Source: Patescibacteria group bacterium (lineage in GTDB: Bacteria > Patescibacteriota > Patescibacteriia > Buchananbacterales > SURF-54). From it: a stretch of 64,000 nucleotides of DNA. The number at the start of each line of letters is the position of its first letter. Within the stretch, counting starts at the first letter, position 1. Shown in pieces: positions 1 to 64,000 of the stretch. The position numbers and the translations under genes were made by a program. The notes below the pieces were generated by a model. It was not told the DNA's origin. It saw only the letters and a list, made by a program, of their open reading frames with translations, and did no database searches. The stretch spans positions 32,985 to 96,984 of the forward strand of contig JAHIRB010000040.1 in NCBI GenBank assembly GCA_018818885.1. The letters run 5' to 3'.

Positions 1-2
1 TT

Positions 3-1097
3 ATGGATATGGATAAAAAATTAGGATTGATTATTGGTTCTGCATATAACGGTTCAATAAAAAAAATGATTTTTACAGTAATGAATTATTTATTACCAGA
101 AGAAGGCGTGTTGCCATTACATTGTGGAGCCAACGAAGACAAGGAGGGAAATACAGCACTTTTTTTAGGGCTTTCTGGGACAGGCAAAACATCTCTAGCA
201 ACAGACCCACAAAGAAAACTAATTGGCGATGATGAACATCTATGGTCTAACGACGGAATAGCAAATTTTGAAAGTGGTTGTTATGCAAAACTAATTAATT
301 TAAATCCTAAAAAAGAACCAGAAATATATAACGCTGTCTTTACTAACAGGCATCATTTGGAAGACGGTACAATCATTGAAAACGCCATGATATACCCTGA
401 TGGTTATATTGATTTAGATGATGAACGACTGTCTCAAAATTCACGCGTTTCATATCCAATTGAGTATTTGAGTAATGTTAACTTGCAAGGAAGTGGTGGT
501 CATCCTAAAACAATTATTTTTTTAACAGCTGATGCAAACGGAGTACTACCACCAGTTGCAAAATTGAATACAGAACAAGCAATGTTTTGGTTTTTAATGG
601 GATATACCTCAAAACTTGCAGGTACAGAAACTGGTGTGCTGGAACCAACAACAGTGTTCAGCAGATTTTTTGGCGAACCTTTTATGCCACGTAATCCAAA
701 TGATTATGCTGAACTATTAGGTGAAAAAATAAAAAAGTATAATACCAAAGTATTTTTAGTAAACACTGGCTGGACAGGTGGTCCGTATGGAGTAGGTGAA
801 AGAATAGATATTAGTATTAGTAGAAAAATAATTGATAACATCTTAAGCAATAAACTCGACAACGTAGAATATCAAAAAGATGAAAGATTTAAATTTTTTG
901 TTCCGAAGACTTGTGACGGGATTGATTCAAAAATATTAAATCCAGAAGAAAGTAATACTGATAAAAATGTTTTTAACAAAAGAGCAGATACATTGGCGCA
1001 AGAGTTTTACGGACATTTTACAAAAATGTATGTTGACAAAGTAGACAGAGACATTAAAGACCAGTGCCCCAAAAAGCTAAACGAAGTTTTTGTATAG
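3..1097 (+). CDS. pckA: phosphoenolpyruvate carboxykinase (ATP), C-terminal 364 aa; 5' end cut by window edge
   Basis: GLSGTGKTS P-loop and IGDDEH motif typical of ATP-dependent PEPCK; ORF open at position 3. Confidence 0.85.
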   Translation: MDMDKKLGLIIGSAYNGSIKKMIFTVMNYLLPEEGVLPLHCGANEDKEGNTALFLGLSGTGKTSLATDPQRKLIGDDEHLWSNDGIANFESGCYAKLINLNPKKEPEIYNAVFTNRHHLEDGTIIENAMIYPDGYIDLDDERLSQNSRVSYPIEYLSNVNLQGSGGHPKTIIFLTADANGVLPPVAKLNTEQAMFWFLMGYTSKLAGTETGVLEPTTVFSRFFGEPFMPRNPNDYAELLGEKIKKYNTKVFLVNTGWTGGPYGVGERIDISISRKIIDNILSNKLDNVEYQKDERFKFFVPKTCDGIDSKILNPEESNTDKNVFNKRADTLAQEFYGHFTKMYVDKVDRDIKDQCPKKLNEVFV

Positions 1098-1114
1098 ATT
1101 TATAAAAAGTAAAG

Positions 1115-1160
1115 CAAGACCCGGCGGTCTTGCTTTGTCACGTGACGTTGTTATAGGTTT
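1115..1160. terminator. bidirectional intrinsic terminator
   Basis: perfect 10-bp stem aagcaagacc/ggtcttgctt with 4-nt loop; T-run on the minus-strand side (tactttttataaa); followed by 10-bp palindrome gtcacgtgac. Confidence 0.5.
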
Positions 1161-1163
1161 CTC

Positions 1164-1331
1164 TTAAAATGAGAAAGGATTCAGTTTTAAGGCTTTATAG
1201 ATTAGAAAACTCGCCACCATAAAGCAAAAGATCATAATCCAAAGATTTACTGCCACAATACCACTTATTGCTGATATTACACCAAGAATTGCAAAAGCAA
1301 AAGCCTTCTTCCTAGCTTCCTGTTTTTTCAT
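1164..1331 (-). CDS. 55-aa single-TM small protein (basic N-terminus MKKQEARKK then hydrophobic helix); type-I-toxin-like
   Basis: ATG at 1331 preceded by AAAGGAGGA 9 nt upstream; terminator downstream; below ORF-track length cutoff. Confidence 0.4.
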   Translation of the reverse strand: MKKQEARKKAFAFAILGVISAISGIVAVNLWIMIFCFMVASFLIYKALKLNPFSF

Positions 1332-1396
1332 TTTGCCTATCCTCCTTTAGATATAGAATACTTCAAAAATAGCATAATATCAAGTATAATATAGGC

Positions 1397-2848
1397 ATGA
1401 AACAATCAGTTGCTAAAAACACTACCTGGTTTACTTCTTCGATGGTATTGCAAAAAATGCTATCGTTTATTTATTTTTGGTATATCTCAAACAACCTATT
1501 TCCTGATGCATTGGGTAAGTATGTTTTTGCGCTCTCTTTTACGACTTTATTTTCAATTTTTATTGATCTTGGTCTTTCACAGGTTTTAATTCGTGAATCT
1601 GCGAAACAAGTTTACAAAAGTAATGATTATTTAAAAAATGTTTTAGGTATCAAAATACCATTAGCAGTTATTACCATCATCGCTGCAGTTATTGGTATTA
1701 ATCTACTCGGCAGACCAGAGCTTGTTAAAATTCTTGTTTATCTAGCTTGTAGTATTATGGTGCTGGATTCTTTTACTTTGAGTTTTTATTCGATATTTAG
1801 ATCAGCACAGAATTTAAAGTTTGAAAGTATTGGTACAATTTTATTTCAAATTATCAATTTTGCGTTAGGTATTACAGCTTTGAAAATGACAGGAGATGTA
1901 CGATATCTTATGCTGGCTTTAGTAACTGCTAGTTTATTTAATTTTATTTTTTCTTTAAGTTTATTGAAATTGAAATTGAAATTTAGCTTAATGCCAGTGT
2001 GGCAAAAAGATGTCTTAAAACATTTTTTAAAAATTGTACCCGCGTTTGCTTTAGCTGGAATCTTTATTAAAATTTACAATACTTCAGATTCAGTTCTGTT
2101 AGGCATATTGGCTGATGATGAAGCAGTGGGATATTTTGCAGTGCCTGCTAAAGTAGTCTTTGCACTGCAGATGATAATACCGGGTTCTTTTGCCGCAGTT
2201 ATTTATCCAGCTTACAGTTATTTCTATATTAATTCAAAAGAAAAACTCAAACTTTTGTACGAAAAAGCATTTTTTTATTTAATGTTTTTAAGTATACCAA
2301 TGGCTTTAGGATTATTTATCTTAGCGCCAGAAATCATATATAAAATTTGGCCAGAATATTCTCCTGCCATACAGACTTTTAAAATCATGGCCTTAGCTAT
2401 GCCTTTTATCTTTTTAGCTTTTGCAACAGGAACTCTACTTAACGCATGTGATAGACAAAAAAATAACACCATCAACCGCGGAATCATTACCTTGATAAGT
2501 GTTGTGATAAATTTATTATTAATACCAGTTTATGCTCAGCTTGGTGCAGGAATTGCTTTTTTAATTACTAACGTAACTTTGTTGATATTAGATTTAATTT
2601 GGGTAGATAAAGTTCTAGTATATAGCAAAAAATATTTGTTGAATTCACTAATTAAAATACTAATCGCAGTAGCAGTAATGTCAGCTGTAATATATTATGT
2701 TGATATGAATTTGATGATCACTGTATCTGTAGGAGCAGTAGTATATATAGTGATTTCATATCTATTAAAAACTTTTACTTTAGATGATATTAAATTGTTT
2801 ACTAATACAATGAGAAGAAATGAAGAAAACACTACTAGTAACAATTGA
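1397..2848 (+). CDS. polysaccharide biosynthesis flippase (Wzx-like, MOP superfamily), ~12 TM
   Basis: 483-aa polytopic membrane protein with typical Wzx hydrophobic profile; embedded in glycosyltransferase cluster. Confidence 0.65.
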   Translation: MKQSVAKNTTWFTSSMVLQKMLSFIYFWYISNNLFPDALGKYVFALSFTTLFSIFIDLGLSQVLIRESAKQVYKSNDYLKNVLGIKIPLAVITIIAAVIGINLLGRPELVKILVYLACSIMVLDSFTLSFYSIFRSAQNLKFESIGTILFQIINFALGITALKMTGDVRYLMLALVTASLFNFIFSLSLLKLKLKFSLMPVWQKDVLKHFLKIVPAFALAGIFIKIYNTSDSVLLGILADDEAVGYFAVPAKVVFALQMIIPGSFAAVIYPAYSYFYINSKEKLKLLYEKAFFYLMFLSIPMALGLFILAPEIIYKIWPEYSPAIQTFKIMALAMPFIFLAFATGTLLNACDRQKNNTINRGIITLISVVINLLLIPVYAQLGAGIAFLITNVTLLILDLIWVDKVLVYSKKYLLNSLIKILIAVAVMSAVIYYVDMNLMITVSVGAVVYIVISYLLKTFTLDDIKLFTNTMRRNEENTTSNN

Positions 2849-3830
2849 TTTTCCACCTAACCTGGGTGGAGTAGCAAAGTATTATCAAGATATATGTAAT
2901 GATTTTGAATCAGATAAGATTGTTGTTTTGACTATGAACCAAGAAAAATCAGAAGAGTTTGACAGCCAGCAAAAGTATAAAATATATCGAAATGATTTAT
3001 TGTATAAATTTATTTGGCCAAAGTGGTTAAAAATGATATTCGCAATAAAAAAAATAGTTAAACAAGAAAATATTGGACACATTCATGTAGGACAAATTTT
3101 ACCAGTTGGAGAAGCAGTATTGTTTACCAGATTGCCCTTTACTGTATTTGCTCACGGCATGGATATCACAATTCCGCAAAATAACTTACGTAAAAAAATT
3201 GTATTAAAAAAGATAATTAAAAAGTCAGAAAAACTAATTGCTAATAGTAATTTTACCAAGCAAGAATTAGTCAAACTAGGTGCTGGTGAGAATAAAGTTG
3301 AAATCATACATCCCAAACCAAACAAAAAGTTACTAGACTTGGTTGATCAGAATGTAATAAATCAAATTAAAGAAAAGTATAACTTACAGAATAAAAAAGT
3401 ACTATTAAGCGTTGGTAGGTTAGTGAAAAGAAAGGGTTTTGACGATGTTATCATAGCTTTACCAGAAGTATTGAAAGAAATACCAAATTTAGTCTATATC
3501 ATTATAGGTGATGGACCAGAGAGGAAAAATCTTAATAAAGTAATTCAAGATTCAAAATTAAGTAATGTTGTGATAACTGGTAGCGTCAACGAAAAAGAAC
3601 TAGCTGCATACTATAGTTTATGTGATGCATTTATTATGACATCAAAACAATTAGATAATGGTGATGTCGAAGGGTTTGGAATAGTATATTTAGAAGCAGA
3701 TATGTTTAATAAGCCAGTGATTGGACGAGATAGCGGTGGTATAAAAGATGCAATTGATTTATGCCAAGACAAGATATTAATTAGGTCAGAGAGGGAGATT
3801 GCTTTAAGTATAATTAGATATTTAAAATAA
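2820..3830 (+). CDS. glycosyltransferase family 1 (GT4-like)
   Basis: C-terminal EGFGIVYLEA / GxxGG motifs of GT-B retaining glycosyltransferases. Confidence 0.75.
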   Translation: MKKTLLVTIDFPPNLGGVAKYYQDICNDFESDKIVVLTMNQEKSEEFDSQQKYKIYRNDLLYKFIWPKWLKMIFAIKKIVKQENIGHIHVGQILPVGEAVLFTRLPFTVFAHGMDITIPQNNLRKKIVLKKIIKKSEKLIANSNFTKQELVKLGAGENKVEIIHPKPNKKLLDLVDQNVINQIKEKYNLQNKKVLLSVGRLVKRKGFDDVIIALPEVLKEIPNLVYIIIGDGPERKNLNKVIQDSKLSNVVITGSVNEKELAAYYSLCDAFIMTSKQLDNGDVEGFGIVYLEADMFNKPVIGRDSGGIKDAIDLCQDKILIRSEREIALSIIRYLK

Positions 3831-3837
3831 AAAGAAA

Positions 3838-3860
3838 GGGTACCCCGAAAGGTACCCTGT
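3838..3860. terminator. hairpin gggtacc-ccgaaa-ggtaccc, T-run on minus side
   Basis: 7-bp perfect stem; minus strand followed by tttctttttatttt. Confidence 0.45.
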
Positions 3861-3886
3861 AATCAGGCAAAAAATATTGCATATTT

Positions 3887-4024
3887 CTACTTTTTTTCTA
3901 ATAAGCACTTGCCGGTTATTTTATCGTATCGGAACAATGTTATGTTGTGATTTAGTATTGCTACGTTTGTCATGCGAGCAGTTGCATTAAACGGCACACC
4001 ATAAGTTTTGTAGTAGTAATACAT
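3887..4024 (-). CDS. 45-aa small ORF (MYYYYKTYGVPFN...)
   Basis: ATG preceded by TGGAGGG (4-nt spacer); own AT-rich upstream region and the 3838-3860 terminator downstream; not in ORF track. Confidence 0.3.
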   Translation of the reverse strand: MYYYYKTYGVPFNATARMTNVAILNHNITLFRYDKITGKCLLEKK

Positions 4025-4079
4025 GTTTCCCTCCATTCGGTTGCCTGATTAAAAAGTATTTTATAATAATATAAGTAAT

Positions 4080-4790
4080 ATGTCAACAATAGGTATAATA
4101 ATACCAACATATAATAACGAGAAAGAAATTTATCAATGCTTAGATAGCATATTTAAGCAAAGTTTTAATGATTTTGAAATTGTAATAGTTAATGATGGAT
4201 CAACTGACAATACTTTAAATGAAATTAACAAGTATATAGATCAATTAGATCAAGTTGATAAAAAAAAGATAAAAGTTATATCACAAGAAAACAAAGGTTC
4301 TAATCCCGCACGAAATAGGGGAGCAAAAGAAATAAAAAATGTAAAATATGTATTATTTTGCGACGCCGATGTCACTTTAAATAAAAACTTTCTACAATTG
4401 ACTAATGAGGTCTTAGAAAATCATCCAGAAAAATCATATTGTTATACCTCATTTGTCTATGGCTATAAAAAATTCAAATTGTACCCATTTAATGCTGAAA
4501 AACTTAAAAAGATGCCTTACATCAATACTCAATCATTAATTCGATTTGATCACTTTCCAGGATTTGATGAAAATATTAAGCGCCTACAAGACTGGGATTT
4601 GTTTTTAACAATGTTGGAACAGAGTCATGAAGGAATTTGGCTTGACAAAGTTATGTTTAAAATTAGTACTAAATCAGGAAAAATCAGTGGAAAATGGCTA
4701 CCATCTTTCATGTACAAATTACCCTTTTTAAAAACCGTAAAAGAATATAATAAAGCAGTAGAAATTATTAAACAAAAACATCACCTATAA
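4080..4790 (+). CDS. glycosyltransferase family 2
   Basis: N-terminal IIIPTYNNE...DGSTD GT-A signature. Confidence 0.8.
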   Translation: MSTIGIIIPTYNNEKEIYQCLDSIFKQSFNDFEIVIVNDGSTDNTLNEINKYIDQLDQVDKKKIKVISQENKGSNPARNRGAKEIKNVKYVLFCDADVTLNKNFLQLTNEVLENHPEKSYCYTSFVYGYKKFKLYPFNAEKLKKMPYINTQSLIRFDHFPGFDENIKRLQDWDLFLTMLEQSHEGIWLDKVMFKISTKSGKISGKWLPSFMYKLPFLKTVKEYNKAVEIIKQKHHL

Positions 4791-4791
4791 T

Positions 4792-5652
4792 ATGAAGCTT
4801 TCAATCATAATTGTTACATGGAATGTAAAAGACTACTTAAAAAAATGTCTTGAATCTATTTATAAAAATCAAGGTGATTTAGATGTTGAAGTAATAGTTG
4901 TTGATAATGCATCAACTGACAACACATCTGACATGGCAAGGAGAGAGTTTCCCAAAGTAAAACTCATAACAAACCAAAATAACAATGGCTTTGCTAAAGC
5001 GAACAATCAAGGAATAAAAATTGCTAAAGGCGAGTACGTATTGTTTCTAAACCCAGACACTGAAATATTATCAAACACTTTTAAAGATTCTATTGATTTT
5101 TTTGAAAAACACAAAGACACTGGCGCTGTCGGCTGTCAAATTCTTAATACGGATAGCACAATCCAGCGATCAGTTCGAAGATTTCCAACTTTTTGGTCAC
5201 AAATGCTAATACTATACAAGCTCCATCATTTGCTACCAAGCTTGAGAACATTTAGGAATTATTTCGCTCAGGACTTTGACTATTCAAAAGAATCAGAAGT
5301 TGATCAAATTATGGGTGCCTTTATTCTGACCAAGCGTGACATCATTAATAAAATAGGGGATTTTGACGAAATTTTTTATTTATGGTTTGAGGAAGTAGAT
5401 TTTTGTAAACGTTTGATAAAGAATGAATATAAGGTTTATTACACGCCCAAAGCCAAAATAATACATCATGGTTCGCTAAGTTTTAATCAAAAGTTAACAG
5501 TAGAAAAACAAAAAATATTTAACAAATCAATGAGATATTATTTTAAAAAGCATCATAATAAATTTTCTTGGTTTATGATTGCTTCTACACATTTTGATAG
5601 TTTGTTTTTAGCTTTTTTTGCAGGATTATTTAAGAAGAAAAATGGAAATTAA
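4792..5652 (+). CDS. glycosyltransferase family 2
   Basis: LSIIIVTWN...DNASTDNT GT-A signature. Confidence 0.8.
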   Translation: MKLSIIIVTWNVKDYLKKCLESIYKNQGDLDVEVIVVDNASTDNTSDMARREFPKVKLITNQNNNGFAKANNQGIKIAKGEYVLFLNPDTEILSNTFKDSIDFFEKHKDTGAVGCQILNTDSTIQRSVRRFPTFWSQMLILYKLHHLLPSLRTFRNYFAQDFDYSKESEVDQIMGAFILTKRDIINKIGDFDEIFYLWFEEVDFCKRLIKNEYKVYYTPKAKIIHHGSLSFNQKLTVEKQKIFNKSMRYYFKKHHNKFSWFMIASTHFDSLFLAFFAGLFKKKNGN

Positions 5653-7153
5653 TAAGATTTTTAAATTCACATTTATCTTGTTTGTAATACTAGAAGCATT
5701 GTCGCTTTTAGTATTTTTTAATCCTTTATTTAATGCTTTGATATTTTTAGCTATTGTTTTAGTCACCCTAGTTTTATCTATAAAGAATCTTCAATACGGT
5801 TTACTGATAATTTTGACTGAGCTTTTCATCGGAGGTAAAGGATATCTTTTTGCTATAAATTTTGGCCAAACATCAATTTCCATCCGCATGGGTTTGTTTC
5901 TGGCAATATTAGGAGTGTGGTTATATAAAGAATATATAGACAGACATAATCTAATATCAAAATATTCATCACTAATAAAGAAAAATGGCTTACTGCTTAC
6001 TGCTTACTGCTTACTGCTTATCTCCATAGCCTATGGAATAATCAATGGATTACTAAAAAATAATTTCAACCTCGCTTACTTCGACTTCAACTCTTGGTTC
6101 TTCTTTGCCTTATTTCTGATTTTTATACAGTCGATCAATCTTGACTTACTTAAAAAGGTCACCTCCATTCTTTTAGCTTCTGTTACTTGGGTTAGCTTAA
6201 AAACTATTATTGTTTTGTATTTGTTCTCACATCGTTTTGTAATAATTGGTGATGGATTTTACAAGTGGTTACGCGACACTGGAGTAGGGGAAATAACACA
6301 TATTCAAGATGATATATTCAGAGTATTTTTTCAATCACATATCTTTGTCCTAATTGGTTTTTTTGTTTTGTTAACGTTATTTGTTTATTCTATTAAAGAC
6401 AAACAGATTTTTGCAAAAAGCAAATGGTCAAATCAATTATTCATTTTGACACTTTTTACAATACTAGTTAGCACTACATTATTGATCAGTCAGTCTAGGA
6501 GTTTCTGGGTAGCAGGTTTAGTAACATTTTTTGGTGCATTGATATTTTACTTATTCAAACTCAAGCTTAAAAGAAATATCATTATTGGCTTACTAGTATT
6601 TATATTGATTTTAGGTATTTTTGATTCTGTAGCTATTTGGTTAATAACACAAAGCTCATCAATAGAACTTCTCATGGCTAGATCCACAGAAGTGACTACC
6701 GAAGCTGCTAGTAGCTCACGTATTAATCAACTACAGCCAATTTTTGCAGAAATAAAAAAAGCCCCGCTATTGGGACATGGCTTTGGTAAAACTGTTACTT
6801 ATAAATCTGCAGATCCGCGCATAGTTTCGCAAAATCCTGACGGCATGTATACCACTTATGCCTTTGAGTGGGGGTATTTAGATACTTGGCTAGAAATTGG
6901 TCTGATTGGACTGCTGATTTACTTAATCTTGATTGGTTTACTTATTCTTTATGGACTTAAACTCTACAAAACATCTGGACATAAGACATTAATACTTGGA
7001 CTTTTGCTTGGATTAACATCTTTAGTCATTGCCAACGTATTTACCCCATACCTTAACCATCCACTCGGAATAGGTTATGTGTTGCTGCTGACAGCGCTGT
7101 TCCAAAAAGAAAAGCGACCCGACGACATAATAATGTCACCGGGTCAAAACTAG
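5642..7153 (+). CDS. O-antigen ligase/polymerase-like (Wzy_C family) membrane protein
   Basis: multi-TM protein with large loop, located after flippase and GTs; start taken at MEINKIF (5642). Confidence 0.55.
   Translation: MEINKIFKFTFILFVILEALSLLVFFNPLFNALIFLAIVLVTLVLSIKNLQYGLLIILTELFIGGKGYLFAINFGQTSISIRMGLFLAILGVWLYKEYIDRHNLISKYSSLIKKNGLLLTAYCLLLISIAYGIINGLLKNNFNLAYFDFNSWFFFALFLIFIQSINLDLLKKVTSILLASVTWVSLKTIIVLYLFSHRFVIIGDGFYKWLRDTGVGEITHIQDDIFRVFFQSHIFVLIGFFVLLTLFVYSIKDKQIFAKSKWSNQLFILTLFTILVSTTLLISQSRSFWVAGLVTFFGALIFYLFKLKLKRNIIIGLLVFILILGIFDSVAIWLITQSSSIELLMARSTEVTTEAASSSRINQLQPIFAEIKKAPLLGHGFGKTVTYKSADPRIVSQNPDGMYTTYAFEWGYLDTWLEIGLIGLLIYLILIGLLILYGLKLYKTSGHKTLILGLLLGLTSLVIANVFTPYLNHPLGIGYVLLLTALFQKEKRPDDIIMSPGQN
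5989..6020 (+). repeat. heptanucleotide tandem repeat (cttactg) x4.4 inside the Wzy-like coding region
   Basis: cttactgcttactgcttactgcttactgctta read directly; unit length not divisible by 3. Confidence 0.8.
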
Positions 7154-7175
7154 GAGTTACAGCATGTATTCAATA

Positions 7176-7334
7176 TTACATAATTTGACCGCAATAGAAA
7201 CAAGCGCACGTCTCGGGATCATACATGTGAGTTTTCCTCCAAAGAAAAACTGAATTTTTCTCACAATAATTTTTAGCTGCAAACAACAGTAAGTGTCCTA
7301 ATGCCCAAAAGAAAATCGCACCTAGACCAATCAT
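7176..7334 (-). CDS. 52-aa small membrane protein with C-terminal Cys cluster (CEKN...ETCACFYCGQIM)
   Basis: ATG at 7334 with AAAGGAGGC 8 nt upstream, immediately downstream of fmt stop (7349); not in ORF track. Confidence 0.4.
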   Translation of the reverse strand: MIGLGAIFFWALGHLLLFAAKNYCEKNSVFLWRKTHMYDPETCACFYCGQIM

Positions 7335-7348
7335 TTAAATCGCCTCCT

Positions 7349-8293
7349 TTATCCAAGTTGTGAACCCACGAAATCTGAATAGCCATTTACAAAATCATTA
7401 GCTGACATTACTTTTTTCCCTTCCATTTGAAGGGATTTTATGTGAATTGCATGCTCTTTGCATTTTATCAAAACTTCGTTATTTTGTCCTAAAAATACCT
7501 CTCCATTCTTTAATTTTGCCCCTATTTCACCCTCAAAAACGCTCAAATCAATGATTTTAAGACGTTTTTTGTCATAATGAGTAAATATACCAGGCCAAGA
7601 TTGAAAGGCTCTAAATTGACGTTCTATCTCAACAGCTTTTTTGCTCCAATCAATCTTGCCAGCATCGCGTCCAAGCTCCTTTGTCATGGTCATTTTCGAT
7701 TCATCTTGTTCTATGATTTGAGCAGTGCCATCAATGTAATGAGGTAATATTTCGATTAATATTTCTGCTCCAACTTCTGCTAATTTATCATGCAAAGTTA
7801 TGTTAGTATCTTCATTTGATATTAAATATTCTTTTTGTGCTACAATAGGTCCTGCGTCCAGTTTTTGGACAAGTCTGATAATTGTTACACCTGTAATTTT
7901 ATCACCATTAAGTATTGCATGTTGAATGGGAGAAGCACCACGATATTTTGGTAAAAGTGACGGGTGTACATTCAAAATTCCTAGTGGAAGCATATCAATA
8001 ATGTTATTTGGAATAAGTTCTGCGTAAGCTGCCAAAATTCCTAAATCAGCATTTATATTATTTAGTTGATCTAAAAAATCAGCCTCACTTACTTTTTGTG
8101 GTTGAAGAATTTTTAGATTATGCTTTTTTGCAATAACTTTAACTGGTGTTTCAGTCAATTCTTGTTTTCTGCCTGACGGCCGGTCTGGTTGAGTGACTAC
8201 TGCTTTAATCTTAAAATGACTTAATAGTTTTTCTAAAATTAATGCTGACATTTCGGATGTACCAAAATATATAATTATTTTAGCAGTAGTCAT
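7349..8293 (-). CDS. fmt: methionyl-tRNA formyltransferase
   Basis: HPSLLPKYRGASPIQ formyltransferase motif, 314 aa, adjacent to def. Confidence 0.9.
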   Translation of the reverse strand: MTTAKIIIYFGTSEMSALILEKLLSHFKIKAVVTQPDRPSGRKQELTETPVKVIAKKHNLKILQPQKVSEADFLDQLNNINADLGILAAYAELIPNNIIDMLPLGILNVHPSLLPKYRGASPIQHAILNGDKITGVTIIRLVQKLDAGPIVAQKEYLISNEDTNITLHDKLAEVGAEILIEILPHYIDGTAQIIEQDESKMTMTKELGRDAGKIDWSKKAVEIERQFRAFQSWPGIFTHYDKKRLKIIDLSVFEGEIGAKLKNGEVFLGQNNEVLIKCKEHAIHIKSLQMEGKKVMSANDFVNGYSDFVGSQLG

Positions 8294-8780
8294 TTTTTTT
8301 CATCTCCTCAAGTTTATCTTTTCCTTTGGTAATTTCTTTAGCTTTATCAATGAATAATACTCCTCGTAAATGATCAATTTCGTGTTGGATAACACGTGCG
8401 AACAAATCTTCTGCAATAAATTTTATTTTTTTGCCTTGTTTGTCAAATGCGGTTACTCGAATTATTTTATGCCGGTTGACCATTCCATAAATATCTGGCA
8501 GACTAAGGCATCCTTCTTCTGCTGATTCTTTTTTCCATGATTTTCTCATTATCTTTGGGTTGATTAAAACTATTGATCCGTCCGAAGTATTGATTACCAC
8601 CATATTAATATTTTTTCCAATCTGTGGTGCTGCCAATCCAAGTCCATCCTTTTCTTGCATGGTTTTATCCATATCCAAAATCAGCTGTTGAAATTCTTTA
8701 GATTTAAAATCAACAACTTTTTTAGATTTCTTGCGAAGATCTTTGCAGGGAAAATATGTGATGGGTAATAGCTTTGCCAT
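8280..8780 (-). CDS. def: peptide deformylase
   Basis: GxGLAAPQ, EGCLS and HEIDHL motifs; start taken at MAKLLPIT. Confidence 0.9.
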   Translation of the reverse strand: MAKLLPITYFPCKDLRKKSKKVVDFKSKEFQQLILDMDKTMQEKDGLGLAAPQIGKNINMVVINTSDGSIVLINPKIMRKSWKKESAEEGCLSLPDIYGMVNRHKIIRVTAFDKQGKKIKFIAEDLFARVIQHEIDHLRGVLFIDKAKEITKGKDKLEEMKKNDYC

Positions 8781-8951
8781 AATTAATAGATTATAGCAGT
8801 GAATCAGGATTAATGTCAACGATCCAGTCGTCAGGAACTTGCGACATTATTTTTCCTTTTTCTTTTTGAGATATTGAATTAGATAATTTTATAACTACAT
8901 ACCAACGATACCTGCCGCGAACTCTTGGCACATATTCTGCTCAAGAAATCC

Positions 8952-9209
8952 TCAATTGACGGTTTCTTTGTTATTTACAAGTTTAAAAAAATATTTCCAG
9001 CATTCGCCGGTCTTGCAGAGTTCCTTGGTGTCATTGAGCCATTTTTCCACTTCGTTTTTTGAGTTTTTTTTGCAAACCAAAAAGACTGAATTTCTTTTTT
9101 GAGGAGGGATGTTTAACTCGTCAATTATCCTTAAAGCTAAATCCTGCCATGGGTAAGCTGGTGCTTTAATGGTTTGTTTCTTATTTAAAATGTCTTTGAT
9201 GTTATCCAT
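8952..9209 (-). CDS. hypothetical protein (85 aa)
   Basis: ORF only. Confidence 0.4.
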   Translation of the reverse strand: MDNIKDILNKKQTIKAPAYPWQDLALRIIDELNIPPQKRNSVFLVCKKNSKNEVEKWLNDTKELCKTGECWKYFFKLVNNKETVN

Positions 9210-9318
9210 AGCATTTGTATTATATCAAAAATACCCAAAGATTTAGGCAAACGAACATACTGAATTATTTCTACATATTTTGGCATACAAAGTTATTTTA
9301 ACATTTATACAAAAAGAG

Positions 9319-9353
9319 AAGAAGACCGTGCATAAAAAGCTTCCGGTCTTCTT
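9319..9353 (-). terminator. intrinsic terminator ending the Memo-like/small-ORF operon
   Basis: 10-bp perfect stem aagaagaccg/cggtcttctt, followed on minus strand by ctcttttt. Confidence 0.55.
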
Positions 9354-9378
9354 AATTTATCGAGTGTCTATACACTCA

Positions 9379-9582
9379 CTAAGCAGTTCTGAATATTACA
9401 GGATCTTCTTGCGCATTTTCATTAATTGCTTGCCTGTGTTCTTTTTCTATTTGTCGACATTGTTCGACCCACTGATCTGCAGACTCCCTGAGAGCTTTGA
9501 TGATTTTTGGGCTGAAATGTGTATGCGGTGGCATACCAACATAGTCATGACTTTCTGTGCATATTTCACACATATCACTCAA
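9379..9582 (-). CDS. 67-aa small protein P3 (MSDMCEICTESHDYVGMPPHTHF...)
   Basis: GC-richer than surroundings; TTG/ATG start after gagaaaggaa; last gene before terminator; preferred over overlapping plus-strand ORF 9280..9627 which is low-complexity. Confidence 0.4.
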   Translation of the reverse strand: MSDMCEICTESHDYVGMPPHTHFSPKIIKALRESADQWVEQCRQIEKEHRQAINENAQEDPVIFRTA

Positions 9583-9726
9583 ATTCCTTTCTCGTGGTTA
9601 ACAAATTTGTTGCTTTTGGTACACTAGTACCTGTGTAGAAGACAAATGATAGTACGGAGAAATTGCCACCAAGACAATTCAGAAAGAAATTCTTCAATGG
9701 TTTGTTCATAAGGATAATGACACATA

Positions 9727-9873
9727 TTAATCGTCTCCCGTATCAGGTGCTAAAGTTGATCGTATCCCAAATTTTTCCTCATACTTTTTGAGCACCACAC
9801 GCGCCTGACCAATTTCTTCATCTGTAACATTGTGAAGACCAACCTCGTTTGTGTTTTCTGATTCTAAGTTCAT
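9727..9873 (-). CDS. 48-aa small acidic protein P2 (MNLESENTNEVGLHNVTDEEIGQARVVLKKYEEKFGIRSTLAPDTGDD)
   Basis: ATG at 9873 preceded by G7 tract (tgggggggaattgacaa) acting as SD; not in ORF track. Confidence 0.4.
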   Translation of the reverse strand: MNLESENTNEVGLHNVTDEEIGQARVVLKKYEEKFGIRSTLAPDTGDD

Positions 9874-9946
9874 TTGTCAATTCCCCCCCAATTTTTTACC
9901 GCATTCCCAATTGATTACGTATTGCATCATCAAAATATTCAGTAGT

Positions 9947-10123
9947 TTATTCAAGATTTCTCTCATCGCTGAAAGCTTCACGAAGAAATCTCAGTGTTTC
10001 AGCAATTTTAGCCATTTTATCCATCATACTCTCTATACCAAGATGGCGCCGAATTTCTTCGTGAGTTTGTGCTGACTTATCACGTATGATTGTATTTATT
10101 ACATTTTCATCAACACTCATCAT
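9947..10123 (-). CDS. 58-aa small protein P1 (MMSVDENVINTIIRDKSAQTHEEIRRHLGIESMMDKMAKIAETLRFLREAFSDERNLE)
   Basis: ATG 20 bp downstream of Memo-like stop, preceded by GAAGGGAGGGG 4 nt upstream; not in ORF track. Confidence 0.45.
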   Translation of the reverse strand: MMSVDENVINTIIRDKSAQTHEEIRRHLGIESMMDKMAKIAETLRFLREAFSDERNLE

Positions 10124-10152
10124 TGACCCCTCCCTTCAATATTTTAACCTAG

Positions 10153-10947
10153 TTAAAACTTAATATTTGCCACTAGGTAACCTACCCCAAACGGTCCCTC
10201 GTAAGACATTATTTCTACTTGATAATCAATATCTTTTAGTATGCCCATCAAAATAATAAATGACCTAAGGCCACATTCACCAGCTTGATTGATTAAGCCC
10301 TCATCTAAATTAATTAACCCTTTAACATCTCTATTTTCAATGAGATCAATTAATTTTCGATCAAATATTTTACCTTGTTTAGTGTAACCACCCGGAGCAT
10401 CTTTTGTCAAGCAATGAGAAAGATCTCCAGAAGCAATAACTGCTACACGTTTGTCATACCTACATATTTGATTATGTAGGTATAAACCAAACTTGTAATG
10501 ATCTTCTAAGCTAAGCATGGAAAATCCTACTGGAACTATTGGTACATCCTCTAAATGTTGTGTGAGATAGAATAATGGGACAGAAACTCCATGATCAACT
10601 CTTTCATCAGTAATTAAAGCCAAAGGAACAGATTTGTGATTTTCGTCGTGTGCTCGTATGCTCTGTATTAAAGAAAAGTCAGAATCAAATTTTAAACTAG
10701 TAGAAAAATCACCAAATTGCTCAAAGTCACACACAAATTTTGGTGCGATATTTATTGAAAACGCATCTTCTAAAATATTACCGTGCGGAGAAATAACTAC
10801 AATAGAATCTGGCCTTCTAACATAAAGTTCTTTTTCTAATTCCTCCATTGCAATTTTTGTTTTTTGGACAAGATCAAGATGCTTCTTACCAATGGTAGGA
10901 ATTAGTATTGGAGGATGAGGGGTTATACACGCGAATTCAAGTGACAT
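10153..10947 (-). CDS. LigB/Memo-superfamily (class III extradiol dioxygenase-like) protein; candidate AmmeMemoRadiSam system protein B
   Basis: N-terminal ITPHPP...SPHG, central DHG, C-terminal ASGDLSH and ECG motifs characteristic of the LigB/Memo fold; 2.4 kb from AmmeMemoRadiSam-type radical SAM. Confidence 0.55.
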   Translation of the reverse strand: MSLEFACITPHPPILIPTIGKKHLDLVQKTKIAMEELEKELYVRRPDSIVVISPHGNILEDAFSINIAPKFVCDFEQFGDFSTSLKFDSDFSLIQSIRAHDENHKSVPLALITDERVDHGVSVPLFYLTQHLEDVPIVPVGFSMLSLEDHYKFGLYLHNQICRYDKRVAVIASGDLSHCLTKDAPGGYTKQGKIFDRKLIDLIENRDVKGLINLDEGLINQAGECGLRSFIILMGILKDIDYQVEIMSYEGPFGVGYLVANIKF

Positions 10948-10950
10948 AGT

Positions 10951-11040
10951 TAACTAATTACGTATTTATGCGAATATACATATTACTAATAATTTTTTAT
11001 TCGTATATTTGTATAGATTAGTAATTTGTAATTAATTATA
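10951..11040. promoter_or_regulatory. AT-rich ~85-bp upstream element E1 (aattacgtat..cgaatatacat..attcgtatatt..aatttgtaattaa), homologous to element upstream of eno
   Basis: about 70% identical over ~85 bp to 58730-58812; contains inverted tacgaatatac/gtatattcgta-like arms. Confidence 0.45.
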
Positions 11041-11065
11041 TATTATAATACTGATCTTGTTAATA

Positions 11066-11094
11066 TTGACAAAAATGAAAAAATTTGATAAATT
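11066..11094 (+). promoter_or_regulatory. sigma70-type promoter TTGACA-17-TAAATT driving P4/P5
   Basis: canonical -35 and 17-nt spacer; same tattgaca..N17..tttgataaattatg string recurs at 29822-29853. Confidence 0.45.
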
Positions 11095-11138
11095 ATGATA
11101 AACTATTCGGATTATTGAGCAATTAAGGAGGGATTAAG

Positions 11139-11339
11139 ATGGGACAACGCCTAGAGCTCATGACGTCAGAAACAATATTGGATTGTGGTCATGGTACTCC
11201 ACAAATGTGTCCGGCACTAGTTGTGCTCAGTAATGGTGGAAAATGTAACCCGCCGCAAGCCGAAATGGTTTCTAGCCACACAGCTACAACAATTCCAAGC
11301 ACTTGTCCAAATAATCTTGATGAGAAGAAACTACAATAG
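11139..11339 (+). CDS. 66-aa Cys-rich peptide P4 (MGQRLELMTSETILDCGHGTPQMCPALVVLSNGGKCNPPQ...STCPNN); candidate modified-peptide precursor
   Basis: AAGGAGGG SD 6 nt before ATG; 5 Cys; GC-richer island. Confidence 0.45.
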   Translation: MGQRLELMTSETILDCGHGTPQMCPALVVLSNGGKCNPPQAEMVSSHTATTIPSTCPNNLDEKKLQ

Positions 11340-11353
11340 GGAGGGTAGCAAAA

Positions 11354-11779
11354 ATGTGCAAGATTCTTCATATCGAAGACGCTCCATTCACAAAAGATGA
11401 ACCATTTGCGGCATTCGTGGAAACAAACGCAGGGTGGATACGCGTAGAGAGAAGAAGCCATTATCAGACTTCACTGATCAAGGCGCTCTATGACTACTTT
11501 CTTCATCACGACTACCCTTTACCCATCATGTTCCTAAAAAACAACCTTCCGGGGATCCATATGACTTTGGCAGATCTCTTCGACGAGAACCCCAAAGAAA
11601 CCATTGAAATCATGGAAAAAATTTGCGACGACATGGCGACTAGAAAAAACACAACCGAGGATGTTGAGTATCTCGAAATTCTCGCTGAATCACTCGATTC
11701 CGAAAACGATTCCGAAAGATACTCTGTTCTATGCGCCAGGCTAAAAATCACTCATAGATTAATCATGGCCAGCGTTTAG
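11354..11779 (+). CDS. 141-aa hypothetical protein P5
   Basis: GGGAGGG SD before ATG; co-transcribed with P4; no recognisable domain (not AMMECR1-like). Confidence 0.45.
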   Translation: MCKILHIEDAPFTKDEPFAAFVETNAGWIRVERRSHYQTSLIKALYDYFLHHDYPLPIMFLKNNLPGIHMTLADLFDENPKETIEIMEKICDDMATRKNTTEDVEYLEILAESLDSENDSERYSVLCARLKITHRLIMASV

Positions 11780-11809
11780 CGATTCCATGAACGCACCAGA
11801 ACATCAAAA

Positions 11810-11848
11810 GCAGGCTCCTGCTAAATATGGAGCCTGCATTTTCTTTTT
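11810..11848. terminator. bidirectional intrinsic terminator
   Basis: stem gcaggctcc/ggagcctgc with 10-nt loop followed by attttcttttt; overlaps stop of convergent minus gene. Confidence 0.55.
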
Positions 11849-13202
11849 ACTCGATCACTTCGCCTAAAGGATGAATACCTACTGCATTAGGAGATGTAAT
11901 AATAATATTTCGCCAACTGTATCCTAAGCTTTCAAAAACATCACCAGAAATAATTGGTCGGCGCTTGCCCTCAGAGATTACATATACTGCTGGTTCATTC
12001 ATTGATTTAATTAACTCACCATCAGTAAATTTAACAGGGCTGCTGGTTAAGTAATTTTCTAATTCATCCGGGCTTACAGATGTTAATTCTTTGTTGCGAT
12101 ATTTTGCTAACCAAATTTCTTTTGAATAAATTGGATGTTTTAAGCCGTCTGCAACATAAAATATTCCGCCAGTTTTGTTGTCTTGCAGTAATGCTCCTGT
12201 TGGATAAACACTAGACATTGTAATAGGATCTCCTTTTTCTAAACTTTTTAGATCAGATTCTAAAACATTTTCTACTTCGTCCCAGTTATAGCCGATTGTT
12301 CTAAATACTTCCATAGAAGAGATGTGGCGTAGAGTATCATCAACTAATAAATAGACTGTTCCTGTTGGAATGCGGAGTAGGGAATAGTTAGCAAATTCAA
12401 TATCAGGACCTTTTGGATATATTTCTATGTCAGAACTAGCAACTGTAATAATCTTATTTACATCAAATCTTGAAAGCAAAACTGAGTAAGAGTCTATTCG
12501 TTTTCTTATACCATGGTGAATATACCAGACATCAGAATCACCAACCACTTGGAGCAAAGATCCGTCAGGATAAGTATAATCCCAGTAATCTTGCCAAATA
12601 CGCCAAAAGTTTTTATTGCCAGAAATGTGAGGTGTGTAATTGTACAAATTAGCAGTTGCTTGGTTAATTGGAGTAACGATATAAAAATCAACTTCTGAAG
12701 TTTTGCCTACTTGATAATTATATTCTGATGATTTTCTGATATATTTACGCATTATGGTAGCTAAAAAATGAACCTGAGTACCAAAACCCTTAAAGAAAGC
12801 AAGGTCAGGATCAGAAGAATTACAACTATCACACAAAGCGTAGCCAGTTGCCCAATCATAATTACGTTGTGTTGGATTTTTTCCTTCTATTAAACTTTGT
12901 TCTTTCTGCAGCATGGTAATTATGAATTTTGGACTAATTTGATTTTCACGCGATGCATCATAAATAATTTGAGCTACTGACTTTGTATGTCCTAAAAAGT
13001 TTGGAAAAGACATGTTAGCTAAAGTACTTTGTTTTGCTTCCAAAAAATTTTGAATGTCTACTAAAGATAGTGATTCATAATCAGTGAGTTCTTGGTCGGA
13101 AATTATGTAGTTTTGATCAAATATACTCGAAGCATTAATGAAACTAGGAAGGCTGATTCCTAGTATAGAGATGATAATAGTTGTTGAGATAATTTTTTTC
13201 AT
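11847..13202 (-). CDS. secreted hypothetical protein (~451 aa) with N-terminal signal peptide
   Basis: MKKIISTTIIISILGISLPSFINASS signal-like N-terminus; sits between Memo-like operon and radical SAM gene. Confidence 0.55.
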   Translation of the reverse strand: MKKIISTTIIISILGISLPSFINASSIFDQNYIISDQELTDYESLSLVDIQNFLEAKQSTLANMSFPNFLGHTKSVAQIIYDASRENQISPKFIITMLQKEQSLIEGKNPTQRNYDWATGYALCDSCNSSDPDLAFFKGFGTQVHFLATIMRKYIRKSSEYNYQVGKTSEVDFYIVTPINQATANLYNYTPHISGNKNFWRIWQDYWDYTYPDGSLLQVVGDSDVWYIHHGIRKRIDSYSVLLSRFDVNKIITVASSDIEIYPKGPDIEFANYSLLRIPTGTVYLLVDDTLRHISSMEVFRTIGYNWDEVENVLESDLKSLEKGDPITMSSVYPTGALLQDNKTGGIFYVADGLKHPIYSKEIWLAKYRNKELTSVSPDELENYLTSSPVKFTDGELIKSMNEPAVYVISEGKRRPIISGDVFESLGYSWRNIIITSPNAVGIHPLGEVIE

Positions 13203-13215
13203 GGTTGTCTTACTC

Positions 13216-13313
13216 GTCATTGCGAACGAAGTGAAGTCATGCCAGAGGCAGATCCGCCCCTGGCGGACAATCTCCTAGGGGATTGCTTCGTCTCTTCGAT
13301 CCTCGCAATGACA
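13216..13313. repeat. GC-rich palindromic intergenic element (REP-like), copy A
   Basis: outer 10-bp inverted repeat gtcattgcga/tcgcaatgac flanking hairpin gccagaggcagatccgcccctggc; core atctgcctctggcatga also at 32784-32850. Confidence 0.5.
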
Positions 13314-14339
13314 TTATATTAATACCCCGTCGATTATTGTTTTGCACTTTGAGCACTTCCCATTATCATCTAATCTATTAGTTTGATAAGCAAGTCGTTC
13401 AATAATTTTCTCGTTACATTTTGGACAATAAGTGATACTTGTTTCATTATCCATAATATTACCACTATACACATATTTTAGGCCAGCAGTTTTACCGATC
13501 TCTACTGCTTTCAAGATAGCTCTTTGAGATGTTTGTGGTGTATTGATCATTTTATAAGCAGAAGAAAAAGCAGTAACATGCCATGGAGTTTCAGAACCCA
13601 AATCGTTGTTAATAAAGTTGGCAATATTAGTTAGTTCTTCAATTGAATCATTCTGCTTTGGTATAATCAATGTAGTAACCTCAACCCACACACCTAGTTT
13701 TTTTAGCAGTCTTAAATTATTAAGAACAGGTAGTAGTTTTGCACCACAAATTTGCTGATAGGTAGTTTCTTTAAAAAATTTTAAATCTACATTCACAGCA
13801 TCCAAAAACTCAGCTACTTTTGTCAGCGCATCTGTAGAAGTATAACCATTGGTAACCCAAGTATTTTTTAAACCTTCTTTTTTTGCTAACTTCATGCAAT
13901 CTAAAGCAAACTCATAAAATACCGTTGGTTCAGTATAGGTATATGAAATTGATTGGCAGTTTGAATTTTTAGCTTCCTCAACAATCTGTTGTGGGGTAAC
14001 ATTTTCTCCGGGTAACTCATATTTATCGTAAAAAAAACCTTCTTTTGAACTCTGAGATATATCTGCATTCTGGCAATGCATGCACTTTAAATTACAACCA
14101 ACTGTGGCAATTGAGTATGATTGGCTTCCTGACAAGAAGTGATAAAATGGTTTTTTTTCGATAGGATCAACGTGTTGAGCAATAACCTTTCCATAAACCA
14201 AGGAGTATAGTATACCTTTTCTGTTTTCTCGTACACCGCAAAGTCCACGATGATTATCTGCTATCACGCATCCTTGGTTGCACAAAGTGCATTTGACTTT
14301 GTTATCATTAATTTTTTGAAAAAAATCTGCTTTTTTCAT
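13314..14339 (-). CDS. radical SAM enzyme, PFL-activase-like; best resembles AmmeMemoRadiSam system radical SAM enzyme
   Basis: VGCNLKCMHCQN CX3CX2C motif, HVDPIEKKPFYHF, N-terminal KVKCTLCNQGCVIADNHRGLCGVREN and C-terminal CPKCN..CSKCK Cys pairs; ATG start at 14339 preferred, TTG at 14399 overlapping upstream sORF stop is an alternative. Confidence 0.7.
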   Translation of the reverse strand: MKKADFFQKINDNKVKCTLCNQGCVIADNHRGLCGVRENRKGILYSLVYGKVIAQHVDPIEKKPFYHFLSGSQSYSIATVGCNLKCMHCQNADISQSSKEGFFYDKYELPGENVTPQQIVEEAKNSNCQSISYTYTEPTVFYEFALDCMKLAKKEGLKNTWVTNGYTSTDALTKVAEFLDAVNVDLKFFKETTYQQICGAKLLPVLNNLRLLKKLGVWVEVTTLIIPKQNDSIEELTNIANFINNDLGSETPWHVTAFSSAYKMINTPQTSQRAILKAVEIGKTAGLKYVYSGNIMDNETSITYCPKCNEKIIERLAYQTNRLDDNGKCSKCKTIIDGVLI

Positions 14340-14395
14340 ATAACTTAATTTTAGCAAAAAAAGAAGAGCCCACCAAGGTAGGCTCAATGGTTCGC

Positions 14396-14557
14396 TCAAA
14401 CACTTAACATTTTGTGTAATCTGCTCAGGTCACGCCAGTTACAATATTCCTGCATTCCATCTAAAAAAGCTGAAAAATTGGTTCGATCTTCTTCTGACAT
14501 ATCAAAAAAACTGAATCCGCTATCACCCGTGTGACCGTTTCTTTCTATCATGCTCAT
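14396..14557 (-). CDS. 53-aa small protein (MSMIERNGHTGDSGFSFFDMSEEDRTNFSAFLDGMQEYCNWRDLSRLHKMLSV) immediately upstream of radical SAM gene
   Basis: GAAAGGAGGGG SD 5 nt before ATG; stop TGA overlaps in-frame TTG of radical SAM ORF (gttTGAgcg); own promoter; not in ORF track. Confidence 0.45.
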   Translation of the reverse strand: MSMIERNGHTGDSGFSFFDMSEEDRTNFSAFLDGMQEYCNWRDLSRLHKMLSV

Positions 14558-14581
14558 ATGCTACCCCTCCTTTCACTATTG

Positions 14582-14610
14582 ATTTTATAACAAAAAATTG
14601 ATAAAATCAA
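14582..14610 (-). promoter_or_regulatory. promoter TTGATT-17-TAAAAT for sORF/radical SAM operon
   Basis: read on minus strand: cTTGATTttatcaattttttgttaTAAAATcaatagtgaaaggagg. Confidence 0.45.
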
Positions 14611-14614
14611 GTAT

Positions 14615-15167
14615 ATGCATGAGGAAAAAAAACGTATTTTTATTGCGATAAATCTACCACATCATACAAAACAAGAATTAATTCAATACATATCAAAAAT
14701 AAAAAAAATAAATTCATCACACAACTTCAAATATGTAAAACCAGAAGGTCAGCATCTCACGTTGCACTTTCTAGGATATCTGACTAATGATCAAATCGAA
14801 AAGGTCAAATTGATTTTATCAAAAGTGACACAAAACAAAATTTTCATTAACTACTAATGAGCTAGGGGGATTTCCAAACTTAGAAAAAAGCCACGTGGTT
14901 TTTATAGATTTTATTGGTGATATAAAAAAAGCACTTGATATACAAGGTGATCTAGGCCAAAAATTAGAAAAAGCAAATTTCGAAATTGATAAACGTAAAT
15001 GGAACGCCCATCTGACATTATGCAGAATAAAAAATGATGATCAGTTTCAAGTACCAGACTTCGCGGCACCCAAGATTGACTTTACAGTAGATTCAATTGA
15101 TCTTATGAAAAGCAAACTCACCCTCAGCGGAGCAGAGTATACAGTATTAGAAAGTTATAAAATATGA
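14615..15167 (+). pseudogene. thpR: RNA 2',3'-cyclic phosphodiesterase (ThpR/LigT, 2H family) interrupted by a -1 frameshift
   Basis: two HxTx motifs (HLTLHFLG, HLTLCRIK) split between ORFs 14615..14857 and 14895..15167; second half continues in +1 frame from aaaattttca (T-run) as KFSLTTNELGGFPNLEKSHVVFIDF. Confidence 0.6.
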
Positions 15168-15874
15168 TAAAAATCCTTGGAGTAAAAATTGATAACACAA
15201 CAAAATATCAAGCAATGCAAAAAATTGCATCTTTTTTAAAATCAGAAAAACAACATTACATTGTAACTCCAAATCCGGAATTTTTAGTAGCTGCGAATAA
15301 GGATAAAGAATTTAAAAAAGTTTTGAACAAGGCGGATCTTTCTTTGCCAGATGGTGTTGGGCTTGTATTCGCATCATTATTCAAAATTAAAGAACGTATT
15401 ACAGGTACAGATCTCATAGAGGATATTTGTAAGCATGCTGAAAAACATTGTTATACGATTTATCTATTAGGCGGAGAAAAAGATATAGCACATTTATCTT
15501 CCTGTAAACTACAAAAAAAATGCAAGAGATTGAAGATAGCTGGGTATCAAGACGGCATGACATCTGAAAGCACTAATCTTGATCATATCAATGTTGCACA
15601 ACCAGATATATTGTTTGTAGCGTTTGGACACATTAAACAGGAAAAATGGATTAAAGAAAATTTACATTCCCTTCCATCTGTAAAAATAGCAATTGGTATA
15701 GGCGGTGCATTTGATTATATTTCTGGTCGTGTTAATAGAGCCCCGGTTATAATGAGAGGATTGGGGTTGGAGTGGATGTATAGATTAGCTAAGCAACCCA
15801 AAAGAGCTAAAAGGATATATGACGCAGTAATTAAATTTCCAATTTTAGTAATTATTGATAAGATTAAACAATAA
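15164..15874 (+). CDS. WecB/TagA/CpsF-family glycosyltransferase
   Basis: YIVTPNPEF and LPDGVGLVF motifs of the family. Confidence 0.8.
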   Translation: MIKILGVKIDNTTKYQAMQKIASFLKSEKQHYIVTPNPEFLVAANKDKEFKKVLNKADLSLPDGVGLVFASLFKIKERITGTDLIEDICKHAEKHCYTIYLLGGEKDIAHLSSCKLQKKCKRLKIAGYQDGMTSESTNLDHINVAQPDILFVAFGHIKQEKWIKENLHSLPSVKIAIGIGGAFDYISGRVNRAPVIMRGLGLEWMYRLAKQPKRAKRIYDAVIKFPILVIIDKIKQ

Positions 15875-15884
15875 CAACATAATT

Positions 15885-16391
15885 ATGAAAAGAATAATTA
15901 TTCTAATATTCGCACTATCATTAGTCGTAGCTGGCATTATCTATTGGATGTATCAATCAGATGATAGGACTAAGGTATGGAATGTATATCAAAATGTAGA
16001 ATATGGGTTCGAGATGAAGTATCCTAATGAAGTTTCAATTTCGTACATAAAAAGAGAGAATAAAATAATTTTTTCACACGAAAACGATGCAGGTATCCCA
16101 CTTTTTCGTATTGCGATTTTAAGTAGCGGTAATAATAATACAATTCCAAAAACAAGTAGTGATATTCAAAAGTTCAAAATTTCTAATATAGAATGTACAA
16201 AACACACTGAAGACTTTACCGATAAAACTGCTGTTTTTGAAAGAATTACTTATATCCTTTGTGATAGAGAAAGCGATAAGTTTAGTGTTTATTATTATAA
16301 GCCAGTTTATCAAGGGGGTAAACCAGTTGACCAAAAAGAATTAGATATCATATTTGAAAAAATGATATCAACCATAAAGTTTACTAAATAA
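15885..16391 (+). CDS. membrane-anchored hypothetical protein
   Basis: N-terminal TM helix MKRIIILIFALSLVVAGIIYW; no domain recognised. Confidence 0.45.
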   Translation: MKRIIILIFALSLVVAGIIYWMYQSDDRTKVWNVYQNVEYGFEMKYPNEVSISYIKRENKIIFSHENDAGIPLFRIAILSSGNNNTIPKTSSDIQKFKISNIECTKHTEDFTDKTAVFERITYILCDRESDKFSVYYYKPVYQGGKPVDQKELDIIFEKMISTIKFTK

Positions 16392-16397
16392 TATTTT

Positions 16398-17819
16398 ATG
16401 TCAAAAGTAATAACTCGCTTTCCACCAAGCCCAACAGGTTTTTTGCATGTTGGAAGCCTTAGAACAGCTTTATATAACTTCCTTTTTGCTAAAGCAAACA
16501 ATGGTAAGTTTTTATTGAGGATAGAAGATACAGATCAAAAGAGATTGGTTAAGGGTTCAGATAAAGATATTATGGATAGATTAAAATTATTTGGTTTATA
16601 TTATGATAATAAACCGTTCTATCAATCAAAGAGGTTGGATATTTATCAAAAAATAGCACATAAGCTAGTAGAAGAGGGGAAAGCATACTATTGTTTTTGT
16701 AAACCAGAACGACTTGAGAATCTACACCAGCAACAAAAAAATATGAAAAAGCCTACAATGTACGACGCCTTATGCTCAAAACTTAATAATCAACAAATAA
16801 AAGAAAAAATAGATGTTGGGAGAGCTCATGTCGTCAGATTAAGGATACCAAAAAACGAAACAATAGAATTTAATGATCTAATCCGCGGAAAAGTAAAGTT
16901 TGAAACCAATCTAATTGATGATCAAATCATACTAAAATCAGACGGATTTCCAACTTATCACTTAGCTTCTGTGGTTGATGATAACGAAATGGGTATTACA
17001 CACGTAATGCGCGGTGAAGAATGGCTTTCTTCTACTCCTAAACACATCATTTTATACAAGTTTTTAGGCTATAAACAACCTGAATTCGCTCATTTACCAT
17101 TACTTTTAAACCCAGACAGATCAAAACTCTCAAAACGAGTAGGGGATGTTTCTGTAAAAGACTACCTAGAAAAAGGATATCTTCCAGAAGCTTTACTTAA
17201 TTTTATTTTACTTTTAGGTTGGAACCCAGGTGATGAAAAAGAAATTTTTTCTCTTGACGAAATGATTAAGGAATTTGATGTCAAAAAAATCCATAAAGCT
17301 GGTGCTGTTTTTAATGTTGAAAAACTAGATTGGATTAATGGACATTACATTAGAAATACTAAACTTGGAGATTTGACAAAACTTGCAAAACCATACTACG
17401 AAAAAGCCAACATAAAAGCAGATGATAAATTCTTAGAAAAAGTAATCGCCACAGAACAAGAAAGGGTAAAAAGATTAGAAGAACTGCCCGAGTTGACTAG
17501 ATTCTTTTTTGAAGATATCAAATACGACAAAAAAATGCTAGTCTGGAAAAAGTCAACTGCTGACCAAACAAAAAAGAACTTGCGATCACTCCATGACTTT
17601 TTAGATAAATTACCAGAAAACAAATTCACTGCAGATACTTTAGAAAAGGAAATAATTGACTTTATCAAAAAGAATGATCTTGGGACAGGTGACGTCCTCT
17701 GGCCAATGCGTGTAGCCTTAACAGGCAAAGAAAAATCACCAGGACCCTTTGAGGTTGCTGGAGTTTTGGGGAAAGAGAAAGTTTTGGAGAGGATTAAAAA
17801 TGCGATTAAACTCTTCTAA
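16398..17819 (+). CDS. gltX: glutamate--tRNA ligase
   Basis: HVGS (HIGH) and KLSKR (KMSKS) class I motifs; 473 aa. Confidence 0.9.
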   Translation: MSKVITRFPPSPTGFLHVGSLRTALYNFLFAKANNGKFLLRIEDTDQKRLVKGSDKDIMDRLKLFGLYYDNKPFYQSKRLDIYQKIAHKLVEEGKAYYCFCKPERLENLHQQQKNMKKPTMYDALCSKLNNQQIKEKIDVGRAHVVRLRIPKNETIEFNDLIRGKVKFETNLIDDQIILKSDGFPTYHLASVVDDNEMGITHVMRGEEWLSSTPKHIILYKFLGYKQPEFAHLPLLLNPDRSKLSKRVGDVSVKDYLEKGYLPEALLNFILLLGWNPGDEKEIFSLDEMIKEFDVKKIHKAGAVFNVEKLDWINGHYIRNTKLGDLTKLAKPYYEKANIKADDKFLEKVIATEQERVKRLEELPELTRFFFEDIKYDKKMLVWKKSTADQTKKNLRSLHDFLDKLPENKFTADTLEKEIIDFIKKNDLGTGDVLWPMRVALTGKEKSPGPFEVAGVLGKEKVLERIKNAIKLF

Positions 17820-17916
17820 TCTTGTCATCCCGAGCTTGCCGAGGGATCCCACACCATACAATTGTCACAGTATGAGATCTCTCCACTCCTTACAGTCGGT
17901 CGAGATGACAAATAGA

Positions 17917-17950
17917 TTATGAAAAATTCCTACACAAAACCTAACCAAAA
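17917..17950 (+). promoter_or_regulatory. conserved upstream motif copy 1 (tgaaaaattcctacacaaaacctaaccaaaaaat)
   Basis: near-identical ~34-48 nt motif also at 18529 and 19210, each directly 5' of a gene. Confidence 0.5.
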
Positions 17951-17953
17951 AAT

Positions 17954-18511
17954 ATGAAAAAAGCATTATTAATAATTGATCTGCTCCAAGAATATTTTAA
18001 TAAAGGATTGTTAGCAGATCACAAACAAAAGCTAACCATATCTGTGAATGAACTTGTGGATACTGCGCACCAACAAAACATACCTGTAATCTGGGTACGA
18101 CAAGAATATAAAGCCGATCTTTCCGATGCGCCGTTGTACAATAAAAAACATAATAAACCTATAACCATTAAAGGTACTGATGGTTGCCAACTTTTGCCTG
18201 AGTTACATTACATAAAAGGTAATGATTATGAAATTATCAAAAAAAGGTATAGTGCTTTTTTCAAAACCGATTTAAATAAACTCCTCAAACAACTTCATAT
18301 CAACACTATTATTATAGCGGGAGTAAACACAATGACCTGCGTCCGTACAACTGCCATAGACGCCTATCAACATGATTATGAAGTTATACTCGCACTGGAC
18401 TGCGTGGATTCATATGATGTCGAACAACATAATAATTCAATTAAATATTTACAATATGCTGTTGCTTGCGGAAAACATAACAATGAAATGATTAAATTGA
18501 TGCAATCATAA
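17954..18511 (+). CDS. isochorismatase-family cysteine hydrolase
   Basis: IIIAGVNTMTCVRTTAIDAYQ catalytic Cys region. Confidence 0.75.
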   Translation: MKKALLIIDLLQEYFNKGLLADHKQKLTISVNELVDTAHQQNIPVIWVRQEYKADLSDAPLYNKKHNKPITIKGTDGCQLLPELHYIKGNDYEIIKKRYSAFFKTDLNKLLKQLHINTIIIAGVNTMTCVRTTAIDAYQHDYEVILALDCVDSYDVEQHNNSIKYLQYAVACGKHNNEMIKLMQS

Positions 18512-18528
18512 CAATCCTTAAAAAAAGT

Positions 18529-18577
18529 TTGAAAAATTCCTACACAAAACCTAACAAAAAATTCTGGAAAAAGATGG
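18529..18577 (+). promoter_or_regulatory. conserved upstream motif copy 2 (tgaaaaattcctacacaaaacctaacaaaaaattctggaaaaagatggtt)
   Basis: see copy 1. Confidence 0.5.
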
Positions 18578-18594
18578 TTATTGAATAATTAATT

Positions 18595-19014
18595 ATGAAA
18601 ATCTATAAAACAAAGACAGACAAACTAACTGGCACGGACTTTCATGAAGTCAACCAAAAAGCTTCCGTTCTATATCAAAAAATTAAAAGAAAATCAAAAA
18701 GACGACCTTATGTACGGTCGACCTACTTTAATAAAGACAAAGTATTCCTTGGACTATTTTGGCAACACTTATTTGATAAACCAAATTGGCGAGATAGAGT
18801 CAGGCGATTGAAATATTTCCCGTGCGCCATAGAACTTATAAAAAATACAAAATTTGAACCTATATCTAAAGAAAATCCAAATAAACAAGCGGAGATATTA
18901 CACCGTTTTGCTGGAGCAACTAAAGCCAATGATTTATTTTTTGTTCAAATAAGAGAAAAAAAGAAAAATGGACAAAAATGGCTGATGTCAGTATTTCCTG
19001 CCGATGATAAATAA
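18595..19014 (+). CDS. hypothetical basic protein (139 aa)
   Basis: ORF preceded by shared upstream motif; hairpin-terminator after stop. Confidence 0.45.
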   Translation: MKIYKTKTDKLTGTDFHEVNQKASVLYQKIKRKSKRRPYVRSTYFNKDKVFLGLFWQHLFDKPNWRDRVRRLKYFPCAIELIKNTKFEPISKENPNKQAEILHRFAGATKANDLFFVQIREKKKNGQKWLMSVFPADDK

Positions 19015-19209
19015 CGCCCTAAATAGAAAAAGACCATCCGCTAAGTGTGGTATATAAACCACGGCCGAGAGCCTTTTTCATTAATATCTTAGCATATTAA
19101 AAAAATGCTGTCAAGTGTTTTTCGGTAAACTTAGCTGAAATTAGCTTTCATACAGATCTACATAATACTCAATTAACAAGGATTATCCACAGTTTATGTT
19201 AAATTATTT

Positions 19210-19258
19210 ATGAAAACCTCCTACACAAAACCAAACAAAAAATTCTGGGAAGTGATGG
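19210..19258 (+). promoter_or_regulatory. conserved upstream motif copy 3 (tgaaaacctcctacacaaaaccaaacaaaaaattctgggaagtgatggtt)
   Basis: see copy 1. Confidence 0.5.
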
Positions 19259-19324
19259 TTCAAAATAGTAAATATAATTATTAACACTTGACAATATTAA
19301 CGTAACGCGTTATTATAACACTAT

Positions 19325-19606
19325 ATGATTAAAAGCTTCGCCAGCAAAGAAACACAAAAACTGCATGAAAGACAATATTCTCGTAAATTACCTCAACTAA
19401 TCCAAAAAATAGCGATGAGAAAATTGTGGATGATTGATGCCTCTATATCACTGGGTGATCTTAGAATACCGCCATCTAATCATCTAGAAAAGCTATCTGG
19501 AAAAAGAAAAGGGCAGTATAGCATACGTATTAATGAAAAGTGGCGAATTTGCTTTAAATGGCATAAAAACGATGCTTATGATGTAAAGATAATTGACTAT
19601 CATTAA
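19325..19606 (+). CDS. higB: type II toxin HigB (RelE/ParE superfamily, plasmid-maintenance killer)
   Basis: 93 aa, HigB-like sequence followed 18 bp later by HTH antitoxin. Confidence 0.7.
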   Translation: MIKSFASKETQKLHERQYSRKLPQLIQKIAMRKLWMIDASISLGDLRIPPSNHLEKLSGKRKGQYSIRINEKWRICFKWHKNDAYDVKIIDYH

Positions 19607-19624
19607 TAATTCAACTATAAAACT

Positions 19625-19927
19625 ATGACTAAAAAAATAAATCCAATACACCCTGGGGAGATTCTAAGAGAAGAATTTTTAGAACCGCTTGAAATCACTG
19701 AGTATCGCTTAGCCAAAGATATTTCCGTGGCTCCTATAAGAGTAAACGAAATTACACATGGTACAAGAGCAATTACAGCAGATACAGCTCTTAGACTGGG
19801 TAAATTTTTTGGCACTTCACCGCAGTTTTGGTTAAACTTGCAGTCTCGCTATGAACTGGAAAAACAAGCAGATAAATTAGCTGATACGCTACAATACAAA
19901 GTCAAGACTTTAGCGGGTACAGTTTAA
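19625..19927 (+). CDS. higA: antitoxin HigA (XRE-family HTH)
   Basis: IHPGEILREEFLEPL...RLAK...ITADTALRLGKFFGTSPQFWLNLQ canonical HigA pattern. Confidence 0.8.
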   Translation: MTKKINPIHPGEILREEFLEPLEITEYRLAKDISVAPIRVNEITHGTRAITADTALRLGKFFGTSPQFWLNLQSRYELEKQADKLADTLQYKVKTLAGTV

Positions 19928-20001
19928 TATTGTCTAAAAATGCTCTTTACAACAAATACTTTTAGGAGGTACACAAAAACTAAAAACCGAGGAGGTGAAG
20001 C

Positions 20002-20310
20002 ATGAGTAATCTAGATAGATTCGCTACAATCGATCGATGCTTGGAACAAATGAGAGCTGACGAAGCAAAAAGAGGGTTTATGCGCCTTTTACATACCCAC
20101 AAAAGAGGAGAAAGCTTCACCCTAACCTTGCTTAAATACCTCGACAGCTTTGTGCTGTCCTGGCATCGCCTCTGGATAAGGCGGGACGAGTTTCACAAAT
20201 CGCTGGGGATAAACCCCATGGCATGTTACCGCATGAACAGACATCAACTCCGTTGCTTCGAACATGACTTATCCTGGCGCAGAGATATCGCGCACTGGAG
20301 GACTATCTGA
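20002..20310 (+). CDS. 102-aa Trp/Arg-rich hypothetical protein in GC-richer island
   Basis: GAGGAGGTGA SD 5 nt before ATG; followed by perfect 9-bp hairpin ggggaaaac-gaaaa-gttttcccc (20339-20361). Confidence 0.45.
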   Translation: MSNLDRFATIDRCLEQMRADEAKRGFMRLLHTHKRGESFTLTLLKYLDSFVLSWHRLWIRRDEFHKSLGINPMACYRMNRHQLRCFEHDLSWRRDIAHWRTI

Positions 20311-20401
20311 CGAAAAAGCTTCCAAAGAGGAGGGGAAAGGGGAAAACGAAAAGTTTTCCCCGCTTCCTAAAAGTATTTGTTTAAACTTAAAAAATAATTT
20401 T

Positions 20402-20872
20402 ATGAAAAAAGTAATCTACCCAATTATAGCTATATTTATTTTAGCTATTCTCGCATTTGGTTGGTATATAACACAAGACAAACAACCAACAACTAATCAA
20501 AACATAAACAGCAACCAGGCAATTTCTGACGAAACATCTAAAATTCCTTCTCCTAACTGTAAGGTGGAAGGGACGATCAAGAACATTGAGTTCAAAGAAG
20601 CCTGGAAACACCCCTGTCTAGACCCTGAGACAGGGAACCCTTTTGCCTGTCCAACTGATGTTTTGCTCGGAGATGAAGCCCAATATATTTTGACTGTAGA
20701 TATTTCAGCTTCCCAATGTAATGATTTATTACCACAAAACTCAACACAAAATATTTCCATTGCACAAGTATTAGTATCTGATGATACTAAATTACAAAAT
20801 AACCAAAAAATATCGGGAGAAACAAAAACCCGTGGTAAACACTACTTTATTACATACACACTTGATGAATAA
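20402..20872 (+). CDS. membrane-anchored Cys-containing extracytoplasmic protein (156 aa)
   Basis: start at MKKVIYPIIAIFILAILAFGWY TM anchor; upstream part of track ORF is the GC-rich spacer. Confidence 0.5.
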   Translation: MKKVIYPIIAIFILAILAFGWYITQDKQPTTNQNINSNQAISDETSKIPSPNCKVEGTIKNIEFKEAWKHPCLDPETGNPFACPTDVLLGDEAQYILTVDISASQCNDLLPQNSTQNISIAQVLVSDDTKLQNNQKISGETKTRGKHYFITYTLDE

Positions 20873-21287
20873 AATTGATATATCAAAATTTACCACCTTT
20901 CACAATAGCGCTGGTGGAGTAGTAATCAATCCTAATGGACAAATCGCTGTTGTTCAAATGGATTCCCGTGATTGGAGTTTTCCAAAAGGTCATGTTGACA
21001 AAGGAGAAACAACAATACAAGCAGCTAAAAGAGAGATATATGAAGAAACTGGTATTAAATATTTAAAACTGATTAAAGAATATCCAACATACCAGAGGCC
21101 TGACGGATCAAATCCTAAAGAGCTGAAAACAATCAACTTGTTTTTATTTAGCACAAAAGAAACGGAACTAAAACCACAAGAGTCTGATATTGTACAAGCT
21201 ATTTGGGTAGAGAAAGATAAGGTGATTGAAACGCTTTCACATCAAGGAGACAAAGATTTTTTTAATAGTATTAAAAACGAAATATAA
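20865..21287 (+). CDS. NUDIX hydrolase
   Basis: Nudix box GHVDKGETTIQAAKREIYEETGI. Confidence 0.8.
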   Translation: MNKIDISKFTTFHNSAGGVVINPNGQIAVVQMDSRDWSFPKGHVDKGETTIQAAKREIYEETGIKYLKLIKEYPTYQRPDGSNPKELKTINLFLFSTKETELKPQESDIVQAIWVEKDKVIETLSHQGDKDFFNSIKNEI

Positions 21288-21288
21288 T

Positions 21289-21696
21289 ATGGAACCAAAA
21301 CTTATCATAATCGGTTTCGTACTTGTCATAATTATTGTAGCATCATCTAGTTGGGTATTGATTAAAAGTGTAATGCCGACAACAATTCCTTATTTTTCCT
21401 GCCAACTTGATACTGACTGTCCAACAAGCGAAAAATGCCAGGCAAATAAATGTATAAGTGTTGGCTGTATTGGAATAGGCGGAACAATTCCGGGTGCTAT
21501 TTCTCCTCAATATAGAGAGCACATGTCAGTCCAATGTTGTCCAGGTTTAATACAAATTGACTGGCCATCTAACTATGATACTGATTGTAACCTGCGACAA
21601 TTAGCTGGTGCACCAGCAGGAACTTGTACAAATTGCGGTGACGGAAACTGCACAGGTATGGAAACAAAATGCAACTGTCCATTTGATTGTAGATAA
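21289..21696 (+). CDS. membrane-anchored cysteine-rich secreted protein (135 aa, >15 Cys)
   Basis: N-terminal TM then dense Cys pattern CQLDTDCPTSEKCQANKC...CTNCGDGNCTGMETKCNCPFDC. Confidence 0.5.
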   Translation: MEPKLIIIGFVLVIIIVASSSWVLIKSVMPTTIPYFSCQLDTDCPTSEKCQANKCISVGCIGIGGTIPGAISPQYREHMSVQCCPGLIQIDWPSNYDTDCNLRQLAGAPAGTCTNCGDGNCTGMETKCNCPFDCR

Positions 21697-21710
21697 AAAA
21701 ATAATACAAT

Positions 21711-22079
21711 ATGTCAAAAAATTATACAGGTGTAATAATTGAACAAAGCCTTAAGAAAAAATTAATTCTTCAAAAGCTTAAAATCATAAAGACCAAGATA
21801 GTAAAGGTGACAAAAAAACATCAAACTCCGTGGATAAAACAATGGACTATGCATACTGTAGAAATATTAAATAATGATGCAGAAAAAATAGCAAGAGAAG
21901 TTAGCGAGTCATTAGATTCTGAACATGACTGGTACGCTGATTTCGAAAACAATAAATTTCACTATATTATTTTTTATAAAAAGGTATTTAAAGTTGATAT
22001 ACTAAATAAAAAGCAATACGTTAAAGTTATAAAGTACGGCATTTCTTTGGGAATTCCAGACTATCAGCTTGAATTTTAA
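21711..22079 (+). CDS. hypothetical protein (122 aa)
   Basis: ORF only. Confidence 0.4.
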   Translation: MSKNYTGVIIEQSLKKKLILQKLKIIKTKIVKVTKKHQTPWIKQWTMHTVEILNNDAEKIAREVSESLDSEHDWYADFENNKFHYIIFYKKVFKVDILNKKQYVKVIKYGISLGIPDYQLEF

Positions 22080-22142
22080 AAATTCATGAATTGTAGATAA
22101 AGTCCCTAGAAAAACCCATTATTTTATGCTATAATGTTAATA

Positions 22143-23402
22143 ATGGAAAAAATAAACAAAAATAAAAAAAGCATTTTTCTTTTTGGAATAGTAGTGATTC
22201 TTACTACTATTTTTTTTGTTGGACAAAACTTCTATGCACTTAGCGCAGAGCCAGAATACAATTTTGATGAAGAAATATTCGAAGAATACGATACAGAAAT
22301 TGACGCCCGCAAAGAAAAAATTGACCAAATCAAAGAAGAAATTGAACAATACAATCAACAAATCGCTCAAAAACAATCAGAAGGAGTTACACTAAAAAAC
22401 CAACTCGCAATTTTAGATAACGAAATTACAAAAATTAAACTTGATATCAAAAAAACTCAAATTGAAATAGAAAAACTTAGCTTAGAAATAAAACGCGTAG
22501 AAAGACAAATCGAGCAAGCCCAAAATCAAATTGATGAGCAAAAAGACTATTTAGCGGAATACATACGGATAACCTATCAAAACGACCAAAGAAGCTATCT
22601 AGAAGTTTTATTAATGAACAATGACTTTAGTGAATTTTTTGATCAAATCGAATATTTATTTCAAATTCAAAATGATCTTCAAAATACTTTAAACAATGTT
22701 CAAGAGCTACAATCATTATTAGAAGGAAGTAAAACTGAAATGGAAGGCAAAAAACTAGAAAACGAAAGTTTATTTGAGGAACTAACAAACCAACAAAATG
22801 ATTTAGATGAGCGGGCTGGAGCCAAAGAAAGCATTCTAATTAAAACAAAATCATCAGAAGCAGAATTTAAAAATTTAGTACGAAAATTACAAGCAGAACA
22901 AAACCAAATTAATGCAGAAATTAGCACCTTAGAACGCCAAATTAGAGAAGAACTAGCCAAACGAGAAGCCTTTGAACGTTTTAAAAGTTTTGGCCCAGCA
23001 AAATTTATCTGGCCAACTCCTGGTCAATACATAACTGCATATTTTCACGATCCAGATTATCCTTACCGATATATTTTTGAACACCCTGCCATTGATATCA
23101 GAGCAGGGCAGGGGACATCTATCCGCGCAGCTGAGTCTGGATATGTTGCGCGTGCCAAAGACGCTGGAATGGGTTATAGCTATATTATGATTGTACATAA
23201 CGATGGCTTTTCTACAGTCTACGGTCATGTTTCAAAAATTTATGTTTCAGAAGATGTCTATGTTAACCAAGGAGAAATTATTGGACTTTCGGGTGGTGCA
23301 CCTGGTACACCTGGCGCTGGTAATCTAACGTCGGGACCCCACTTACATTTTGAAGTAAGACTAAATGGTATACCCGTTAATCCACTAGAGTATTTACCAT
23401 AA
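22143..23402 (+). CDS. M23-family peptidoglycan endopeptidase with N-terminal coiled coil (EnvC-like)
   Basis: long coiled-coil then HNDGFSTVYGH...GPHLHFEV M23 motifs. Confidence 0.8.
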   Translation: MEKINKNKKSIFLFGIVVILTTIFFVGQNFYALSAEPEYNFDEEIFEEYDTEIDARKEKIDQIKEEIEQYNQQIAQKQSEGVTLKNQLAILDNEITKIKLDIKKTQIEIEKLSLEIKRVERQIEQAQNQIDEQKDYLAEYIRITYQNDQRSYLEVLLMNNDFSEFFDQIEYLFQIQNDLQNTLNNVQELQSLLEGSKTEMEGKKLENESLFEELTNQQNDLDERAGAKESILIKTKSSEAEFKNLVRKLQAEQNQINAEISTLERQIREELAKREAFERFKSFGPAKFIWPTPGQYITAYFHDPDYPYRYIFEHPAIDIRAGQGTSIRAAESGYVARAKDAGMGYSYIMIVHNDGFSTVYGHVSKIYVSEDVYVNQGEIIGLSGGAPGTPGAGNLTSGPHLHFEVRLNGIPVNPLEYLP

Positions 23403-23491
23403 ACTAAGCGATATAGCAATAGAGTTATAAAGCGATAGTCAAGACAGCTTTTATCACTTCCATCACATACCACTTCATTAAATGAAAATCC

Positions 23492-23920
23492 ATGGACAAC
23501 ACAAAAGATTACATTTTAAGCAGTATTAAAGAATTTATTATTTTAGCCTTATGGATTGTTTTTTTTGTTTTTTTAGCAATCTATATAAAGTATTATAAAA
23601 ATATTGATGATCTTGCTACTTTGATTATAAAATTTATCGCCCCGCTAGCAATTTTTATTTTCGGAGCTGCAAAGGCAACAAGTAGAGGAATGCGAACCAC
23701 TAGAAGACTACGTGAAAAAGGTGAAGGCAAGGGAGAATTTTCAGTCACCCTAACTTATATAGATAAATGGCGTCATGACTTAACTGCATATGTTACCGCT
23801 TTAGTTATTTTAGTCATCCCATATTTTTTTGACACCGAATATTCTTGGGCTTACGTATTAGCAGCTTGTTTTTCCTTCTTGGCTATTTGGTGGCTAAGGA
23901 TGTTTTATTTTAAAGATTAA
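23492..23920 (+). CDS. membrane protein, hypothetical
   Basis: three predicted TM segments. Confidence 0.45.
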   Translation: MDNTKDYILSSIKEFIILALWIVFFVFLAIYIKYYKNIDDLATLIIKFIAPLAIFIFGAAKATSRGMRTTRRLREKGEGKGEFSVTLTYIDKWRHDLTAYVTALVILVIPYFFDTEYSWAYVLAACFSFLAIWWLRMFYFKD

Positions 23921-23949
23921 AATTAATTGTGCATAAAAAAAACGAGGTC

Positions 23950-23990
23950 TAAAAAACCTCTTTTTTGTTTTTTGATATTAAAAATCTTAT
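23950..23990. terminator. intrinsic terminator
   Basis: gaggtc-taaaaa-acctc followed by ttttttgttttttg. Confidence 0.55.
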
Positions 23991-24010
23991 AATTTCACGG
24001 CGTGCCACAA

Positions 24011-25003
24011 TCAAATTTCGAGATCTGGTATATCTGGCATATCTTCTTTGCCCCGTATAATATTAATCTGTTCTAACGATAAGCCAGGAGTATCATTAAC
24101 TGGTTTTCGCATTTTTTTACCTGTTTTAATATCAATCATATCGCTTTCTTTTGTGTTGGGTTGAGATCCAGATCCATCATGTAAAATATCGTCAATAATT
24201 TGTCTGTCTGTTTTCGTATCATTTAAATCTCTATTACCATCAATATTTCTTGCAGTTACCAAAAATTCGATTCGCTTATCAACAAGCCCCAATGCATCTA
24301 CTCCACCTTTATTGGCCTGTACTTTTTTTTCTAATGATGTTTTTAACGATTTCAACTCCTTCATGTTCATATTAGATATTTGAGACCTTGTTGGGTCGTC
24401 ACCGCCCTCTAACTCATTAATTCGGTTCTTGACGTCTCTTGCTGTATCTAGACTATTCGTTGTTTTTAACATACCTTCTAATTCTTTAACGTTATGAATT
24501 TTTGAAATTTCATAAGATGTTAAAGAATCAACCTCATTTTTTGCTACTTGTGACGGTTGCTTTGCACTTATTATTTTTTCTATATCTCGTTTTTGATCTA
24601 AACTTTTTTCAGATTTTTTTAATTCTTCTAATTCTTTAACATTCATCTTGCGTAAATTATCGATACTAACTATTTTTCCACCAGTCTGTTTGACAGCCTG
24701 ACCTTGAGACTGAGCTTGAGTAGTAGAGCCTGACCTCCGAAAAAAAGTCCTTTCCTTTGTTCTTAAACTTCTTTCTCCTAAACCACGCTTAAGATGTCCG
24801 GTTTTCTTTAAAATTTTTTCTGCTTGTCTAACGTCTTTTTGATTCCATTTTCTTTTATCAGGGTTTACACCTTCAGCTTTGAGCGCCCTTCTTGCATCTT
24901 TAGTAAAACCACGTTCAGACGATACGTCCGCTTTACTAATCTTACTAAAAAAATTGCGCACGGATTTTCTTGACTCATAACCATAAATATTTTTCATAAC
25001 CAT
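24011..25003 (-). CDS. charged, disordered protein with internal KELE-type repeats (330 aa)
   Basis: repeated MNVKELEELKK / HNVKELEGMLK / MNMKELKSLK segments; divergent from lexA. Confidence 0.5.
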   Translation of the reverse strand: MVMKNIYGYESRKSVRNFFSKISKADVSSERGFTKDARRALKAEGVNPDKRKWNQKDVRQAEKILKKTGHLKRGLGERSLRTKERTFFRRSGSTTQAQSQGQAVKQTGGKIVSIDNLRKMNVKELEELKKSEKSLDQKRDIEKIISAKQPSQVAKNEVDSLTSYEISKIHNVKELEGMLKTTNSLDTARDVKNRINELEGGDDPTRSQISNMNMKELKSLKTSLEKKVQANKGGVDALGLVDKRIEFLVTARNIDGNRDLNDTKTDRQIIDDILHDGSGSQPNTKESDMIDIKTGKKMRKPVNDTPGLSLEQINIIRGKEDMPDIPDLEI

Positions 25004-25095
25004 ATATTCTTATTATATCATAAAAAGAAGGTTAGATTAACTTATCCACACCAAAAGACTTGACTTTCGGTTTTCTTTCGGTTATACTTATATAT

Positions 25096-25710
25096 ATGGC
25101 TAAACTAAGCAAAAAACAAAAGAATATTTTAGATTATATTTCTCAGTATATAGCAGAGCAGGGGGTTTCACCTTCGTACTTAGAAATTGGTGAAAATTTT
25201 GGTTTGTCTTCACCTGCAACAATACATCAACATATTCAAGCTCTAAAAGAAAAAGGATACATCAAAACTAACTTTAACGAAAAAAGATCTATCGAACTTA
25301 CTAAAAAAGTAATGAAAATGGAAAACGCGATATCTTTACCTCTAGCGGGTTTAATTGCTGCGGGAGAACCAATCGAGGCTGTTCAAGATAACGAAACAAT
25401 AGGAGTACCTGCTAATCTAGTTACTGATATTGCTAATTCTTATGTTCTACAAGTTAAAGGCAGATCTATGATAGAAGAAGGAATTTTGGATGGTGATTAT
25501 GTAGTGATAGAACGAAACCCAAGCCCAAAAAACGGTGACGTAGTAGTAGCACTGCTTGATAACGCATATGCAACACTAAAAAAGTTTTATCGTGAAAAAA
25601 ATAAAATCCGACTGCAACCAGCCAATTCTACAATGAAACCAATCTATGTTAAAGATCCATTGATTCAAGGGATAGTAAAAGCAGTTATCAGACGATATAA
25701 AACAGTGTAA
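25096..25710 (+). CDS. lexA: LexA repressor (S24 peptidase)
   Basis: N-terminal winged HTH, Ala-Gly cleavage region, GRSM serine and downstream Lys. Confidence 0.85.
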   Translation: MAKLSKKQKNILDYISQYIAEQGVSPSYLEIGENFGLSSPATIHQHIQALKEKGYIKTNFNEKRSIELTKKVMKMENAISLPLAGLIAAGEPIEAVQDNETIGVPANLVTDIANSYVLQVKGRSMIEEGILDGDYVVIERNPSPKNGDVVVALLDNAYATLKKFYREKNKIRLQPANSTMKPIYVKDPLIQGIVKAVIRRYKTV

Positions 25711-25987
25711 AACGATCAGAACCATAAAGGTTCTGATACGCGCTGATATATCACCATGCGCGTAAGCGACCCTTCATGGGTCGCGACAAAAAGCAAAAAC
25801 GCCGCTCATACCTCCATACAAGACGACGTTTTGCTGTCCAAGGAATGGACTTTTGAAATTGTTGGAAACCAACAATTTCATCCTGAACGCCAGTGAAGGA
25901 ATTCTTATCAAACCAGTAAGTAAACTCCTCATCTTCACTCAGAATGACATTCTTAGTTTACGCTTACAATAATTATATAATAACTAA

Positions 25988-26034
25988 TGCCAATAGTCTA
26001 TAACTCTTGGTTCCTGAGTTGTAGACTATTGGCA
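25988..26034. promoter_or_regulatory. 13-bp perfect inverted repeat tgccaatagtcta-N21-tagactattggca immediately 5' of SD of 45-aa ORF
   Basis: read directly; ends 11 nt before GGGAG SD. Confidence 0.5.
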
Positions 26035-26045
26035 GGGAGAAAAAT

Positions 26046-26183
26046 ATGCCCAAAAGTGTTAAAAAATTTTTGTGGAAACATTATTTCAACCAGATGTTTC
26101 AGAGAAGCTACAAAAAACTTCTTAAGACCAATCGGCTTTACAAAAATAAAATGGTCATGACCCAAAAGAATGCTTTAATATAA
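26046..26183 (+). CDS. 45-aa very basic small protein (MPKSVKKFLWKHYFNQMFQRSYKKLLKTNRLYKNKMVMTQKNALI)
   Basis: GGGAG SD 8 nt before ATG; hairpin after stop; not in ORF track. Confidence 0.35.
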   Translation: MPKSVKKFLWKHYFNQMFQRSYKKLLKTNRLYKNKMVMTQKNALI

Positions 26184-26195
26184 CAAAAGGCCCTC

Positions 26196-26426
26196 TTACG
26201 ACGTTGGAGGGCCCGATTGATTTCCACCTTGCTCCTTTATGAATTGTACGTTATCCAGAACGACCGTTAAAACTTTGCTCATACTCTCATCGTATTGATC
26301 GTCAGTCTCATCTGGCTTTTGTTCTCTGGAAAGTACTTCCCATCCTATTCCGGTATCACCTAACGCCTGTACAACCTTATGAGTTTTAGGAAATCTCCTG
26401 GCAAATTCTGCCGATTGAATATCCAT
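26196..26426 (-). CDS. 76-aa acidic small protein in GC-richer island
   Basis: GAGGAGGG SD 7 nt before ATG; convergent with basic 45-aa ORF. Confidence 0.4.
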   Translation of the reverse strand: MDIQSAEFARRFPKTHKVVQALGDTGIGWEVLSREQKPDETDDQYDESMSKVLTVVLDNVQFIKEQGGNQSGPPTS

Positions 26427-26505
26427 TACTTAACCCTCCTCGCTATATTCTCTTGACAAAATTTCACGTAATCAAATATTAACAAACTGACTATACAAAG
26501 TCAAT

Positions 26506-26754
26506 ATGTATGAAGTCATCGAAGAACCAATCGAAGTGCTTGTTTCGTTCTGCGACACAAAAATTGTGCCTTTGTATTTCAAATGGCGGAACAAAAGGTA
26601 TAAAATCGATAAATTAAATCTACTTCACCACAAACGCGACGGCGAAGGAAAAATTTATTATTTTAACGTAACAGACAAAGCTAATTACTTTAAACTTTCT
26701 TTTTCAACTAATAACTTAGTTTGGAGAATAGAGGAGTTATATTTTGATGGATGA
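26506..26754 (+). CDS. hypothetical protein (82 aa)
   Basis: ORF only. Confidence 0.35.
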   Translation: MYEVIEEPIEVLVSFCDTKIVPLYFKWRNKRYKIDKLNLLHHKRDGEGKIYYFNVTDKANYFKLSFSTNNLVWRIEELYFDG

Positions 26755-26867
26755 AATTATACAAAATTCAACAGTAATTATAGTTAATTGTAGAGATTAT
26801 AGTTATTGTAGTTAGCATTTTCTAATCACTCTAATAACTCCAATCTCTACAATCGCTAGCCAACACT

Positions 26868-28115
26868 ATGCAAAACATCATCCTCCACATAGACATGAAC
26901 TCCTATTTTGCTTCTGTTGAACAACAAGCAAACCCACACCTACGAGGTAAACCCGTGGGTGTTTGCGCTTATCTTTCGCCAAATGGCTGCATTATCGCCA
27001 GTTCTATGGAAGCAAAAAAATTAGGTATTAAAACTGCGTTTCGTGTTAAAGACGCTAAAAAAATTTGTCCAGAAATAATATTAATAGAAAACGAACCAGC
27101 TAAATATAGAACCGTAACAACTAAAATTTTTTCTATTCTAGCAGATTATACTGATAGAGTAGAGCCTTACAGTATTGACGAGGCTTTTTTAGATTTGACG
27201 GGATACACAAAAAAAATCTCAAATGCTGTTTGTGTCGCAAAAGAAATCCAACAACGCATCAAGGTAGAAGTAGGGGAATGGCTTAAATGTAAAATTGGGA
27301 TATCGACTACACGCTGGTTAGCAAAATTTATTGCAGACATTGCCAAAGCAGATGCGATTGACGTGATAACACCCAAAACTGCGCCAAAGGTATACGAAAG
27401 ATGCAAGCTGACTGATGCCTGGGGTATTAACTACAGAATGCAGTGGCGCTTAAATCAATTAGGTATTTATACCCTTAACGACCTAAAAAACTACCCTGTA
27501 GCTAATATTTTGGCTGTTTTAGGTAAACCTGGTTACTTTTTGTGGGCCAACGTCAACGGCATAGAAATTCAAGGTGTACGCACACAAGAAGAAATATTAC
27601 CAAAATCAATTGGGCATAGCTACTGCTTGCCAAAACATAATACTGATACAAACTATCATTTATCTATTTTAATGAAACTGTGCGAAAAAACTGGCCGTAG
27701 ATTGCGCGAGAGCAAACTCGAAGCTAAAAACTTATCTATTTTTTGGTCCTACGTGCACGGGGGAGGCGTATACAAAATATTTAAAGTTCCTGGCACACTA
27801 TTCACCACCATGGATATTTATAACCAAGCATATAATGTATTCTTAAATAAAAAGATGAGTGCTTTTAAAATTAGAATGATCGCAGTATCTGTTACCAATT
27901 TATCGCCTTTGACTAAACAGTTGAATTTGTTTGATGATGTTTTAGGCAGAAAAAAAATAGCTCAAGCTATGGATAATATTAATGATAAGTTTGGTGAATA
28001 TACAATATCATATGGTCAAATGCACGGATTAGCAGATCAAGCACGTGATAGGGTTGGTTTTAGAAAAACTGTTGGTGTCAAACCAAAATTGACAAAGGAA
28101 CTACTATACCTGTAA
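26868..28115 (+). CDS. dinB: Y-family DNA polymerase (DinB/Pol IV-like)
   Basis: HIDMNSYFASVEQ and SIDEAFLDLTG UmuC/DinB motifs; next to lexA. Confidence 0.8.
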   Translation: MQNIILHIDMNSYFASVEQQANPHLRGKPVGVCAYLSPNGCIIASSMEAKKLGIKTAFRVKDAKKICPEIILIENEPAKYRTVTTKIFSILADYTDRVEPYSIDEAFLDLTGYTKKISNAVCVAKEIQQRIKVEVGEWLKCKIGISTTRWLAKFIADIAKADAIDVITPKTAPKVYERCKLTDAWGINYRMQWRLNQLGIYTLNDLKNYPVANILAVLGKPGYFLWANVNGIEIQGVRTQEEILPKSIGHSYCLPKHNTDTNYHLSILMKLCEKTGRRLRESKLEAKNLSIFWSYVHGGGVYKIFKVPGTLFTTMDIYNQAYNVFLNKKMSAFKIRMIAVSVTNLSPLTKQLNLFDDVLGRKKIAQAMDNINDKFGEYTISYGQMHGLADQARDRVGFRKTVGVKPKLTKELLYL

Positions 28116-28150
28116 AATTAATGTTGCTTATAATAAACTAATAAAAAATT

Positions 28151-29422
28151 ATGACCAAAAAATCATTAATTATCTTACTAATTTCAGCATTTACTTTGAG
28201 CATATTTAGTGTAAATATTGCCATCGCTGCAGATGATCACACTGGACAAGTTGTTAAAGTAGAAGGAAGTTCCACACTTTATTATGTGGCAACTGACGGG
28301 AAACTATATGTTTTCCCAAACGAAAAAACATATAAAAGTTGGGATTCTGATTTTGATGATGTGGTAACAATTACCCAAGTGGAATTATCAGAATTCACAA
28401 TTGGTGGCAATATTCGTTACAGACCAGGTGTATTACTAGTTAAATTTACCAATACCCCTAAAGTTTACGCTGTTTCACAAAACGGAAAATTGCGCTGGGT
28501 AAAAACTGAAAGAATAGCAAGAAAATTATACGGTGAAAACTGGAACAAACTGATTGACGATATTCCATTAATTTTCTTTCCTGACTATGTAACGGATAAT
28601 GACATTAATGATGAAGGAGATTACGATCCAGACGAAGAAATCAACTCAACCGAAACTATTGAAAATAATAAAGGATTCGCTTTAGGGCATTACAAAGACT
28701 TATGGAAATCAAATACCACAAAATGTCGTGCTACTGCTGCAGTACCACACGGACAGGGTAAAAAAGCAACACCTGCTGTATCAGCACGTCAATGCAAAAT
28801 AAACTTGATTAATGATGCACAAAAAGACGAAACAGCTCCAGTTATAACCAACGTTGTAGTTACACCTTCTAATACTTCTGCAGTAATTACTTGGACTACA
28901 GACGAAGAAAGTAACAGTACAGTAGAATATGCTACAGAAAGCTTAAGTACAGCAACAAGTACCGAGACAGTAACAGATTCTGATCTAGTAACTTCTCATT
29001 CATTAGAACTAAATAACCTAACTGCCGAAACCACTTATTATTACATTGTAAAATCTGCTGATAGCAATAGTAATATTGCAACTACTACAGAAAGTACTTT
29101 TACTACAACTGCCCAAGAAGTAGATATTACAGCACCTATAATCAGTGATATATTCTGGCAAATATCAACTACTACTGCGACTGTGGAATGGGAAACTAAT
29201 GAAGCCAGCACCAGTAAAATAACTTATGCCTTAGAAAGCTTAAATACTGTAACATCAACTGAAGAAGTATCTTCAACTGATTTAGTAACATCTCATTCTT
29301 TGGATCTATCAGGATTAAGTTCATACACTACTTATTACTACATATTAGAATCTATTGACGCAGCAACTAACACTGCTACTACTACAGAAACAACGTTTAT
29401 TACTACCCTCGGAATAGAGTAA
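28151..29422 (+). CDS. secreted protein with two tandem FN3-like repeats
   Basis: signal peptide; two ~90-aa repeats (TAPVITNVVVTPS..TTYYYIVKSAD / TAPIISDIFWQIS..TTYYYILESID). Confidence 0.6.
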   Translation: MTKKSLIILLISAFTLSIFSVNIAIAADDHTGQVVKVEGSSTLYYVATDGKLYVFPNEKTYKSWDSDFDDVVTITQVELSEFTIGGNIRYRPGVLLVKFTNTPKVYAVSQNGKLRWVKTERIARKLYGENWNKLIDDIPLIFFPDYVTDNDINDEGDYDPDEEINSTETIENNKGFALGHYKDLWKSNTTKCRATAAVPHGQGKKATPAVSARQCKINLINDAQKDETAPVITNVVVTPSNTSAVITWTTDEESNSTVEYATESLSTATSTETVTDSDLVTSHSLELNNLTAETTYYYIVKSADSNSNIATTTESTFTTTAQEVDITAPIISDIFWQISTTTATVEWETNEASTSKITYALESLNTVTSTEEVSSTDLVTSHSLDLSGLSSYTTYYYILESIDAATNTATTTETTFITTLGIE

Positions 29423-29435
29423 ACAACACTAAGAG

Positions 29436-29468
29436 AAAGAGACCGAAGCAAATGCTTGGGTCTCTTTA
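29436..29468 (+). terminator. intrinsic terminator
   Basis: agagaccg-loop-gggtctct followed by ttatttt. Confidence 0.55.
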
Positions 29469-29470
29469 TT

Positions 29471-29683
29471 TTAGTATGGAAGTTGGGTTGAAAGTTGTTG
29501 TAAACCATCTAGAATAAGATCTAAGATGATAATGACGATTTCTACAACTTTTTCACCAACTAACGGAAGCAATACCCCCACCACAATGATCAAAACTGCG
29601 AGGGTTAAGCCTCCTTTGAGTGCAGTATACATAGAATTGCACTTATTACTAAGTAGAGGGCTTAAACATCGCCAGTCGACCAA
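29471..29683 (-). CDS. possible small single-TM protein (70 aa, TTG start)
   Basis: hydrophobic core LTLAVLIIVVGVLLPLVG; AAGGAGGG lies 30 nt upstream (a 15-codon GTG mini-ORF sits between); uncertain. Confidence 0.25.
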   Translation of the reverse strand: MVDWRCLSPLLSNKCNSMYTALKGGLTLAVLIIVVGVLLPLVGEKVVEIVIIILDLILDGLQQLSTQLPY

Positions 29684-29821
29684 ACTGGTATGGTGGGGTA
29701 TATTACCACTTTAGCCCTCCTTCAACTGGCCTAATAGACCAAGTGGGGGAGGGCAAGGTGGTTATTTTTAATGAACTCTTCAGCTTATATTAGACGGATG
29801 ACTTGACCAAATGTTACAGTA

Positions 29822-29850
29822 TTGACATGTATTCACTATTTTGATAAATT
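29822..29850 (+). promoter_or_regulatory. promoter TTGACA-17-TAAATT, identical core to 11066-11094
   Basis: tattgacatgtattcactattttgataaattatg vs tattgacaaaaatgaaaaaatttgataaattatg. Confidence 0.5.
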
Positions 29851-29910
29851 ATGCGTAACCTGCATATCAACAGCCTAAAAAGGATGTCGTTCAACTAGAA
29901 GGAGGTTAGA

Positions 29911-30153
29911 ATGAATCTTTATGTCTACACTATGCAAAGAGATCCTGCTAGTCTACCCACAATAGAAGCCGTGGCGACAGATTTCAGCAGGGAATCGGCT
30001 GACAGCAAAGTGTCAGAAAGCAACGAAAATGTTGCGAGAATGCTCGTAGACGAAGCAGAGGCATCAAAATGCTCGTTTAATATTGTCGAGTTTACCAACA
30101 TTGACGTCTGCCAGATGCATATCTCGAGCGGCCAAACAGTGCCAGTCGGATAA
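29911..30153 (+). CDS. 80-aa acidic small protein in GC-richer island
   Basis: AGAAGGAGGT SD 6 nt before ATG; terminator follows. Confidence 0.45.
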   Translation: MNLYVYTMQRDPASLPTIEAVATDFSRESADSKVSESNENVARMLVDEAEASKCSFNIVEFTNIDVCQMHISSGQTVPVG

Positions 30154-30165
30154 CTGCCTAAAAAG

Positions 30166-30205
30166 CCCGCCAATCATGAAAATGATTCGGCGGGGTTCAT
30201 TATAT
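30166..30205 (+). terminator. intrinsic terminator
   Basis: cccgccaatcat-gaaaa-tgattcggcggg stem with one bulge. Confidence 0.45.
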
Positions 30206-30253
30206 AATAGGGAAGTATAGTAATTTTAATATTGTTAGTATCACACAATGTAG

Positions 30254-30814
30254 CTACTTTTTCCTATTAATTATTCTCTTAATATTAATGAACTCCTGCT
30301 TATCTTTAAAAACTAAAAAATCACTTAACTCTTCATTTGGGATAAAAGTATATGCATATATATCAGTATCATCTATATTTGGGTAAGTGACAATTATTAC
30401 TTTTTCTAAATTTTTATTCTTAAAATAATTGAATATTTTATCAGGATTTGTATCACCACACTCAATAATAATTTTTTTATTACTGGATATTATATCGGGT
30501 ATATAACCGTCAAATTCATATTCAATTTTTATATCTGTTATTCCTTGTTTTGCTAGATAGTCTTTGCTTATCAATTTTAAAGATAAATGTCTACATTCAC
30601 CACCATCAATATCTGCTTTAAGAATTTTACCTCCTATTAAATCATCAGAATAATCATCAAAAATTTCTTTTGTAGAGATTTTTTCTTTTTTGAAAGTAAG
30701 TAAACCATTATTCAACAAATAACAAATATTAACAATTAATTGCATATCCGCATCGAAATCACGATTAGAATAAAAAATATTTTTGATTAATTCACGATTA
30801 TATTGCATATTAGT
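30254..30814 (-). CDS. hypothetical protein (186 aa) overlapping recombinase stop
   Basis: start MTNMQYN overlaps stop of upstream recombinase gene. Confidence 0.5.
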   Translation of the reverse strand, partial: TNMQYNRELIKNIFYSNRDFDADMQLIVNICYLLNNGLLTFKKEKISTKEIFDDYSDDLIGGKILKADIDGGECRHLSLKLISKDYLAKQGITDIKIEYEFDGYIPDIISSNKKIIIECGDTNPDKIFNYFKNKNLEKVIIVTYPNIDDTDIYAYTFIPNEELSDFLVFKDKQEFINIKRIINRKK

Positions 30815-31793
30815 CATCTTTTCTAAGGGGATGATATTTTCTATGCGTGTCTTCCGCGTACCTATCAGAAGCATGGACATAACGAGTGGTCGTATCTAAA
30901 GATTCATGACCCAAAAGAATCTGTATCGCTGCAGGGTTTGCTCCACTTTCTGCCAAATAAGTGGCAAAACCATGTCTTAATGAATGAGCACTGGTTGGAA
31001 CATTAATTTTAAGTCTTTCTCTATAATGCTTAATTCGTTCTTGCAAATAATTAGTAGATATCCTTTTTTTTGCCAAACTAGTATCTTTTTTAACATTTCT
31101 TCCACGATAAGGAATAAAAAGTGCGGGAAAGCTATCACTCCTTAATGATGAATATTTATCAAGTTGATGCACTGCTCGTGGAGTTAAATAAACAAATCTT
31201 TCTTTTTTCCCTTTACCGCGAATAAATATTTTTCCACTATCATCAATTTGCACGCGATCTAAATTAATTAATTCCGAAATACGCATACCTGTTGAAAATA
31301 AAATTTCTAGCATTGCACGATTACGTGCAGCTATGGTTTTATTATTTTCCATAGTTGATGGTGCTTCAATCAGTTTAATCAAATCCTCTAATTCAGCTAC
31401 CCGTGGATGTTTTTTTTCCGTTTTTACTAATTTGATTGCTTCAGGAGAGATAGGACATTTATAGTCCATTTCTATCAAATATTTTAAATATGAACGTAAA
31501 CTCGAAAGATTTCTGTTGGTTGAACTACTTTGTAATTTTTTTTCAGGTGTTGCGTTGTTAGAAGTCTTTCTATCACGAGAAGTCAAATATGCTTTATAAT
31601 GATTAATGACTTTCTTGTCAACCTTAAAAAATGGGAGAGATAACTCTAATAAAAAATTTTCAAAAACTTTTATATCTCTTTCGTAATTATATATTGTTTC
31701 TTCAGAATAATTATTTGTTTGCAAATTTAATAAATAATCTTCAAGATATTCAAGCACTTCATTGTCTGGTGGAGGAGTAATATTATTAGACAT
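30810..31793 (-). CDS. tyrosine site-specific recombinase (XerC/XerD/integrase family)
   Basis: ARNRAMLEILFSTGMRISE, HSLRHGFAT, LLGHESLDTTTRYVH catalytic R..HxxR..Y motifs. Confidence 0.8.
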   Translation of the reverse strand: MSNNITPPPDNEVLEYLEDYLLNLQTNNYSEETIYNYERDIKVFENFLLELSLPFFKVDKKVINHYKAYLTSRDRKTSNNATPEKKLQSSSTNRNLSSLRSYLKYLIEMDYKCPISPEAIKLVKTEKKHPRVAELEDLIKLIEAPSTMENNKTIAARNRAMLEILFSTGMRISELINLDRVQIDDSGKIFIRGKGKKERFVYLTPRAVHQLDKYSSLRSDSFPALFIPYRGRNVKKDTSLAKKRISTNYLQERIKHYRERLKINVPTSAHSLRHGFATYLAESGANPAAIQILLGHESLDTTTRYVHASDRYAEDTHRKYHPLRKDD

Positions 31794-31891
31794 ATTATAA
31801 ATTTAATGTATCTGAACTGAGTGTAAGAGTTATTATACTCAGTTTATAATATCCTTAAAAATCAGTCAAACTAACTTGTCCACACCATAAA

Positions 31892-32746
31892 TTACTTATA
31901 AAACACCTTTTTACCGTATCTTAGATCTATATACTCAATCTCATTAATATTTTCAATCTTTTCACTTAACAATGCAATTAAATTATTAATTTGACTTATA
32001 ATTACTATTTTAGTTGAAAAATATATCTTATAACCATTTAAAGTTGTCACAAAGATGTTTGTGTCATCTTCGGGGTCAATTTGATAATAATCAATATCAA
32101 TGTTGTTCTGAGCAAGTAACTTATTAATTTCTAAAATATTTTCTATTTTTTCAATTGAAATTACTTTTTGTCCGATTTTGACTTCTGTGTTATTTTGATC
32201 ATAAATAATTGGTAGACCTTGCTGCATTGCTTGGCTTCGCAAAATATTTTCTTGATTCTCATCTGAACCTTTTACTTCTGAAAATGGAATTCCTTTTAGA
32301 TCTAAATAATAGGCATTGGTGTCATTAAGCCAAACAAGTGACGTTATTGTTTCTTTAAGTTCAATTCTAATAGTATTAAAGTAATCTTTTCTAATACCAA
32401 CATCTTCGAGAATATAAAGTTGGGTAATTTCTTTTTCTAATTTATCAGTATCAAAAAAGAAAATGTTATTTTGTGACAATAAAAAATATCTATGCTTTTC
32501 TAACTGCTGGCTTGCAATATTTACAATTTCGTTTTCTGATATCGTTTCGTTACCAGTTACTATAATATTGGTAACTATAAATTTGGATGAATTAGTTATA
32601 AATCTGATGCCTATGACGACAAACACAAAAATAACTATGCTGATTAACCATGTTTTCATGTTTCGTTTTTTCTTTTTTTGAAAAAAAGGATTCTTCAAAT
32701 CCTTTTTCTGATAATCTATCTTTCGTTTAGAGACTACCCTTTTCAT
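31892..32746 (-). CDS. ftsQ: cell division protein FtsQ/DivIB-like (POTRA)
   Basis: N-terminal TM then POTRA-like region; upstream of ddl in division/cell-wall block. Confidence 0.55.
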   Translation of the reverse strand: MKRVVSKRKIDYQKKDLKNPFFQKKKKRNMKTWLISIVIFVFVVIGIRFITNSSKFIVTNIIVTGNETISENEIVNIASQQLEKHRYFLLSQNNIFFFDTDKLEKEITQLYILEDVGIRKDYFNTIRIELKETITSLVWLNDTNAYYLDLKGIPFSEVKGSDENQENILRSQAMQQGLPIIYDQNNTEVKIGQKVISIEKIENILEINKLLAQNNIDIDYYQIDPEDDTNIFVTTLNGYKIYFSTKIVIISQINNLIALLSEKIENINEIEYIDLRYGKKVFYK

Positions 32747-32783
32747 ATTTTAATGTTTGAAATTTATAATTTGGTTATATGTT

Positions 32784-32850
32784 ATTGTCCGTCAGAAGCG
32801 TGCTCCAGAGGCGCATCAGCCTCTGGCTGAAATCTGCCTCTGGCATGATT
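32784..32850. repeat. GC-rich palindromic intergenic element (REP-like), copy B
   Basis: attgtccg...ccagaggc-gcatca-gcctctgg...atctgcctctggcatga; shares ends with copy A in opposite orientation. Confidence 0.5.
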
Positions 32851-32881
32851 TAGAAATTGGCCTTTGGTGCTTGGGATTTGA

Positions 32882-34015
32882 CTACTTATACCAGTCAGAG
32901 CCTGGATCAAATGATGTTCTAAGTTGATTTTTTTCTCTATGCCTCTCAAAGGCAAGCTGAATTAACTTATCTAATAACTTTGGATAGGATAGACCTGATT
33001 TTGCCCACATTTTGGGATACATGCTTATTGGCGTAAAACCTGGGATTGTATTTACTTCGTTTAATATTATCTGATTATTCCCCTTCTTAACAAAAAAATC
33101 GACTCTAGCCATTCCACATAGATCTAGAGATTTAAACGCCTCTACTGCCATTTTTTGAATGTTTTTGATGATATTTTTAGGCAACTTAGCTGGAATTTGT
33201 TCTGAAGACTTGCCATCTACATATTTTGCATCATAATCATAAAATTCATTAGAAGGTATAATTTCTCCTGGAACTGAAGCTTTAGGATCATCATTACCCA
33301 ATACTGCAACTTCTATTTCACGAACGTTATTGACTGATTGTTCAATCAATATCTTTCTATCAAATCTAACAGCCAAATTTATAGCCTTAATTAACGCACC
33401 TCTATCCCCTGCCTTTGATATTCCCACAGAAGAACCTAAATTAACGGGTTTCACAAAAACAGGATATTTCAACTTTTTCTCTATGCGTCGCAAAATGTTA
33501 GTCTTATCTTTTTTCCATTGATTGCTTAAAAACCAATCGTATTTCACAATTGGTAATTTCACTTCTTTATAAATTTGTTTCTGAATTATTTTATCCATTC
33601 CTACTGCGGAACCTAATACATTTGCTCCAACATAAGGAATGTTTGTAAGCTCCATTAATCCTTGGACGGTTCCATCCTCACCATACGGCCCATGTAACAC
33701 TGGGAACATAACATCTATTTGTTTCGAATTTTCAATCTTGGCTAAACTCTTATTGTCTTGCTTAATATTGATTATACCTCTTTGTGTTGGATCTGGAGAA
33801 AGAATAGTTTTTCTAGCTACTTTTTGTATACCTTCTTTTAAGAACTTTACAGCCAACGGTCCTGAAAGCCACTTACCTTCTTTGGTAATTCCAAGAGGGA
33901 TTACTTCGTACTTTTTTTTATCTAAAGCTTTCATTACTGATTGACCTGAAACAATAGAAACTTCGTGTTCTCCAGAACGTCCACCAAATATTACTCCAAC
34001 TCTAATTTTTTTCAT
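32882..34015 (-). CDS. ddl: D-alanine--D-alanine ligase
   Basis: MKKIRVGVIFGGRSGEHEVS start and ATP-grasp motifs. Confidence 0.9.
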   Translation of the reverse strand: MKKIRVGVIFGGRSGEHEVSIVSGQSVMKALDKKKYEVIPLGITKEGKWLSGPLAVKFLKEGIQKVARKTILSPDPTQRGIINIKQDNKSLAKIENSKQIDVMFPVLHGPYGEDGTVQGLMELTNIPYVGANVLGSAVGMDKIIQKQIYKEVKLPIVKYDWFLSNQWKKDKTNILRRIEKKLKYPVFVKPVNLGSSVGISKAGDRGALIKAINLAVRFDRKILIEQSVNNVREIEVAVLGNDDPKASVPGEIIPSNEFYDYDAKYVDGKSSEQIPAKLPKNIIKNIQKMAVEAFKSLDLCGMARVDFFVKKGNNQIILNEVNTIPGFTPISMYPKMWAKSGLSYPKLLDKLIQLAFERHREKNQLRTSFDPGSDWYK

Positions 34016-34106
34016 ATCCGCTAGTGATCCCGTAAATGGGATTTAATTATTATTTATAATATTAAGTAAATTATATAAATCTATTGTCAGATAGTAATTT
34101 TTAATT

Positions 34107-34847
34107 TTACGGGACTACTACCGAGTCATAAAATTTCTTTACTGCTAAACTTGCTAATTTAGCATATATGTAATGTTTACCAAATTTATTTATTTTTACT
34201 TCTGTGTTATCAAACCGAAAACCTTCACCACTTTCATTTTCTTTTACATCTAATGCCCTAAATTCACATTCATTTTCTATTCCATAATACCATACTTTTG
34301 CTTTTATGTCTTTGACATCTTTTAATCTTGGATCATCAGCATTCAGTATTACTAAATCGTTACTACCCACAGACTTCGCTAATTTTAAATATTCATGTGC
34401 AATGTTATCTAAACCTTCAAAACTTTCTAAATGCTGTTCTGAAATATTAGTGACTACAGCAATTTTTGGTTTTATTAAGGTTAAAAGATAATCCATGTCT
34501 TTTGGTTTATCAATGGCAAGCTCTAAAACAATGATTTCTGGGATTGATTTTGAAAAAAATGGTTTTGCGAGTGCTTTTAATAAAATAATTACCCATTTAG
34601 TAAAATAATGATAACCAACTGGAAGATTCAATACACTCAAGGGTACACCTATGTCTGAATTAAAGTTTCTGGGGCTGGTTCGCACATTATATTTTTCTTT
34701 AAGGACATTATAAATTTCGTCTTTGACTGCGTATTTATTTGTTGTACCAGTTACAGCAATGATCTGTGGCTTATGGCGCCAGATGAATAGTTTTACGCAA
34801 ATTTTGAGCCAATACTTAACAAAATTTTTAGATATGGATCTTAGCAT
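34107..34847 (-). CDS. Mur ligase central-domain protein, MurF-like but only 246 aa with degenerate P-loop
   Basis: IIAVTGTTNKYAV (GTNGKT-like), NFNSDIGVP, AVVTNISEQHLE motifs; lacks N- and C-terminal domains. Confidence 0.5.
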   Translation of the reverse strand: MLRSISKNFVKYWLKICVKLFIWRHKPQIIAVTGTTNKYAVKDEIYNVLKEKYNVRTSPRNFNSDIGVPLSVLNLPVGYHYFTKWVIILLKALAKPFFSKSIPEIIVLELAIDKPKDMDYLLTLIKPKIAVVTNISEQHLESFEGLDNIAHEYLKLAKSVGSNDLVILNADDPRLKDVKDIKAKVWYYGIENECEFRALDVKENESGEGFRFDNTEVKINKFGKHYIYAKLASLAVKKFYDSVVVP

Positions 34848-34851
34848 AAAT

Positions 34852-36009
34852 TTATGTATTAAAATATTTTTTAAGTCTTATAAAAGCTTCTTTGATTGTT
34901 GCTTCGTCTCGTCCAAATGACATTCTAATATGTCCTTCGCCACTTGGACCAAAAGCAATACCAGGCACTAATGCAACTTTTGCCTTTTCTAAAATTTCAA
35001 CACAAAACTGCCACGAATCTATCCCCTCTTCCATTAACACTTTTGGAAAAACAAAATATGCACTACTAGGCCGTTGATACGAAAAAATATTTTTTAGTTT
35101 ATCTAGTTCTTTACAAATTAAATTTAACCTTTTTTGATAAATTACTTGGAATTGTTTTATTGAATCACTTCCTTCCTCTAAAGCTGTGATTGCTCCATAT
35201 TGCGATACGGTTGGTGCACAAGTAACTAAACTGTCGTGAACTTTTAAAATTTCTGCTGTGTTTTGCTTATCACTGTGTAAAAACGCAATTCGCCAGCCAG
35301 TCATGGCATAGCTTTTAGAAAGACTAAAAACACGAATAATATTTTTTCTATATTTTGATTGAGTTGCTAAGCTAAAAAACTCAATATCATTATATATAAA
35401 ATCTTTATATACCTCATCTAAAATTATAAAAAAATTATGTTCTACTGACAAGTCTGCAATAGTGAGTAGTTGCTCTTTGGAAAGTATAGTGCCCGTAGGA
35501 TTGTTAGGATTACATATTAAAACTGCTTTGGTTTTTTTAGAAATTTTTTGTCTAAAATCTTCTAAATCAAATTGCCAACCACTTTCTTCGTTTAACCACG
35601 TAAAAACTGGCGTTCCAGAAGCTAGTTTAATTACTTCTTGATAAGTGGTATAACTAGGTGAAGGTAATATAACTTCGTCACCTTCGTCTAATACTGAAAG
35701 AAATGTAGAGGTTAAGGCTTCTATTGCACCACATGTTACAATGATTTCTGTTTCAAAATCATACTTCATGCCTTCTTCAGCTAATTTTCTTTCTATGACC
35801 TCACGAAGTAATGGTAAACCTGGCGGTACTGTATATTTTGGAGTTAAGCCTTTATCAAGAGCTGCTTTTACGTTATTCTTAATGTTGGCGGGTGTGTCAA
35901 ACGAAGGAATGCCTTGAGCCAGCGAAACAACTCCTGGAATCTTTGACGCCAGGAGTTCTATTTGTTTTATAGGAGAAACTTTAATTTTTGCTACACGCTT
36001 AGAATACAT
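34852..36009 (-). CDS. PLP-dependent aminotransferase class I/II
   Basis: SLSKSYAMTGWRIAF PLP-lysine region. Confidence 0.8.
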   Translation of the reverse strand: MYSKRVAKIKVSPIKQIELLASKIPGVVSLAQGIPSFDTPANIKNNVKAALDKGLTPKYTVPPGLPLLREVIERKLAEEGMKYDFETEIIVTCGAIEALTSTFLSVLDEGDEVILPSPSYTTYQEVIKLASGTPVFTWLNEESGWQFDLEDFRQKISKKTKAVLICNPNNPTGTILSKEQLLTIADLSVEHNFFIILDEVYKDFIYNDIEFFSLATQSKYRKNIIRVFSLSKSYAMTGWRIAFLHSDKQNTAEILKVHDSLVTCAPTVSQYGAITALEEGSDSIKQFQVIYQKRLNLICKELDKLKNIFSYQRPSSAYFVFPKVLMEEGIDSWQFCVEILEKAKVALVPGIAFGPSGEGHIRMSFGRDEATIKEAFIRLKKYFNT

Positions 36010-37257
36010 TTATGGTTTTTGTATCTTTTTAAAACCAGTATATTTGTGTAAGACTTTTGGTACATCAACAGTACCATCTTCGTTTTGAAATTGTTCAAGT
36101 ATTGCAGGTAATAATCTACTTGTAGCAAGACCAGATGCATTAAGTGTATGTACAAACTCATTCTTCCCAGTTTTTGAATCTTTGAATCTAATATTGCCTC
36201 GTCTAGCTTGGTAATCTAAAGCATTGGAGATACTGGAAACTTCTTTATAAGTATCCATACTGGGAATCCAAACTTCAACATCGATTGTTTTTGCCATAGC
36301 TGCAGAAGCATCTCGTGCTGCCAATAATACAGATTGAAAATGCAATCCTAAACCATCTGTTAATTTTTGTGCATAATCAGTTAGTTCATCAAACCCTTTC
36401 CATGAATCTTCAGGTTTGGTAAATTGAAACATTTCGATTTTGTTAAACTGATGCCCTCGTATCATTCCTCTTTCTTCTTTACGGTAACTGCCAGCCTCTC
36501 TTCTAAAGCATGCAGAATAAGCACAATATTTTAGGGGTAGATTTTCTTCGAGTAAAATCTCATCTCTATGATAGTTACCTAACATCATTTCGCTTGTTGC
36601 ATTTAGACAAGTTTTTTCTTGTGTCCAGAACAAATCATCTCTAAATTTTGGTAAGTGGCCAGACGTATATGCTGATTGTTCAGTTAACAAAAATGGCGGG
36701 ATCATGAATGTATAATTATTCTTTTGATGAAAATCAATAAAATAATTTAAAAGTGACCACTCAAGTATTGCTCCCTGGCCTTTATAGACCCAAAACCCTG
36801 CCCCAGACATCTTAGCTCCCCGTTCGTAATCAATCATATCAAGATCGGTTGCTAATTGTACATGATCTTTTGTTTTGAATTTAAAATTTGGCTTTTTGCC
36901 AAAAGTTTTTATAACTTTATTATTTTCTTTTCCGCCTGCTACTACATCGTCAGCTGTAATATTTGGTAAATCACCCAGTTTCACATTAAATTCTGTTTCA
37001 ACCTTACGAATTTTTTCATCTAGACTTTTAATTTTTTCTCCTACTACCTTCATTTTCTTAATAATCTGCTCATCAGGCTTAGTTTTAGAATACTTGTTCC
37101 GCTCTGCTTTCAATACTTCGACTTCTTGTAGTAATTGTTTTCTTTCATCATCAAGCTTGATAATTGCATCCAAATTTAAATTCTTTGGATCCATTCTTTT
37201 TAGTAAGGATTTTTCTATTGTCTTTTTATCTTCTCTTATTTTATTTATATCCAACAT
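36010..37257 (-). CDS. serS: serine--tRNA ligase
   Basis: N-terminal coiled-coil arm, class II motifs. Confidence 0.9.
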   Translation of the reverse strand: MLDINKIREDKKTIEKSLLKRMDPKNLNLDAIIKLDDERKQLLQEVEVLKAERNKYSKTKPDEQIIKKMKVVGEKIKSLDEKIRKVETEFNVKLGDLPNITADDVVAGGKENNKVIKTFGKKPNFKFKTKDHVQLATDLDMIDYERGAKMSGAGFWVYKGQGAILEWSLLNYFIDFHQKNNYTFMIPPFLLTEQSAYTSGHLPKFRDDLFWTQEKTCLNATSEMMLGNYHRDEILLEENLPLKYCAYSACFRREAGSYRKEERGMIRGHQFNKIEMFQFTKPEDSWKGFDELTDYAQKLTDGLGLHFQSVLLAARDASAAMAKTIDVEVWIPSMDTYKEVSSISNALDYQARRGNIRFKDSKTGKNEFVHTLNASGLATSRLLPAILEQFQNEDGTVDVPKVLHKYTGFKKIQKP

Positions 37258-37649
37258 ATTAAATTTTTAAATTTTGATGATTTATTAATATTTCGCTTAT
37301 ATGCTTTAAGCCTTACTATTTTTATTTTAGGAAAATTATTACTCAAATTATCCGTAAAAATTTTTTGATCATACCCTAAACAAATCACGTCTGGTTTTAC
37401 TTTTTGTATAATTTTGTAAGGATTATTCAAATTTCCTAAAACTGAATTATCGACAACGTTTAATTCGGATACTAATTTTAATCTATCTTTTTCATTATTT
37501 AAAGGTTTCTTGTGCTTGATTTTTTTTACGTTAACATCTCTAGCAACTACTACAATCAATTTCTGTGCAAATTTTTTTGCTTGTTTAAAAAAATCTAGGT
37601 GACCTGGATGCAATATATCAAATGTACCAAACACTATGACTTTAGTCAT
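37245..37649 (-). CDS. cytidylyltransferase-like nucleotidyltransferase (GTFDxxHxGH)
   Basis: VFGTFDILHPGHLDF motif. Confidence 0.7.
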   Translation of the reverse strand: MTKVIVFGTFDILHPGHLDFFKQAKKFAQKLIVVVARDVNVKKIKHKKPLNNEKDRLKLVSELNVVDNSVLGNLNNPYKIIQKVKPDVICLGYDQKIFTDNLSNNFPKIKIVRLKAYKRNINKSSKFKNLICWI

Positions 37650-37654
37650 ATTGA

Positions 37655-39109
37655 TTATTTTTCTTTCATAGTTGGAAACAAAACTACTTCGCGAATTGAA
37701 TCAACACCAGCCATAACCATAAATAATCTATCTAAACCTATGCCAAATCCCGCTGTTGGTGGCATACCGTATTCTAAGGCTTCAATAAAATCTTCATCCA
37801 TCATTTGCGCTTCTTTATCGCCTGCTTTACGTAACTTGACTTGTTCTTCAAAGCGTTGCTTTTGGTCTTGCGGATCATTAAGCTCTGAAAATCCATTTCC
37901 AATTTCTACACCTGCTACTACAACCACCATTCTTTCAGCAATGTCTGGATTTTCTTGACTTCTCTTTGCCAGAGGAGAAACCGAAACTGGTAAATTAATA
38001 ACAAAAGTTGGTTGTATTAATTTTGTACGTACTACTTTTTTGTAAAGCTGATCAATAAGTCTTCCGCGACCTAGCTTTATATCTGTTTTTACATTATGCT
38101 TTTTAATAGCATCGATTATCTCCTCATCGCTTGCTTTGACAACATCGATACCTGTTTCTTTTTTGATTGCTTGTACATAATCAACCTTTTCCCAAGGCTT
38201 TTTAAAATCAATTTTATGTCCTACAAAATCACATTTTAAAGTTCCAAAAGTTTTTTTCATAATATCAACATAAAAACTTTCTACAAATTTCATTAGATCG
38301 TTATAATCATCATAAGCTGAATAAAATTCTAACATAGTAAACTCTTGTAAATGTTGAGTACTCATACCCTCGTTTCTAAAAACCTTACCAATTTCAAAAA
38401 CTTTTTCAAAACCACCTATCATCAATCTTTTTAAATGCAATTCTAAAGATATTCTTAAATACAAATCTATGTCCAGAGTTTCATGATGAGTGATAAAAGG
38501 TTGTGCATCTGCTCCACCCGGCACAGCTTCTAAGGAAGGGATTTCAACTTCTAAAAATTTTTTGTCATCTAGATACTGTCGTACATTTTTAATAAATTTA
38601 CTGCGGCTAATAAATAGTTTTCTTGTTTCTGGATTAGTTATTAAATCCAAATAACGTTTTCTGAAACGTAACTCTTGATCTTTCAAACCATGCCATTTTT
38701 CTGGCAAAGGACGAAGAGCTTTAGTCAGAAGCTTATATTTATTGACTTCAATTGTTAGTTCACCTTTTTGAGTTTTAAAAAGTTTGCCAGACACTCCTAT
38801 GAAATCACCACGATTTAAATTTTTGATAAACTTAAATTCTTCTTTACCTAAAGTATCTTGTTTAAATGCTATTTGAATTGTTCCGCTTCCGTCTTGTAAA
38901 TTGGCAAATGCTAACTTTCCCATTATTCTAATTGTCATAATTCTGCCTGCTACTTTGATATTTTTTGTGCCTAATTGCAATAACAAAACCTCATCAATCT
39001 GGTGAGATCTAGTATATTGGCTGGGATAAGGATCAATCCCCTGCTGCTGTAAATTTTTTACGATGTTTTGCCTAGTTTTTCTTTCGTTAATATCTTGGTC
39101 GTTTGTCAT
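37655..39109 (-). CDS. lysS: lysine--tRNA ligase (class II)
   Basis: OB-fold N-domain, FRNEGMSTQHLQEFTMLEFY motif 2 region. Confidence 0.9.
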   Translation of the reverse strand: MTNDQDINERKTRQNIVKNLQQQGIDPYPSQYTRSHQIDEVLLLQLGTKNIKVAGRIMTIRIMGKLAFANLQDGSGTIQIAFKQDTLGKEEFKFIKNLNRGDFIGVSGKLFKTQKGELTIEVNKYKLLTKALRPLPEKWHGLKDQELRFRKRYLDLITNPETRKLFISRSKFIKNVRQYLDDKKFLEVEIPSLEAVPGGADAQPFITHHETLDIDLYLRISLELHLKRLMIGGFEKVFEIGKVFRNEGMSTQHLQEFTMLEFYSAYDDYNDLMKFVESFYVDIMKKTFGTLKCDFVGHKIDFKKPWEKVDYVQAIKKETGIDVVKASDEEIIDAIKKHNVKTDIKLGRGRLIDQLYKKVVRTKLIQPTFVINLPVSVSPLAKRSQENPDIAERMVVVVAGVEIGNGFSELNDPQDQKQRFEEQVKLRKAGDKEAQMMDEDFIEALEYGMPPTAGFGIGLDRLFMVMAGVDSIREVVLFPTMKEK

Positions 39110-39209
39110 ATTTTATTCAAATATTATAGATATATTTTACCCTAAAGTACCCTTTTTAGTCAAAAAACCGTCTCAAATTTTGAGACGGTTTAATCTGATT
39201 GTACAACTG

Positions 39210-39665
39210 TTAACTAATTGCTAAAATTTCACATTCCATTTCTCCTTTGGGAACAATGACTTTCACAACATCTCCAACCTTACTACCCAAGAACGCTTGG
39301 CCTAAGGGTGATTCATTAGATATTTTATATTCAGCTGGATTTGCTTCGTTTGAACCAACAATTTCATATTCTCTTTCCGAGCCTTCACATAATATCTTTA
39401 CCTTGTGACCAATATCAACAATATCACTCTTTTTGTTATTTTCTACAATTACAACATTCTTTATCATATGTTCTAGCTCTATTATTCTTCCCTCAATAAA
39501 GCCTTGTTCGTCTTTTGCATCATGATAGTCTGCATTTTCGGAAAGATCTCCTAATTCTTTAGCTTTGGTAATGCGTTCTATGACTTCTTTTCTTTTAACA
39601 TTTTTAAGCTCTTCTAGCTCTGACATTAACTTTGTTAAACCCTCTTTTGAAATATATTGTGTCAT
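39210..39665 (-). CDS. greA: transcription elongation factor GreA
   Basis: GDLSENADYHDAKDEQ acidic tip and C-terminal FKBP-like domain. Confidence 0.85.
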   Translation of the reverse strand: MTQYISKEGLTKLMSELEELKNVKRKEVIERITKAKELGDLSENADYHDAKDEQGFIEGRIIELEHMIKNVVIVENNKKSDIVDIGHKVKILCEGSEREYEIVGSNEANPAEYKISNESPLGQAFLGSKVGDVVKVIVPKGEMECEILAIS

Positions 39666-39790
39666 AATTTAATTTTTATTTTTCGAAAAAATACTATAAT
39701 AAGTATTTTTGAGTGTGAACTAAACGATAGATTGATTTAAACTTTATGTCAAGGCAAGATTTCCAGAATTTATCCACATTTGACCTAAAC

Positions 39791-41752
39791 TCAACGATTT
39801 TGCGCCCACCACATAAATATTTCAGCAGCTACCCCTTGTGCAGTATTTATACCAACACTTCCCTCCTCCACTAAAACTGCAATAGCAATTTCTGGATTAT
39901 TATACGAAGCATAACCAGTAAACCATGAATGTGGTGCTTCTCCTTCAAGCCACTGGGCTGTTCCTGTTTTACCAGCCGAAGTCATACCTACACCTTGCAA
40001 TCCCACAGCACTACCTGAGGTAACAGTCTGCCTTAAGCCCTGTTGGACGGTTATCACATTTTGATCTTCGATAAAATCTTGTCGGATATTTTGTGGTTTG
40101 ATTTGTTTGACTACATTTCCTTGAGTATCCAAAATTTCTTTGACAATGTAAGGTCGTAGTAATTTTCCATCACTTGCGAAAAAATTCATCCATGTTGCTG
40201 CCTGTAAAACTGTAACTAGAATATCTCCCTGTCCGATAGACAAATGATACGTATCACCTAAAAACCACGGCTCACCTTTTACTTCTTGCTTCCAGGTATC
40301 ATCAGGTACCAGACCGCTCGCCTCGTTGGGCAAATCAATACCAAGACTATTTCCTAAACCAAATAATGTAAAATAATTGTTTAATTTTTCTAGTCCTAAA
40401 CCTTCAAAATCTTCATAGCCGCCACCGACTAAATAGAAAAAAGTGTTAATTGATTCAGCTATTGCTTTTTTGACATCTGTTGAACCGTGTCCACCCTCTT
40501 TCCAGTCTGGATAAAACCAATTCTCAACAGATATTCCGCCCGTACTGTTTATTTTTGTATTACTAGTAACAATATTTTCTTCTAGCCCGGCAATTGCTAC
40601 AATTGGCTTAATAGTAGAACCAGACGGATACTGTCCAGAAATCGCCCGATTAAACAATGGCAAATTTTTATCATTAAGCAATTCATCAAATTTTTCTTGA
40701 GAAATACCTAGGGTAAAATCGTTGTTGTCATAAGTAGGCAAACTCACAAGCGCTAAAACCGCACCAGTACCTGGTTCCAAAATTATCACTGAACCTCGCT
40801 TTTTACCGTAAGCTCTCAACGTTTTGAATAGTGCATCTTTAGCAATTCTTTGTAGGTCAGAATCAATTGTTAAAACCAAATTACTGCCTGGTATTGGTTC
40901 TTCTTTAGAAATTATTTTACTTTGGTTACCAAACGCATCTACTTCTATTTTTTCTACTCCATCTTTTCCTCTTAAAACTTTTTCGTAATATTTTTCAATT
41001 CCGTCCTTACCCACAGAATCATTTTGTAGATAACCTTGATCTTGATATTGTTCAAATTCCTCAGAAGAAATTTTTCCGGGGTATCCCAAAATATGTGAAT
41101 ATGAATAATCTTGTTCAGTCGCTGGATAGTGACGCTTTGATTGCATAATTAGTACAACACCAGCAATGTTACTTGTTAACAACTTAATTTCAATCGCTTT
41201 TTGATATTCTATATTATTCATTACTACAACTGGGTCATAAGAAAAAGTAGATTGATTATCTATCAAGTTTTTAATTTCATCAGTATTCTTTAAACTCACT
41301 TCAGCTAGCCAATTAATTGTTTCTGCTCTTTTTTGTTCATCTTGGGGAAAATCTACTGGTATAATTGCTAACTCAAAACTAACAATATTTTCAGCTAAAA
41401 CATTTTTATCTCTATCATAAATCACTCCTCTCATTGCTGGTTTCCTGATAACTCGTATACGATTACCCTCTGCAACGCTTCGATAATGTTCGCCCCTAAC
41501 GACCTGCAAATATACTACTCTAAATAAAATACTCAATAATAATATAACAACGATAAAAAAAATAAAACTAATTCGTTTGTTACTTAAACTTACACCTATA
41601 AAACCTGTTTCTTTATTTTTATCAGAAATTATATCTTCTAAAAACGAACCATCATTTTGGCCATGGTTTATTTTAGTATCTTTTATTTTTTGATTTTCTA
41701 AATTATTAAATATGTTTGATTTTGGCATACTAAGCAGTTTTAATACCATCAA
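39791..41752 (-). CDS. mrdA: penicillin-binding protein 2 (peptidoglycan D,D-transpeptidase)
   Basis: SGSTIKP (SxxK) and KTGTA motifs; adjacent to mreBCD. Confidence 0.85.
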   Translation of the reverse strand: MMVLKLLSMPKSNIFNNLENQKIKDTKINHGQNDGSFLEDIISDKNKETGFIGVSLSNKRISFIFFIVVILLLSILFRVVYLQVVRGEHYRSVAEGNRIRVIRKPAMRGVIYDRDKNVLAENIVSFELAIIPVDFPQDEQKRAETINWLAEVSLKNTDEIKNLIDNQSTFSYDPVVVMNNIEYQKAIEIKLLTSNIAGVVLIMQSKRHYPATEQDYSYSHILGYPGKISSEEFEQYQDQGYLQNDSVGKDGIEKYYEKVLRGKDGVEKIEVDAFGNQSKIISKEEPIPGSNLVLTIDSDLQRIAKDALFKTLRAYGKKRGSVIILEPGTGAVLALVSLPTYDNNDFTLGISQEKFDELLNDKNLPLFNRAISGQYPSGSTIKPIVAIAGLEENIVTSNTKINSTGGISVENWFYPDWKEGGHGSTDVKKAIAESINTFFYLVGGGYEDFEGLGLEKLNNYFTLFGLGNSLGIDLPNEASGLVPDDTWKQEVKGEPWFLGDTYHLSIGQGDILVTVLQAATWMNFFASDGKLLRPYIVKEILDTQGNVVKQIKPQNIRQDFIEDQNVITVQQGLRQTVTSGSAVGLQGVGMTSAGKTGTAQWLEGEAPHSWFTGYASYNNPEIAIAVLVEEGSVGINTAQGVAAEIFMWWAQNR

Positions 41753-42260
41753 TATTCAAAATGTATTTTCTAAATGAAGTATAAAGGAAAAAATATACAA
41801 TAACGATAAGATAGGTGAAGACTAACTGCCATAATCCGTTTATGACATATTTATAATTGAATACCATGTGGTGCAACAAATTATTAAAAAAGAATGTTAT
41901 GTATGAAAAAAGTAATATCAAAATATTATAAGTAGCAACTCCGGCAAACGTTAACACCAGTAACGAAAAAAAAGTTCGGTTAGTAAAAAGATGAATAAAG
42001 AGTAAATTAATGATGATGGTTGTAAGCAGTAGTGTTAAAACTGTTATACCAAAAAATAATGGGGAATATATTTCTAGAAAAATTCCTAAAATCATACTTA
42101 ATAATAATGCTTTTTTGTAATCGATTAATACGGTTAAAAATATTACTAAAGCTAAAATTAAATTTAGATTATTATAGGGAAAACTAAGCATAGAAAAAAA
42201 GCTAACGTGCGAAACAATTAGTAACAAAATAATTAAAACGTACAAAGTTTTTTTTATCAT
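41730..42260 (-). CDS. mreD: rod shape-determining protein MreD
   Basis: 176-aa polytopic membrane protein after mreC. Confidence 0.6.
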   Translation of the reverse strand: MIKKTLYVLIILLLIVSHVSFFSMLSFPYNNLNLILALVIFLTVLIDYKKALLLSMILGIFLEIYSPLFFGITVLTLLLTTIIINLLFIHLFTNRTFFSLLVLTFAGVATYNILILLFSYITFFFNNLLHHMVFNYKYVINGLWQLVFTYLIVIVYFFLYTSFRKYILNIDGIKTA

Positions 42261-43069
42261 AACTTGGGTGGTAAGATAATTGAAACAATATTGATATTTT
42301 CAAAATTAACTATTTGTTTTATATCCGCAGTCTGAAAAAAACTATTAGGAGGAAAACTAACATTTTCAATAGTTCCAATCACTAAATTTTGTGGAATTTT
42401 TTTTTCTAAAGATGAGGTTACAACAATATCTCCAACTCCAACAGCCAAATCTACTGGAATAAATTCCATCTTTAAACTCATATCTTGGCCGCCAGTGACG
42501 ATACCAGATGTATTATCAACATTAAGTATGGTGGTAGCAATCTTGCTTGTTTTGCTAGATATTAATAATAAACTACTTAAATTAGGTTTTATATCTGTTA
42601 TTGTTCCAACAATTATCCCTTCTCCCACAATCGCTGGCATTCCCTTTTCTATTCCTTGTGCAGAGCCACAATTCAAAATTAAGATATTTGCGTTATCATC
42701 AAATTGTCTAGTTATTACCCTACAACTAATATATTCTTTTTCGTAAGTTTCTATTAAATGCAACTGATTTCTTAAATTTTCGTTTTCGTTTTCTAAAATT
42801 TTTAATTGCGCATTCTCTAGTGTAAGTTTTTCTATATCTTTATTTAATTTTTGATTTTGTTGTTCTAATGTTTCGATTGATGATGAGCCAAGAAAAGTTT
42901 CATTTACAATTGTACCTACATAATAAATTCTTGTTTGAATGGGTGTTAATATTTTTACTGCTAAATTTTCGAATGGACTTAAAACTCCTAAAAAATGCAA
43001 AAAAATTAGCAGTACCGTAACTGCTATCAAAATAATTGCGTAGTTTGATTTTATTTTAAGAAACCGCAT
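42257..43069 (-). CDS. mreC: rod shape-determining protein MreC
   Basis: N-terminal TM, coiled coil, beta-rich C domain. Confidence 0.8.
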   Translation of the reverse strand: MRFLKIKSNYAIILIAVTVLLIFLHFLGVLSPFENLAVKILTPIQTRIYYVGTIVNETFLGSSSIETLEQQNQKLNKDIEKLTLENAQLKILENENENLRNQLHLIETYEKEYISCRVITRQFDDNANILILNCGSAQGIEKGMPAIVGEGIIVGTITDIKPNLSSLLLISSKTSKIATTILNVDNTSGIVTGGQDMSLKMEFIPVDLAVGVGDIVVTSSLEKKIPQNLVIGTIENVSFPPNSFFQTADIKQIVNFENINIVSIILPPKL

Positions 43070-43074
43070 ATATA

Positions 43075-44130
43075 TTATCTACCCATTTCTTCTTCTGAAC
43101 TCGACGAAGGTATTGTTACCTCAGATAAAAGATTTTCATCTTCCAATAGCATACCCAACCCTCTAACTACACAAGTTTGAGGATCTTCAGTTAAGGCAAC
43201 TATTGTTTTTGTGCTCTTTGAGATTATTTTATCAAAATCTTGAAACAGAGAACCACCACCAGATAGAACTATCCCTTTTTGAAAAATATCAGCAGTTAAT
43301 TCTGGCGGAGTAATTTCTAGGGTTGCTTTTATATTTTCAACAATCATTTTAATGGATCGTTCAATTGCATTAATTATATGCAATGGACTAATACTAAGCT
43401 CTTTAGGTAACCCCGAGACTAAATCACGACCGCGAATTTTTAAATAAGTTTCTTTTCCTTCTTCCAGAGTTCCTAACTGAATTTTTAAGCGCTCTGAGAT
43501 TCTTTCTCCAACTAGTAGATTAAATTCTTTTCTAGCATAATTAATGATATCTTGATCAAAATTTCGGCCTGCTACTTTTAGTGAGCGCCATGCTACAACA
43601 CCGGAAAGTGAAATAACTGCAATTTCGGTTAATCCTCCTCCAATATTTACAATCATGTTGCCAGAAGGATCTTGTATTGGCATCCGAGCACCTATAGCTG
43701 CAGCAATAACATTTTCCACTAAATAAACTTCTCGCGCACCTGCAGAAAGAACTGCATCTTCTACAGCTTTTTTTTCTACTTCTGTAATATCAAGTGGGAT
43801 CCCTATCACCACGCGAGGACGAGGAGCCATATAAAAACTTTCTTTTTGTACTTTATTAATAAAGTACTTAAGCATTTTTTCTGTAACTTCAAAATCAGAA
43901 ATAACTCCATCAACCAAGGGTTTAGAAACAACAATGTGTGGTGGTGTTCTGCCTACCATTTTTTGAGCTTCTTCCCCAATAGCTAAAATTTGATCAGTTC
44001 TGGTATTTACTGCCACAATTGATGATTCATTAACAACTACTCCCCTGTCTTTAACATAGACTAAAGTATTTGATGTTCCTAAATCAATTGCTAAATCTTT
44101 TGAAAATTTTCCTAAAAAATTATCAAACAT
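43075..44130 (-). CDS. mreB: rod shape-determining protein MreB
   Basis: actin-fold motifs DLGTSNT, GGGLTE. Confidence 0.9.
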   Translation of the reverse strand: MFDNFLGKFSKDLAIDLGTSNTLVYVKDRGVVVNESSIVAVNTRTDQILAIGEEAQKMVGRTPPHIVVSKPLVDGVISDFEVTEKMLKYFINKVQKESFYMAPRPRVVIGIPLDITEVEKKAVEDAVLSAGAREVYLVENVIAAAIGARMPIQDPSGNMIVNIGGGLTEIAVISLSGVVAWRSLKVAGRNFDQDIINYARKEFNLLVGERISERLKIQLGTLEEGKETYLKIRGRDLVSGLPKELSISPLHIINAIERSIKMIVENIKATLEITPPELTADIFQKGIVLSGGGSLFQDFDKIISKSTKTIVALTEDPQTCVVRGLGMLLEDENLLSEVTIPSSSSEEEMGR

Positions 44131-44173
44131 ATTTATTTGCGTAATGAATGAGTAAACAGGTGAAAACTTATAT

Positions 44174-44473
44174 TTATGCTAAATTTGCCTGAATTCGTTG
44201 TATTTCCTCCTTTAATAAATCGTTATCATAATCTCCTGCGTGGATAATTTGTTTACCTAATTTAACCTTTTTTTGATCTAAATGCAAACTACAGATTATC
44301 TTGTCTTTTGTTTCTGATTTTAGATAAATATGAAATCTTGGATAAAAATTTGACGATAGTCTGCGCACAAAACTTTGCTGTTTTGCTCTACGATCATCAT
44401 GTATGTGATATCCGCAATTTCTAAAAAAATTTCTTACATCAATAGTAGTTTCGCTTGAAATTTCAAAATTCAT
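44174..44473 (-). CDS. hypothetical protein (99 aa)
   Basis: ORF only. Confidence 0.4.
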   Translation of the reverse strand: MNFEISSETTIDVRNFFRNCGYHIHDDRRAKQQSFVRRLSSNFYPRFHIYLKSETKDKIICSLHLDQKKVKLGKQIIHAGDYDNDLLKEEIQRIQANLA

Positions 44474-44475
44474 CT

Positions 44476-45639
44476 TTAAAATATATCTTTAACGTAATTA
44501 ACCAAGTTAGCAAATCCATTGCTTAGTTTTGATATGTCTCTAAAGGTTACAAACAAAATTAATAACAAGAGCAAGCTAAAACCTAAATTATGTATTAGAT
44601 TTTCTATTTTTTGATTTATTGCTTTGCCTCGTATTTTCTCAATTATAATAAAAAGTAGTCTTCCGCCATCAAGAGCTGGAAAAGGTGCAAAATTTATAAT
44701 AGCTAAATTAAGTGAAAGTAATGCTGCAAATTGTAGAATATAAATTATACCAAGCCTTGCTACTTGGCCTGTCAAAACTGCTATCCCCACAGGTCCTGCA
44801 ACATCAACAACAACATTCTTACTCACTAATAAATTTCTAAACAATTCATAGAAGGCAACTATAATTGCTTTCATCAAATAGAAAGTTGTTGTAATCCCCT
44901 GCCAGATAGCTAAGTGTATTGGATAAGAAACGGTTGCTGTTTTTACAATGGCAACACCAATACCCGCGCGCTCAGTCTCGGGATTAATTTCTGGTGTTAA
45001 TACTTTTGAAATTTGTTCATCACCACGCGAAATCACTAAACTAATTTCTTGTGCCAGTTTACTATCTAAATACTCTTGGATCTCTTCAATCTCCATAAAT
45101 TCAATACCATCAATAGACACAAACGTATCTCCCATCTGTACTCCTTCTTTTTGCGCTGGCAGCCTATCCACCACTTCAATAACTTGGACTTTTCCTTCGC
45201 TAATCTTTGCTCCTTTAATTTCATGATTGTCGATAATTTGCGGCAGACCAACATAATATCCAATTGAAAGAAGTACCATTGCCAATACAACATTCATAAC
45301 TACCCCAGAAGAGATTACCCATGCTCTTCTGCCTGCGCTCTTGGCTGCTAAACTGTCCTCATCTGTTGCCAGTTCTCCTCCCTCGCCTTTAATTTTTACA
45401 AAACCTCCCAAAGGCAACCAGTTGATTGAATAAATTGTGTTTTGAGTTTCTTTAGTTTTTCTAGTAGCAATTTTCCATTTCCCATCTACTCTATAAATAC
45501 CAAATAAACGTGGAGGTAAACCAAAACCAAATTCGTCTACTCTAACCCCCGCTCGTTTAGCAGTAACAAAATGGCCCATTTCGTGAACAAACACTAATAG
45601 GCTCAAAATTAGTATAAATGTAATTATGGTTAAAAACAT
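44476..45639 (-). CDS. rseP: RIP site-2 metalloprotease RseP
   Basis: HEMGHF zinc motif in TM1, PDZ domain, C-terminal TM. Confidence 0.85.
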   Translation of the reverse strand: MFLTIITFILILSLLVFVHEMGHFVTAKRAGVRVDEFGFGLPPRLFGIYRVDGKWKIATRKTKETQNTIYSINWLPLGGFVKIKGEGGELATDEDSLAAKSAGRRAWVISSGVVMNVVLAMVLLSIGYYVGLPQIIDNHEIKGAKISEGKVQVIEVVDRLPAQKEGVQMGDTFVSIDGIEFMEIEEIQEYLDSKLAQEISLVISRGDEQISKVLTPEINPETERAGIGVAIVKTATVSYPIHLAIWQGITTTFYLMKAIIVAFYELFRNLLVSKNVVVDVAGPVGIAVLTGQVARLGIIYILQFAALLSLNLAIINFAPFPALDGGRLLFIIIEKIRGKAINQKIENLIHNLGFSLLLLLILFVTFRDISKLSNGFANLVNYVKDIF

Positions 45640-45698
45640 ATAATACGAATATAAACGAATAAAAAACTAATGAATACGAATATTAGTTTAAATTCGTA
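45640..45698. promoter_or_regulatory. AT-rich element with repeated tacgaatat / attcgtat words (relative of E1/E2)
   Basis: atacgaatataaacgaat..gaatacgaatattag..aattcgtattat upstream of rseP. Confidence 0.35.
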
Positions 45699-46250
45699 TT
45701 ATATGCTCATTACCTCCTTTTCTTTAGCATCAGCAATTTCTTTCACTTGTTCATTATATTTTTTAGTCAACTCATCCAAATCTTTGATTAGTTGATATCG
45801 ATCGTCTTCAGTTAATTCTTTATTTTTTTCTTGTTTTATAATTTCTTCTTTTATTTTATCTCTAACTTGCCTAATACTAATGCGTGAATTTTCTGCCTTT
45901 TCGTTAATTATTTTTACAAAATCTTTTCTGCTTTCTTCTGTCATCGCTGGCATTGTTAATCTTATGTTATTGCCATCTGCAACTGGAGAAATACCAATAC
46001 CAGCCTGGTTTATAGCTTTTTCAATATCTTTTGTTATATTTTTATCCCAAGGTTGGATTAAAAGCGTCCTTGCTTCTGGCACAGTAATTGATGCTAACTG
46101 TTTTAGCTGAGTTTTAGTGCCATAGCTATCAACTAAAATATTTTCTACTATTTTGGGGTTAGCTCTGCCAGTTCTAATACCAGCTAATTCCTTCTTTAAA
46201 AAATCAATTGACTTTTCGAATTCTTCTTTTTGTTCATCTATATTTATCAT
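45699..46250 (-). CDS. frr: ribosome recycling factor
   Basis: full-length RRF similarity. Confidence 0.9.
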   Translation of the reverse strand: MINIDEQKEEFEKSIDFLKKELAGIRTGRANPKIVENILVDSYGTKTQLKQLASITVPEARTLLIQPWDKNITKDIEKAINQAGIGISPVADGNNIRLTMPAMTEESRKDFVKIINEKAENSRISIRQVRDKIKEEIIKQEKNKELTEDDRYQLIKDLDELTKKYNEQVKEIADAKEKEVMSI

Positions 46251-46253
46251 AAA

Positions 46254-47330
46254 TTATTTGTTTACTTGTCTAAAACCTAAATACAAAATATTGGTTGCCT
46301 CTGGATCGATAATTAACTTAGCTGCTGGGCTACCAGTTGGTAATCTGTTTGCTGTCCAGTTTTCTCCTCCATCGTTAGACCAATAAAATGTTGCTGGCGT
46401 GCCATAATAGATCATTTGGCTATTTTTAGGATCAACCCCTACTGTACGGATATCTGCTCCAAGTGGTGGTGTAATTAAGTCTATCGCATTCCAAGTTTGT
46501 CCCCCATCATTAGTTTTTAGTATGCCATATCTGCTCAAAAGGATTAAACCATCTGGCTTACTTGGCACAAAAATCAAATCACGATACTCAAACGCTGCAG
46601 AAAATTTTTGCAGTTCTGCGTTGACATCAAACCAGCTTTCTCCCGAGTCAATTGTTTTAAATATACCTTTTCTAGTTGTGGCTACATATATTGTCCTGGA
46701 GTTACGTGGATCAATTAATATTTTTTCTACTTTATCATCAAGTCGTTTTATTGTCGTCCAGCTTAAACCTGAATCAAAACTTTTTAAAATTTCACCAGAC
46801 ACTGTTCCAGCATAAATTATCCCAATATTAAAGTTATCAATTGCTAAATACGTAATCCCAGTCTGTGGTCTTGAATCAGTGTAAACATCATCAAATGATC
46901 GAGTGCAATCTGTAGATTTATATATTTGATTACTATATGCAACGTAGATAGTACACTTATCATTTGGGTCAACAGCTAAAGAAGCAACAGTACCAGAAGT
47001 AAATTGTTTTGGCTGCATCCAGCTTTCTCCACTATCATAACTATAGTACATTCCTTCTCCTTCACTTAATAAATATAAGGCTTGGTTGTCTTGTGGATCA
47101 AAAATAATTTGCTTTATTGTCAGTTGACCCATATTACCAAAACCTAACGCAGAAACATACAAATTCTTGGCTAACCAAGTATTACCTGAATCAAATGATT
47201 TGTAGACTCCGGCTACTGGTGGGGGTGGTTGAGTGTTAAGATTTATACAGCCAGCTAAAAAAGCTGTGCTTAATAACAATGTGACTACAAAAAATATTTT
47301 TTTTGCTTTTATTGTGTTTTTAGCAGTCAT
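46254..47330 (-). CDS. BNR/Asp-box repeat beta-propeller lipoprotein
   Basis: lipobox LAGC; six SxDxGxTW-type repeats (SFDSGNTW, SYDSGESW, SFDSGLSW, TIDSGESW, TNDGGQTW, SNDGGENW). Confidence 0.7.
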   Translation of the reverse strand: MTAKNTIKAKKIFFVVTLLLSTAFLAGCINLNTQPPPPVAGVYKSFDSGNTWLAKNLYVSALGFGNMGQLTIKQIIFDPQDNQALYLLSEGEGMYYSYDSGESWMQPKQFTSGTVASLAVDPNDKCTIYVAYSNQIYKSTDCTRSFDDVYTDSRPQTGITYLAIDNFNIGIIYAGTVSGEILKSFDSGLSWTTIKRLDDKVEKILIDPRNSRTIYVATTRKGIFKTIDSGESWFDVNAELQKFSAAFEYRDLIFVPSKPDGLILLSRYGILKTNDGGQTWNAIDLITPPLGADIRTVGVDPKNSQMIYYGTPATFYWSNDGGENWTANRLPTGSPAAKLIIDPEATNILYLGFRQVNK

Positions 47331-47333
47331 AAT

Positions 47334-48410
47334 TTATAAATTAATTAATAAATTTTCTATTGCTAGCTTTGGATTTAAATTCATTGTTAGATAATTTCTT
47401 GTAATGGCAATATTTTTCTGAATTTGCAGTAAACTGTCTTTAGAATTTTGTTTAGCTACTTTTTCTAGCTCAGACAAATTATATGAATTTTTAAGAAATT
47501 GCTCGCTTGATTTTTTTATCAAAATTAAATCACGTATTATCGAATTCCAGATGTTAAGCTTATAATCTAGTAGCTTACCTTGTTCAATAAAACCTATGCC
47601 AGTTGGTATAATGTGGCTAACTTCTTTAAACCTACTGGCTAAATTTATATTTTGGAGTTTTAAAAAACTTGTAACTTCATCTACATATTGTTGGTACATG
47701 CTTTCGTCTTCTGACATAGCCAATGCAATGCCTGGCCTTCCCAAACTCAAACTTGCAAGTTGACTAGCTTTTTTTCGTTCAATGCCTTTTTGATGTAAAT
47801 AACTGGTAATTTCTGATTTGGATACTGGCAAAAACTTTAAAGTCTGACAACGAGAAATTATTGTTTGTGGCAATTTTGTTGAATCAGAAGTCAATAATAT
47901 TAAAATGGTTTTTGGACTTGGTTCTTCCAAGGTTTTAAGTAGTGAGTTTGCTGCTTCTGTTGTCATTTTTTCTGCGTTTGTAATCACTGCGACTTTGTAT
48001 GAGTTTAAAAAAGAGCGTCTTGCTAATTTACTTTGCAATTCTCTAATTTGAGCAATACTGATATTTTTTTTATCTGATCCTGTCTTTTCGTTTTCTTCAA
48101 TTTTGACCCAATAGACATCTGGGTGAAGCCCCTTTTGGTATTGTGTGCAAGAAACACATTCATTGCAAGGAAAATTTTTGTGATCACTTTTATTTTGTTG
48201 ATGTTCAAAGCGACACAAAAGTGACGAAACAAAACATTCTGTAATCTTAGTTTTACCAATTGACTTTGGCCCAGAAAATAAATAAGCATGATTTAATTGG
48301 CCTTTAACAATTGAATGTTGCAAATACCACAAAATATTTTTGTGTCCAACAATAGGCCACTTAAATTCATCACTAAAATTAGCCTTCTTATCTATTTTTG
48401 GCATACACAT
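47334..48410 (-). CDS. holB: DNA polymerase III delta' subunit-like AAA+ protein
   Basis: GPKSIGKT Walker A, clamp-loader architecture. Confidence 0.65.
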   Translation of the reverse strand: MCMPKIDKKANFSDEFKWPIVGHKNILWYLQHSIVKGQLNHAYLFSGPKSIGKTKITECFVSSLLCRFEHQQNKSDHKNFPCNECVSCTQYQKGLHPDVYWVKIEENEKTGSDKKNISIAQIRELQSKLARRSFLNSYKVAVITNAEKMTTEAANSLLKTLEEPSPKTILILLTSDSTKLPQTIISRCQTLKFLPVSKSEITSYLHQKGIERKKASQLASLSLGRPGIALAMSEDESMYQQYVDEVTSFLKLQNINLASRFKEVSHIIPTGIGFIEQGKLLDYKLNIWNSIIRDLILIKKSSEQFLKNSYNLSELEKVAKQNSKDSLLQIQKNIAITRNYLTMNLNPKLAIENLLINL

Positions 48411-48549
48411 ATTTTACCATAAAACTTAATATTTGCAAGTATTCTAGGTCAATGACACAATAACTCTAAAACTCGTCAACTTCGTCCCTCGGCCAGCTCG
48501 AGACTTTGCAGTATTGTTCATGCCTCGTCACTCGCAAGCGACGATGCAC

Positions 48550-48575
48550 GTCACGTCGGTCGCGACCGACGTGAC
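48550..48575. repeat. 26-bp perfect palindrome gtcacgtcggtcg|cgaccgacgtgac (REP-like) near RAYT gene
   Basis: read directly; flanked by further GC-rich imperfect hairpins 48515-48545. Confidence 0.7.
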
Positions 48576-48605
48576 ACGCAGCTTGAAAATCATAAGTGTG
48601 GGTGA

Positions 48606-48650
48606 AAAGAAATAATATAAAGAATTAAGCCCTCAGACACTGCCGAGGGC
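48606..48650 (-). terminator. intrinsic terminator downstream of tRNA-like element
   Basis: gccctc-agacactgcc-gagggc stem; minus strand followed by ttaattctttatattatttcttttc. Confidence 0.5.
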
Positions 48651-48667
48651 TTGCTTAGCAAAAATAT

Positions 48668-48760
48668 GGTGGGGGAGAATAGAGAGGTTCGAACTCTCGA
48701 GTTAATAATCGAGGAAGTGAGCACTCGCGTTTGGTTATATTTGAGACCATATCCCCCACC
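48668..48760 (-). ncRNA. tRNA-like structured element (~93 nt): 9-bp terminal helix GGUGGGGGA/UCCCCCACC, internal T-arm GAGAG-UUCGAAC-CUCUC; does not fold as canonical cloverleaf
   Basis: GC-rich island in AT-rich intergenic region, T-loop consensus, terminator downstream on same strand. Confidence 0.35.
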
Positions 48761-48851
48761 ACGCTGTTTATTATTGTAGCTGATTGTAAAAAATTGTCAA
48801 ATCAATTTTTCCACATGTTTATATATACAGATTATAAGCTTATTATTAATT

Positions 48852-49406
48852 TTAATATTTATGAAGATACTCGCTTGTTTCTTTTGGTGCTTTATAATAT
48901 TTGATAAAACTTGAATATTTATATTGATCTGCACATTTTACCAAACCTGCACGGATCGGATTATCGTGAATGTAATCTAATTTTTGATCGAAATCTTTCT
49001 CGTTTCGAATAATATGATCGTAAAATGATTTTTGCCAAATTGGTTCTTCTCTTAATCTTGCGCGGATGACCCATGAAGGGTCATCTACGGGATGTAGAAA
49101 TTTTGTTTTTTCCGTAGCAGAACCTTCATGGTTCTGCGTCTTTATATATTGATATGCAAAATTTCCTTTAATTCTGTGCATGCAATCTGATATTTTCATC
49201 TTCTCGTCTGGTTGTATTAATAAATGGACATGGTCTGGCATTACGACATGTCCATATATTTTAAACTTGTATCTTTTTTGACACGCCAACAAAATTTTTA
49301 GAAACAACTCACAATATTGTTCATCGTTAAAAATTTTGACTCTATTGAATGTATTTGTTGTAATAAAGTATATTTGATTGTTTACGTATATTCTTTTTAA
49401 CGGCAT
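48852..49406 (-). CDS. REP-associated tyrosine transposase (RAYT; IS200/IS605 TnpA-like, Y1 HUH)
   Basis: HVHLLIQ HUH motif and C-terminal catalytic Tyr region SFYDHIIRNE; single copy without IS ends; GC-rich palindromes adjacent. Confidence 0.75.
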   Translation of the reverse strand: MPLKRIYVNNQIYFITTNTFNRVKIFNDEQYCELFLKILLACQKRYKFKIYGHVVMPDHVHLLIQPDEKMKISDCMHRIKGNFAYQYIKTQNHEGSATEKTKFLHPVDDPSWVIRARLREEPIWQKSFYDHIIRNEKDFDQKLDYIHDNPIRAGLVKCADQYKYSSFIKYYKAPKETSEYLHKY

Positions 49407-49436
49407 ATAGTTATATCCATGCGCCGTTGTAAATGT

Positions 49437-50447
49437 TTATTTCATTGCTAGAATACTTCGCTTATAACTTTCTAGATTTTCTAAGGCTATGCCTGTGCCT
49501 TTAGCTACACATAACAGTGGTTCGTCTGCAACATATGTTGGCACCCCGGTTGCACGAGCAAGCAATTGATCAATATTACGCAGCTGGCTTGAACCACCTG
49601 TCATTATCATACCTTTATCAATTACATCTGCAGAAAGTTCTGGTGGCGTGTTGTGCAATACATCTTTACAAGCATTAATAATTCCTTCTAGTTCGTTTTG
49701 GATAGCTTCTGTGATGTCATCGGAACTTACAGTCACGGTTCTTGGCAAACCAGACACTACATCTCGGCCACGCACATCTTGATACATTTTTTCATCTAAA
49801 TATAATGCTGAACCAATATCTATTTTTATTTTTTCTGCAGTTCTCTCCCCTATCGCTAAACCATGCTTACGTCTGATGTATTCTGTAATTGCAGTATCAA
49901 ATTTATTTCCGCCAATCCTGACAGAAGTTGAGGCTACAATTCCGCCTAGCGAGATTACAGCCATTTCCGAAGTTCCGCCACCAATATCAATTACCATATG
50001 ACCCGATGGACTGCCGATTGGAATATCTGCTCCAATAGCAGCTACAATTGGTTCTTTGATTATGTAGGCTGCTTTGGCTCCAGCTGCAATAGTGGCGTCA
50101 ATGACTGCTCTTCTTTCTGTTGATGTAATACCTGCTGGCACTGCAACCATAACTTCTGGCCTAAATAAATGAACACCACCTAAAGCTTTGTTTACAAAAT
50201 ATCTAAGCATAGCTGCGGTAGTTTTGTAGTCTGCAATAACGCCGTCTTTAAGTGGACGAGAAGCAATAATGGTGTCTGGAGTTCTGCCAAGCATTTCTTT
50301 TGCCTCTACACCAACTGCTAGAATCTTTTTATCTATAATTGATATCGCGACAACAGAAGGTTCATTAATTACAATACCTCGCTTAGGTACGTAAACTAAG
50401 GTATTTGTTGTTCCAAGATCAATTCCAATTTTTTTAATGAATTTCAT
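49437..50447 (-). CDS. MreB/Mbl-like actin homolog (second paralog)
   Basis: IGIDLGTTNT, GGGTSE motifs. Confidence 0.85.
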   Translation of the reverse strand: MKFIKKIGIDLGTTNTLVYVPKRGIVINEPSVVAISIIDKKILAVGVEAKEMLGRTPDTIIASRPLKDGVIADYKTTAAMLRYFVNKALGGVHLFRPEVMVAVPAGITSTERRAVIDATIAAGAKAAYIIKEPIVAAIGADIPIGSPSGHMVIDIGGGTSEMAVISLGGIVASTSVRIGGNKFDTAITEYIRRKHGLAIGERTAEKIKIDIGSALYLDEKMYQDVRGRDVVSGLPRTVTVSSDDITEAIQNELEGIINACKDVLHNTPPELSADVIDKGMIMTGGSSQLRNIDQLLARATGVPTYVADEPLLCVAKGTGIALENLESYKRSILAMK

Positions 50448-50477
50448 GTGTATTTAAGCAACTTTTGGCTCGCCTCG

Positions 50478-51353
50478 CTAGACACGAGTCAGAGCGGGTA
50501 AATTAACGCCAAGATATTTGGCAGAGTATTTAAAGGCATCTGAGATGTGAATTCGTGTTATTTTACTAAATATGCTCTTTATACCTGATTTTTCTGCAGA
50601 TAATCTTTGATGATAGTGCACCATTTCTGCTGTTGCTAAATAGTAGACTGCAAAACTATCTTGCCAGAAACGGCGGCACCAGTCAACATCTGAATAATAC
50701 ATAAAAAATCTTTCATCCATCAGACCGACTTTGTCAAACGCTCTTCTTTTTACCATCATTCCTGAACCCAATAGCCATTCGACTGGCTTATTTTGATCGT
50801 GATCCCAATCTTTCATTAAATATTTAGCCAAAATCTTTTTTGCTGCTGGAAGTTTTCCCAAAATTGTTCTACGTAGAATTGGAATATACCATTTTGGAAA
50901 TCGATATGCAGAAAGTTGTACGCTACCATCTGGATTAATTAATTTTGGTCCAACCATACCAACACTTTCATTTTCTTGTAAATAACTTATCATATTTTCT
51001 ATTGCACCTTTAAGTACGGTGATATCTGGATTAAGGATCAAGATGTTCTGGCCTTTTGCTTTTCGTATTCCCAAATTATTTCCTGCTGTATAACCAATAT
51101 TTTCTTTTGATTCGATCAATTCAACTGATCCTTTAAAATTTACGTCTTTATTTTCGATATAATTTGTTTTGATCATTTCAACACAGCTATCGTTTGATCC
51201 GTTATCAACAACGATGACCTCATAATCTAAATCTAAATTTAAAAGCTCAATTCCTTTGATGCATTGTTTGACTAAACCTTTGGTTTTATAATTTAAAATT
51301 ATGATCGATAAGTCCATATGTACAATTGATAAGTAACAATGTGCAAGGTACAA
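50478..51353 (-). CDS. glycosyltransferase family 2
   Basis: LSIIILNYK...VVDNGSNDS. Confidence 0.8.
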   Translation of the reverse strand: MYLAHCYLSIVHMDLSIIILNYKTKGLVKQCIKGIELLNLDLDYEVIVVDNGSNDSCVEMIKTNYIENKDVNFKGSVELIESKENIGYTAGNNLGIRKAKGQNILILNPDITVLKGAIENMISYLQENESVGMVGPKLINPDGSVQLSAYRFPKWYIPILRRTILGKLPAAKKILAKYLMKDWDHDQNKPVEWLLGSGMMVKRRAFDKVGLMDERFFMYYSDVDWCRRFWQDSFAVYYLATAEMVHYHQRLSAEKSGIKSIFSKITRIHISDAFKYSAKYLGVNLPALTRV

Positions 51354-51386
51354 ATTTCTTTATTGTACATTGACACTTGTACCTTG

Positions 51387-52445
51387 CTATCTAAACCATT
51401 TTCTAATATCTTTTGCAGATACTTTTCGGTGTCCCATGATTACTCTTCTCTTAATTAAAGTTTTTGGTAGTTGTTTAAAAAATTTAATAATACTCTTAAT
51501 CTGGAAAGGTTCTAAAATTAAGGCATAACCAAACATTTTTAATTCGTACCATAATATATACAAGGAATGAACAAAAAGATTTTTGGGTATTGAATTTTTT
51601 ACCAGCATTAAATGATGATTCTTAAAAGAATAATATCGTAATACTTTTGGTAATTTTTTGTGATGAGAAGCAATGCCAACCGAACTGGATTTTTTAGAAC
51701 CACCTAAACGTCTGTGATGATACGCAACGGCAGTTGGCACATACCAGTTTTGCCAACCATATAAACGCATACGCCAGGCTAGATCAATGTCTTCCTTGTA
51801 AGCAAAGAAATCTTCATCAAAATATTCTTTTCTAATTACTACATCATTTAACGCTTCTCTACTAAACAATGTGCACGCCCCAGAAAGGCCAAAAACTTCT
51901 TCTGCTCTATCAAACTGTCCTTTATCAGTTTGGTACTCTCCTCTATTAATTACACGTCTAGTTTTAAAAATTTTAAGCCCAGCAGCATCAATTTTATCTG
52001 ATTTAACTAGCTCCTTTTGTCCTCCCTCTTTTTCTGCAGGATTCATTTCGCTGGTATAAAGTTTTAATAATTTTCCGCCAAAACTTCCGCCTTGAGGCTT
52101 ATTTTGTGCAAAATAGACAATTTCGGACAAAAAATCTTCTGTTAACACTACATCATCGTTCATAGCTAAAATATATGGGCTTTTAGAAAGTTTGATTCCT
52201 TGATTGTATGCTTTAGCAAAACCAAGATTTTTAAAATTTTGCAAAACAAATACTGTTGGATAATGTGTACGTATAAATTCTACTGTACCATCATCAGAAC
52301 CATTATCAATAACAATAACCGAAAAATCTCTATAACTTTGATGCACTAGCGATTCAAAACTATCAAAAAGATATCTCATTGAATTCCAAGTGACAATAAC
52401 AACTGCAACTTTTGGAACATTTTCAAATTGTGTTGTAGTTTCCAT
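51387..52445 (-). CDS. glycosyltransferase family 2
   Basis: VAVVIVTWNS...IDNGSDDGT. Confidence 0.8.
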   Translation of the reverse strand: METTTQFENVPKVAVVIVTWNSMRYLFDSFESLVHQSYRDFSVIVIDNGSDDGTVEFIRTHYPTVFVLQNFKNLGFAKAYNQGIKLSKSPYILAMNDDVVLTEDFLSEIVYFAQNKPQGGSFGGKLLKLYTSEMNPAEKEGGQKELVKSDKIDAAGLKIFKTRRVINRGEYQTDKGQFDRAEEVFGLSGACTLFSREALNDVVIRKEYFDEDFFAYKEDIDLAWRMRLYGWQNWYVPTAVAYHHRRLGGSKKSSSVGIASHHKKLPKVLRYYSFKNHHLMLVKNSIPKNLFVHSLYILWYELKMFGYALILEPFQIKSIIKFFKQLPKTLIKRRVIMGHRKVSAKDIRKWFR

Positions 52446-52448
52446 ATT

Positions 52449-53942
52449 TTAATTTTTCTTTTCACTTACCCAAAAGCCTAAGCGAAACTTACCACCAAGC
52501 ATAAGACGAGTCTGTGCATCAGTAGCTGGGACTGAACCAAACAATATTAAGGTAAAAGGCACCATCAACCATTGCAATATCATGACCAAATAACTTCTCA
52601 ACGGAAGATGTTTTGGTTTTGATGGTAACATCAAGGTATAAACAACTGCTGTTACAATTAATCCTGTCATGGCTAAAGTCATAAGCGAAGCAAGCATATT
52701 AGGAGCGTTTTGAAACGATGCTGTGGCCTTGTCGTTTTCTGTTGCCAACCATAGAGGCAAACGTCCTACCATCAAAATAATTAGCGGGGCTGTTGCCCAC
52801 GAATATACTCCTTCTGTTTGATTCCATAAATAATACATCTTCTTTAAAAATGGTATTTTTTTGTTACCGTTCTTCCCCCAAAAATGCCATACCATCCATG
52901 GGAAATGCTCAACTCCCCATGCCCATCGACGCATTTGTTTATATTGATTAACTATACTCTTTTTAAACTGTCCCACATCCACCGTATTCATAAAAAGTGG
53001 GATATATAATGGAGTAACCTCGTAATTTCCATCATAGTGAACTAAACATTGCAAAAATATTCGTGAATCTTCTGTTACAATTGTCTTATCCCAAAAACCA
53101 ATATCCACCAAGGCCTTAAAACTCATGCTGTGAGAAGAAAAAGTAAACAAACGCTCACTTCGCGAAAGATCAGTTAATAACCAAAAGGTTGTTGAAGAGG
53201 CTACCACTCTAACAATTGGGTTTGATTGCCAAATATTGTTATTATAGATTGCCACAGGTTGAAAACTGGTCTTAGTAGGATCTTTATGATTTAAATAGTT
53301 GTATGTCAGATAGGCAAAATATTGTTCGTGCGGACGCGTGTCGACATCAAAGGAAGAAACAATTACTTTTTCGTATGGTAATACTAATTCGTCGATATAC
53401 TTCTTTGCTTGTTTACCAGCATAATGTATATTTGATCCTTTCCCTGGTAGTTCGTCTTCTGCAACTTCGTGCAAAGTTATTAATAATTTTGAAATTTTAT
53501 CTTGATACTTATTTTTTATTTTTTCTGAAATTTCTAAAAAGTTTTTTTTGTCTCGTTTCTCTCCGGCTAAGACTATAATAATTTTTTTAAGATCGTATTT
53601 TGAATTACATATACTAGCAAAGGTGTGATCAACAACATCGAGTGGCTCCTGATATGTTGGTAAAAAAATTAAATGATGATAATCTTGCCAATTCTTTTCG
53701 TTATAATTTTGTAATTTGTGCCACCAATCAACTTTTAGATCTTTTTTGTGCCTAAACCAAGAGGTCAACATATATATCATCATATATAAAATTCTAAGTA
53801 ACCAATATAAATCAAAGGCAATAATAAAATAAATTGCCCAGAGAGGTTTAATAAATGAGAGTGTAAACGCTCCAATAAATGTAGCCCAGACAAGAAAGCC
53901 TGGTATTATTTCTAGTATTCTATACTTAATTGTATCGTTCAT
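52449..53942 (-). CDS. membrane-embedded processive GT2-like glycosyltransferase (QxxRW)
   Basis: N- and C-terminal TM bundles around cytoplasmic domain with QMRRW motif. Confidence 0.55.
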   Translation of the reverse strand: MNDTIKYRILEIIPGFLVWATFIGAFTLSFIKPLWAIYFIIAFDLYWLLRILYMMIYMLTSWFRHKKDLKVDWWHKLQNYNEKNWQDYHHLIFLPTYQEPLDVVDHTFASICNSKYDLKKIIIVLAGEKRDKKNFLEISEKIKNKYQDKISKLLITLHEVAEDELPGKGSNIHYAGKQAKKYIDELVLPYEKVIVSSFDVDTRPHEQYFAYLTYNYLNHKDPTKTSFQPVAIYNNNIWQSNPIVRVVASSTTFWLLTDLSRSERLFTFSSHSMSFKALVDIGFWDKTIVTEDSRIFLQCLVHYDGNYEVTPLYIPLFMNTVDVGQFKKSIVNQYKQMRRWAWGVEHFPWMVWHFWGKNGNKKIPFLKKMYYLWNQTEGVYSWATAPLIILMVGRLPLWLATENDKATASFQNAPNMLASLMTLAMTGLIVTAVVYTLMLPSKPKHLPLRSYLVMILQWLMVPFTLILFGSVPATDAQTRLMLGGKFRLGFWVSEKKN

Positions 53943-54039
53943 ATATGAATTTTTGACAAACTTATTTTATCAAGTAATGTTCAAATTAGCAAATTAAAAA
54001 ACAACGCACTGGCATTGCTTGTACACAAAATGTATTCAA

Positions 54040-55614
54040 TTAAATTAGGGGTTTGCCGGTCATATCTTTTGGCTGGCTGATACCCATAATTCTTAATATA
54101 GTTGGTGCAACATCAGAAAGCAATCCTGTTGTTTGTATGATACTCAAATCACGCCCAATAGCATCAGTACCAAATTCTGATGACTTACCTTTGTATTCAG
54201 ATCCAACAATTATTAAAGGTACTGGATTCGTGCTATGTTCTTTATCAATTTCTCCTGTTTGTAGATTAAGTAATTCTTCGGCATTACCGTGGTCTGCTGT
54301 TATTACAGCAACACCTCCAACTGAAAGTATTGTTTTTAATAATTTGCCTAAATTTGAATCTACACTTTCCACAGATTTAATAGTTGGATCCACAAGACCA
54401 GTATGTCCGACCATGTCTGCGTTAGCATAATTTAATACTACAAAATCATGCTTACCTGTTTTTAATGCTTCAATCAATTTTTCGGTAACTTCGGCAGCAC
54501 TCATTTCTGGTTTTTTGTCGTAAGTTGCAACAGAAGGCGAAGGAACCAAAATTCTTTCTTCTTTTTTGAACTCATCTTCTTTGCCGCCGTTAAAAAAGAA
54601 GGTAACATGAGCATATTTTTCTGTTTCTGCTATGTGCAGTTGTGCTAAACCTTTGTCTTGAATGATTTTTGATAGTGGCGATTGAATCGGTTCAGGAGGA
54701 AAAGCAACTTCAACAGGTAAATCCTTAGAATACTCCATCATTGTCGCAAAAAATAGCCCCTTTAAATACTGTAAACGTGAAAATTTTTCAAATCCAGGCA
54801 AAGTAAAAGCTGCTGTCATCTGTCTTGCGCGATCTGCTCTATAATTAAAAAATATTACTGCATCTTTTTCTTCTATCTTTGCACCGTCTGGCATAGCAGT
54901 GGGTATAAACTCCTCATCAAATACATTTTTTGAATATGAATCCTCAATTGCTTTAAGTGGATCACTGGCAGCGCTTTCTGCTTGTCTAGTAGTCATGACT
55001 GTATATGATTTTTCTATACGATCCCAATGATTATTTCTATCCATAGCATAATAACGCCCATGCAAAGATGCAATTTTTCCTACACCTATTTCTTGTATCT
55101 TAGCTTGGAGTTGTTTTATAAAATCTAAAGCCGCATCTTTTTTGGTGTCTCGCCCATCCAATATGGCATGAATATATACTTCGTTTATTTTATTTTGTTT
55201 ACACAGTTCCAGCAATGCATAAAGATGGTCTTGATGACTATGTACTCCTCCATTAGAAATCAATCCTAGTAGATGAAGTTTAGATTTATTTTTTCCAACG
55301 TGCTTTACAGCTTTTAATAAAACTTCATTTTTGAAAAAATTACCTTCTGATATTTCTTTATTAATTCTGGGTAAACTTTGATAGATAACTTTGCCTGAAC
55401 CTAAATTAAGATGGCCAACTTCGGAATTGCCCATCTCACCCCAACTTAAACCAACTGCTTCGCCAGACGCCTGCAGAGTCATGGTGGGATAAGTAGCAAT
55501 GAGCTGATCCATGACAGGCGTCTTTGCTAGACTAACACCATTACCTCCAGAAGGAGGTGCAATCCCCCATCCGTCTAGAATAATAAGTACTACTGGTTTT
55601 GGTTTTTTTGTCAT
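54040..55614 (-). CDS. gpmI: 2,3-bisphosphoglycerate-independent phosphoglycerate mutase
   Basis: ILDGWG N-terminus, full-length iPGM similarity. Confidence 0.9.
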   Translation of the reverse strand: MTKKPKPVVLIILDGWGIAPPSGGNGVSLAKTPVMDQLIATYPTMTLQASGEAVGLSWGEMGNSEVGHLNLGSGKVIYQSLPRINKEISEGNFFKNEVLLKAVKHVGKNKSKLHLLGLISNGGVHSHQDHLYALLELCKQNKINEVYIHAILDGRDTKKDAALDFIKQLQAKIQEIGVGKIASLHGRYYAMDRNNHWDRIEKSYTVMTTRQAESAASDPLKAIEDSYSKNVFDEEFIPTAMPDGAKIEEKDAVIFFNYRADRARQMTAAFTLPGFEKFSRLQYLKGLFFATMMEYSKDLPVEVAFPPEPIQSPLSKIIQDKGLAQLHIAETEKYAHVTFFFNGGKEDEFKKEERILVPSPSVATYDKKPEMSAAEVTEKLIEALKTGKHDFVVLNYANADMVGHTGLVDPTIKSVESVDSNLGKLLKTILSVGGVAVITADHGNAEELLNLQTGEIDKEHSTNPVPLIIVGSEYKGKSSEFGTDAIGRDLSIIQTTGLLSDVAPTILRIMGISQPKDMTGKPLI

Positions 55615-55715
55615 ACCCCGTAGTAGAAATTTGATTTATTAGAATATATCATATATATTATTACCCCATACAAATTTGACTTTATACCTATCAAATTTTC
55701 ACTACGGGGCATATT

Positions 55716-57302
55716 TTAATATAAAGCTTTACTAGACATTGCTTTATCTTTTATAATGCCCATTAATTTTAAAACTGTTGGCGCAACATCTCCCAACACA
55801 CCATTTTTTAATTTCTGAGGAATCTTTTCTTTGGTAATGATAATAAATGGTACTGGGTTAAAAGTGTGTTCAGTATACACTTCGTTTGTCTTTAAATCAA
55901 TCATTTTTTCGGCGTTACCATGGTCTGCTGTGATGATTAGATTGCCTCCCAGTTCTTTAACAGCGTTATAAACTTTGCCTACACATTTATCGACTGCTTC
56001 AACTGCCCCGACAGCTGCCTTGATATCTCCAGTATGGCCAATCATGTCTGGATTGGCAAAATTAACTGTAATAAAATTATAATTTTTTAATACTGAAAGA
56101 AGTTTAGTAGTAATTTCATTAACTGACATTTCTGGTTTTTTTGCATAATTATCTACTTTTGGTGAATCAATCTTTATTCTATCTTCAGCAGCGACAGTGT
56201 CTGCATATCCACCATTAAAAAAATACGTCACATGGGCAAATTTTTCTGTTTCTGCAATATAGAGTTGTTTTTGACCAACTAGTGTCATTGGTAGTGTTCC
56301 GACTAGATCTGGGTTGGGGTATGCAGTTATGATATTTCCTAGGTCAGGCCCAAAATCAGACATTGCAATAAATAATACATTTTTTAAAACTTTTTTTCTT
56401 TGAAAACTTCCTGGATTCATTTTATTAAAATGTTCTTGAACAAACGGTTTAGCAAGTTGACGAGCTCTATCAGATCTTAAATTAAAAAATATAACTGCAT
56501 CTTTATCTTTAATTTTTGCAATTGGTTTTCCACCACGCACTATAACATATGGGGGAATAAATTCGTCTGTTTCTTCCCTATTATAACTTTCCGTAATTGC
56601 GGCCTGAGGACTCTGAATTTTTAACCCCTTATTAAGCACCATTGTATTGTATGCTTTCTCGGTATTAAGCCAAGATTTTTTTCGATCCATGGCATAATAT
56701 CTACCCATAATTGTGGCAATCCACTCCCCTGTTCTTTTACCATCACCCTCATGATTTTTTAAATTTCTCATGATGGATTCTATCATTTTTAGTGCTCCAT
56801 GGGGTGGTGAATCGCGTCCATCAGTAAATAAATGTAAATACACGCTGTCAATTTTTCTCAAACGTGCCCACGTTAAAAGGGCTAACAAATGATCTGGGTC
56901 GCTATGCGCACTGCTACCGTTGGAAAGCATTCCCATTAAATGCAAATTTGATTTATTTTTTTTAACATGCTTATATGTTGCTTCAAATGCAGGATTTTTA
57001 AAAAATTGTCCTGTATTAATTGCTTTAGAAATATAAACTGCTTCTTGATCAACAACTCTACCAGCACCTAAGTTGTTGTGACCGGCTTCTGAATTACCAT
57101 ATTGAGTTAGTGGAAGTCCACAATACTTCCCAGAGGCCTGCAGTTTAGAATGAGGATATTTTTTCCATAAACGATCCATCACCGGCGTTTTAGCCAATGA
57201 TATTGCATTACCTTTATTTGCTGGAGCAAGACCCCAACCGTCGAGGATTAATAAGACAGTTGGTTTGATTTTCTTAGCCCTTTTAGGCTTACTTGTAGGC
57301 AT
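55716..57302 (-). CDS. gpmI: 2,3-bisphosphoglycerate-independent phosphoglycerate mutase, second tandem paralog
   Basis: LLILDGWG, same architecture, diverged from upstream copy. Confidence 0.85.
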   Translation of the reverse strand: MPTSKPKRAKKIKPTVLLILDGWGLAPANKGNAISLAKTPVMDRLWKKYPHSKLQASGKYCGLPLTQYGNSEAGHNNLGAGRVVDQEAVYISKAINTGQFFKNPAFEATYKHVKKNKSNLHLMGMLSNGSSAHSDPDHLLALLTWARLRKIDSVYLHLFTDGRDSPPHGALKMIESIMRNLKNHEGDGKRTGEWIATIMGRYYAMDRKKSWLNTEKAYNTMVLNKGLKIQSPQAAITESYNREETDEFIPPYVIVRGGKPIAKIKDKDAVIFFNLRSDRARQLAKPFVQEHFNKMNPGSFQRKKVLKNVLFIAMSDFGPDLGNIITAYPNPDLVGTLPMTLVGQKQLYIAETEKFAHVTYFFNGGYADTVAAEDRIKIDSPKVDNYAKKPEMSVNEITTKLLSVLKNYNFITVNFANPDMIGHTGDIKAAVGAVEAVDKCVGKVYNAVKELGGNLIITADHGNAEKMIDLKTNEVYTEHTFNPVPFIIITKEKIPQKLKNGVLGDVAPTVLKLMGIIKDKAMSSKALY

Positions 57303-57436
57303 TTATTGATTAATAATGTTTAGAAAATGACAAAATCCAATTTCATGTAGCATGCAATATTTAAGACTTGTTATATGTTACATGTTTCATGTTACATGAT
57401 ATACATTCTATCTTTGGATTTTGGATTTAATATGAT

Positions 57437-58693
57437 TTACCTTACTTCGTCTTCAATTTCCATTAAACGATTATATTTAGATACTCGTTCTCCTCGCGAT
57501 ATTCCAACTTTCACAAATTCCGAATTAGTAGCAACTGCTAAATCAATCATGGAAGTATCATTAGTTTCTCCCCCACCGCGATGTGATACGATTGACCAAA
57601 AACCTACCTTGTGCGCCATTTCAATTGTCTGAACTGTTTCTGACAAACTACCAATTTGATTCAGTTTGATCAAAATTGCATTGATTGCTTTTAAGTCGAT
57701 GGCTTTTTTCAAACGTTCTGGGTTAGTTACTGTTAAATCATCTCCGACAATTCTAACTTTCTTGCCTAATTCTTTCGTAATTACTGGCCACCAATCCCAA
57801 TCATCTTCTGCTAAAGGATCTTCCAAAGTTATTAATGGATATTTGTTTACCCAAGTTTTAAAATAATCAATCATTTGACGCGAACTCAATTTCTTCTTAT
57901 CCTTTTTCATGTTGTACTTTCCATTTTCAAAAATTTCAGAAACTGCTGGGTCTGCAGACAACATTACATCTTTTCCTGCTTTGTAGCCTGCTTTTTTAAT
58001 AGCTTGCATAATCAATAGCCAAGGTGATTCGTTATTTTTTAAACCTGCTGGCGCGTATGCCCCTTCGTTTCCTACGTTTGCATTTAGATTTTTCTGATGA
58101 AGAACCTTTTTTAGATTGAGATAAACTTCTGCTCCGATTCTTACGCTTTCTTTAATATTTTTACCACCAACTGGTGTTATCATATATTCTTGTAAATCCG
58201 TTGAATTTACTGCATGTTTACCACCTTCTATAACAACTATCATGGGTTTGGGTAATTTATAATTCTTATATTTTAAACGATACGTTTGACGAATATATTT
58301 ATAGAACGGGACTTTTTTTGATTGAGCTGAAGCTTTAGCCACTGCTAAAGAAACACCTAAAATTGCATTGCCACCTAGTTTTGACTTATTTGGTGTGCCA
58401 TCAAGATAAATCATAATCTGATCAATCTTTTTCTGTAAAAAAGGATTTTGTCCTATTAGCTTGGGCGCAATCTTTTTATTGATATTGTTTACAGCTTTAA
58501 GCATGCCTTTTCCACCATAACGTTTTTTATCACCATCAAATAATACAGTAGCTTCGTGAATCCCTGCAGAAGCACCAAAAGGCACAGAAGCAACACCGAT
58601 TGAAGCATCTGACAAAACTACTTTAACTTCTAACGAAGGCGTAGCGCCTGAACTCAAAATCTCACGTCCTTTTATAGACTTAATTTTAATCAT
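57437..58693 (-). CDS. eno: enolase
   Basis: SIKGREILSSGATPSLEV..VPFGASAGIHEA; start taken at MIKIKSIKG. Confidence 0.9.
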   Translation of the reverse strand: MIKIKSIKGREILSSGATPSLEVKVVLSDASIGVASVPFGASAGIHEATVLFDGDKKRYGGKGMLKAVNNINKKIAPKLIGQNPFLQKKIDQIMIYLDGTPNKSKLGGNAILGVSLAVAKASAQSKKVPFYKYIRQTYRLKYKNYKLPKPMIVVIEGGKHAVNSTDLQEYMITPVGGKNIKESVRIGAEVYLNLKKVLHQKNLNANVGNEGAYAPAGLKNNESPWLLIMQAIKKAGYKAGKDVMLSADPAVSEIFENGKYNMKKDKKKLSSRQMIDYFKTWVNKYPLITLEDPLAEDDWDWWPVITKELGKKVRIVGDDLTVTNPERLKKAIDLKAINAILIKLNQIGSLSETVQTIEMAHKVGFWSIVSHRGGGETNDTSMIDLAVATNSEFVKVGISRGERVSKYNRLMEIEDEVR

Positions 58694-58729
58694 AAATAAG
58701 TAATTATTAATTAACTCCAAATAAATATT

Positions 58730-58812
58730 ACGAATTACGTATCAATACGAATATACAAATACGAGTTAATATCAGTTGATACGTATATTCGTATGAATTT
58801 GTAATTAGTAAC
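58730..58812. promoter_or_regulatory. AT-rich upstream element E2 with 11-bp inverted repeat tacgaatatac-N25-gtatattcgta; homolog of E1
   Basis: aligned by eye with 10951-11040. Confidence 0.45.
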
Positions 58813-59607
58813 TTACAGGATTTCGTAACCAACAGTTGCTGTAATTATTATCTCCATACTTCCAGCTTCAATTTCTGGTACACCGCTACCACCACCGATG
58901 CCTGCATCCATTGCTTCCATGGCATAATACTTTGGTGCTTGGCCAGAAGTACTTTCAGAAAAACTTACAACTTTACCAAGTTTTACTCCAGCTACCTTAG
59001 CTAAGCTTTCTGCTTTTTCTTTAGCATTTTTTATCGCTTCTTCTCTAGCTTGTTGACGTAAGGCTTCTGGGTCGTCTACATCAAATGAAATTCCTGAAAC
59101 CTGATTTGCACCACCTTGCCCGGCAGCAGTCAATATATCACCAATTTTTTCTAAATCTCTAATTTTAATTGTCACACTCTGCTCAACTGAATAACCACGT
59201 AAAATACTAATTCCATCTCGCCAATCATAACGTGGATAAATATTATAGCTTGTTGTTTGAATATCTTTATCATCTACACCCATGCCCTTAATTTCTTTAA
59301 TCAATGCGTTCATTTTTGTAGTATTTTCTGTTTGGGCGTTAGCAACGTTTAATTTTTCTGTTCTAATACCTACACTAGTTTTAGCAATATCAGGTATAGC
59401 TACTACTTTACCTTCTCCACTTATACTTATAATGTGTGGAAATTCTTCTGATTTACCAATGTAATTAAATTCTTTCCACTCATTTCTAATTAAAGTTCCC
59501 AGATAAAGAACTAAGAACAAAACTAGCAAAGTTTTTAAGGCCATGCCTGTTTTTGAATGAAAATGTTTTTTAATTTCTTCCACTTGTGATGAGTTATTCG
59601 ACATCAT
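58813..59607 (-). CDS. SIMPL-domain (DUF541) secreted protein
   Basis: N-terminal TM/signal, SIMPL-family sequence pattern. Confidence 0.7.
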   Translation of the reverse strand: MMSNNSSQVEEIKKHFHSKTGMALKTLLVLFLVLYLGTLIRNEWKEFNYIGKSEEFPHIISISGEGKVVAIPDIAKTSVGIRTEKLNVANAQTENTTKMNALIKEIKGMGVDDKDIQTTSYNIYPRYDWRDGISILRGYSVEQSVTIKIRDLEKIGDILTAAGQGGANQVSGISFDVDDPEALRQQAREEAIKNAKEKAESLAKVAGVKLGKVVSFSESTSGQAPKYYAMEAMDAGIGGGSGVPEIEAGSMEIIITATVGYEIL

Positions 59608-59624
59608 AAAATTAATATTAATTA

Positions 59625-60842
59625 TTATTTTTTGATTAAAGGCTTTAATGCAACCAAAGTTTTGTCTTCTAAAAACTTTAACATTGCTCCCCCGCCTGTT
59701 GAAATATAAATATTAGATCTTTCAAAATGCATAAAACTTTTTAACGATTTTATTGCTTCTGCTGTTTCTCCGCCTCCTATTATTATCTTTGCACTAGAAT
59801 GTACTACTGCATGTATCACACCAACAGTTCCAGAAGCAAATTTTGGGTTTTCGAACATTCCCATCGGTCCATTCCAGATAATTGTTCTAGATTCTCTAAT
59901 TATGCAATCATATAATTTTAAAGTATCTGGTCCGATATCTAAAGCATATTCATTTTTTGCAATATTTCCTGCTGCTTTAACTTTTGCTTTAGCATTTTTA
60001 GTCATTTTATCAGATACAATTACGTCAACAGGTATATGTAAATGCGTGTCCGTTAATTTTAGTTTTCGCAGTGCTTTAACCATGTCTTCTTCTACAATAG
60101 AGCGACCAACTGAGATACCCTTGGCTTTTAATACAGTATTGGCTAAAGCGCCTCCGATCATAACATCATCGGCAATCTTTAAAAGATTTTTTATTACTCC
60201 TAGCTTGGTTGAAATTTTTACTCCACCGATCAATGCAACAAAAGGTCGTTTTGGGTGATTGAAAACATGCGAGAGTTCTTTAATTTCTTTTTCCAACAGA
60301 AACCCGGCATAACTTGGAAGAAATTTTGGTACACCAACCATTGTTGCGTAAGCTCTGTGGCTTTTGGCAAAGGCTTCGTTAATATATATATCAGCAAAAC
60401 TAGCAAGTCTTTTTGAAAATTTTACATCGTTATTTTTTTCTTCTGAATGATATTCTGCATTTTCCATCATTACAATCTCTCCTGGCTTTAAAGAATCAAT
60501 TATTTTTTTAGTTTCATCACTTATACAATCTGGTGTTATCAAAACTTTCTTTCCTAGCAGCTGCTCTAATTTTTTAGCCACTGGTTTAATTGAAAGCTCT
60601 GGCACTCGCACTCCGTTTGGACGGCCTAGAGAAGAAACCAATATTAATATAGCTTTCTTGTTCAGCAAATATTTAAGTGTAGGCAAAGATTCAGTAATCC
60701 TCATATCTTCTGCTACTTTAGGATTTTTGCCGCCAGTTAATGGTACGTTAAAATCAACGCGAAGTAACACCTTCTTGCCGGTAAGATTCTTGATTTGTTT
60801 AATTGATTTTAGCTTCATATCCGGTAGTGAAAATTCAAACAA
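59625..60842 (-). CDS. pgk: phosphoglycerate kinase
   Basis: RVDFNVPL N-domain motif, full length. Confidence 0.9.
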   Translation of the reverse strand: MFEFSLPDMKLKSIKQIKNLTGKKVLLRVDFNVPLTGGKNPKVAEDMRITESLPTLKYLLNKKAILILVSSLGRPNGVRVPELSIKPVAKKLEQLLGKKVLITPDCISDETKKIIDSLKPGEIVMMENAEYHSEEKNNDVKFSKRLASFADIYINEAFAKSHRAYATMVGVPKFLPSYAGFLLEKEIKELSHVFNHPKRPFVALIGGVKISTKLGVIKNLLKIADDVMIGGALANTVLKAKGISVGRSIVEEDMVKALRKLKLTDTHLHIPVDVIVSDKMTKNAKAKVKAAGNIAKNEYALDIGPDTLKLYDCIIRESRTIIWNGPMGMFENPKFASGTVGVIHAVVHSSAKIIIGGGETAEAIKSLKSFMHFERSNIYISTGGGAMLKFLEDKTLVALKPLIKK

Positions 60843-60955
60843 TGTGTTTGTTTAATAATTTATGTTTATATGAAAATATTGCTTGCATATTAACTATACT
60901 TTGTTCAAAATCAATTTGAATTTCTACTACCGGATCATATTTGAATTATATCACA

Positions 60956-61210
60956 TTATTCCCCTTCGATTTCAACCAACTTCCAACTTTCTCCTTTTGT
61001 TTTTTTTATTTTGATTTTAGCACCTTTTGCTGGTGTATTTTTTGCTAGTAGTTTTAAATTGAATTTAAGATTATCTGAATTTATTTCATCACCATGTTCA
61101 ATAATTGATCCTAGCTCAATAACAATTTTGTTGACTTTCATCAACTTGTTTTCGTTAGCATTCTCTAACACTATTTTAAGAATATTGTCAGCGGCATGTA
61201 AATCGTGCAT
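60956..61210 (-). CDS. HypA-like hydrogenase maturation factor N-domain lacking the zinc-ribbon
   Basis: MHDLHAADNILKIV.. start resembles HypA (MHEhSh); no CxxC pairs; adjacent to hydrogenase large subunit. Confidence 0.4.
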   Translation of the reverse strand: MHDLHAADNILKIVLENANENKLMKVNKIVIELGSIIEHGDEINSDNLKFNLKLLAKNTPAKGAKIKIKKTKGESWKLVEIEGE

Positions 61211-61290
61211 ATGTGTTTATGCAGCATGAAACATATAATATGTAGCAAGTAGAATAATTTTGCATATGTTACATGCTATATGATTCGTGA

Positions 61291-62580
61291 CTAATGCGTT
61301 GCACAGCTAATACACGGATCATAAGCTCTAATTAAAGTTTTAATCTTTAACTCTCTTTCTTTAGGTGACATTTCAGCAGTTTGGGGTAATAATTTTCTTA
61401 GATCTTCTTCGATATTATTTAAAAACAAAACTGTTGGTGTAATTATTTGCGTGGAAACAATTCTGCCGTCACGATCAATTTCGTAGTGATGATAAAGTAT
61501 ACCGCGCGGTGCTTCCATCAATGCTGATCCTTTTGTAGTTTTATTTTTTGGGTTAGCAAATGCTATAAGCTTGAGCTTTTTTGCTTGACTAACTTCATCT
61601 TTGAGTCCGACCTTAAGAATATCACGAATTAAATGTCCAATTTCTTCTGTACAATGCAACACTTCAATTGCCTGCGCCAATACATTAAAAAACGTATTGT
61701 GAATTGGAAACTCTAAAGTCAAGTCTGCTACTGCTTTTTTGGCCTGGGGTGCAAGTTGTTCGTGATTGTTGTTTAAACGAGCTAACGCCCCTACCATGAA
61801 CGGCTTATCTTTATATTTAGCACGCTTGGCAGCTAAGTTTGGCAGCTGGTATTCATATATGGCGTTTGTGATATTTTTTGTAGAAATTTTTTCACCTGAA
61901 CTAGTATTTAGATTTCCTGAATATATTGCGTATTCATTTTTATTATGTAAAGAAATAAATTCTGTTTTTCTAACAAACGATGGATACTTGATATTGGCTG
62001 TAAATAAAACCAATTCTATAGCATCAAACATTGCTTTTTCCCAATTGAAATAGATTTCTTCAAGTTGTTTTTCTTTTGGCAATATTTTAAACCCGCCAAC
62101 TTCGCAAGCAATTGGATGGACTACTCTAGCGCCAAGTATTTTTATCACATTAGTCGCCCACTCTCTTAAATTTAAAGCAGACTTTCCTGCTTTGGGAAAT
62201 TGCTTTAAAAATTCAAGATCATTTTCAATACCAAAAAAATCAGGGAGTGACAAAAAGTATAGATGTAAAGCATGACTATGCAAAATTTGTGCTAGTTCCA
62301 TTATTTTTCGCAACTTGGTTGTTTGTACAGATACTTTTATACCTAAAGCATCCTCAATGGCATTGATAGCAGTTAAAGCATGAACAACTGGGCAAATTCC
62401 ACAGATTCTTGCAGTTATGACAGGCACTTGCGTGTAATTTCTGCCAACTACTATTCCTTCCATTAATCTTATGCCTTCAGTTGTGATAAGTTTTGCCTGA
62501 CCGACATTGCCTTTCATCAAAGCACCCTCAAAATCCATATGCCCTTCCATCTTAGCGAGGTGATTAATCTTGATCTTCAT
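61291..62580 (-). CDS. [NiFe]-hydrogenase large subunit
   Basis: N-terminal RICGICPVVH and C-terminal DPCISCATH Ni-Fe ligating motifs; ends at His (no C-terminal extension). Confidence 0.85.
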   Translation of the reverse strand: MKIKINHLAKMEGHMDFEGALMKGNVGQAKLITTEGIRLMEGIVVGRNYTQVPVITARICGICPVVHALTAINAIEDALGIKVSVQTTKLRKIMELAQILHSHALHLYFLSLPDFFGIENDLEFLKQFPKAGKSALNLREWATNVIKILGARVVHPIACEVGGFKILPKEKQLEEIYFNWEKAMFDAIELVLFTANIKYPSFVRKTEFISLHNKNEYAIYSGNLNTSSGEKISTKNITNAIYEYQLPNLAAKRAKYKDKPFMVGALARLNNNHEQLAPQAKKAVADLTLEFPIHNTFFNVLAQAIEVLHCTEEIGHLIRDILKVGLKDEVSQAKKLKLIAFANPKNKTTKGSALMEAPRGILYHHYEIDRDGRIVSTQIITPTVLFLNNIEEDLRKLLPQTAEMSPKERELKIKTLIRAYDPCISCATH

Positions 62581-62705
62581 ATGACAAAATTACAATAATT
62601 AAACATAAAATCACCACCAAATCCCGTAAATGACGACTCTATGTTCGTCGAAAAAGAGTCATTGTACGGGACCATTTTAGCTAAATGATTAATTTTTATT
62701 TTCAT
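62577..62705 (-). CDS. 42-aa upstream ORF whose first 11 codons (MKIKINHLAKM) duplicate the hydrogenase large-subunit start with synonymous changes; stop overlaps main ATG (ATATGA)
   Basis: two copies of the 33-nt start region differ at 7 nt, 6 in third codon positions and 1 synonymous first-position Leu change. Confidence 0.4.
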   Translation of the reverse strand: MKIKINHLAKMVPYNDSFSTNIESSFTGFGGDFMFNYCNFVI

Positions 62706-62709
62706 ATTA

Positions 62710-62958
62710 TTAAATTATTGTCAGATAGATTAAATATGCTAATCCTAATCCTATTAAATTATATATGGCATCAACAAACGAGTGATATATAGTGTCTTTA
62801 CCTTTCTTAAAATGATCATATAATTCTTTAATGACTGTCAGAACTACTATTACTAAAAGTGCGTATTTGAAACTTTCAAAACTTAGCAATACTATGATAC
62901 TAATTATAAATGAAAGTATTAAATGTTTAGTTTTATCGCGCCAGTGGAATTCTTGCAT
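62710..62958 (-). CDS. small membrane protein (82 aa, 2-3 TM)
   Basis: hydrophobic ORF in hydrogenase operon. Confidence 0.4.
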   Translation of the reverse strand: MQEFHWRDKTKHLILSFIISIIVLLSFESFKYALLVIVVLTVIKELYDHFKKGKDTIYHSFVDAIYNLIGLGLAYLIYLTII

Positions 62959-62979
62959 TTATTAATGATTAATTATGAC

Positions 62980-63008
62980 TTGACAATTTTAATATATTTT
63001 ATTAAGGT
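62980..63008 (+). promoter_or_regulatory. promoter-like TTGACA-17-TAAGGT
   Basis: perfect -35; weak -10. Confidence 0.3.
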
Positions 63009-63030
63009 AATTGCTGAAAGGAGGAGAACG

Positions 63031-63372
63031 ATGAAAATTCTATTGGTTGGTAATTCGATGTTTCTAAGAGTATTAGCCGATGCACTCAGTGAAAAAAAAC
63101 ATGTGATCATAGGAGTCAGTACAATATCTGGAGCGGAATCTGCCACTTCTACAGACCCAGATATAGGTCTGGCAATTCTCGTCCCTGATATACCCGACGT
63201 ATCACGCCATCATTGCCTTGAATTGGCAAAAAGAATCAAGGAAAATCTGCCTGACGCAAAGGTTGCCTTAACAGATAACATCAACCCGGGAAAAATATTC
63301 CACTTTCTGATTCCACCTAACACCGGCATTGATGCTGCACTCAAAGCCATCGAGGTAAACGTCACCAAATAG
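63031..63372 (+). CDS. 113-aa protein in GC-richer cassette antisense within hydrogenase operon; degenerate receiver-like N-terminus (MKILLVGNS)
   Basis: AAAGGAGGA SD 5 nt before ATG; terminator follows; opposite strand to flanking hydrogenase genes. Confidence 0.5.
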   Translation: MKILLVGNSMFLRVLADALSEKKHVIIGVSTISGAESATSTDPDIGLAILVPDIPDVSRHHCLELAKRIKENLPDAKVALTDNINPGKIFHFLIPPNTGIDAALKAIEVNVTK

Positions 63373-63397
63373 AATGTGAATAATCAAAGGGCTAGGG

Positions 63398-63436
63398 GCG
63401 GACGAAGTAAATTCGTTCGCTCATTTCTTTTTCTTT
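63398..63436 (+). terminator. intrinsic terminator
   Basis: gcggacgaa-gtaaa-ttcgttcgc then tcatttctttttcttt. Confidence 0.55.
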
Positions 63437-63444
63437 ACTCTGAG

Positions 63445-64000
63445 CTACGTCGAAGGGTTTGTTTTCTTTCGTTTTTCTTTCTGTTCGATCAATTCCTCTT
63501 TCAACGCTTCTTGCTGCCAATTATCTTTAATCCCAAAAACTTCTAATACTTCAAATATTTTTGGTAATGGGTGATTCCTCCAAAGCATAGTTACAAACTT
63601 AGTAACATCTGGTTCTTCGATTAAACCTCTACAACCCCAGCAAGCTTGTTTGCCTTTTAAGCATACTGCATCACAACCTGCTAAAGTAATTGGCCCCACG
63701 CAAATATCACCTTTTTGTAGTAGACACTCATAGCCATTAATCTGGCATTCCCAACAAACTGGATTTTGTAGTAATTTGACAGGCAATCCCGAAAGCAGCT
63801 GATAAGTAATATTTAAAAACTCTTCTGCAGTAATTGGGCATCCAGGAATTGTGTGGTCAACTTTAACTAAATTGGATATTGGCTCAATTTCAGAATTTTC
63901 TATACCTTTAGGATTTTTATAAACCATCTTTAATAACTTATCTTTTCCTGCAAAACTTTTCATTTGATGTATTCCACCGGTATCTGCACAATTACCTAAT
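63445..64000 (-). CDS. [NiFe]-hydrogenase small subunit (C-terminal part; gene continues past window end)
   Basis: multiple Fe-S Cys ligands (GCPIT, CWECQ, CVGPITLAGCDAVC, CWGC); reading frame open to position 64000. Confidence 0.75.
   Translation of the reverse strand, partial: LGNCADTGGIHQMKSFAGKDKLLKMVYKNPKGIENSEIEPISNLVKVDHTIPGCPITAEEFLNITYQLLSGLPVKLLQNPVCWECQINGYECLLQKGDICVGPITLAGCDAVCLKGKQACWGCRGLIEEPDVTKFVTMLWRNHPLPKIFEVLEVFGIKDNWQQEALKEELIEQKEKRKKTNPST

Follow-up and report, generated by a model that had tools for sequence, protein, structure and literature searches.

Comparison of translation starts across a 64-kb stretch of a Parcubacteria chromosome (a Buchananbacteria-like, CPR metagenome-assembled genome; hereafter the window) revealed that the strength of the Shine–Dalgarno (SD) sequence is bimodal, with twelve ORFs at or below -9.8 kcal/mol and none of the 55 core genes reaching that value. 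Two translation-initiation regimes thus probably coexist in this chromosome, an SD-independent one for the core and an SD-led one for flexible small ORFs. The taxon was assigned from homologues of Fmt and from the NCBI name. SD strength was scored as dG against ACCUCCUUU, the assumed anti-SD of the host (the window carries no rRNA), and dG <= -9.8 kcal/mol was called strong. The 55 large ORFs have a median of +0.4, and their count of strong SDs stays at zero when any ATG, GTG or TTG in the first 40 codons is taken as the start; the top scorer is fmt (AGGAG, dG -8.6). The twelve SD-led ORFs are intergenic, encode 45-141 aa, score -9.8 to -12.9 kcal/mol and make up about 16% of the ORFs in the window. 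Each uses an ATG start codon, with the end of the GGAGG core lying 5-9 nt upstream; over the whole window, 0.81% of 2098 ATGs score <= -9.8. The first-pass annotation was therefore right that housekeeping genes such as gltX, frr, mreB and eno lack an SD, and its proposed comparison of SD strength separates the SD-led from the large ORFs (Mann-Whitney p = 3.5e-8).

Core genes fill a 32-kb conserved, SD-less block (30254-62580, minus strand) that contains no SD-led unit. It comprises xerC-like, ftsQ, ddl, mur ligase, aminotransferase, serS, greA, PBP2, mreC, mreB, rseP, frr, holB, mreB2, glycosyltransferase, two iPGM, eno, pgk and NiFe hydrogenase subunit genes as well as a class II aminoacyl-tRNA synthetase (Pfam tRNA-synt_2, D/K/N type). 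NCBIfam/Pfam assignments place gltX at 16398-17819, frr at 45699-46250, mreB at 43075-44130 and 49437-50447, and eno at 57437-58720. Operon-leading core genes often carry TGnTATAAT 6-9 nt upstream of the ATG, and 13 of 35 strong -10 matches end 6-9 nt before a core ATG (p = 2e-4); this spacing points to leaderless or near-leaderless mRNAs, as predicted from the promoter motif. Moreover, U occupies position -1 at 73% of core starts versus one of the twelve SD-led starts (p = 7e-5). Some accessory genes, in a block at 17.9-22.1 kb that includes HigBA (19325-19927), are SD-less too, so that accessory genes are not always SD-led. HigBA, with host-like GC3, is the one real addiction module of the window.

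The SD-led units are self-contained modules of promoter, SD, ORF and terminator. Unit A (1102-1383, minus strand) has a promoter-like TTGATA-17-TATTCT (1383-1355), the SD AAAGGAGGA (1348-1340; dG -11.7) and an ORF (1331-1164) for a 55-aa protein with one transmembrane (TM) helix and net charge +6, which forms a singleton cluster (KKA15_05850); it ends in a bidirectional terminator (1136-1102). Unit B (3824-4086, minus strand), between GT4 and GT2 genes, consists of the promoter TTGACA-17-TAAAAT (4086-4058), the SD GGAGGG (4035-4028; dG -9.8), a 45-aa ORF (4024-3887; GC3 0.42) and a terminator (3858-3824). In unit C (7105-7350, minus strand) the SD AAAGGAGGC (7350-7342; dG -11.7) overlaps the fmt stop codon and leads a 52-aa ORF with one TM helix (7334-7176), followed by a terminator (7145-7105); at this position the relatives L051 and L052 carry an unlike, SD-led TM ORF of 39 aa. 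Unit D (9311-10134, minus strand) is a small-ORF operon immediately after a Memo-like gene, with a terminator at 9353-9311. Two of its ORFs are SD-led, 10123-9947 (58 aa; SD GGGAGGGG) and 9873-9727 (48 aa; a G7 SD), and two others have a weak or no SD (9709-9575, 44 aa by the longest start) or a weak one (9573-9379, 64 aa); no homologues were found in any relative locus.

Unit E (11066-11848, plus strand) begins with the promoter TTGACA-17-TAAATT with TG (11066-11094) and ends in a convergent terminator (11810-11848). Its first ORF (11139-11339; SD AAGGAGGGA at 11125-11133) encodes 66 aa with four Cys and its second (11354-11779; SD GGGAGGG at 11339-11345) an acidic protein of 141 aa. Unit F (14356-14610, minus strand), upstream of the AmmeMemoRadiSam radical-SAM gene, has the promoter TTGATT-17-TAAAAT (14610-14582), the SD AAAGGAGGGG (14573-14564; dG -12.4), an ORF for an acidic 53-aa protein (14557-14396) and a terminator (14385-14356). 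Unit G (19964-20361, plus strand), downstream of higBA, carries tandem SDs, AGGAGGT (19964-19970) and AGGAGGTGA (19990-19998), before an ORF for a basic 102-aa protein (20002-20310; GC 0.47, GC3 0.55) that is not called as a gene in public collections and for which no homologue was found; a hairpin follows at 20339-20361. In unit I (26185-26504, minus strand) the SD GAGGAGGG (26441-26434; dG -12.1) leads the ORF of an acidic 76-aa protein (26426-26196), the singleton KKA15_06030. The ORFs of units C and I had been listed as having an SD only, which does not hold: both have hairpin terminators, and unit I shares its hairpin (26214-26185) with ORF 26046-26183, which is convergent and has a weak SD; unit I also has a promoter-like TTGACT-17-TAATAT (26504-26476). 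That convergent ORF, our borderline unit H (25989-26183, plus strand), had conversely been listed among the units with a perfect SD. It follows a 12-bp perfect inverted repeat (25989-26033) with only a weak GGGAG (26035-26039; dG -8.0); it is AT-rich (GC 0.30), and its 45-aa product has net charge +12. Unit J (29822-30201, plus strand) has the promoter TTGACA-17-TAAATT with TG (29822-29850), the SD AAGGAGGT (29899-29906; dG -12.9), an ORF for an acidic 80-aa protein (29911-30153; GC3 0.49) and a terminator (30164-30201). Unit K (62980-63433, plus strand) combines a promoter-like TTGACA-17-TAAGGT (62980-63008) and AAAGGAGGA (63017-63025; dG -11.9) with an ORF for a 113-aa protein of alternating beta/alpha structure (63031-63372) and a terminator (63397-63433).

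The claim that the units are GC-richer stands by GC3, which exceeds the core mean (0.24 +/- 0.03) in all twelve SD-led ORFs (sign test 2e-4) and lies more than four standard deviations above it in three; against length-matched core fragments, six units reach an empirical p < 0.05 and two more about 0.05. It holds only partly for overall GC, which is 0.42-0.47 in just six units. Similarly, the canonical TTGACA -35 box noted earlier is present at several units (4086, 11066, 29822, 62980) but does not separate the classes, since it also precedes core genes (28089, 39752) and promoter-like sites as a whole show no enrichment (98 against an expected 92). Terminator-like hairpins are enriched at 1-20 kb (18 found versus 8.9 +/- 2.9 expected).

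Comparison with relatives over about 20 kb each showed that the split into SD-less core and SD-led flexible genes is general across those sampled. In eight related loci, syntenic conserved genes are SD-less and variable gap ORFs have strong SDs; in L049-L057, non-conserved small ORFs with raised GC3 carry SDs of -9 to -12.4 (e.g. TAAGGAGGTGAT) beside SD-less core genes. Long synteny (wzx-GT-wzy-fmt-def-memo-45x aa-rSAM-tagA-gltX-M23) links the window with L002 and L054-L056, where the gaps hold differing small ORFs and the SD-led units are missing. Checking presence and absence in sister loci, as had been suggested, confirmed that the units are lineage-variable: none of eight SD-led ORFs versus 18 of 28 SD-less ORFs share a syntenic site with relatives of about 50% identity (Fisher p = 0.003). 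Since conserved small genes, namely an 85-97-aa 'PPAYPWQ...WKYFFK' protein and a 45-aa ORF before def, also lack an SD, the divide is one of core versus flexible and not of large versus small.

Orthologues are proven for a single unit, and the remaining ones are ORFans; short ORFans can be spurious. The 141-aa protein of unit E belongs to a 141/150-aa family whose members occupy one position in three lineages (window, L049 and L057), and judging from this synteny it appears to have been inherited there with its SD conserved. All three copies carry the SD, and in L057 a promoter and a terminator are clear as well. The proteins are 26-31% identical, compared with 62-71% for the neighbours, and the DNA around the three SDs is unalignable. 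Retention of the SD despite such divergence suggests that it is under selection and not a donor relic.

The first-pass annotation had proposed for the units a distinct origin or expression regime, such as horizontally acquired cassettes, addiction modules or effectors. Recent transfer from GC-richer, SD-using donors, with SD, promoter, terminator and GC as baggage lacking a selected role in the host, would fit a GC3 of up to 0.50-0.55 against 0.24 in the core, the missing units at syntenic sites, relatives' extreme ORFs of GC 0.59-0.61 within genomes of 32-38% GC, and the presence of HigBA, integrase-like and IS200-like genes in the window. It would also fit a 73-aa ORF of L051/L052 whose synonymous sites are saturated while its flanks are not, suggesting allele replacement. 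However, the dichotomy recurs in every relative sampled, high GC is confined to half of the units, GC3 in the 141/150-aa family is 0.50 in the window, 0.37 in L057 and 0.27 in L049, where GC is at host level, and searches for known families, phages, plasmids and donors returned no homologue of the units, nor were flanking direct repeats found. Recent transfer is thus unlikely; what survives of the proposal is that the units are non-core, compositionally atypical and best read as a distinct expression regime, not simply as recent foreign cassettes. Still more doubtful are small-toxin loci of the type I toxin-antitoxin kind or small membrane-active peptides, where antisense RNA would exert tight post-transcriptional control through a structured mRNA with its strong SD. 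Similarities to type I systems are products of 39-75 aa that span the membrane once or twice, a strong SD and a terminator of their own. The units are intergenic and strain-variable with their own promoters and terminators, and units A and C as well as 11 of the 14 SD-led ORFs listed for relatives, where many gap ORFs encode membrane peptides, are 39-100-aa products with one or two TM helices. On the other hand, ten of the twelve SD-led ORFs of the window are not hydrophobic, most units being soluble, and their proteins share no family but range from membrane peptides to acidic or basic soluble proteins. No unit matches a toxin-antitoxin or defence family in Pfam, PADLOC or PHROG, the one addiction module is itself SD-less, no antisense RNA or convincing antisense promoter was seen, and mRNA folding is not unusually stable (z = -1.6 for unit A and 0.0 for unit F), only unit J reaching -3.2.

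Translation in Bacteroidia is SD-less, rpsU being a rare case of an extended SD; specialised ribosomes underlie the autoregulation of bS21 (McNutt et al. 2023, PMC9976891). A comparable regulon, in which a normally unavailable anti-SD is reserved for a ribosome sub-population or particular conditions, would account for nearly all genes being SD-less with A-rich upstream context beside a few exceptionally strong SDs (-11 to -13 kcal/mol) conserved in orthologues; these few SDs imply that an anti-SD has been retained to serve a special subset. We nevertheless find this improbable for the units: unlike rpsU, they include twelve SD-led genes in 64 kb, far more than in Flavobacterium, none encodes a ribosomal protein, and they are lineage-specific ORFans with their own promoters and terminators in a CPR host. 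Least credible is that the units are not genes, their GC-rich islands being structured non-coding RNAs or chance ORFs with incidental SD-like strings. Most unit ORFs are ORFans, their AF2 models are poor and GC-rich islands in AT-rich genomes are often RNAs, but Rfam gave no match even at E <= 1, canonical SD spacing with an ATG is found in twelve of twelve, chance is unlikely to leave a frame of 141 codons open in sequence of 43% GC, the 141/150-aa family shows protein-level conservation with in-frame indels in three lineages, and the 39-aa ORF of L051/L052 has a dN/dS of 0.14.

We therefore favour two coexisting regimes. Conserved syntenic genes would start translation independently of an SD, many operon-leading ones from leaderless or near-leaderless mRNAs with the extended -10 near the ATG, and internal ones behind an A-rich spacer with U at -1. 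The gaps would hold at least 12 clade-restricted, fast-evolving small ORFs (45-141 aa), each in a module that runs from a sigma-70-type promoter and a short leader through an SD of 5-10 nt, placed 5-9 nt before the ATG, to a hairpin terminator. As these mRNAs are leadered and lack the A-rich/U(-1) context of the core, we infer that they recruit the 30S subunit by classical, functional pairing with a canonical 16S 3' tail; among 16S sequences of Parcubacteria, CCTCCT was found in just 48% (PMC9297842). The units may constitute a flexible gene pool that turns over by gain, loss and replacement at fixed positions between genes, some members then being vertically inherited. The SD would be their stable, selected hallmark, whereas excess GC or GC3 marks only part of the copies, probably those that are younger or were recently exchanged. 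Phage 'morons' are likewise autonomous modules of promoter, gene and terminator, atypical in composition and lodged among conserved genes. Our units resemble them in being self-contained, often of different GC and variable among relatives between syntenic neighbours, although these neighbours are chromosomal housekeeping genes and neither prophage context nor phage homologues were found. Genomes of the GeneMarkS-2 'group C' type reportedly combine leaderless and SD-led gene classes, and the -10 box fixed 6-9 nt before operon-leading starts beside a leadered SD class is similar here. In contrast to the broad share of ordinary genes in that group, the SD class of the window includes only small variable ORFs, and the split matches core versus flexible content. 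Two ways of starting protein synthesis would thus sort the genes of these bacteria into 'core' and 'flexible'.

Initiation signals divide the genes of the window into two classes. When the 18 nt 5′ of each start were scored against ACCUCCUUU, a canonical tail sequence that may not be the host's, the median pairing energy of the 55 large ORFs was +0.4 kcal/mol and none reached −9.8, a result unchanged when any start codon in the first 40 codons was permitted; the strongest Shine-Dalgarno (SD) sequence among them was that of fmt (AGGAG, −8.6). Twelve intergenic small ORFs scored −9.8 to −12.9, a strength found at 0.81% of the 2098 ATGs of the window, which bears out the dichotomy proposed in the first-pass annotation. 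All twelve start with ATG, 5–9 nt after the end of the GGAGG core, and their motifs include a G-only run (GGGGGGG, ORF 9727-9873), GGAGG and longer forms up to AGGAGGTGA. Not all features assigned to these units held equally well. GC content at third codon positions (GC3) is 0.24 +/- 0.03 in the core genes of this 33.3% GC window, and all twelve SD-led ORFs lie above the core mean, with 11354-11779, 20002-20310 and 29911-30153 being 4–6 standard deviations out; the excess is significant against length-matched core fragments (empirical p < 0.05) in just six, with two more at about 0.05. ORF 26046-26183, previously counted among the strong-SD units, encodes a very basic protein of 45 aa and has a weak SD, just GGGAG, and a GC content of 0.30. 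Directly 5′ of it, downstream of lexA, lies an inverted repeat (25989-26033) whose perfect 12-bp arms enclose a 21-nt loop; it may serve as an operator or as a 5′ stem-loop. In keeping with the proposed terminators, a G+C-rich hairpin with a T-run lies 3′ of most units, and such sites occur in the first 20 kb at twice the shuffle frequency. Folding z-scores of −3.2, −1.6 and 0.0 for the mRNAs of three units (J, 29822-30201; A, 1102-1383; F, 14356-14610) gave no general signal of structured mRNA.

The core starts have features of their own, with A accounting for 50–60% at positions −2 to −11 before the ATG and U at −1 in 73% of the starts, compared with one of the twelve SD-led starts (p = 7e-5). 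Moreover, 13 of 35 matches to strong (extended) −10 boxes end 6–9 nt before a core ATG, compared with 12.8% for control ATGs (p = 2e-4). This placement is a signature of predicted leaderless or near-leaderless mRNAs, and only 13 of the 104 core starts have such a box at this distance. The predicted −10 boxes of the SD-led units lie 22–60 nt upstream, which implies leadered mRNAs; for three units, transcription is predicted to start right at the SD. Promoter type is the same in both classes. The TTGACA −35 element, noted at several units, does not distinguish them, since it is found before core genes too; nor is there an overall enrichment of promoter-like sites. The promoters of unit E (11066-11848; promoter at 11064-11097) and unit J (promoter at 29820-29853) share TATTGACA-N12-TTTGATAAATTATG, including 14 identical nucleotides in the extended −10 region, and this likeness may reflect a common regulator or chance plus the promoter consensus.

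Related loci were obtained by a GTDB scan with GltX, a metagenome scan with the 457-aa neighbour and contig look-ups of Fmt homologues, which yielded L002, L049-L057 and three 20-kb loci with about 50% Fmt identity. They share the gene order wzx-GT4-GT2-(GT2)-wzy-fmt-def-...-memo-45x aa-rSAM-...-tagA-gltX-M23, and the conserved genes are SD-less in every relative sampled. The gaps between them hold differing small ORFs of 39–100 aa, mostly with one or two transmembrane helices, raised GC3 and SDs of −9 to −12.4, up to TAAGGAGGTGAT. The SD dichotomy thus belongs to the clade and not to a single genome. Two small genes conserved in the clade, encoding an 85–97-aa ‘PPAYPWQ...WKYFFK’ protein and a 45-aa ORF before def, also lack an SD, so that the divide runs between core and flexible genes, not between large and small ones. 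Within the region covered by the relatives, none of eight SD-led ORFs has a homologue in the genomes of about 50% identity (L002, L054-L056), compared with 18 of 28 SD-less ORFs (Fisher p = 0.003). Two ORFs in these relatives, L056 15841-16290 (GC 0.61, GC3 0.80) and L055 15087-15602 (GC 0.59), stand out from genomes of 32–38% GC; the former has an SD (GGAGGA) and a signal peptide and is Ala/Thr/Asn-rich. No homology was found between the two, which probably encode foreign or surface proteins.

The exception to syntenic absence is the 141-aa ORF 11354-11779, the second ORF of unit E, which has 150-aa homologues in the sister lineages L049 and L057; there, too, the ORF lies in convergent position in the gap that separates the Memo-like gene from the 45x-aa gene. 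Protein identity is 26–31% in this family and 62–71% in the neighbouring genes, and the upstream regions are unalignable, yet a strong SD is present in all three copies, as GGGAGGG in the window copy, AAAGGAGGA in that of L049 and GAAGGAGGA in that of L057, which also has a clear promoter and terminator. As judged from these sequences, the SD in this family is a selected element and not a relic. GC3 is 0.50 in the window, 0.27 in L049 and 0.37 in L057, with hosts at 0.24–0.27; the L049 orthologue has a host-like composition, so that raised GC is no inherent property of the SD-led class. The SD is likewise kept despite flank divergence in ORF pairs of the close relatives L051 and L052. Between the two, dN/dS is 0.14 for the SD-led ORF of 39 aa that follows fmt. 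The SD-led ORF of 73 aa that lies between fmt and def (L051 3043-3264, L052 1570-1791) and encodes a membrane protein is only 60% identical with saturated synonymous sites (pS 0.83), whereas the flanking fmt and def are 89–96% identical with pS of 0.22–0.40. This pattern suggests gene-specific allele replacement or recombination.

As to origin or role, the first-pass annotation had proposed horizontally acquired cassettes, addiction modules or effectors. Acquisition by horizontal transfer agrees with the variability of the units and with the atypical GC of some of them; it accounts neither for the conservation of the SD nor for the occurrence of the pattern throughout the clade. No identifiable donor or homologue in other lineages or mobile elements emerged from protein, viral, phage and plasmid searches: a word-index search with the 141-aa and 102-aa ORFs returned the query alone or nothing, exact-cluster look-ups of the units gave only singletons, and no homologue was found by scanning viral contigs with three of the units or by BLAST against phages and plasmids. 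A full HMMER search with the 141-aa ORF recovered only two true relatives; a match to a TPR repeat protein was spurious. A search for direct repeats on either side of the SD-led units found none. Addiction modules are not supported, because the only toxin-antitoxin pair, HigB/HigA at 19325-19927, is real and SD-less; no unit matched a toxin or antitoxin family in Pfam, PADLOC or PHROG. Overall, Pfam, PHROGs and PADLOC searches with ten SD-led proteins gave no family match except one marginal PHROG of unknown function, no SD-led ORF matched a ribosomal-protein family, and the AF2 models of the units were poor and without a significant fold match. Clustering of the small proteins, by all-versus-all BLASTP of 30 small ORFs from the window and its relatives, most of them SD-led, revealed no shared family and no paralogy except for the 73-aa pair of L051 and L052. 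With regard to type I toxin-antitoxin systems, which combine a small hydrophobic peptide with an overlapping antisense sRNA, transmembrane segments are predicted in two of the twelve window units and in 11 of the 14 SD-led ORFs listed from relatives, and promoter matches on the opposite strand were only weak. The remaining window units encode acidic or basic soluble proteins.

The large ORFs have chromosomal functions and comprise pckA, wzx, glycosyltransferases, a Wzy-like gene, fmt, def, tagA, gltX, HigBA, an AmmeMemoRadiSam Memo-like gene with a radical-SAM enzyme, an M23 peptidase, lexA, dinB, a Xer-like integrase, ftsQ, ddl, serS, a class II aminoacyl-tRNA synthetase, greA, PBP2, mreC, mreB (two copies), rseP, frr, holB, two iPGM genes, eno, pgk and a NiFe-hydrogenase subunit. 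A tRNA scan of the window found no tRNA, Rfam gave nothing meaningful in it at gathering threshold or E <= 1, and rRNA is absent from the window and the loci. The genome of the window is also present in SRR6514274. The closest named Fmt homologues belong to Candidatus Buchananbacteria and Parcubacteria; an origin from Bacteroidota, suspected from the SD-less A-rich leaders, was ruled out by the taxon evidence and by sigma-70-type TTGACA/TATAAT core promoters. The GTDB scan gave only one syntenic relative, L002 (CAYTUI010000013.1, 48% GltX identity), the closest GTDB representative, which is labelled ‘uncultured Gammaproteobacteria’. This label is contradicted by the synteny and the Fmt matches to Parcubacteria, and is probably wrong because L002 shares six-gene synteny with the window and is also SD-less.

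The only repeat family flanks SD-less accessory genes and not SD-led units. Its three direct copies (17920-17945, 18530-18555 and 19211-19236; TGAAAAATTCCTACACAAAACCTAAC..., reaching about 60 nt; chance expectation 0) lie directly 5′ of an isochorismatase gene, a 139-aa ORF and higB in turn, and each reads as a mini-ORF (MKNSYTKPNKKFW...). They lie in a 17.9–22.1 kb block that is absent in relatives between gltX and the M23 peptidase gene and whose genes are SD-less with host-like GC3; by its arrangement, the repeat resembles a reiterated insertion or a cassette junction. An GTCATCCCGAGC...CGAGGGATCC element 3′ of gltX (17824-17850) has a similar GTCATCCCGAGC string in L049 (about 332-355, reverse complement, upstream of the 45x-aa gene) and may be a dispersed repeat of the clade. 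Elsewhere, ligT appears split or pseudogenised, since the adjacent ORFs 14615-14857 (80 aa) and 14895-15167 (90 aa) each correspond to about half of the 184–186-aa LigT/2′-5′ RNA ligase of L054 and L055. A Mur-ligase-like ORF (34107-34847) of just 246 aa comprises the N-terminal and middle domains, without space for the C-terminal domain upstream of ddl. In 48406-49406, a 390-bp GC-rich non-coding stretch (maximum GC 0.53 over 150 nt) comes before an IS200/Y1-transposase-like gene (184 aa), and the second mreB copy, which follows that gene, has an unusually high GC of 0.40.

Taken together, the proposed distinct expression regime is upheld, and the best-supported reading of these sequences is a two-regime translation system, in which the core proteome would initiate leaderless or without an SD and the flexible small genes, packaged as autonomous ‘moron-like’ modules, would be classically SD-led. 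Their pairing partner would be CCUCCUUU at the 16S rRNA 3′ end, if the host has a CCUCC anti-SD; the CCTCCT motif was found in only 48% of Parcubacteria 16S sequences (Tsurumaki et al., PMC9297842). Among described systems, the nearest analogue is an extended SD that occurs rarely, on rpsU of the SD-blind Bacteroidia (PMC9976891), from which the SD-led ORFs differ in not being rpsU. Unlike phage morons, the units adjoin conserved chromosomal genes, with no prophage and no PHROG match beyond the marginal one. In the limited selection of literature searched, we found no paper describing such a dichotomy in CPR bacteria. A bolder and rather unlikely reading is that the anti-SD is kept essentially for a private translation channel, with the strong SD as an address tag on rapidly evolving, exchangeable small proteins. 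The tagged proteins, small and membrane, secreted or acidic, would then be candidate host-interaction or competition factors, whose translation would be separate from that of the leaderless core and might depend on conditions or on a sub-population of ribosomes.

Among the lineage-specific genes of the uncultured CPR bacteria, most lack annotation. If the private-channel reading were true, the flexible ‘interaction’ genes of these bacteria could be found directly from sequence by the presence of an SD. The finding also cautions that an SD and atypical GC together are not proof of recent horizontal transfer. With the rule that core genes are SD-less or leaderless and flexible small genes SD-led, start sites and small ORFs would be called better in CPR genomes, and candidate host-interaction or competition peptides would be flagged. 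Moreover, the rule would offer a natural system for studying why the anti-SD persists in lineages that make so little use of it.

Follow-up and report, generated by a model that had tools for sequence, protein, structure and literature searches.

How are three short reading frames to be understood that lie directly behind a Memo-like gene in a member of the Patescibacteria, a phylum in which unknown genes are reportedly abundant (PMC10849945)? The window, which is the whole 64-kb stretch of DNA that we analyzed, stems from a Patescibacteria (CPR) MAG. On its minus strand it carries a Memo-like gene of the LigB family (10153..10947), which encodes AmmeMemoRadiSam system protein B and would be the first gene of the transcript considered here. 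The gene matched PF02900 LigB (1.8e-39) and PF01875 Memo (2.5e-10) in Pfam, as well as TIGR04336 with 37 bits, which exceeds the cutoff of that model, and the nearest of its 5552 homologues is 71% identical. A radical-SAM gene of the AmmeMemoRadiSam module is located two genes upstream. Behind the Memo-like gene we found, on the same strand and in the tight packing described in the initial annotation, all three small ORFs that had been listed there with 58, 48 and 67 aa: P1 (10123..9947, 58 aa, acidic), P2 (9873..9727, 48 aa, very acidic with a pI of 4.5) and P3 (9573..9379), whose length is more likely 64 aa. The 67-aa version of P3 (9582..9379) begins at an alternative TTG at 9582; the ATG at 9573 is more likely the start because the sequence is recorded with it (NCBI being among the sources) and is called in this form on the Logan contig (L001), another assembly record that covers this locus. 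The gap between the Memo-like stop codon and P1 measures 29 nt rather than the 20 bp given previously. The sequences of P1, P2 and P3 are all recorded by several sources (NCBI, JGI/IMG, Logan, ENA), all three are among the gene calls of the Logan contig, and the records MBU1165059-61 are annotated as 'hypothetical protein'. The segment had also been described as richer in GC than its surroundings; its GC content is indeed higher (37.6% versus 33.3% for the window), but as it falls at the 92nd percentile of the window the rise is only mild.

Chance ORFs of the size of P1-P3 are frequent in this AT-rich DNA, and the antisense strand of the region carries one of 115 aa, so that ORF length by itself is uninformative here. 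With codon scores of 0.38 and 0.50 (the best of the set), respectively, P1 and P2 lie above all 96 spurious ORFs and are not lower than the mean of true genes (0.35), and along each ORF the codon signal follows the correct frame. P3 scores 0.19, a value reached by 9% of the spurious ORFs. A further ORF of 33 aa (9725..9624, minus strand), which overlaps the P2 stop codon (TAATATG) and is preceded by an SD of −7.4 kcal/mol, has a codon score typical of spurious ORFs (−0.10), is absent from the gene calls of the Logan contig and is probably non-coding. Judged by their codon usage and the strength of their Shine-Dalgarno (SD) sites, P1 and P2 look truly coding, and the coding status of P3, which is weak on both counts, is ambiguous.

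SD sites were defined as motifs complementary to the anti-SD, located about 3-11 nt before the start codon and above background. The SD that had been noted ahead of P1, GGGAGGGG, is present at 10134..10127 (minus strand), and its duplex with the anti-SD (−12.1 kcal/mol) surpasses those of all ~50 long genes in the window; 99.8% of random sites are weaker. The duplexes of P2 and P3 amount to −9.8 and −5.9 kcal/mol, respectively, and the shares of random sites that attain the strength of the P1, P2 and P3 sites are 0.2%, 1% and 7%. The SDs of P1 and P2 outdo every long-gene SD in the window, where a duplex of −5 kcal/mol is reached by 2 of 52 long genes. We counted 20 instances in the window of an SD that precedes the ATG of an ORF of 45 aa or more, as opposed to 1.3 ± 1.0 in shuffles, an excess of ~15-fold. 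Two translation regimes are apparent within this one genome, and the split in SD usage could help to recognize which micro-genes in CPR MAGs are truly translated; in the literature we found nothing specific on SD usage in Patescibacteria. As for individual genes, the promoter-distal fmt, whose start lies inside the end of the def ORF, does have an SD. The long genes of the window lack an SD and often have a TATAAT adjoining the start codon, and near-consensus SDs are seen on around a dozen small ORFs, most of which are orphans.

The SD-like site of P2 is a run of seven G residues (9889..9883, minus strand) that ends 9 nt before the P2 ATG. The initial annotation had read this homopolymer (C7 on the plus strand, 9883-9889) as the SD of P2, with which the duplex of −9.8 kcal/mol agrees, and had furthermore suggested that slipped-strand changes in the tract might switch the translation of P2 on and off. 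That the run acts as such a contingency switch is extremely improbable. It is a homopolymer close to a start codon and the sole G7 of the 64-kb window, but 0.9 such runs are expected by chance and 51 of 100 shuffles contain at least one. Efficient slippage in contingency loci usually needs 8 nt or more, and seven is at or below the usual length. As the run is located between the preceding stop codon and the P2 ATG, inside the SD and outside any ORF, gain or loss of one G would leave a G8 or G6 SD in place and merely change the spacing from 9 to 10 or 8 nt. Moreover, the window and the Logan contig both carry G7. The tract resembles the phase-variable homopolymeric tracts of Neisseria, Haemophilus and Campylobacter in being a poly-G near a translation start, but it differs from these in that it has 7 nt only, lies within an SD instead of an ORF or a promoter spacer, is no more frequent than expected by chance and is equally long in the window and the Logan contig. 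The G7 run is most likely just the SD of P2 and no phase switch.

At its downstream end the cassette formed by P1-P3 is closed by an intrinsic terminator (9353..9319, minus strand), in which a 10-bp GC-rich stem is followed by CUCUUUUUG. The clean terminator that had been placed at 9319-9353 is therefore borne out with respect to both hairpin and U-run, and its fold (dG −24 kcal/mol, z = −3.84) was equaled in none of 200 shuffles; a pattern scan for loops of 3-8 nt omitted this hairpin, whose folded loop comprises ~13 nt. Between P1, P2 and P3 we detected neither a terminator nor significant RNA structure, and the inter-ORF spacers fold like shuffled sequences (z = −0.56 and +0.17). The ORFs had been presented as co-transcribed downstream of the Memo-like gene. 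A shared transcript is plausible, because the ORFs lie tightly packed on one strand behind this gene, each has its own SD, no terminator or significant RNA structure separates them and a single strong terminator follows P3.

It had also been considered that the ORFs might not be conserved and that the region might match a structured RNA family instead. The former is what we observed everywhere we searched, and this would fit a region that functions as a structured non-coding RNA and not through proteins. No RNA family was matched, though: Rfam produced no match that reached the gathering score anywhere in the window, and within 9100-10300, at E-values up to 10, the best match was a eukaryotic snoRNA (E = 0.81, 22.8 bits versus a cutoff of 39), which is at chance level. 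Together with spacers that are no better folded than shuffles and a strong frame-specific codon signal, this leaves the RNA reading with next to no probability.

Searching for homologues of the three peptides, as had been proposed, yielded nothing beyond self-matches in protein, metagenome, viral, phage and plasmid collections, the protein searches being weakest for P2. Pfam, NCBIfam and PHROG gave sub-threshold chance matches only, PADLOC returned no family at E-values up to 1, no homologue was detected in PDB, and none of the toxin-antitoxin or anti-phage defence models in PADLOC, Pfam and PHROG matched P1-P3. Among 5.8 billion proteins P1 found only itself. P2 is the sole member of its own cluster at 90% identity and had no relative in phage, viral and metagenome scans. 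For P3, an exhaustive phmmer search against 1.84 billion representatives returned P3 itself and two repeat-protein artefacts. One was a sulfotransferase with a four-fold repeat (PPETHFIPDVIKA aligned to PPHTHFSPKIIKA, a single repeat giving 28 bits) and the other a tandem-repeat protein; both were rejected as homologues, their scores being added up across repeats. A metagenome match (L091) was likewise dismissed, since it lies antisense to a portal-like gene on a high-GC contig and has only the search word ADQWVEQC in common with the query. No counterparts of P1-P3 were present in 89 related loci, and no paralogues within the 64-kb window. The idea that P1-P3 are frame-shifted pieces of one gene was rejected in view of the missing profile signal and paralogues in the window, and profiles gave no signal for decayed AMMECR1 or decayed PriA either. 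An AMMECR1 HMM built from three syntenic proteins reached at best E = 0.8 against six-frame fragments of 8700-10250, Pfam showed no AMMECR1 (PF01871) match in the region, and a PriA HMM had no match inside P1-P3. No homologue of P1, P2 or P3 that would speak for purifying selection was found in these searches.

The products of P1-P3 are all small, acidic and orphan. For P1, AF2 predicted a helical hairpin (helices 4-28 and 30-57, pLDDT 92), for which a fold search against PDB found no match; its only PDB matches by sequence were de novo designed helical repeat proteins, which we disregarded. The P3 model has a helix at residues 22-56 and an N-terminus (residues 1-20) with a pLDDT of 54-64. P3 opens with MCEICTESHDYVGMPPHTH, in keeping with the CEIC..H..H residues noted earlier; considered as a candidate zinc finger or zinc ribbon, its Cys/His cluster comprises C2, C5, H9, H17 and H19, which match no Pfam family. 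Taken together, the predicted hairpin of P1, the acidic character of P2 and the helix of P3 with its Cys/His head suggest that P1-P3 would most likely serve as small protein-binding modulators.

The genomic surroundings put the cassette in a different light. In relatives the gene order is radical-SAM gene, a gene for an unknown 450-aa protein, Memo-like gene, sometimes AMMECR1, PriA, def and fmt. AMMECR1 occupies the slot after the Memo-like gene in L004, L006 and L010. The slot is without AMMECR1 in L003 and in all loci that carry the conserved ORF o85 (see below), and in other genomes it is filled by inserts of an unrelated kind. In L002, the closest relative, the Memo-like gene is not followed by P1, and no RNA or tRNA was found at the GC-rich tail of that record. 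No AMMECR1 was found in our 64-kb window. The segment is bounded by a 9-bp direct repeat, GTTAAAATA, with the left copy (10140..10148, minus strand) 4 nt past the Memo-like stop codon and the right copy (9294..9302, minus strand) 7 nt ahead of the ATG of a priA remnant. Two of the three copies of GTTAAAATA in the window are those at the cassette junctions, and for two random intergenic windows of 40 nt the probability of having a 9-mer in common is 0.009; the repeat was noticed post hoc. Flanking direct repeats are not a general trait of SD-led small ORFs, as we found only one more (a 10-mer at ~29911-30153), which is within expectation for the wide windows used.

Downstream of the right repeat copy, two stubs of priA remain in their ancestral place, order and strand between the Memo-like gene and def. 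The N-terminal stub (9286..9224, minus strand) corresponds to PriA residues 1-21 and is 67% identical to these residues in L003; the PriA HMM detects it with E = 1.7e-3 over profile positions 5-21 (fragment 9292..9188). The C-terminal stub (8934..8794, minus strand) comprises the last 47 residues, is 47% identical to L003 PriA 571-617 (E = 8.5e-10), and matches the PriA HMM with E = 3e-15 at profile positions 594-640 (fragment 8940..8794). Compared to a complete gene for PriA, the replication-restart helicase (PF17764, PF18074), this DNA thus keeps the first 21 and the last 47 codons, and P1-P3 have no similarity to the protein. Judging from synteny and the stubs, P1-P3 are a lineage-specific insert of ~0.85 kb in the slot of AMMECR1, with a decayed priA downstream. 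Insertion context and decayed priA had both been overlooked in the initial annotation.

The locus is visibly rearranged, and the ORFs may therefore be decaying foreign DNA, in which case they would be non-functional relics or accidents in foreign or rearranged sequence left over in a decaying locus. The reduction of the neighboring priA to stubs is compatible with this, as are the absence of homologues from our searches, the weak or missing coding signal of P3 and the 33-aa ORF, and the long chance ORFs on the antisense strand. We nevertheless regard it as unlikely, since P1 and P2 have host-typical codons and beat every spurious ORF, their SDs are the strongest in the window and correctly spaced, a clean terminator follows the cassette, and SD-led small ORFs are ~15-fold more frequent than expected by chance.

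The variable slot and the 9-bp direct repeat on both sides bring to mind cargo of a CPR mobile element, phage or plasmid at an insertion hot spot, possibly toxin-antitoxin-like or anti-defence in nature. The GC content slightly above that of the host, the SD usage that differs from host genes and the small, acidic, orphan products would suit such cargo. Against it, P1 and P2 use codons as the host does, no DNA or protein match turned up in phage, plasmid and viral collections, PHROGs and PADLOC, and neither an integrase nor a transposase nor terminal inverted repeats were found; no convincing inverted repeats or mobile-element ends flank the cassette. We consider this origin quite improbable. 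Integron-type promoterless cassettes are comparable in that short ORFs sit at a fixed site, depend on upstream transcription and vary as cargo between genomes. The present cassette differs from them in having neither an attC-like imperfect inverted repeat nor an integrase in sight, and in combining three cistrons and a terminator as one unit.

The position of the cassette raises the further question of whether P1-P3 belong functionally to the AmmeMemoRadiSam system (radical SAM, Memo-like protein B of TIGR04336, and AMMECR1 as protein A, PF01871). The cassette adjoins the gene for protein B, with which it may be co-transcribed, and sits where AMMECR1 is found in L004, L006 and L010. With a radical-SAM gene two genes upstream and no AMMECR1 in the window, P1-P3 could be accessory partners or peptide substrates that functionally replace AMMECR1. 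However, they are unrelated to AMMECR1 by sequence and missing from all other loci with the system: the module is kept in ~89 loci without anything resembling P1-P3, and the slot is also without AMMECR1 in L003 and all o85-type loci. We therefore rate this role as very improbable. An equally slight chance is given to the broader proposal that P1-P3 are a newly evolved, lineage-specific set of AmmeMemoRadiSam accessories, acting as adaptors in place of AMMECR1 or as peptide substrates of the radical-SAM enzyme, and that SD-led orphan micro-genes make up a translation class of their own, dependent on SDs and under separate regulation, in a cell that otherwise does without SDs. In the literature on AmmeMemoRadiSam we found nothing specific.

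The reading that we favor, and that is probably correct, is that P1 and P2, and probably P3 as well, are small, acidic orphan proteins of the cytoplasm that are encoded on a promoterless cassette of ~0.85 kb behind the Memo-like gene. The cassette would have been inserted right after this gene, in an event that may have duplicated 9 bp of the target (GTTAAAATA), and in a slot that is variable in Patescibacteria and in some relatives holds AMMECR1 or nothing before PriA; priA would have been gutted since in this lineage. As the cassette is missing from every related locus, it would be an accessory and would not belong to the core of the module made up of the radical-SAM, 450-aa and Memo-like genes. 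Transcription would run on into the cassette from the Memo-like gene and end at the hairpin 9353..9319, each cistron probably being translated from its own strong SD. These SDs would matter because the ordinary genes of this genome have none and apparently use promoter-proximal, short-leader initiation. P1-P3 share with the orphan small-protein genes of Patescibacteria/CPR that they are short, without homologues or domains, and annotated as 'hypothetical protein'. What sets them apart from typical CPR orphans is a defined architecture: three cistrons lie together on one promoterless cassette, which has SDs of a strength unusual for this otherwise SD-poor genome, ends in a terminator of its own, is bordered by a 9-bp repeat and occupies a known slot for insertions. 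Our verdict is that P1-P3 are real but ordinary orphan small genes, which by themselves add little given that such genes are common in Patescibacteria.

The scar of priA is a more interesting by-product of this analysis than P1-P3, as it may represent a replacement of priA caught in the act; we found nothing specific on PriA in CPR in the literature. Approximately 550 core codons of priA are gone, and in their stead lies the unrelated but conserved o85 (9209..8952, minus strand), which encodes a protein of 85 aa between the two stubs. A derivation of o85 from a PriA domain was rejected (hhalign probability 0.1%), and the protein has no match in Pfam, NCBIfam or PDB. The gene is conserved in at least 85 genomes, tblastn having confirmed 85 loci at 48-72% identity. 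It adjoins the Memo-like gene in 79 of the 80 loci that were fetched from other genomes, and it is located between this gene and def, the place of PriA in related lineages, wherever the fetched stretch spans both flanks. The locus thus offers a handle on how and when reduced genomes lose or displace PriA, and also on o85 itself, a widespread uncharacterised small protein.

The 106-kb contig from which the window is taken belongs to a Patescibacteria (CPR) metagenome-assembled genome (locus tags KKA15_059xx). On the minus strand, a LigB-family, Memo-like gene (10947..10153; PF02900, 1.8e-39; Memo, 2.5e-10), named AmmeMemoRadiSam system protein B by NCBI, is followed, after a 29-nt spacer that contains GGGAGGGG, by three small ORFs: P1 (10123..9947, 58 aa), P2 (9873..9727, 48 aa) and P3 (9573..9379, 64 aa from the ATG or 67 aa from a TTG at 9582). 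The 73-nt spacer between P1 and P2 includes a run of seven G residues (G7; 9889..9883), and this cassette ends in a terminator hairpin (9353..9319; fold −24 kcal/mol, z = −3.84) that is followed by CUCUUUUUG. The ORFs, Shine-Dalgarno (SD) sequences, G7 run and terminator described in the initial annotation, and their coordinates, were correct on re-reading of the sequence. The first spacer is also present, but it measures 29 nt rather than 20, and the three ORFs that were counted are accompanied by a fourth of 33 aa (9725..9624), which overlaps the P2 stop. The segment had further been described as GC-richer than its surroundings, which holds only mildly (37.6% compared to 33.3% for the window, the 92nd percentile of same-size windows).

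Since the antisense strand of the segment has ORFs of 115 and 74 aa, ORF length by itself is uninformative in this AT-rich DNA. We scored the ORFs with a codon log-likelihood model trained on the window's own long ORFs (n = 42), under which chunks of true genes averaged 0.35 ± 0.15 and spurious ORFs lying inside real genes (n = 96) had a mean of −0.06 and a maximum of 0.29. P1 scored 0.38, P2 0.50, P3 0.19 (9% of the spurious ORFs score as high or higher) and the 33-aa ORF −0.10, the codon signal keeping to the expected frame all along each ORF. Duplexes with the canonical anti-SD sequence were calculated at −12.1 kcal/mol for P1, −9.8 for P2 (with the G7 run), −7.4 for the 33-aa ORF and −5.9 for P3; an SD of −5 kcal/mol or lower was found for 2 of the 52 long genes of the window, with the best alternative start allowed. 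Based on codon usage and SD signals, P1 and P2 are very probably translated genes. P3 is plausible as a third, and the 33-aa ORF is unlikely to be a gene. In the whole window, there are 20 cases of an SD core with an ATG and an ORF of 45 aa or more, versus 1.3 ± 1.0 in dinucleotide shuffles, and 14 of these 20 ORFs are 45-150 aa long, most of them placed between long genes.

Homologues of the three peptides, the search for which had been proposed in the initial annotation, were not found beyond self matches. P1 matched its own cluster alone among 5.8 billion proteins in a word-indexed search, and an exhaustive phmmer run with P3 against 1.84 billion representatives recovered P3 alone, apart from two repeat proteins that were rejected as homologues because their scores are sums over repeats. 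The clusters of P1, P2 and P3 at 90% identity contain this genome's own copies only, the second member of the P1 cluster being an NCBI-annotated start variant. No relative of P2 was detected among phage records, viral contigs and metagenome contigs, no real match was obtained with concatenated or paired P1-P3 queries, and phage and plasmid DNA showed no similarity to the cassette. P1-P3 have no family in Pfam, NCBIfam, PHROG or PADLOC, no natural relative in the PDB and no paralogues within the window. The alternative that the region matches a structured RNA family found no support: Rfam gave zero matches at gathering score across the whole window and chance-level matches only in the cassette region, and the inter-ORF spacers folded no better than shuffles. 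All three peptides are acidic and hydrophilic (pI 5.3, 5.4 and 4.5 for P1, P3 and P2, respectively). AF2 without an alignment predicted a two-helix hairpin for P1 (pLDDT 92), for which Foldseek found no match in the PDB. The AF2 model of P3 is a single long helix spanning residues 22-56, preceded by a Cys/His N-terminus predicted at low confidence. P1-P3 are nothing unusual in kind: small orphan genes, specific to one lineage, in a CPR genome.

The Memo-like protein is 71% identical to its closest relative, encoded at locus L002, and the next ones drop to 58% and below. The gene order common to the related loci L003, L004/5, L006/7 and L010 is radical SAM, a ~450-aa unknown, Memo-like, AMMECR1 (in some), PriA (617-668 aa), def and fmt. 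The cassette occupies the interval from the Memo-like stop to the former start of priA, a slot taken by AMMECR1 in L004, L006 and L010 and by a 62-bp spacer with a terminator in L003; an AMMECR1 HMM matched nothing in any frame of the cassette region. In L002 the Memo-like gene is followed by a terminator and unrelated sequence, without P1, and a tblastn search of 747 kb from 89 related loci with P1-P3 as queries gave a best E-value of 0.29. Two of the three copies of the 9-mer GTTAAAATA in the window lie at the cassette junctions (10148..10140 and 9302..9294). For two intergenic windows of 40 nt drawn at random, the probability of a shared 9-mer is 0.009, the repeat having been spotted post hoc; with that proviso, it suggests that the cassette was inserted with target duplication. 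The situation in L002, the negative tblastn result and the junction 9-mers together show that the cassette is specific to the lineage of the window. As it is missing at every related locus, it is likely to be accessory and to lie outside the conserved radical-SAM/450-aa/Memo-like module. In L002, the terminator-like hairpin is followed by an unusually GC-rich stretch to the contig end (L002:2880-3044), with no Rfam or tRNA match. Elsewhere in the window, a 10-bp direct repeat, GCCTAAAAAG (29873-29882 and 30156-30165), brackets an SD-led orphan ORF of 80 aa (29911-30153), an arrangement that recalls the 9-bp repeat around P1-P3.

The regions upstream of the long genes of this genome are AT-rich and lack an SD, and an exact TATAAT occurs at most 16 nt from the ATG in 8 of 49 long genes versus 1.8 expected (e.g. 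4783-4791, 21280-21288 and 8781-8795). This suggests that long genes start from gene-proximal promoters, leaderless or with a very short leader. A cassette with no promoter of its own, placed downstream of another gene, cannot take this route and depends on SD-led internal initiation. P1, P2 and P3 each have the SD that this needs, as does the promoter-distal fmt, which starts inside the 3′ end of the def ORF. From the SD-led cistrons in a promoterless cassette and the fmt precedent we infer one transcript, which would run from the Memo-like promoter (best candidate TTAACA-17-TATAAT, 11063..11035) through P1-P3 to the terminator, each cistron being translated independently from its own SD. The co-transcribed small-ORF operon proposed initially is thus plausible, P1 and P2 being probably real and P3 only plausibly so. 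The proposed on/off phase variation of P2 by slippage in the G7 run is unsupported. We read this run as the SD of P2; G7 runs are not above chance in the window (1 observed versus 0.9 expected), loss or gain of one base would leave a G6 or G8 SD moved by 1 nt, hence no on/off switch, and the length is the same in the window and in the Logan contig, a second assembly record of the locus.

More worth following than P1-P3 are the SD dichotomy between long genes and small ORFs and the scar of priA with its conserved ORF, o85. The Memo-like gene and def are only 1.33 kb apart in the window, and in this interval PriA proteins and a PriA HMM find only two matches: an N-terminal stub (9286..9224, minus strand; PriA residues 1-21, 67% identity) and a C-terminal stub (8934..8794, minus strand; last 47 PriA residues, 47% identity, HMM E = 3e-15). 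Because only these stubs match, priA must have been gutted, leaving about 21 codons from its start and the last 47, with three different frames involved relative to the ORF between; the 64-kb window has no other priA. The 85-aa ORF between the stubs, o85 (9209..8952, minus strand), is by its conservation a real gene: tblastn confirmed it at no fewer than 85 loci in species-representative genomes (e.g. L008:4868-5101, and L011-L090), with 48-72% identity and 18 invariant residues, including W21, Q22, C46, a TKEL run and WKYFFK. It has no relative in Pfam, NCBIfam or the PDB and no relation to PriA. In 79 of 80 fetched loci o85 lies beside the Memo-like gene, co-directional or inverted, and wherever both flanks were fetched it lies between the Memo-like gene and def. 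Neither PriA nor its remnants were found within 5 kb on either side in the fetched o85 loci, and PriA-type loci have no o85. The two are mutually exclusive at the slot before def, and the window alone shows both states. A tree of Memo-like proteins puts the window in one clade with L002 and the PriA-type loci; the sister of this clade is a subclade with the o85 genes closest to that of the window. On reading the sequence, an extended −10 motif (TGATATAAT) was seen 4 nt upstream of the o85 ATG, inside the N-terminal stub. The o85/Memo-like junction is a recurrent insertion hot spot, with unrelated inserts of 0.5-3.2 kb and ORFs of up to 460 aa (L019:5253-8451, L027:5223-7192, L054:5244-6825 and L070:5220-8172). 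In loci with inverted o85, a conserved ORF of 44-45 aa (MKQN..ELKF.LT.QLEAY....LEEKILELEKKL; L008:5734-5868, L011:3566-3703, L012:3763-3900, L014:4173-4310 and L059:1376-1513) lies immediately upstream of def, often preceded in the gap by small membrane-like ORFs.

Near-consensus SDs occur in the window at about a dozen small ORFs that have no detected family and are mostly intergenic. Those besides P1-P3, including the ones at 1331..1164, 4024..3887, 7334..7176, 14557..14396 and 26426..26196 on the minus strand and at 11139..11339, 11354..11779, 20002..20310 and 29911..30153 on the plus strand, have no Pfam family and a GC content of 33% to 47%, and each one that is on record forms a cluster by itself. 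The divergent, GC-rich (43.7%) pair at 11139-11339 and 11354-11779 lies between a 457-aa gene and the Memo-like gene, a site (11139-11779) that is empty in most other relatives. Its first member, a Cys/Thr/Pro-rich ORF of 66 aa with a strong SD, looks like a peptide precursor; its second member, of 141 aa and also with a strong SD, is matched by a 35%-identical protein at the corresponding position in L002. The unannotated ~450-aa protein (11847-14399, minus strand) has no Pfam match, is 43-67% identical in L002-L004 and has its gene next to the Memo-like one at almost every one of the ~89 loci, flanked on the other side by the radical-SAM gene where this was detected. In Patescibacteria, this protein looks like a fourth, as yet undescribed member of the AmmeMemoRadiSam neighbourhood (radical SAM enzyme, Memo-like protein B and AMMECR1).
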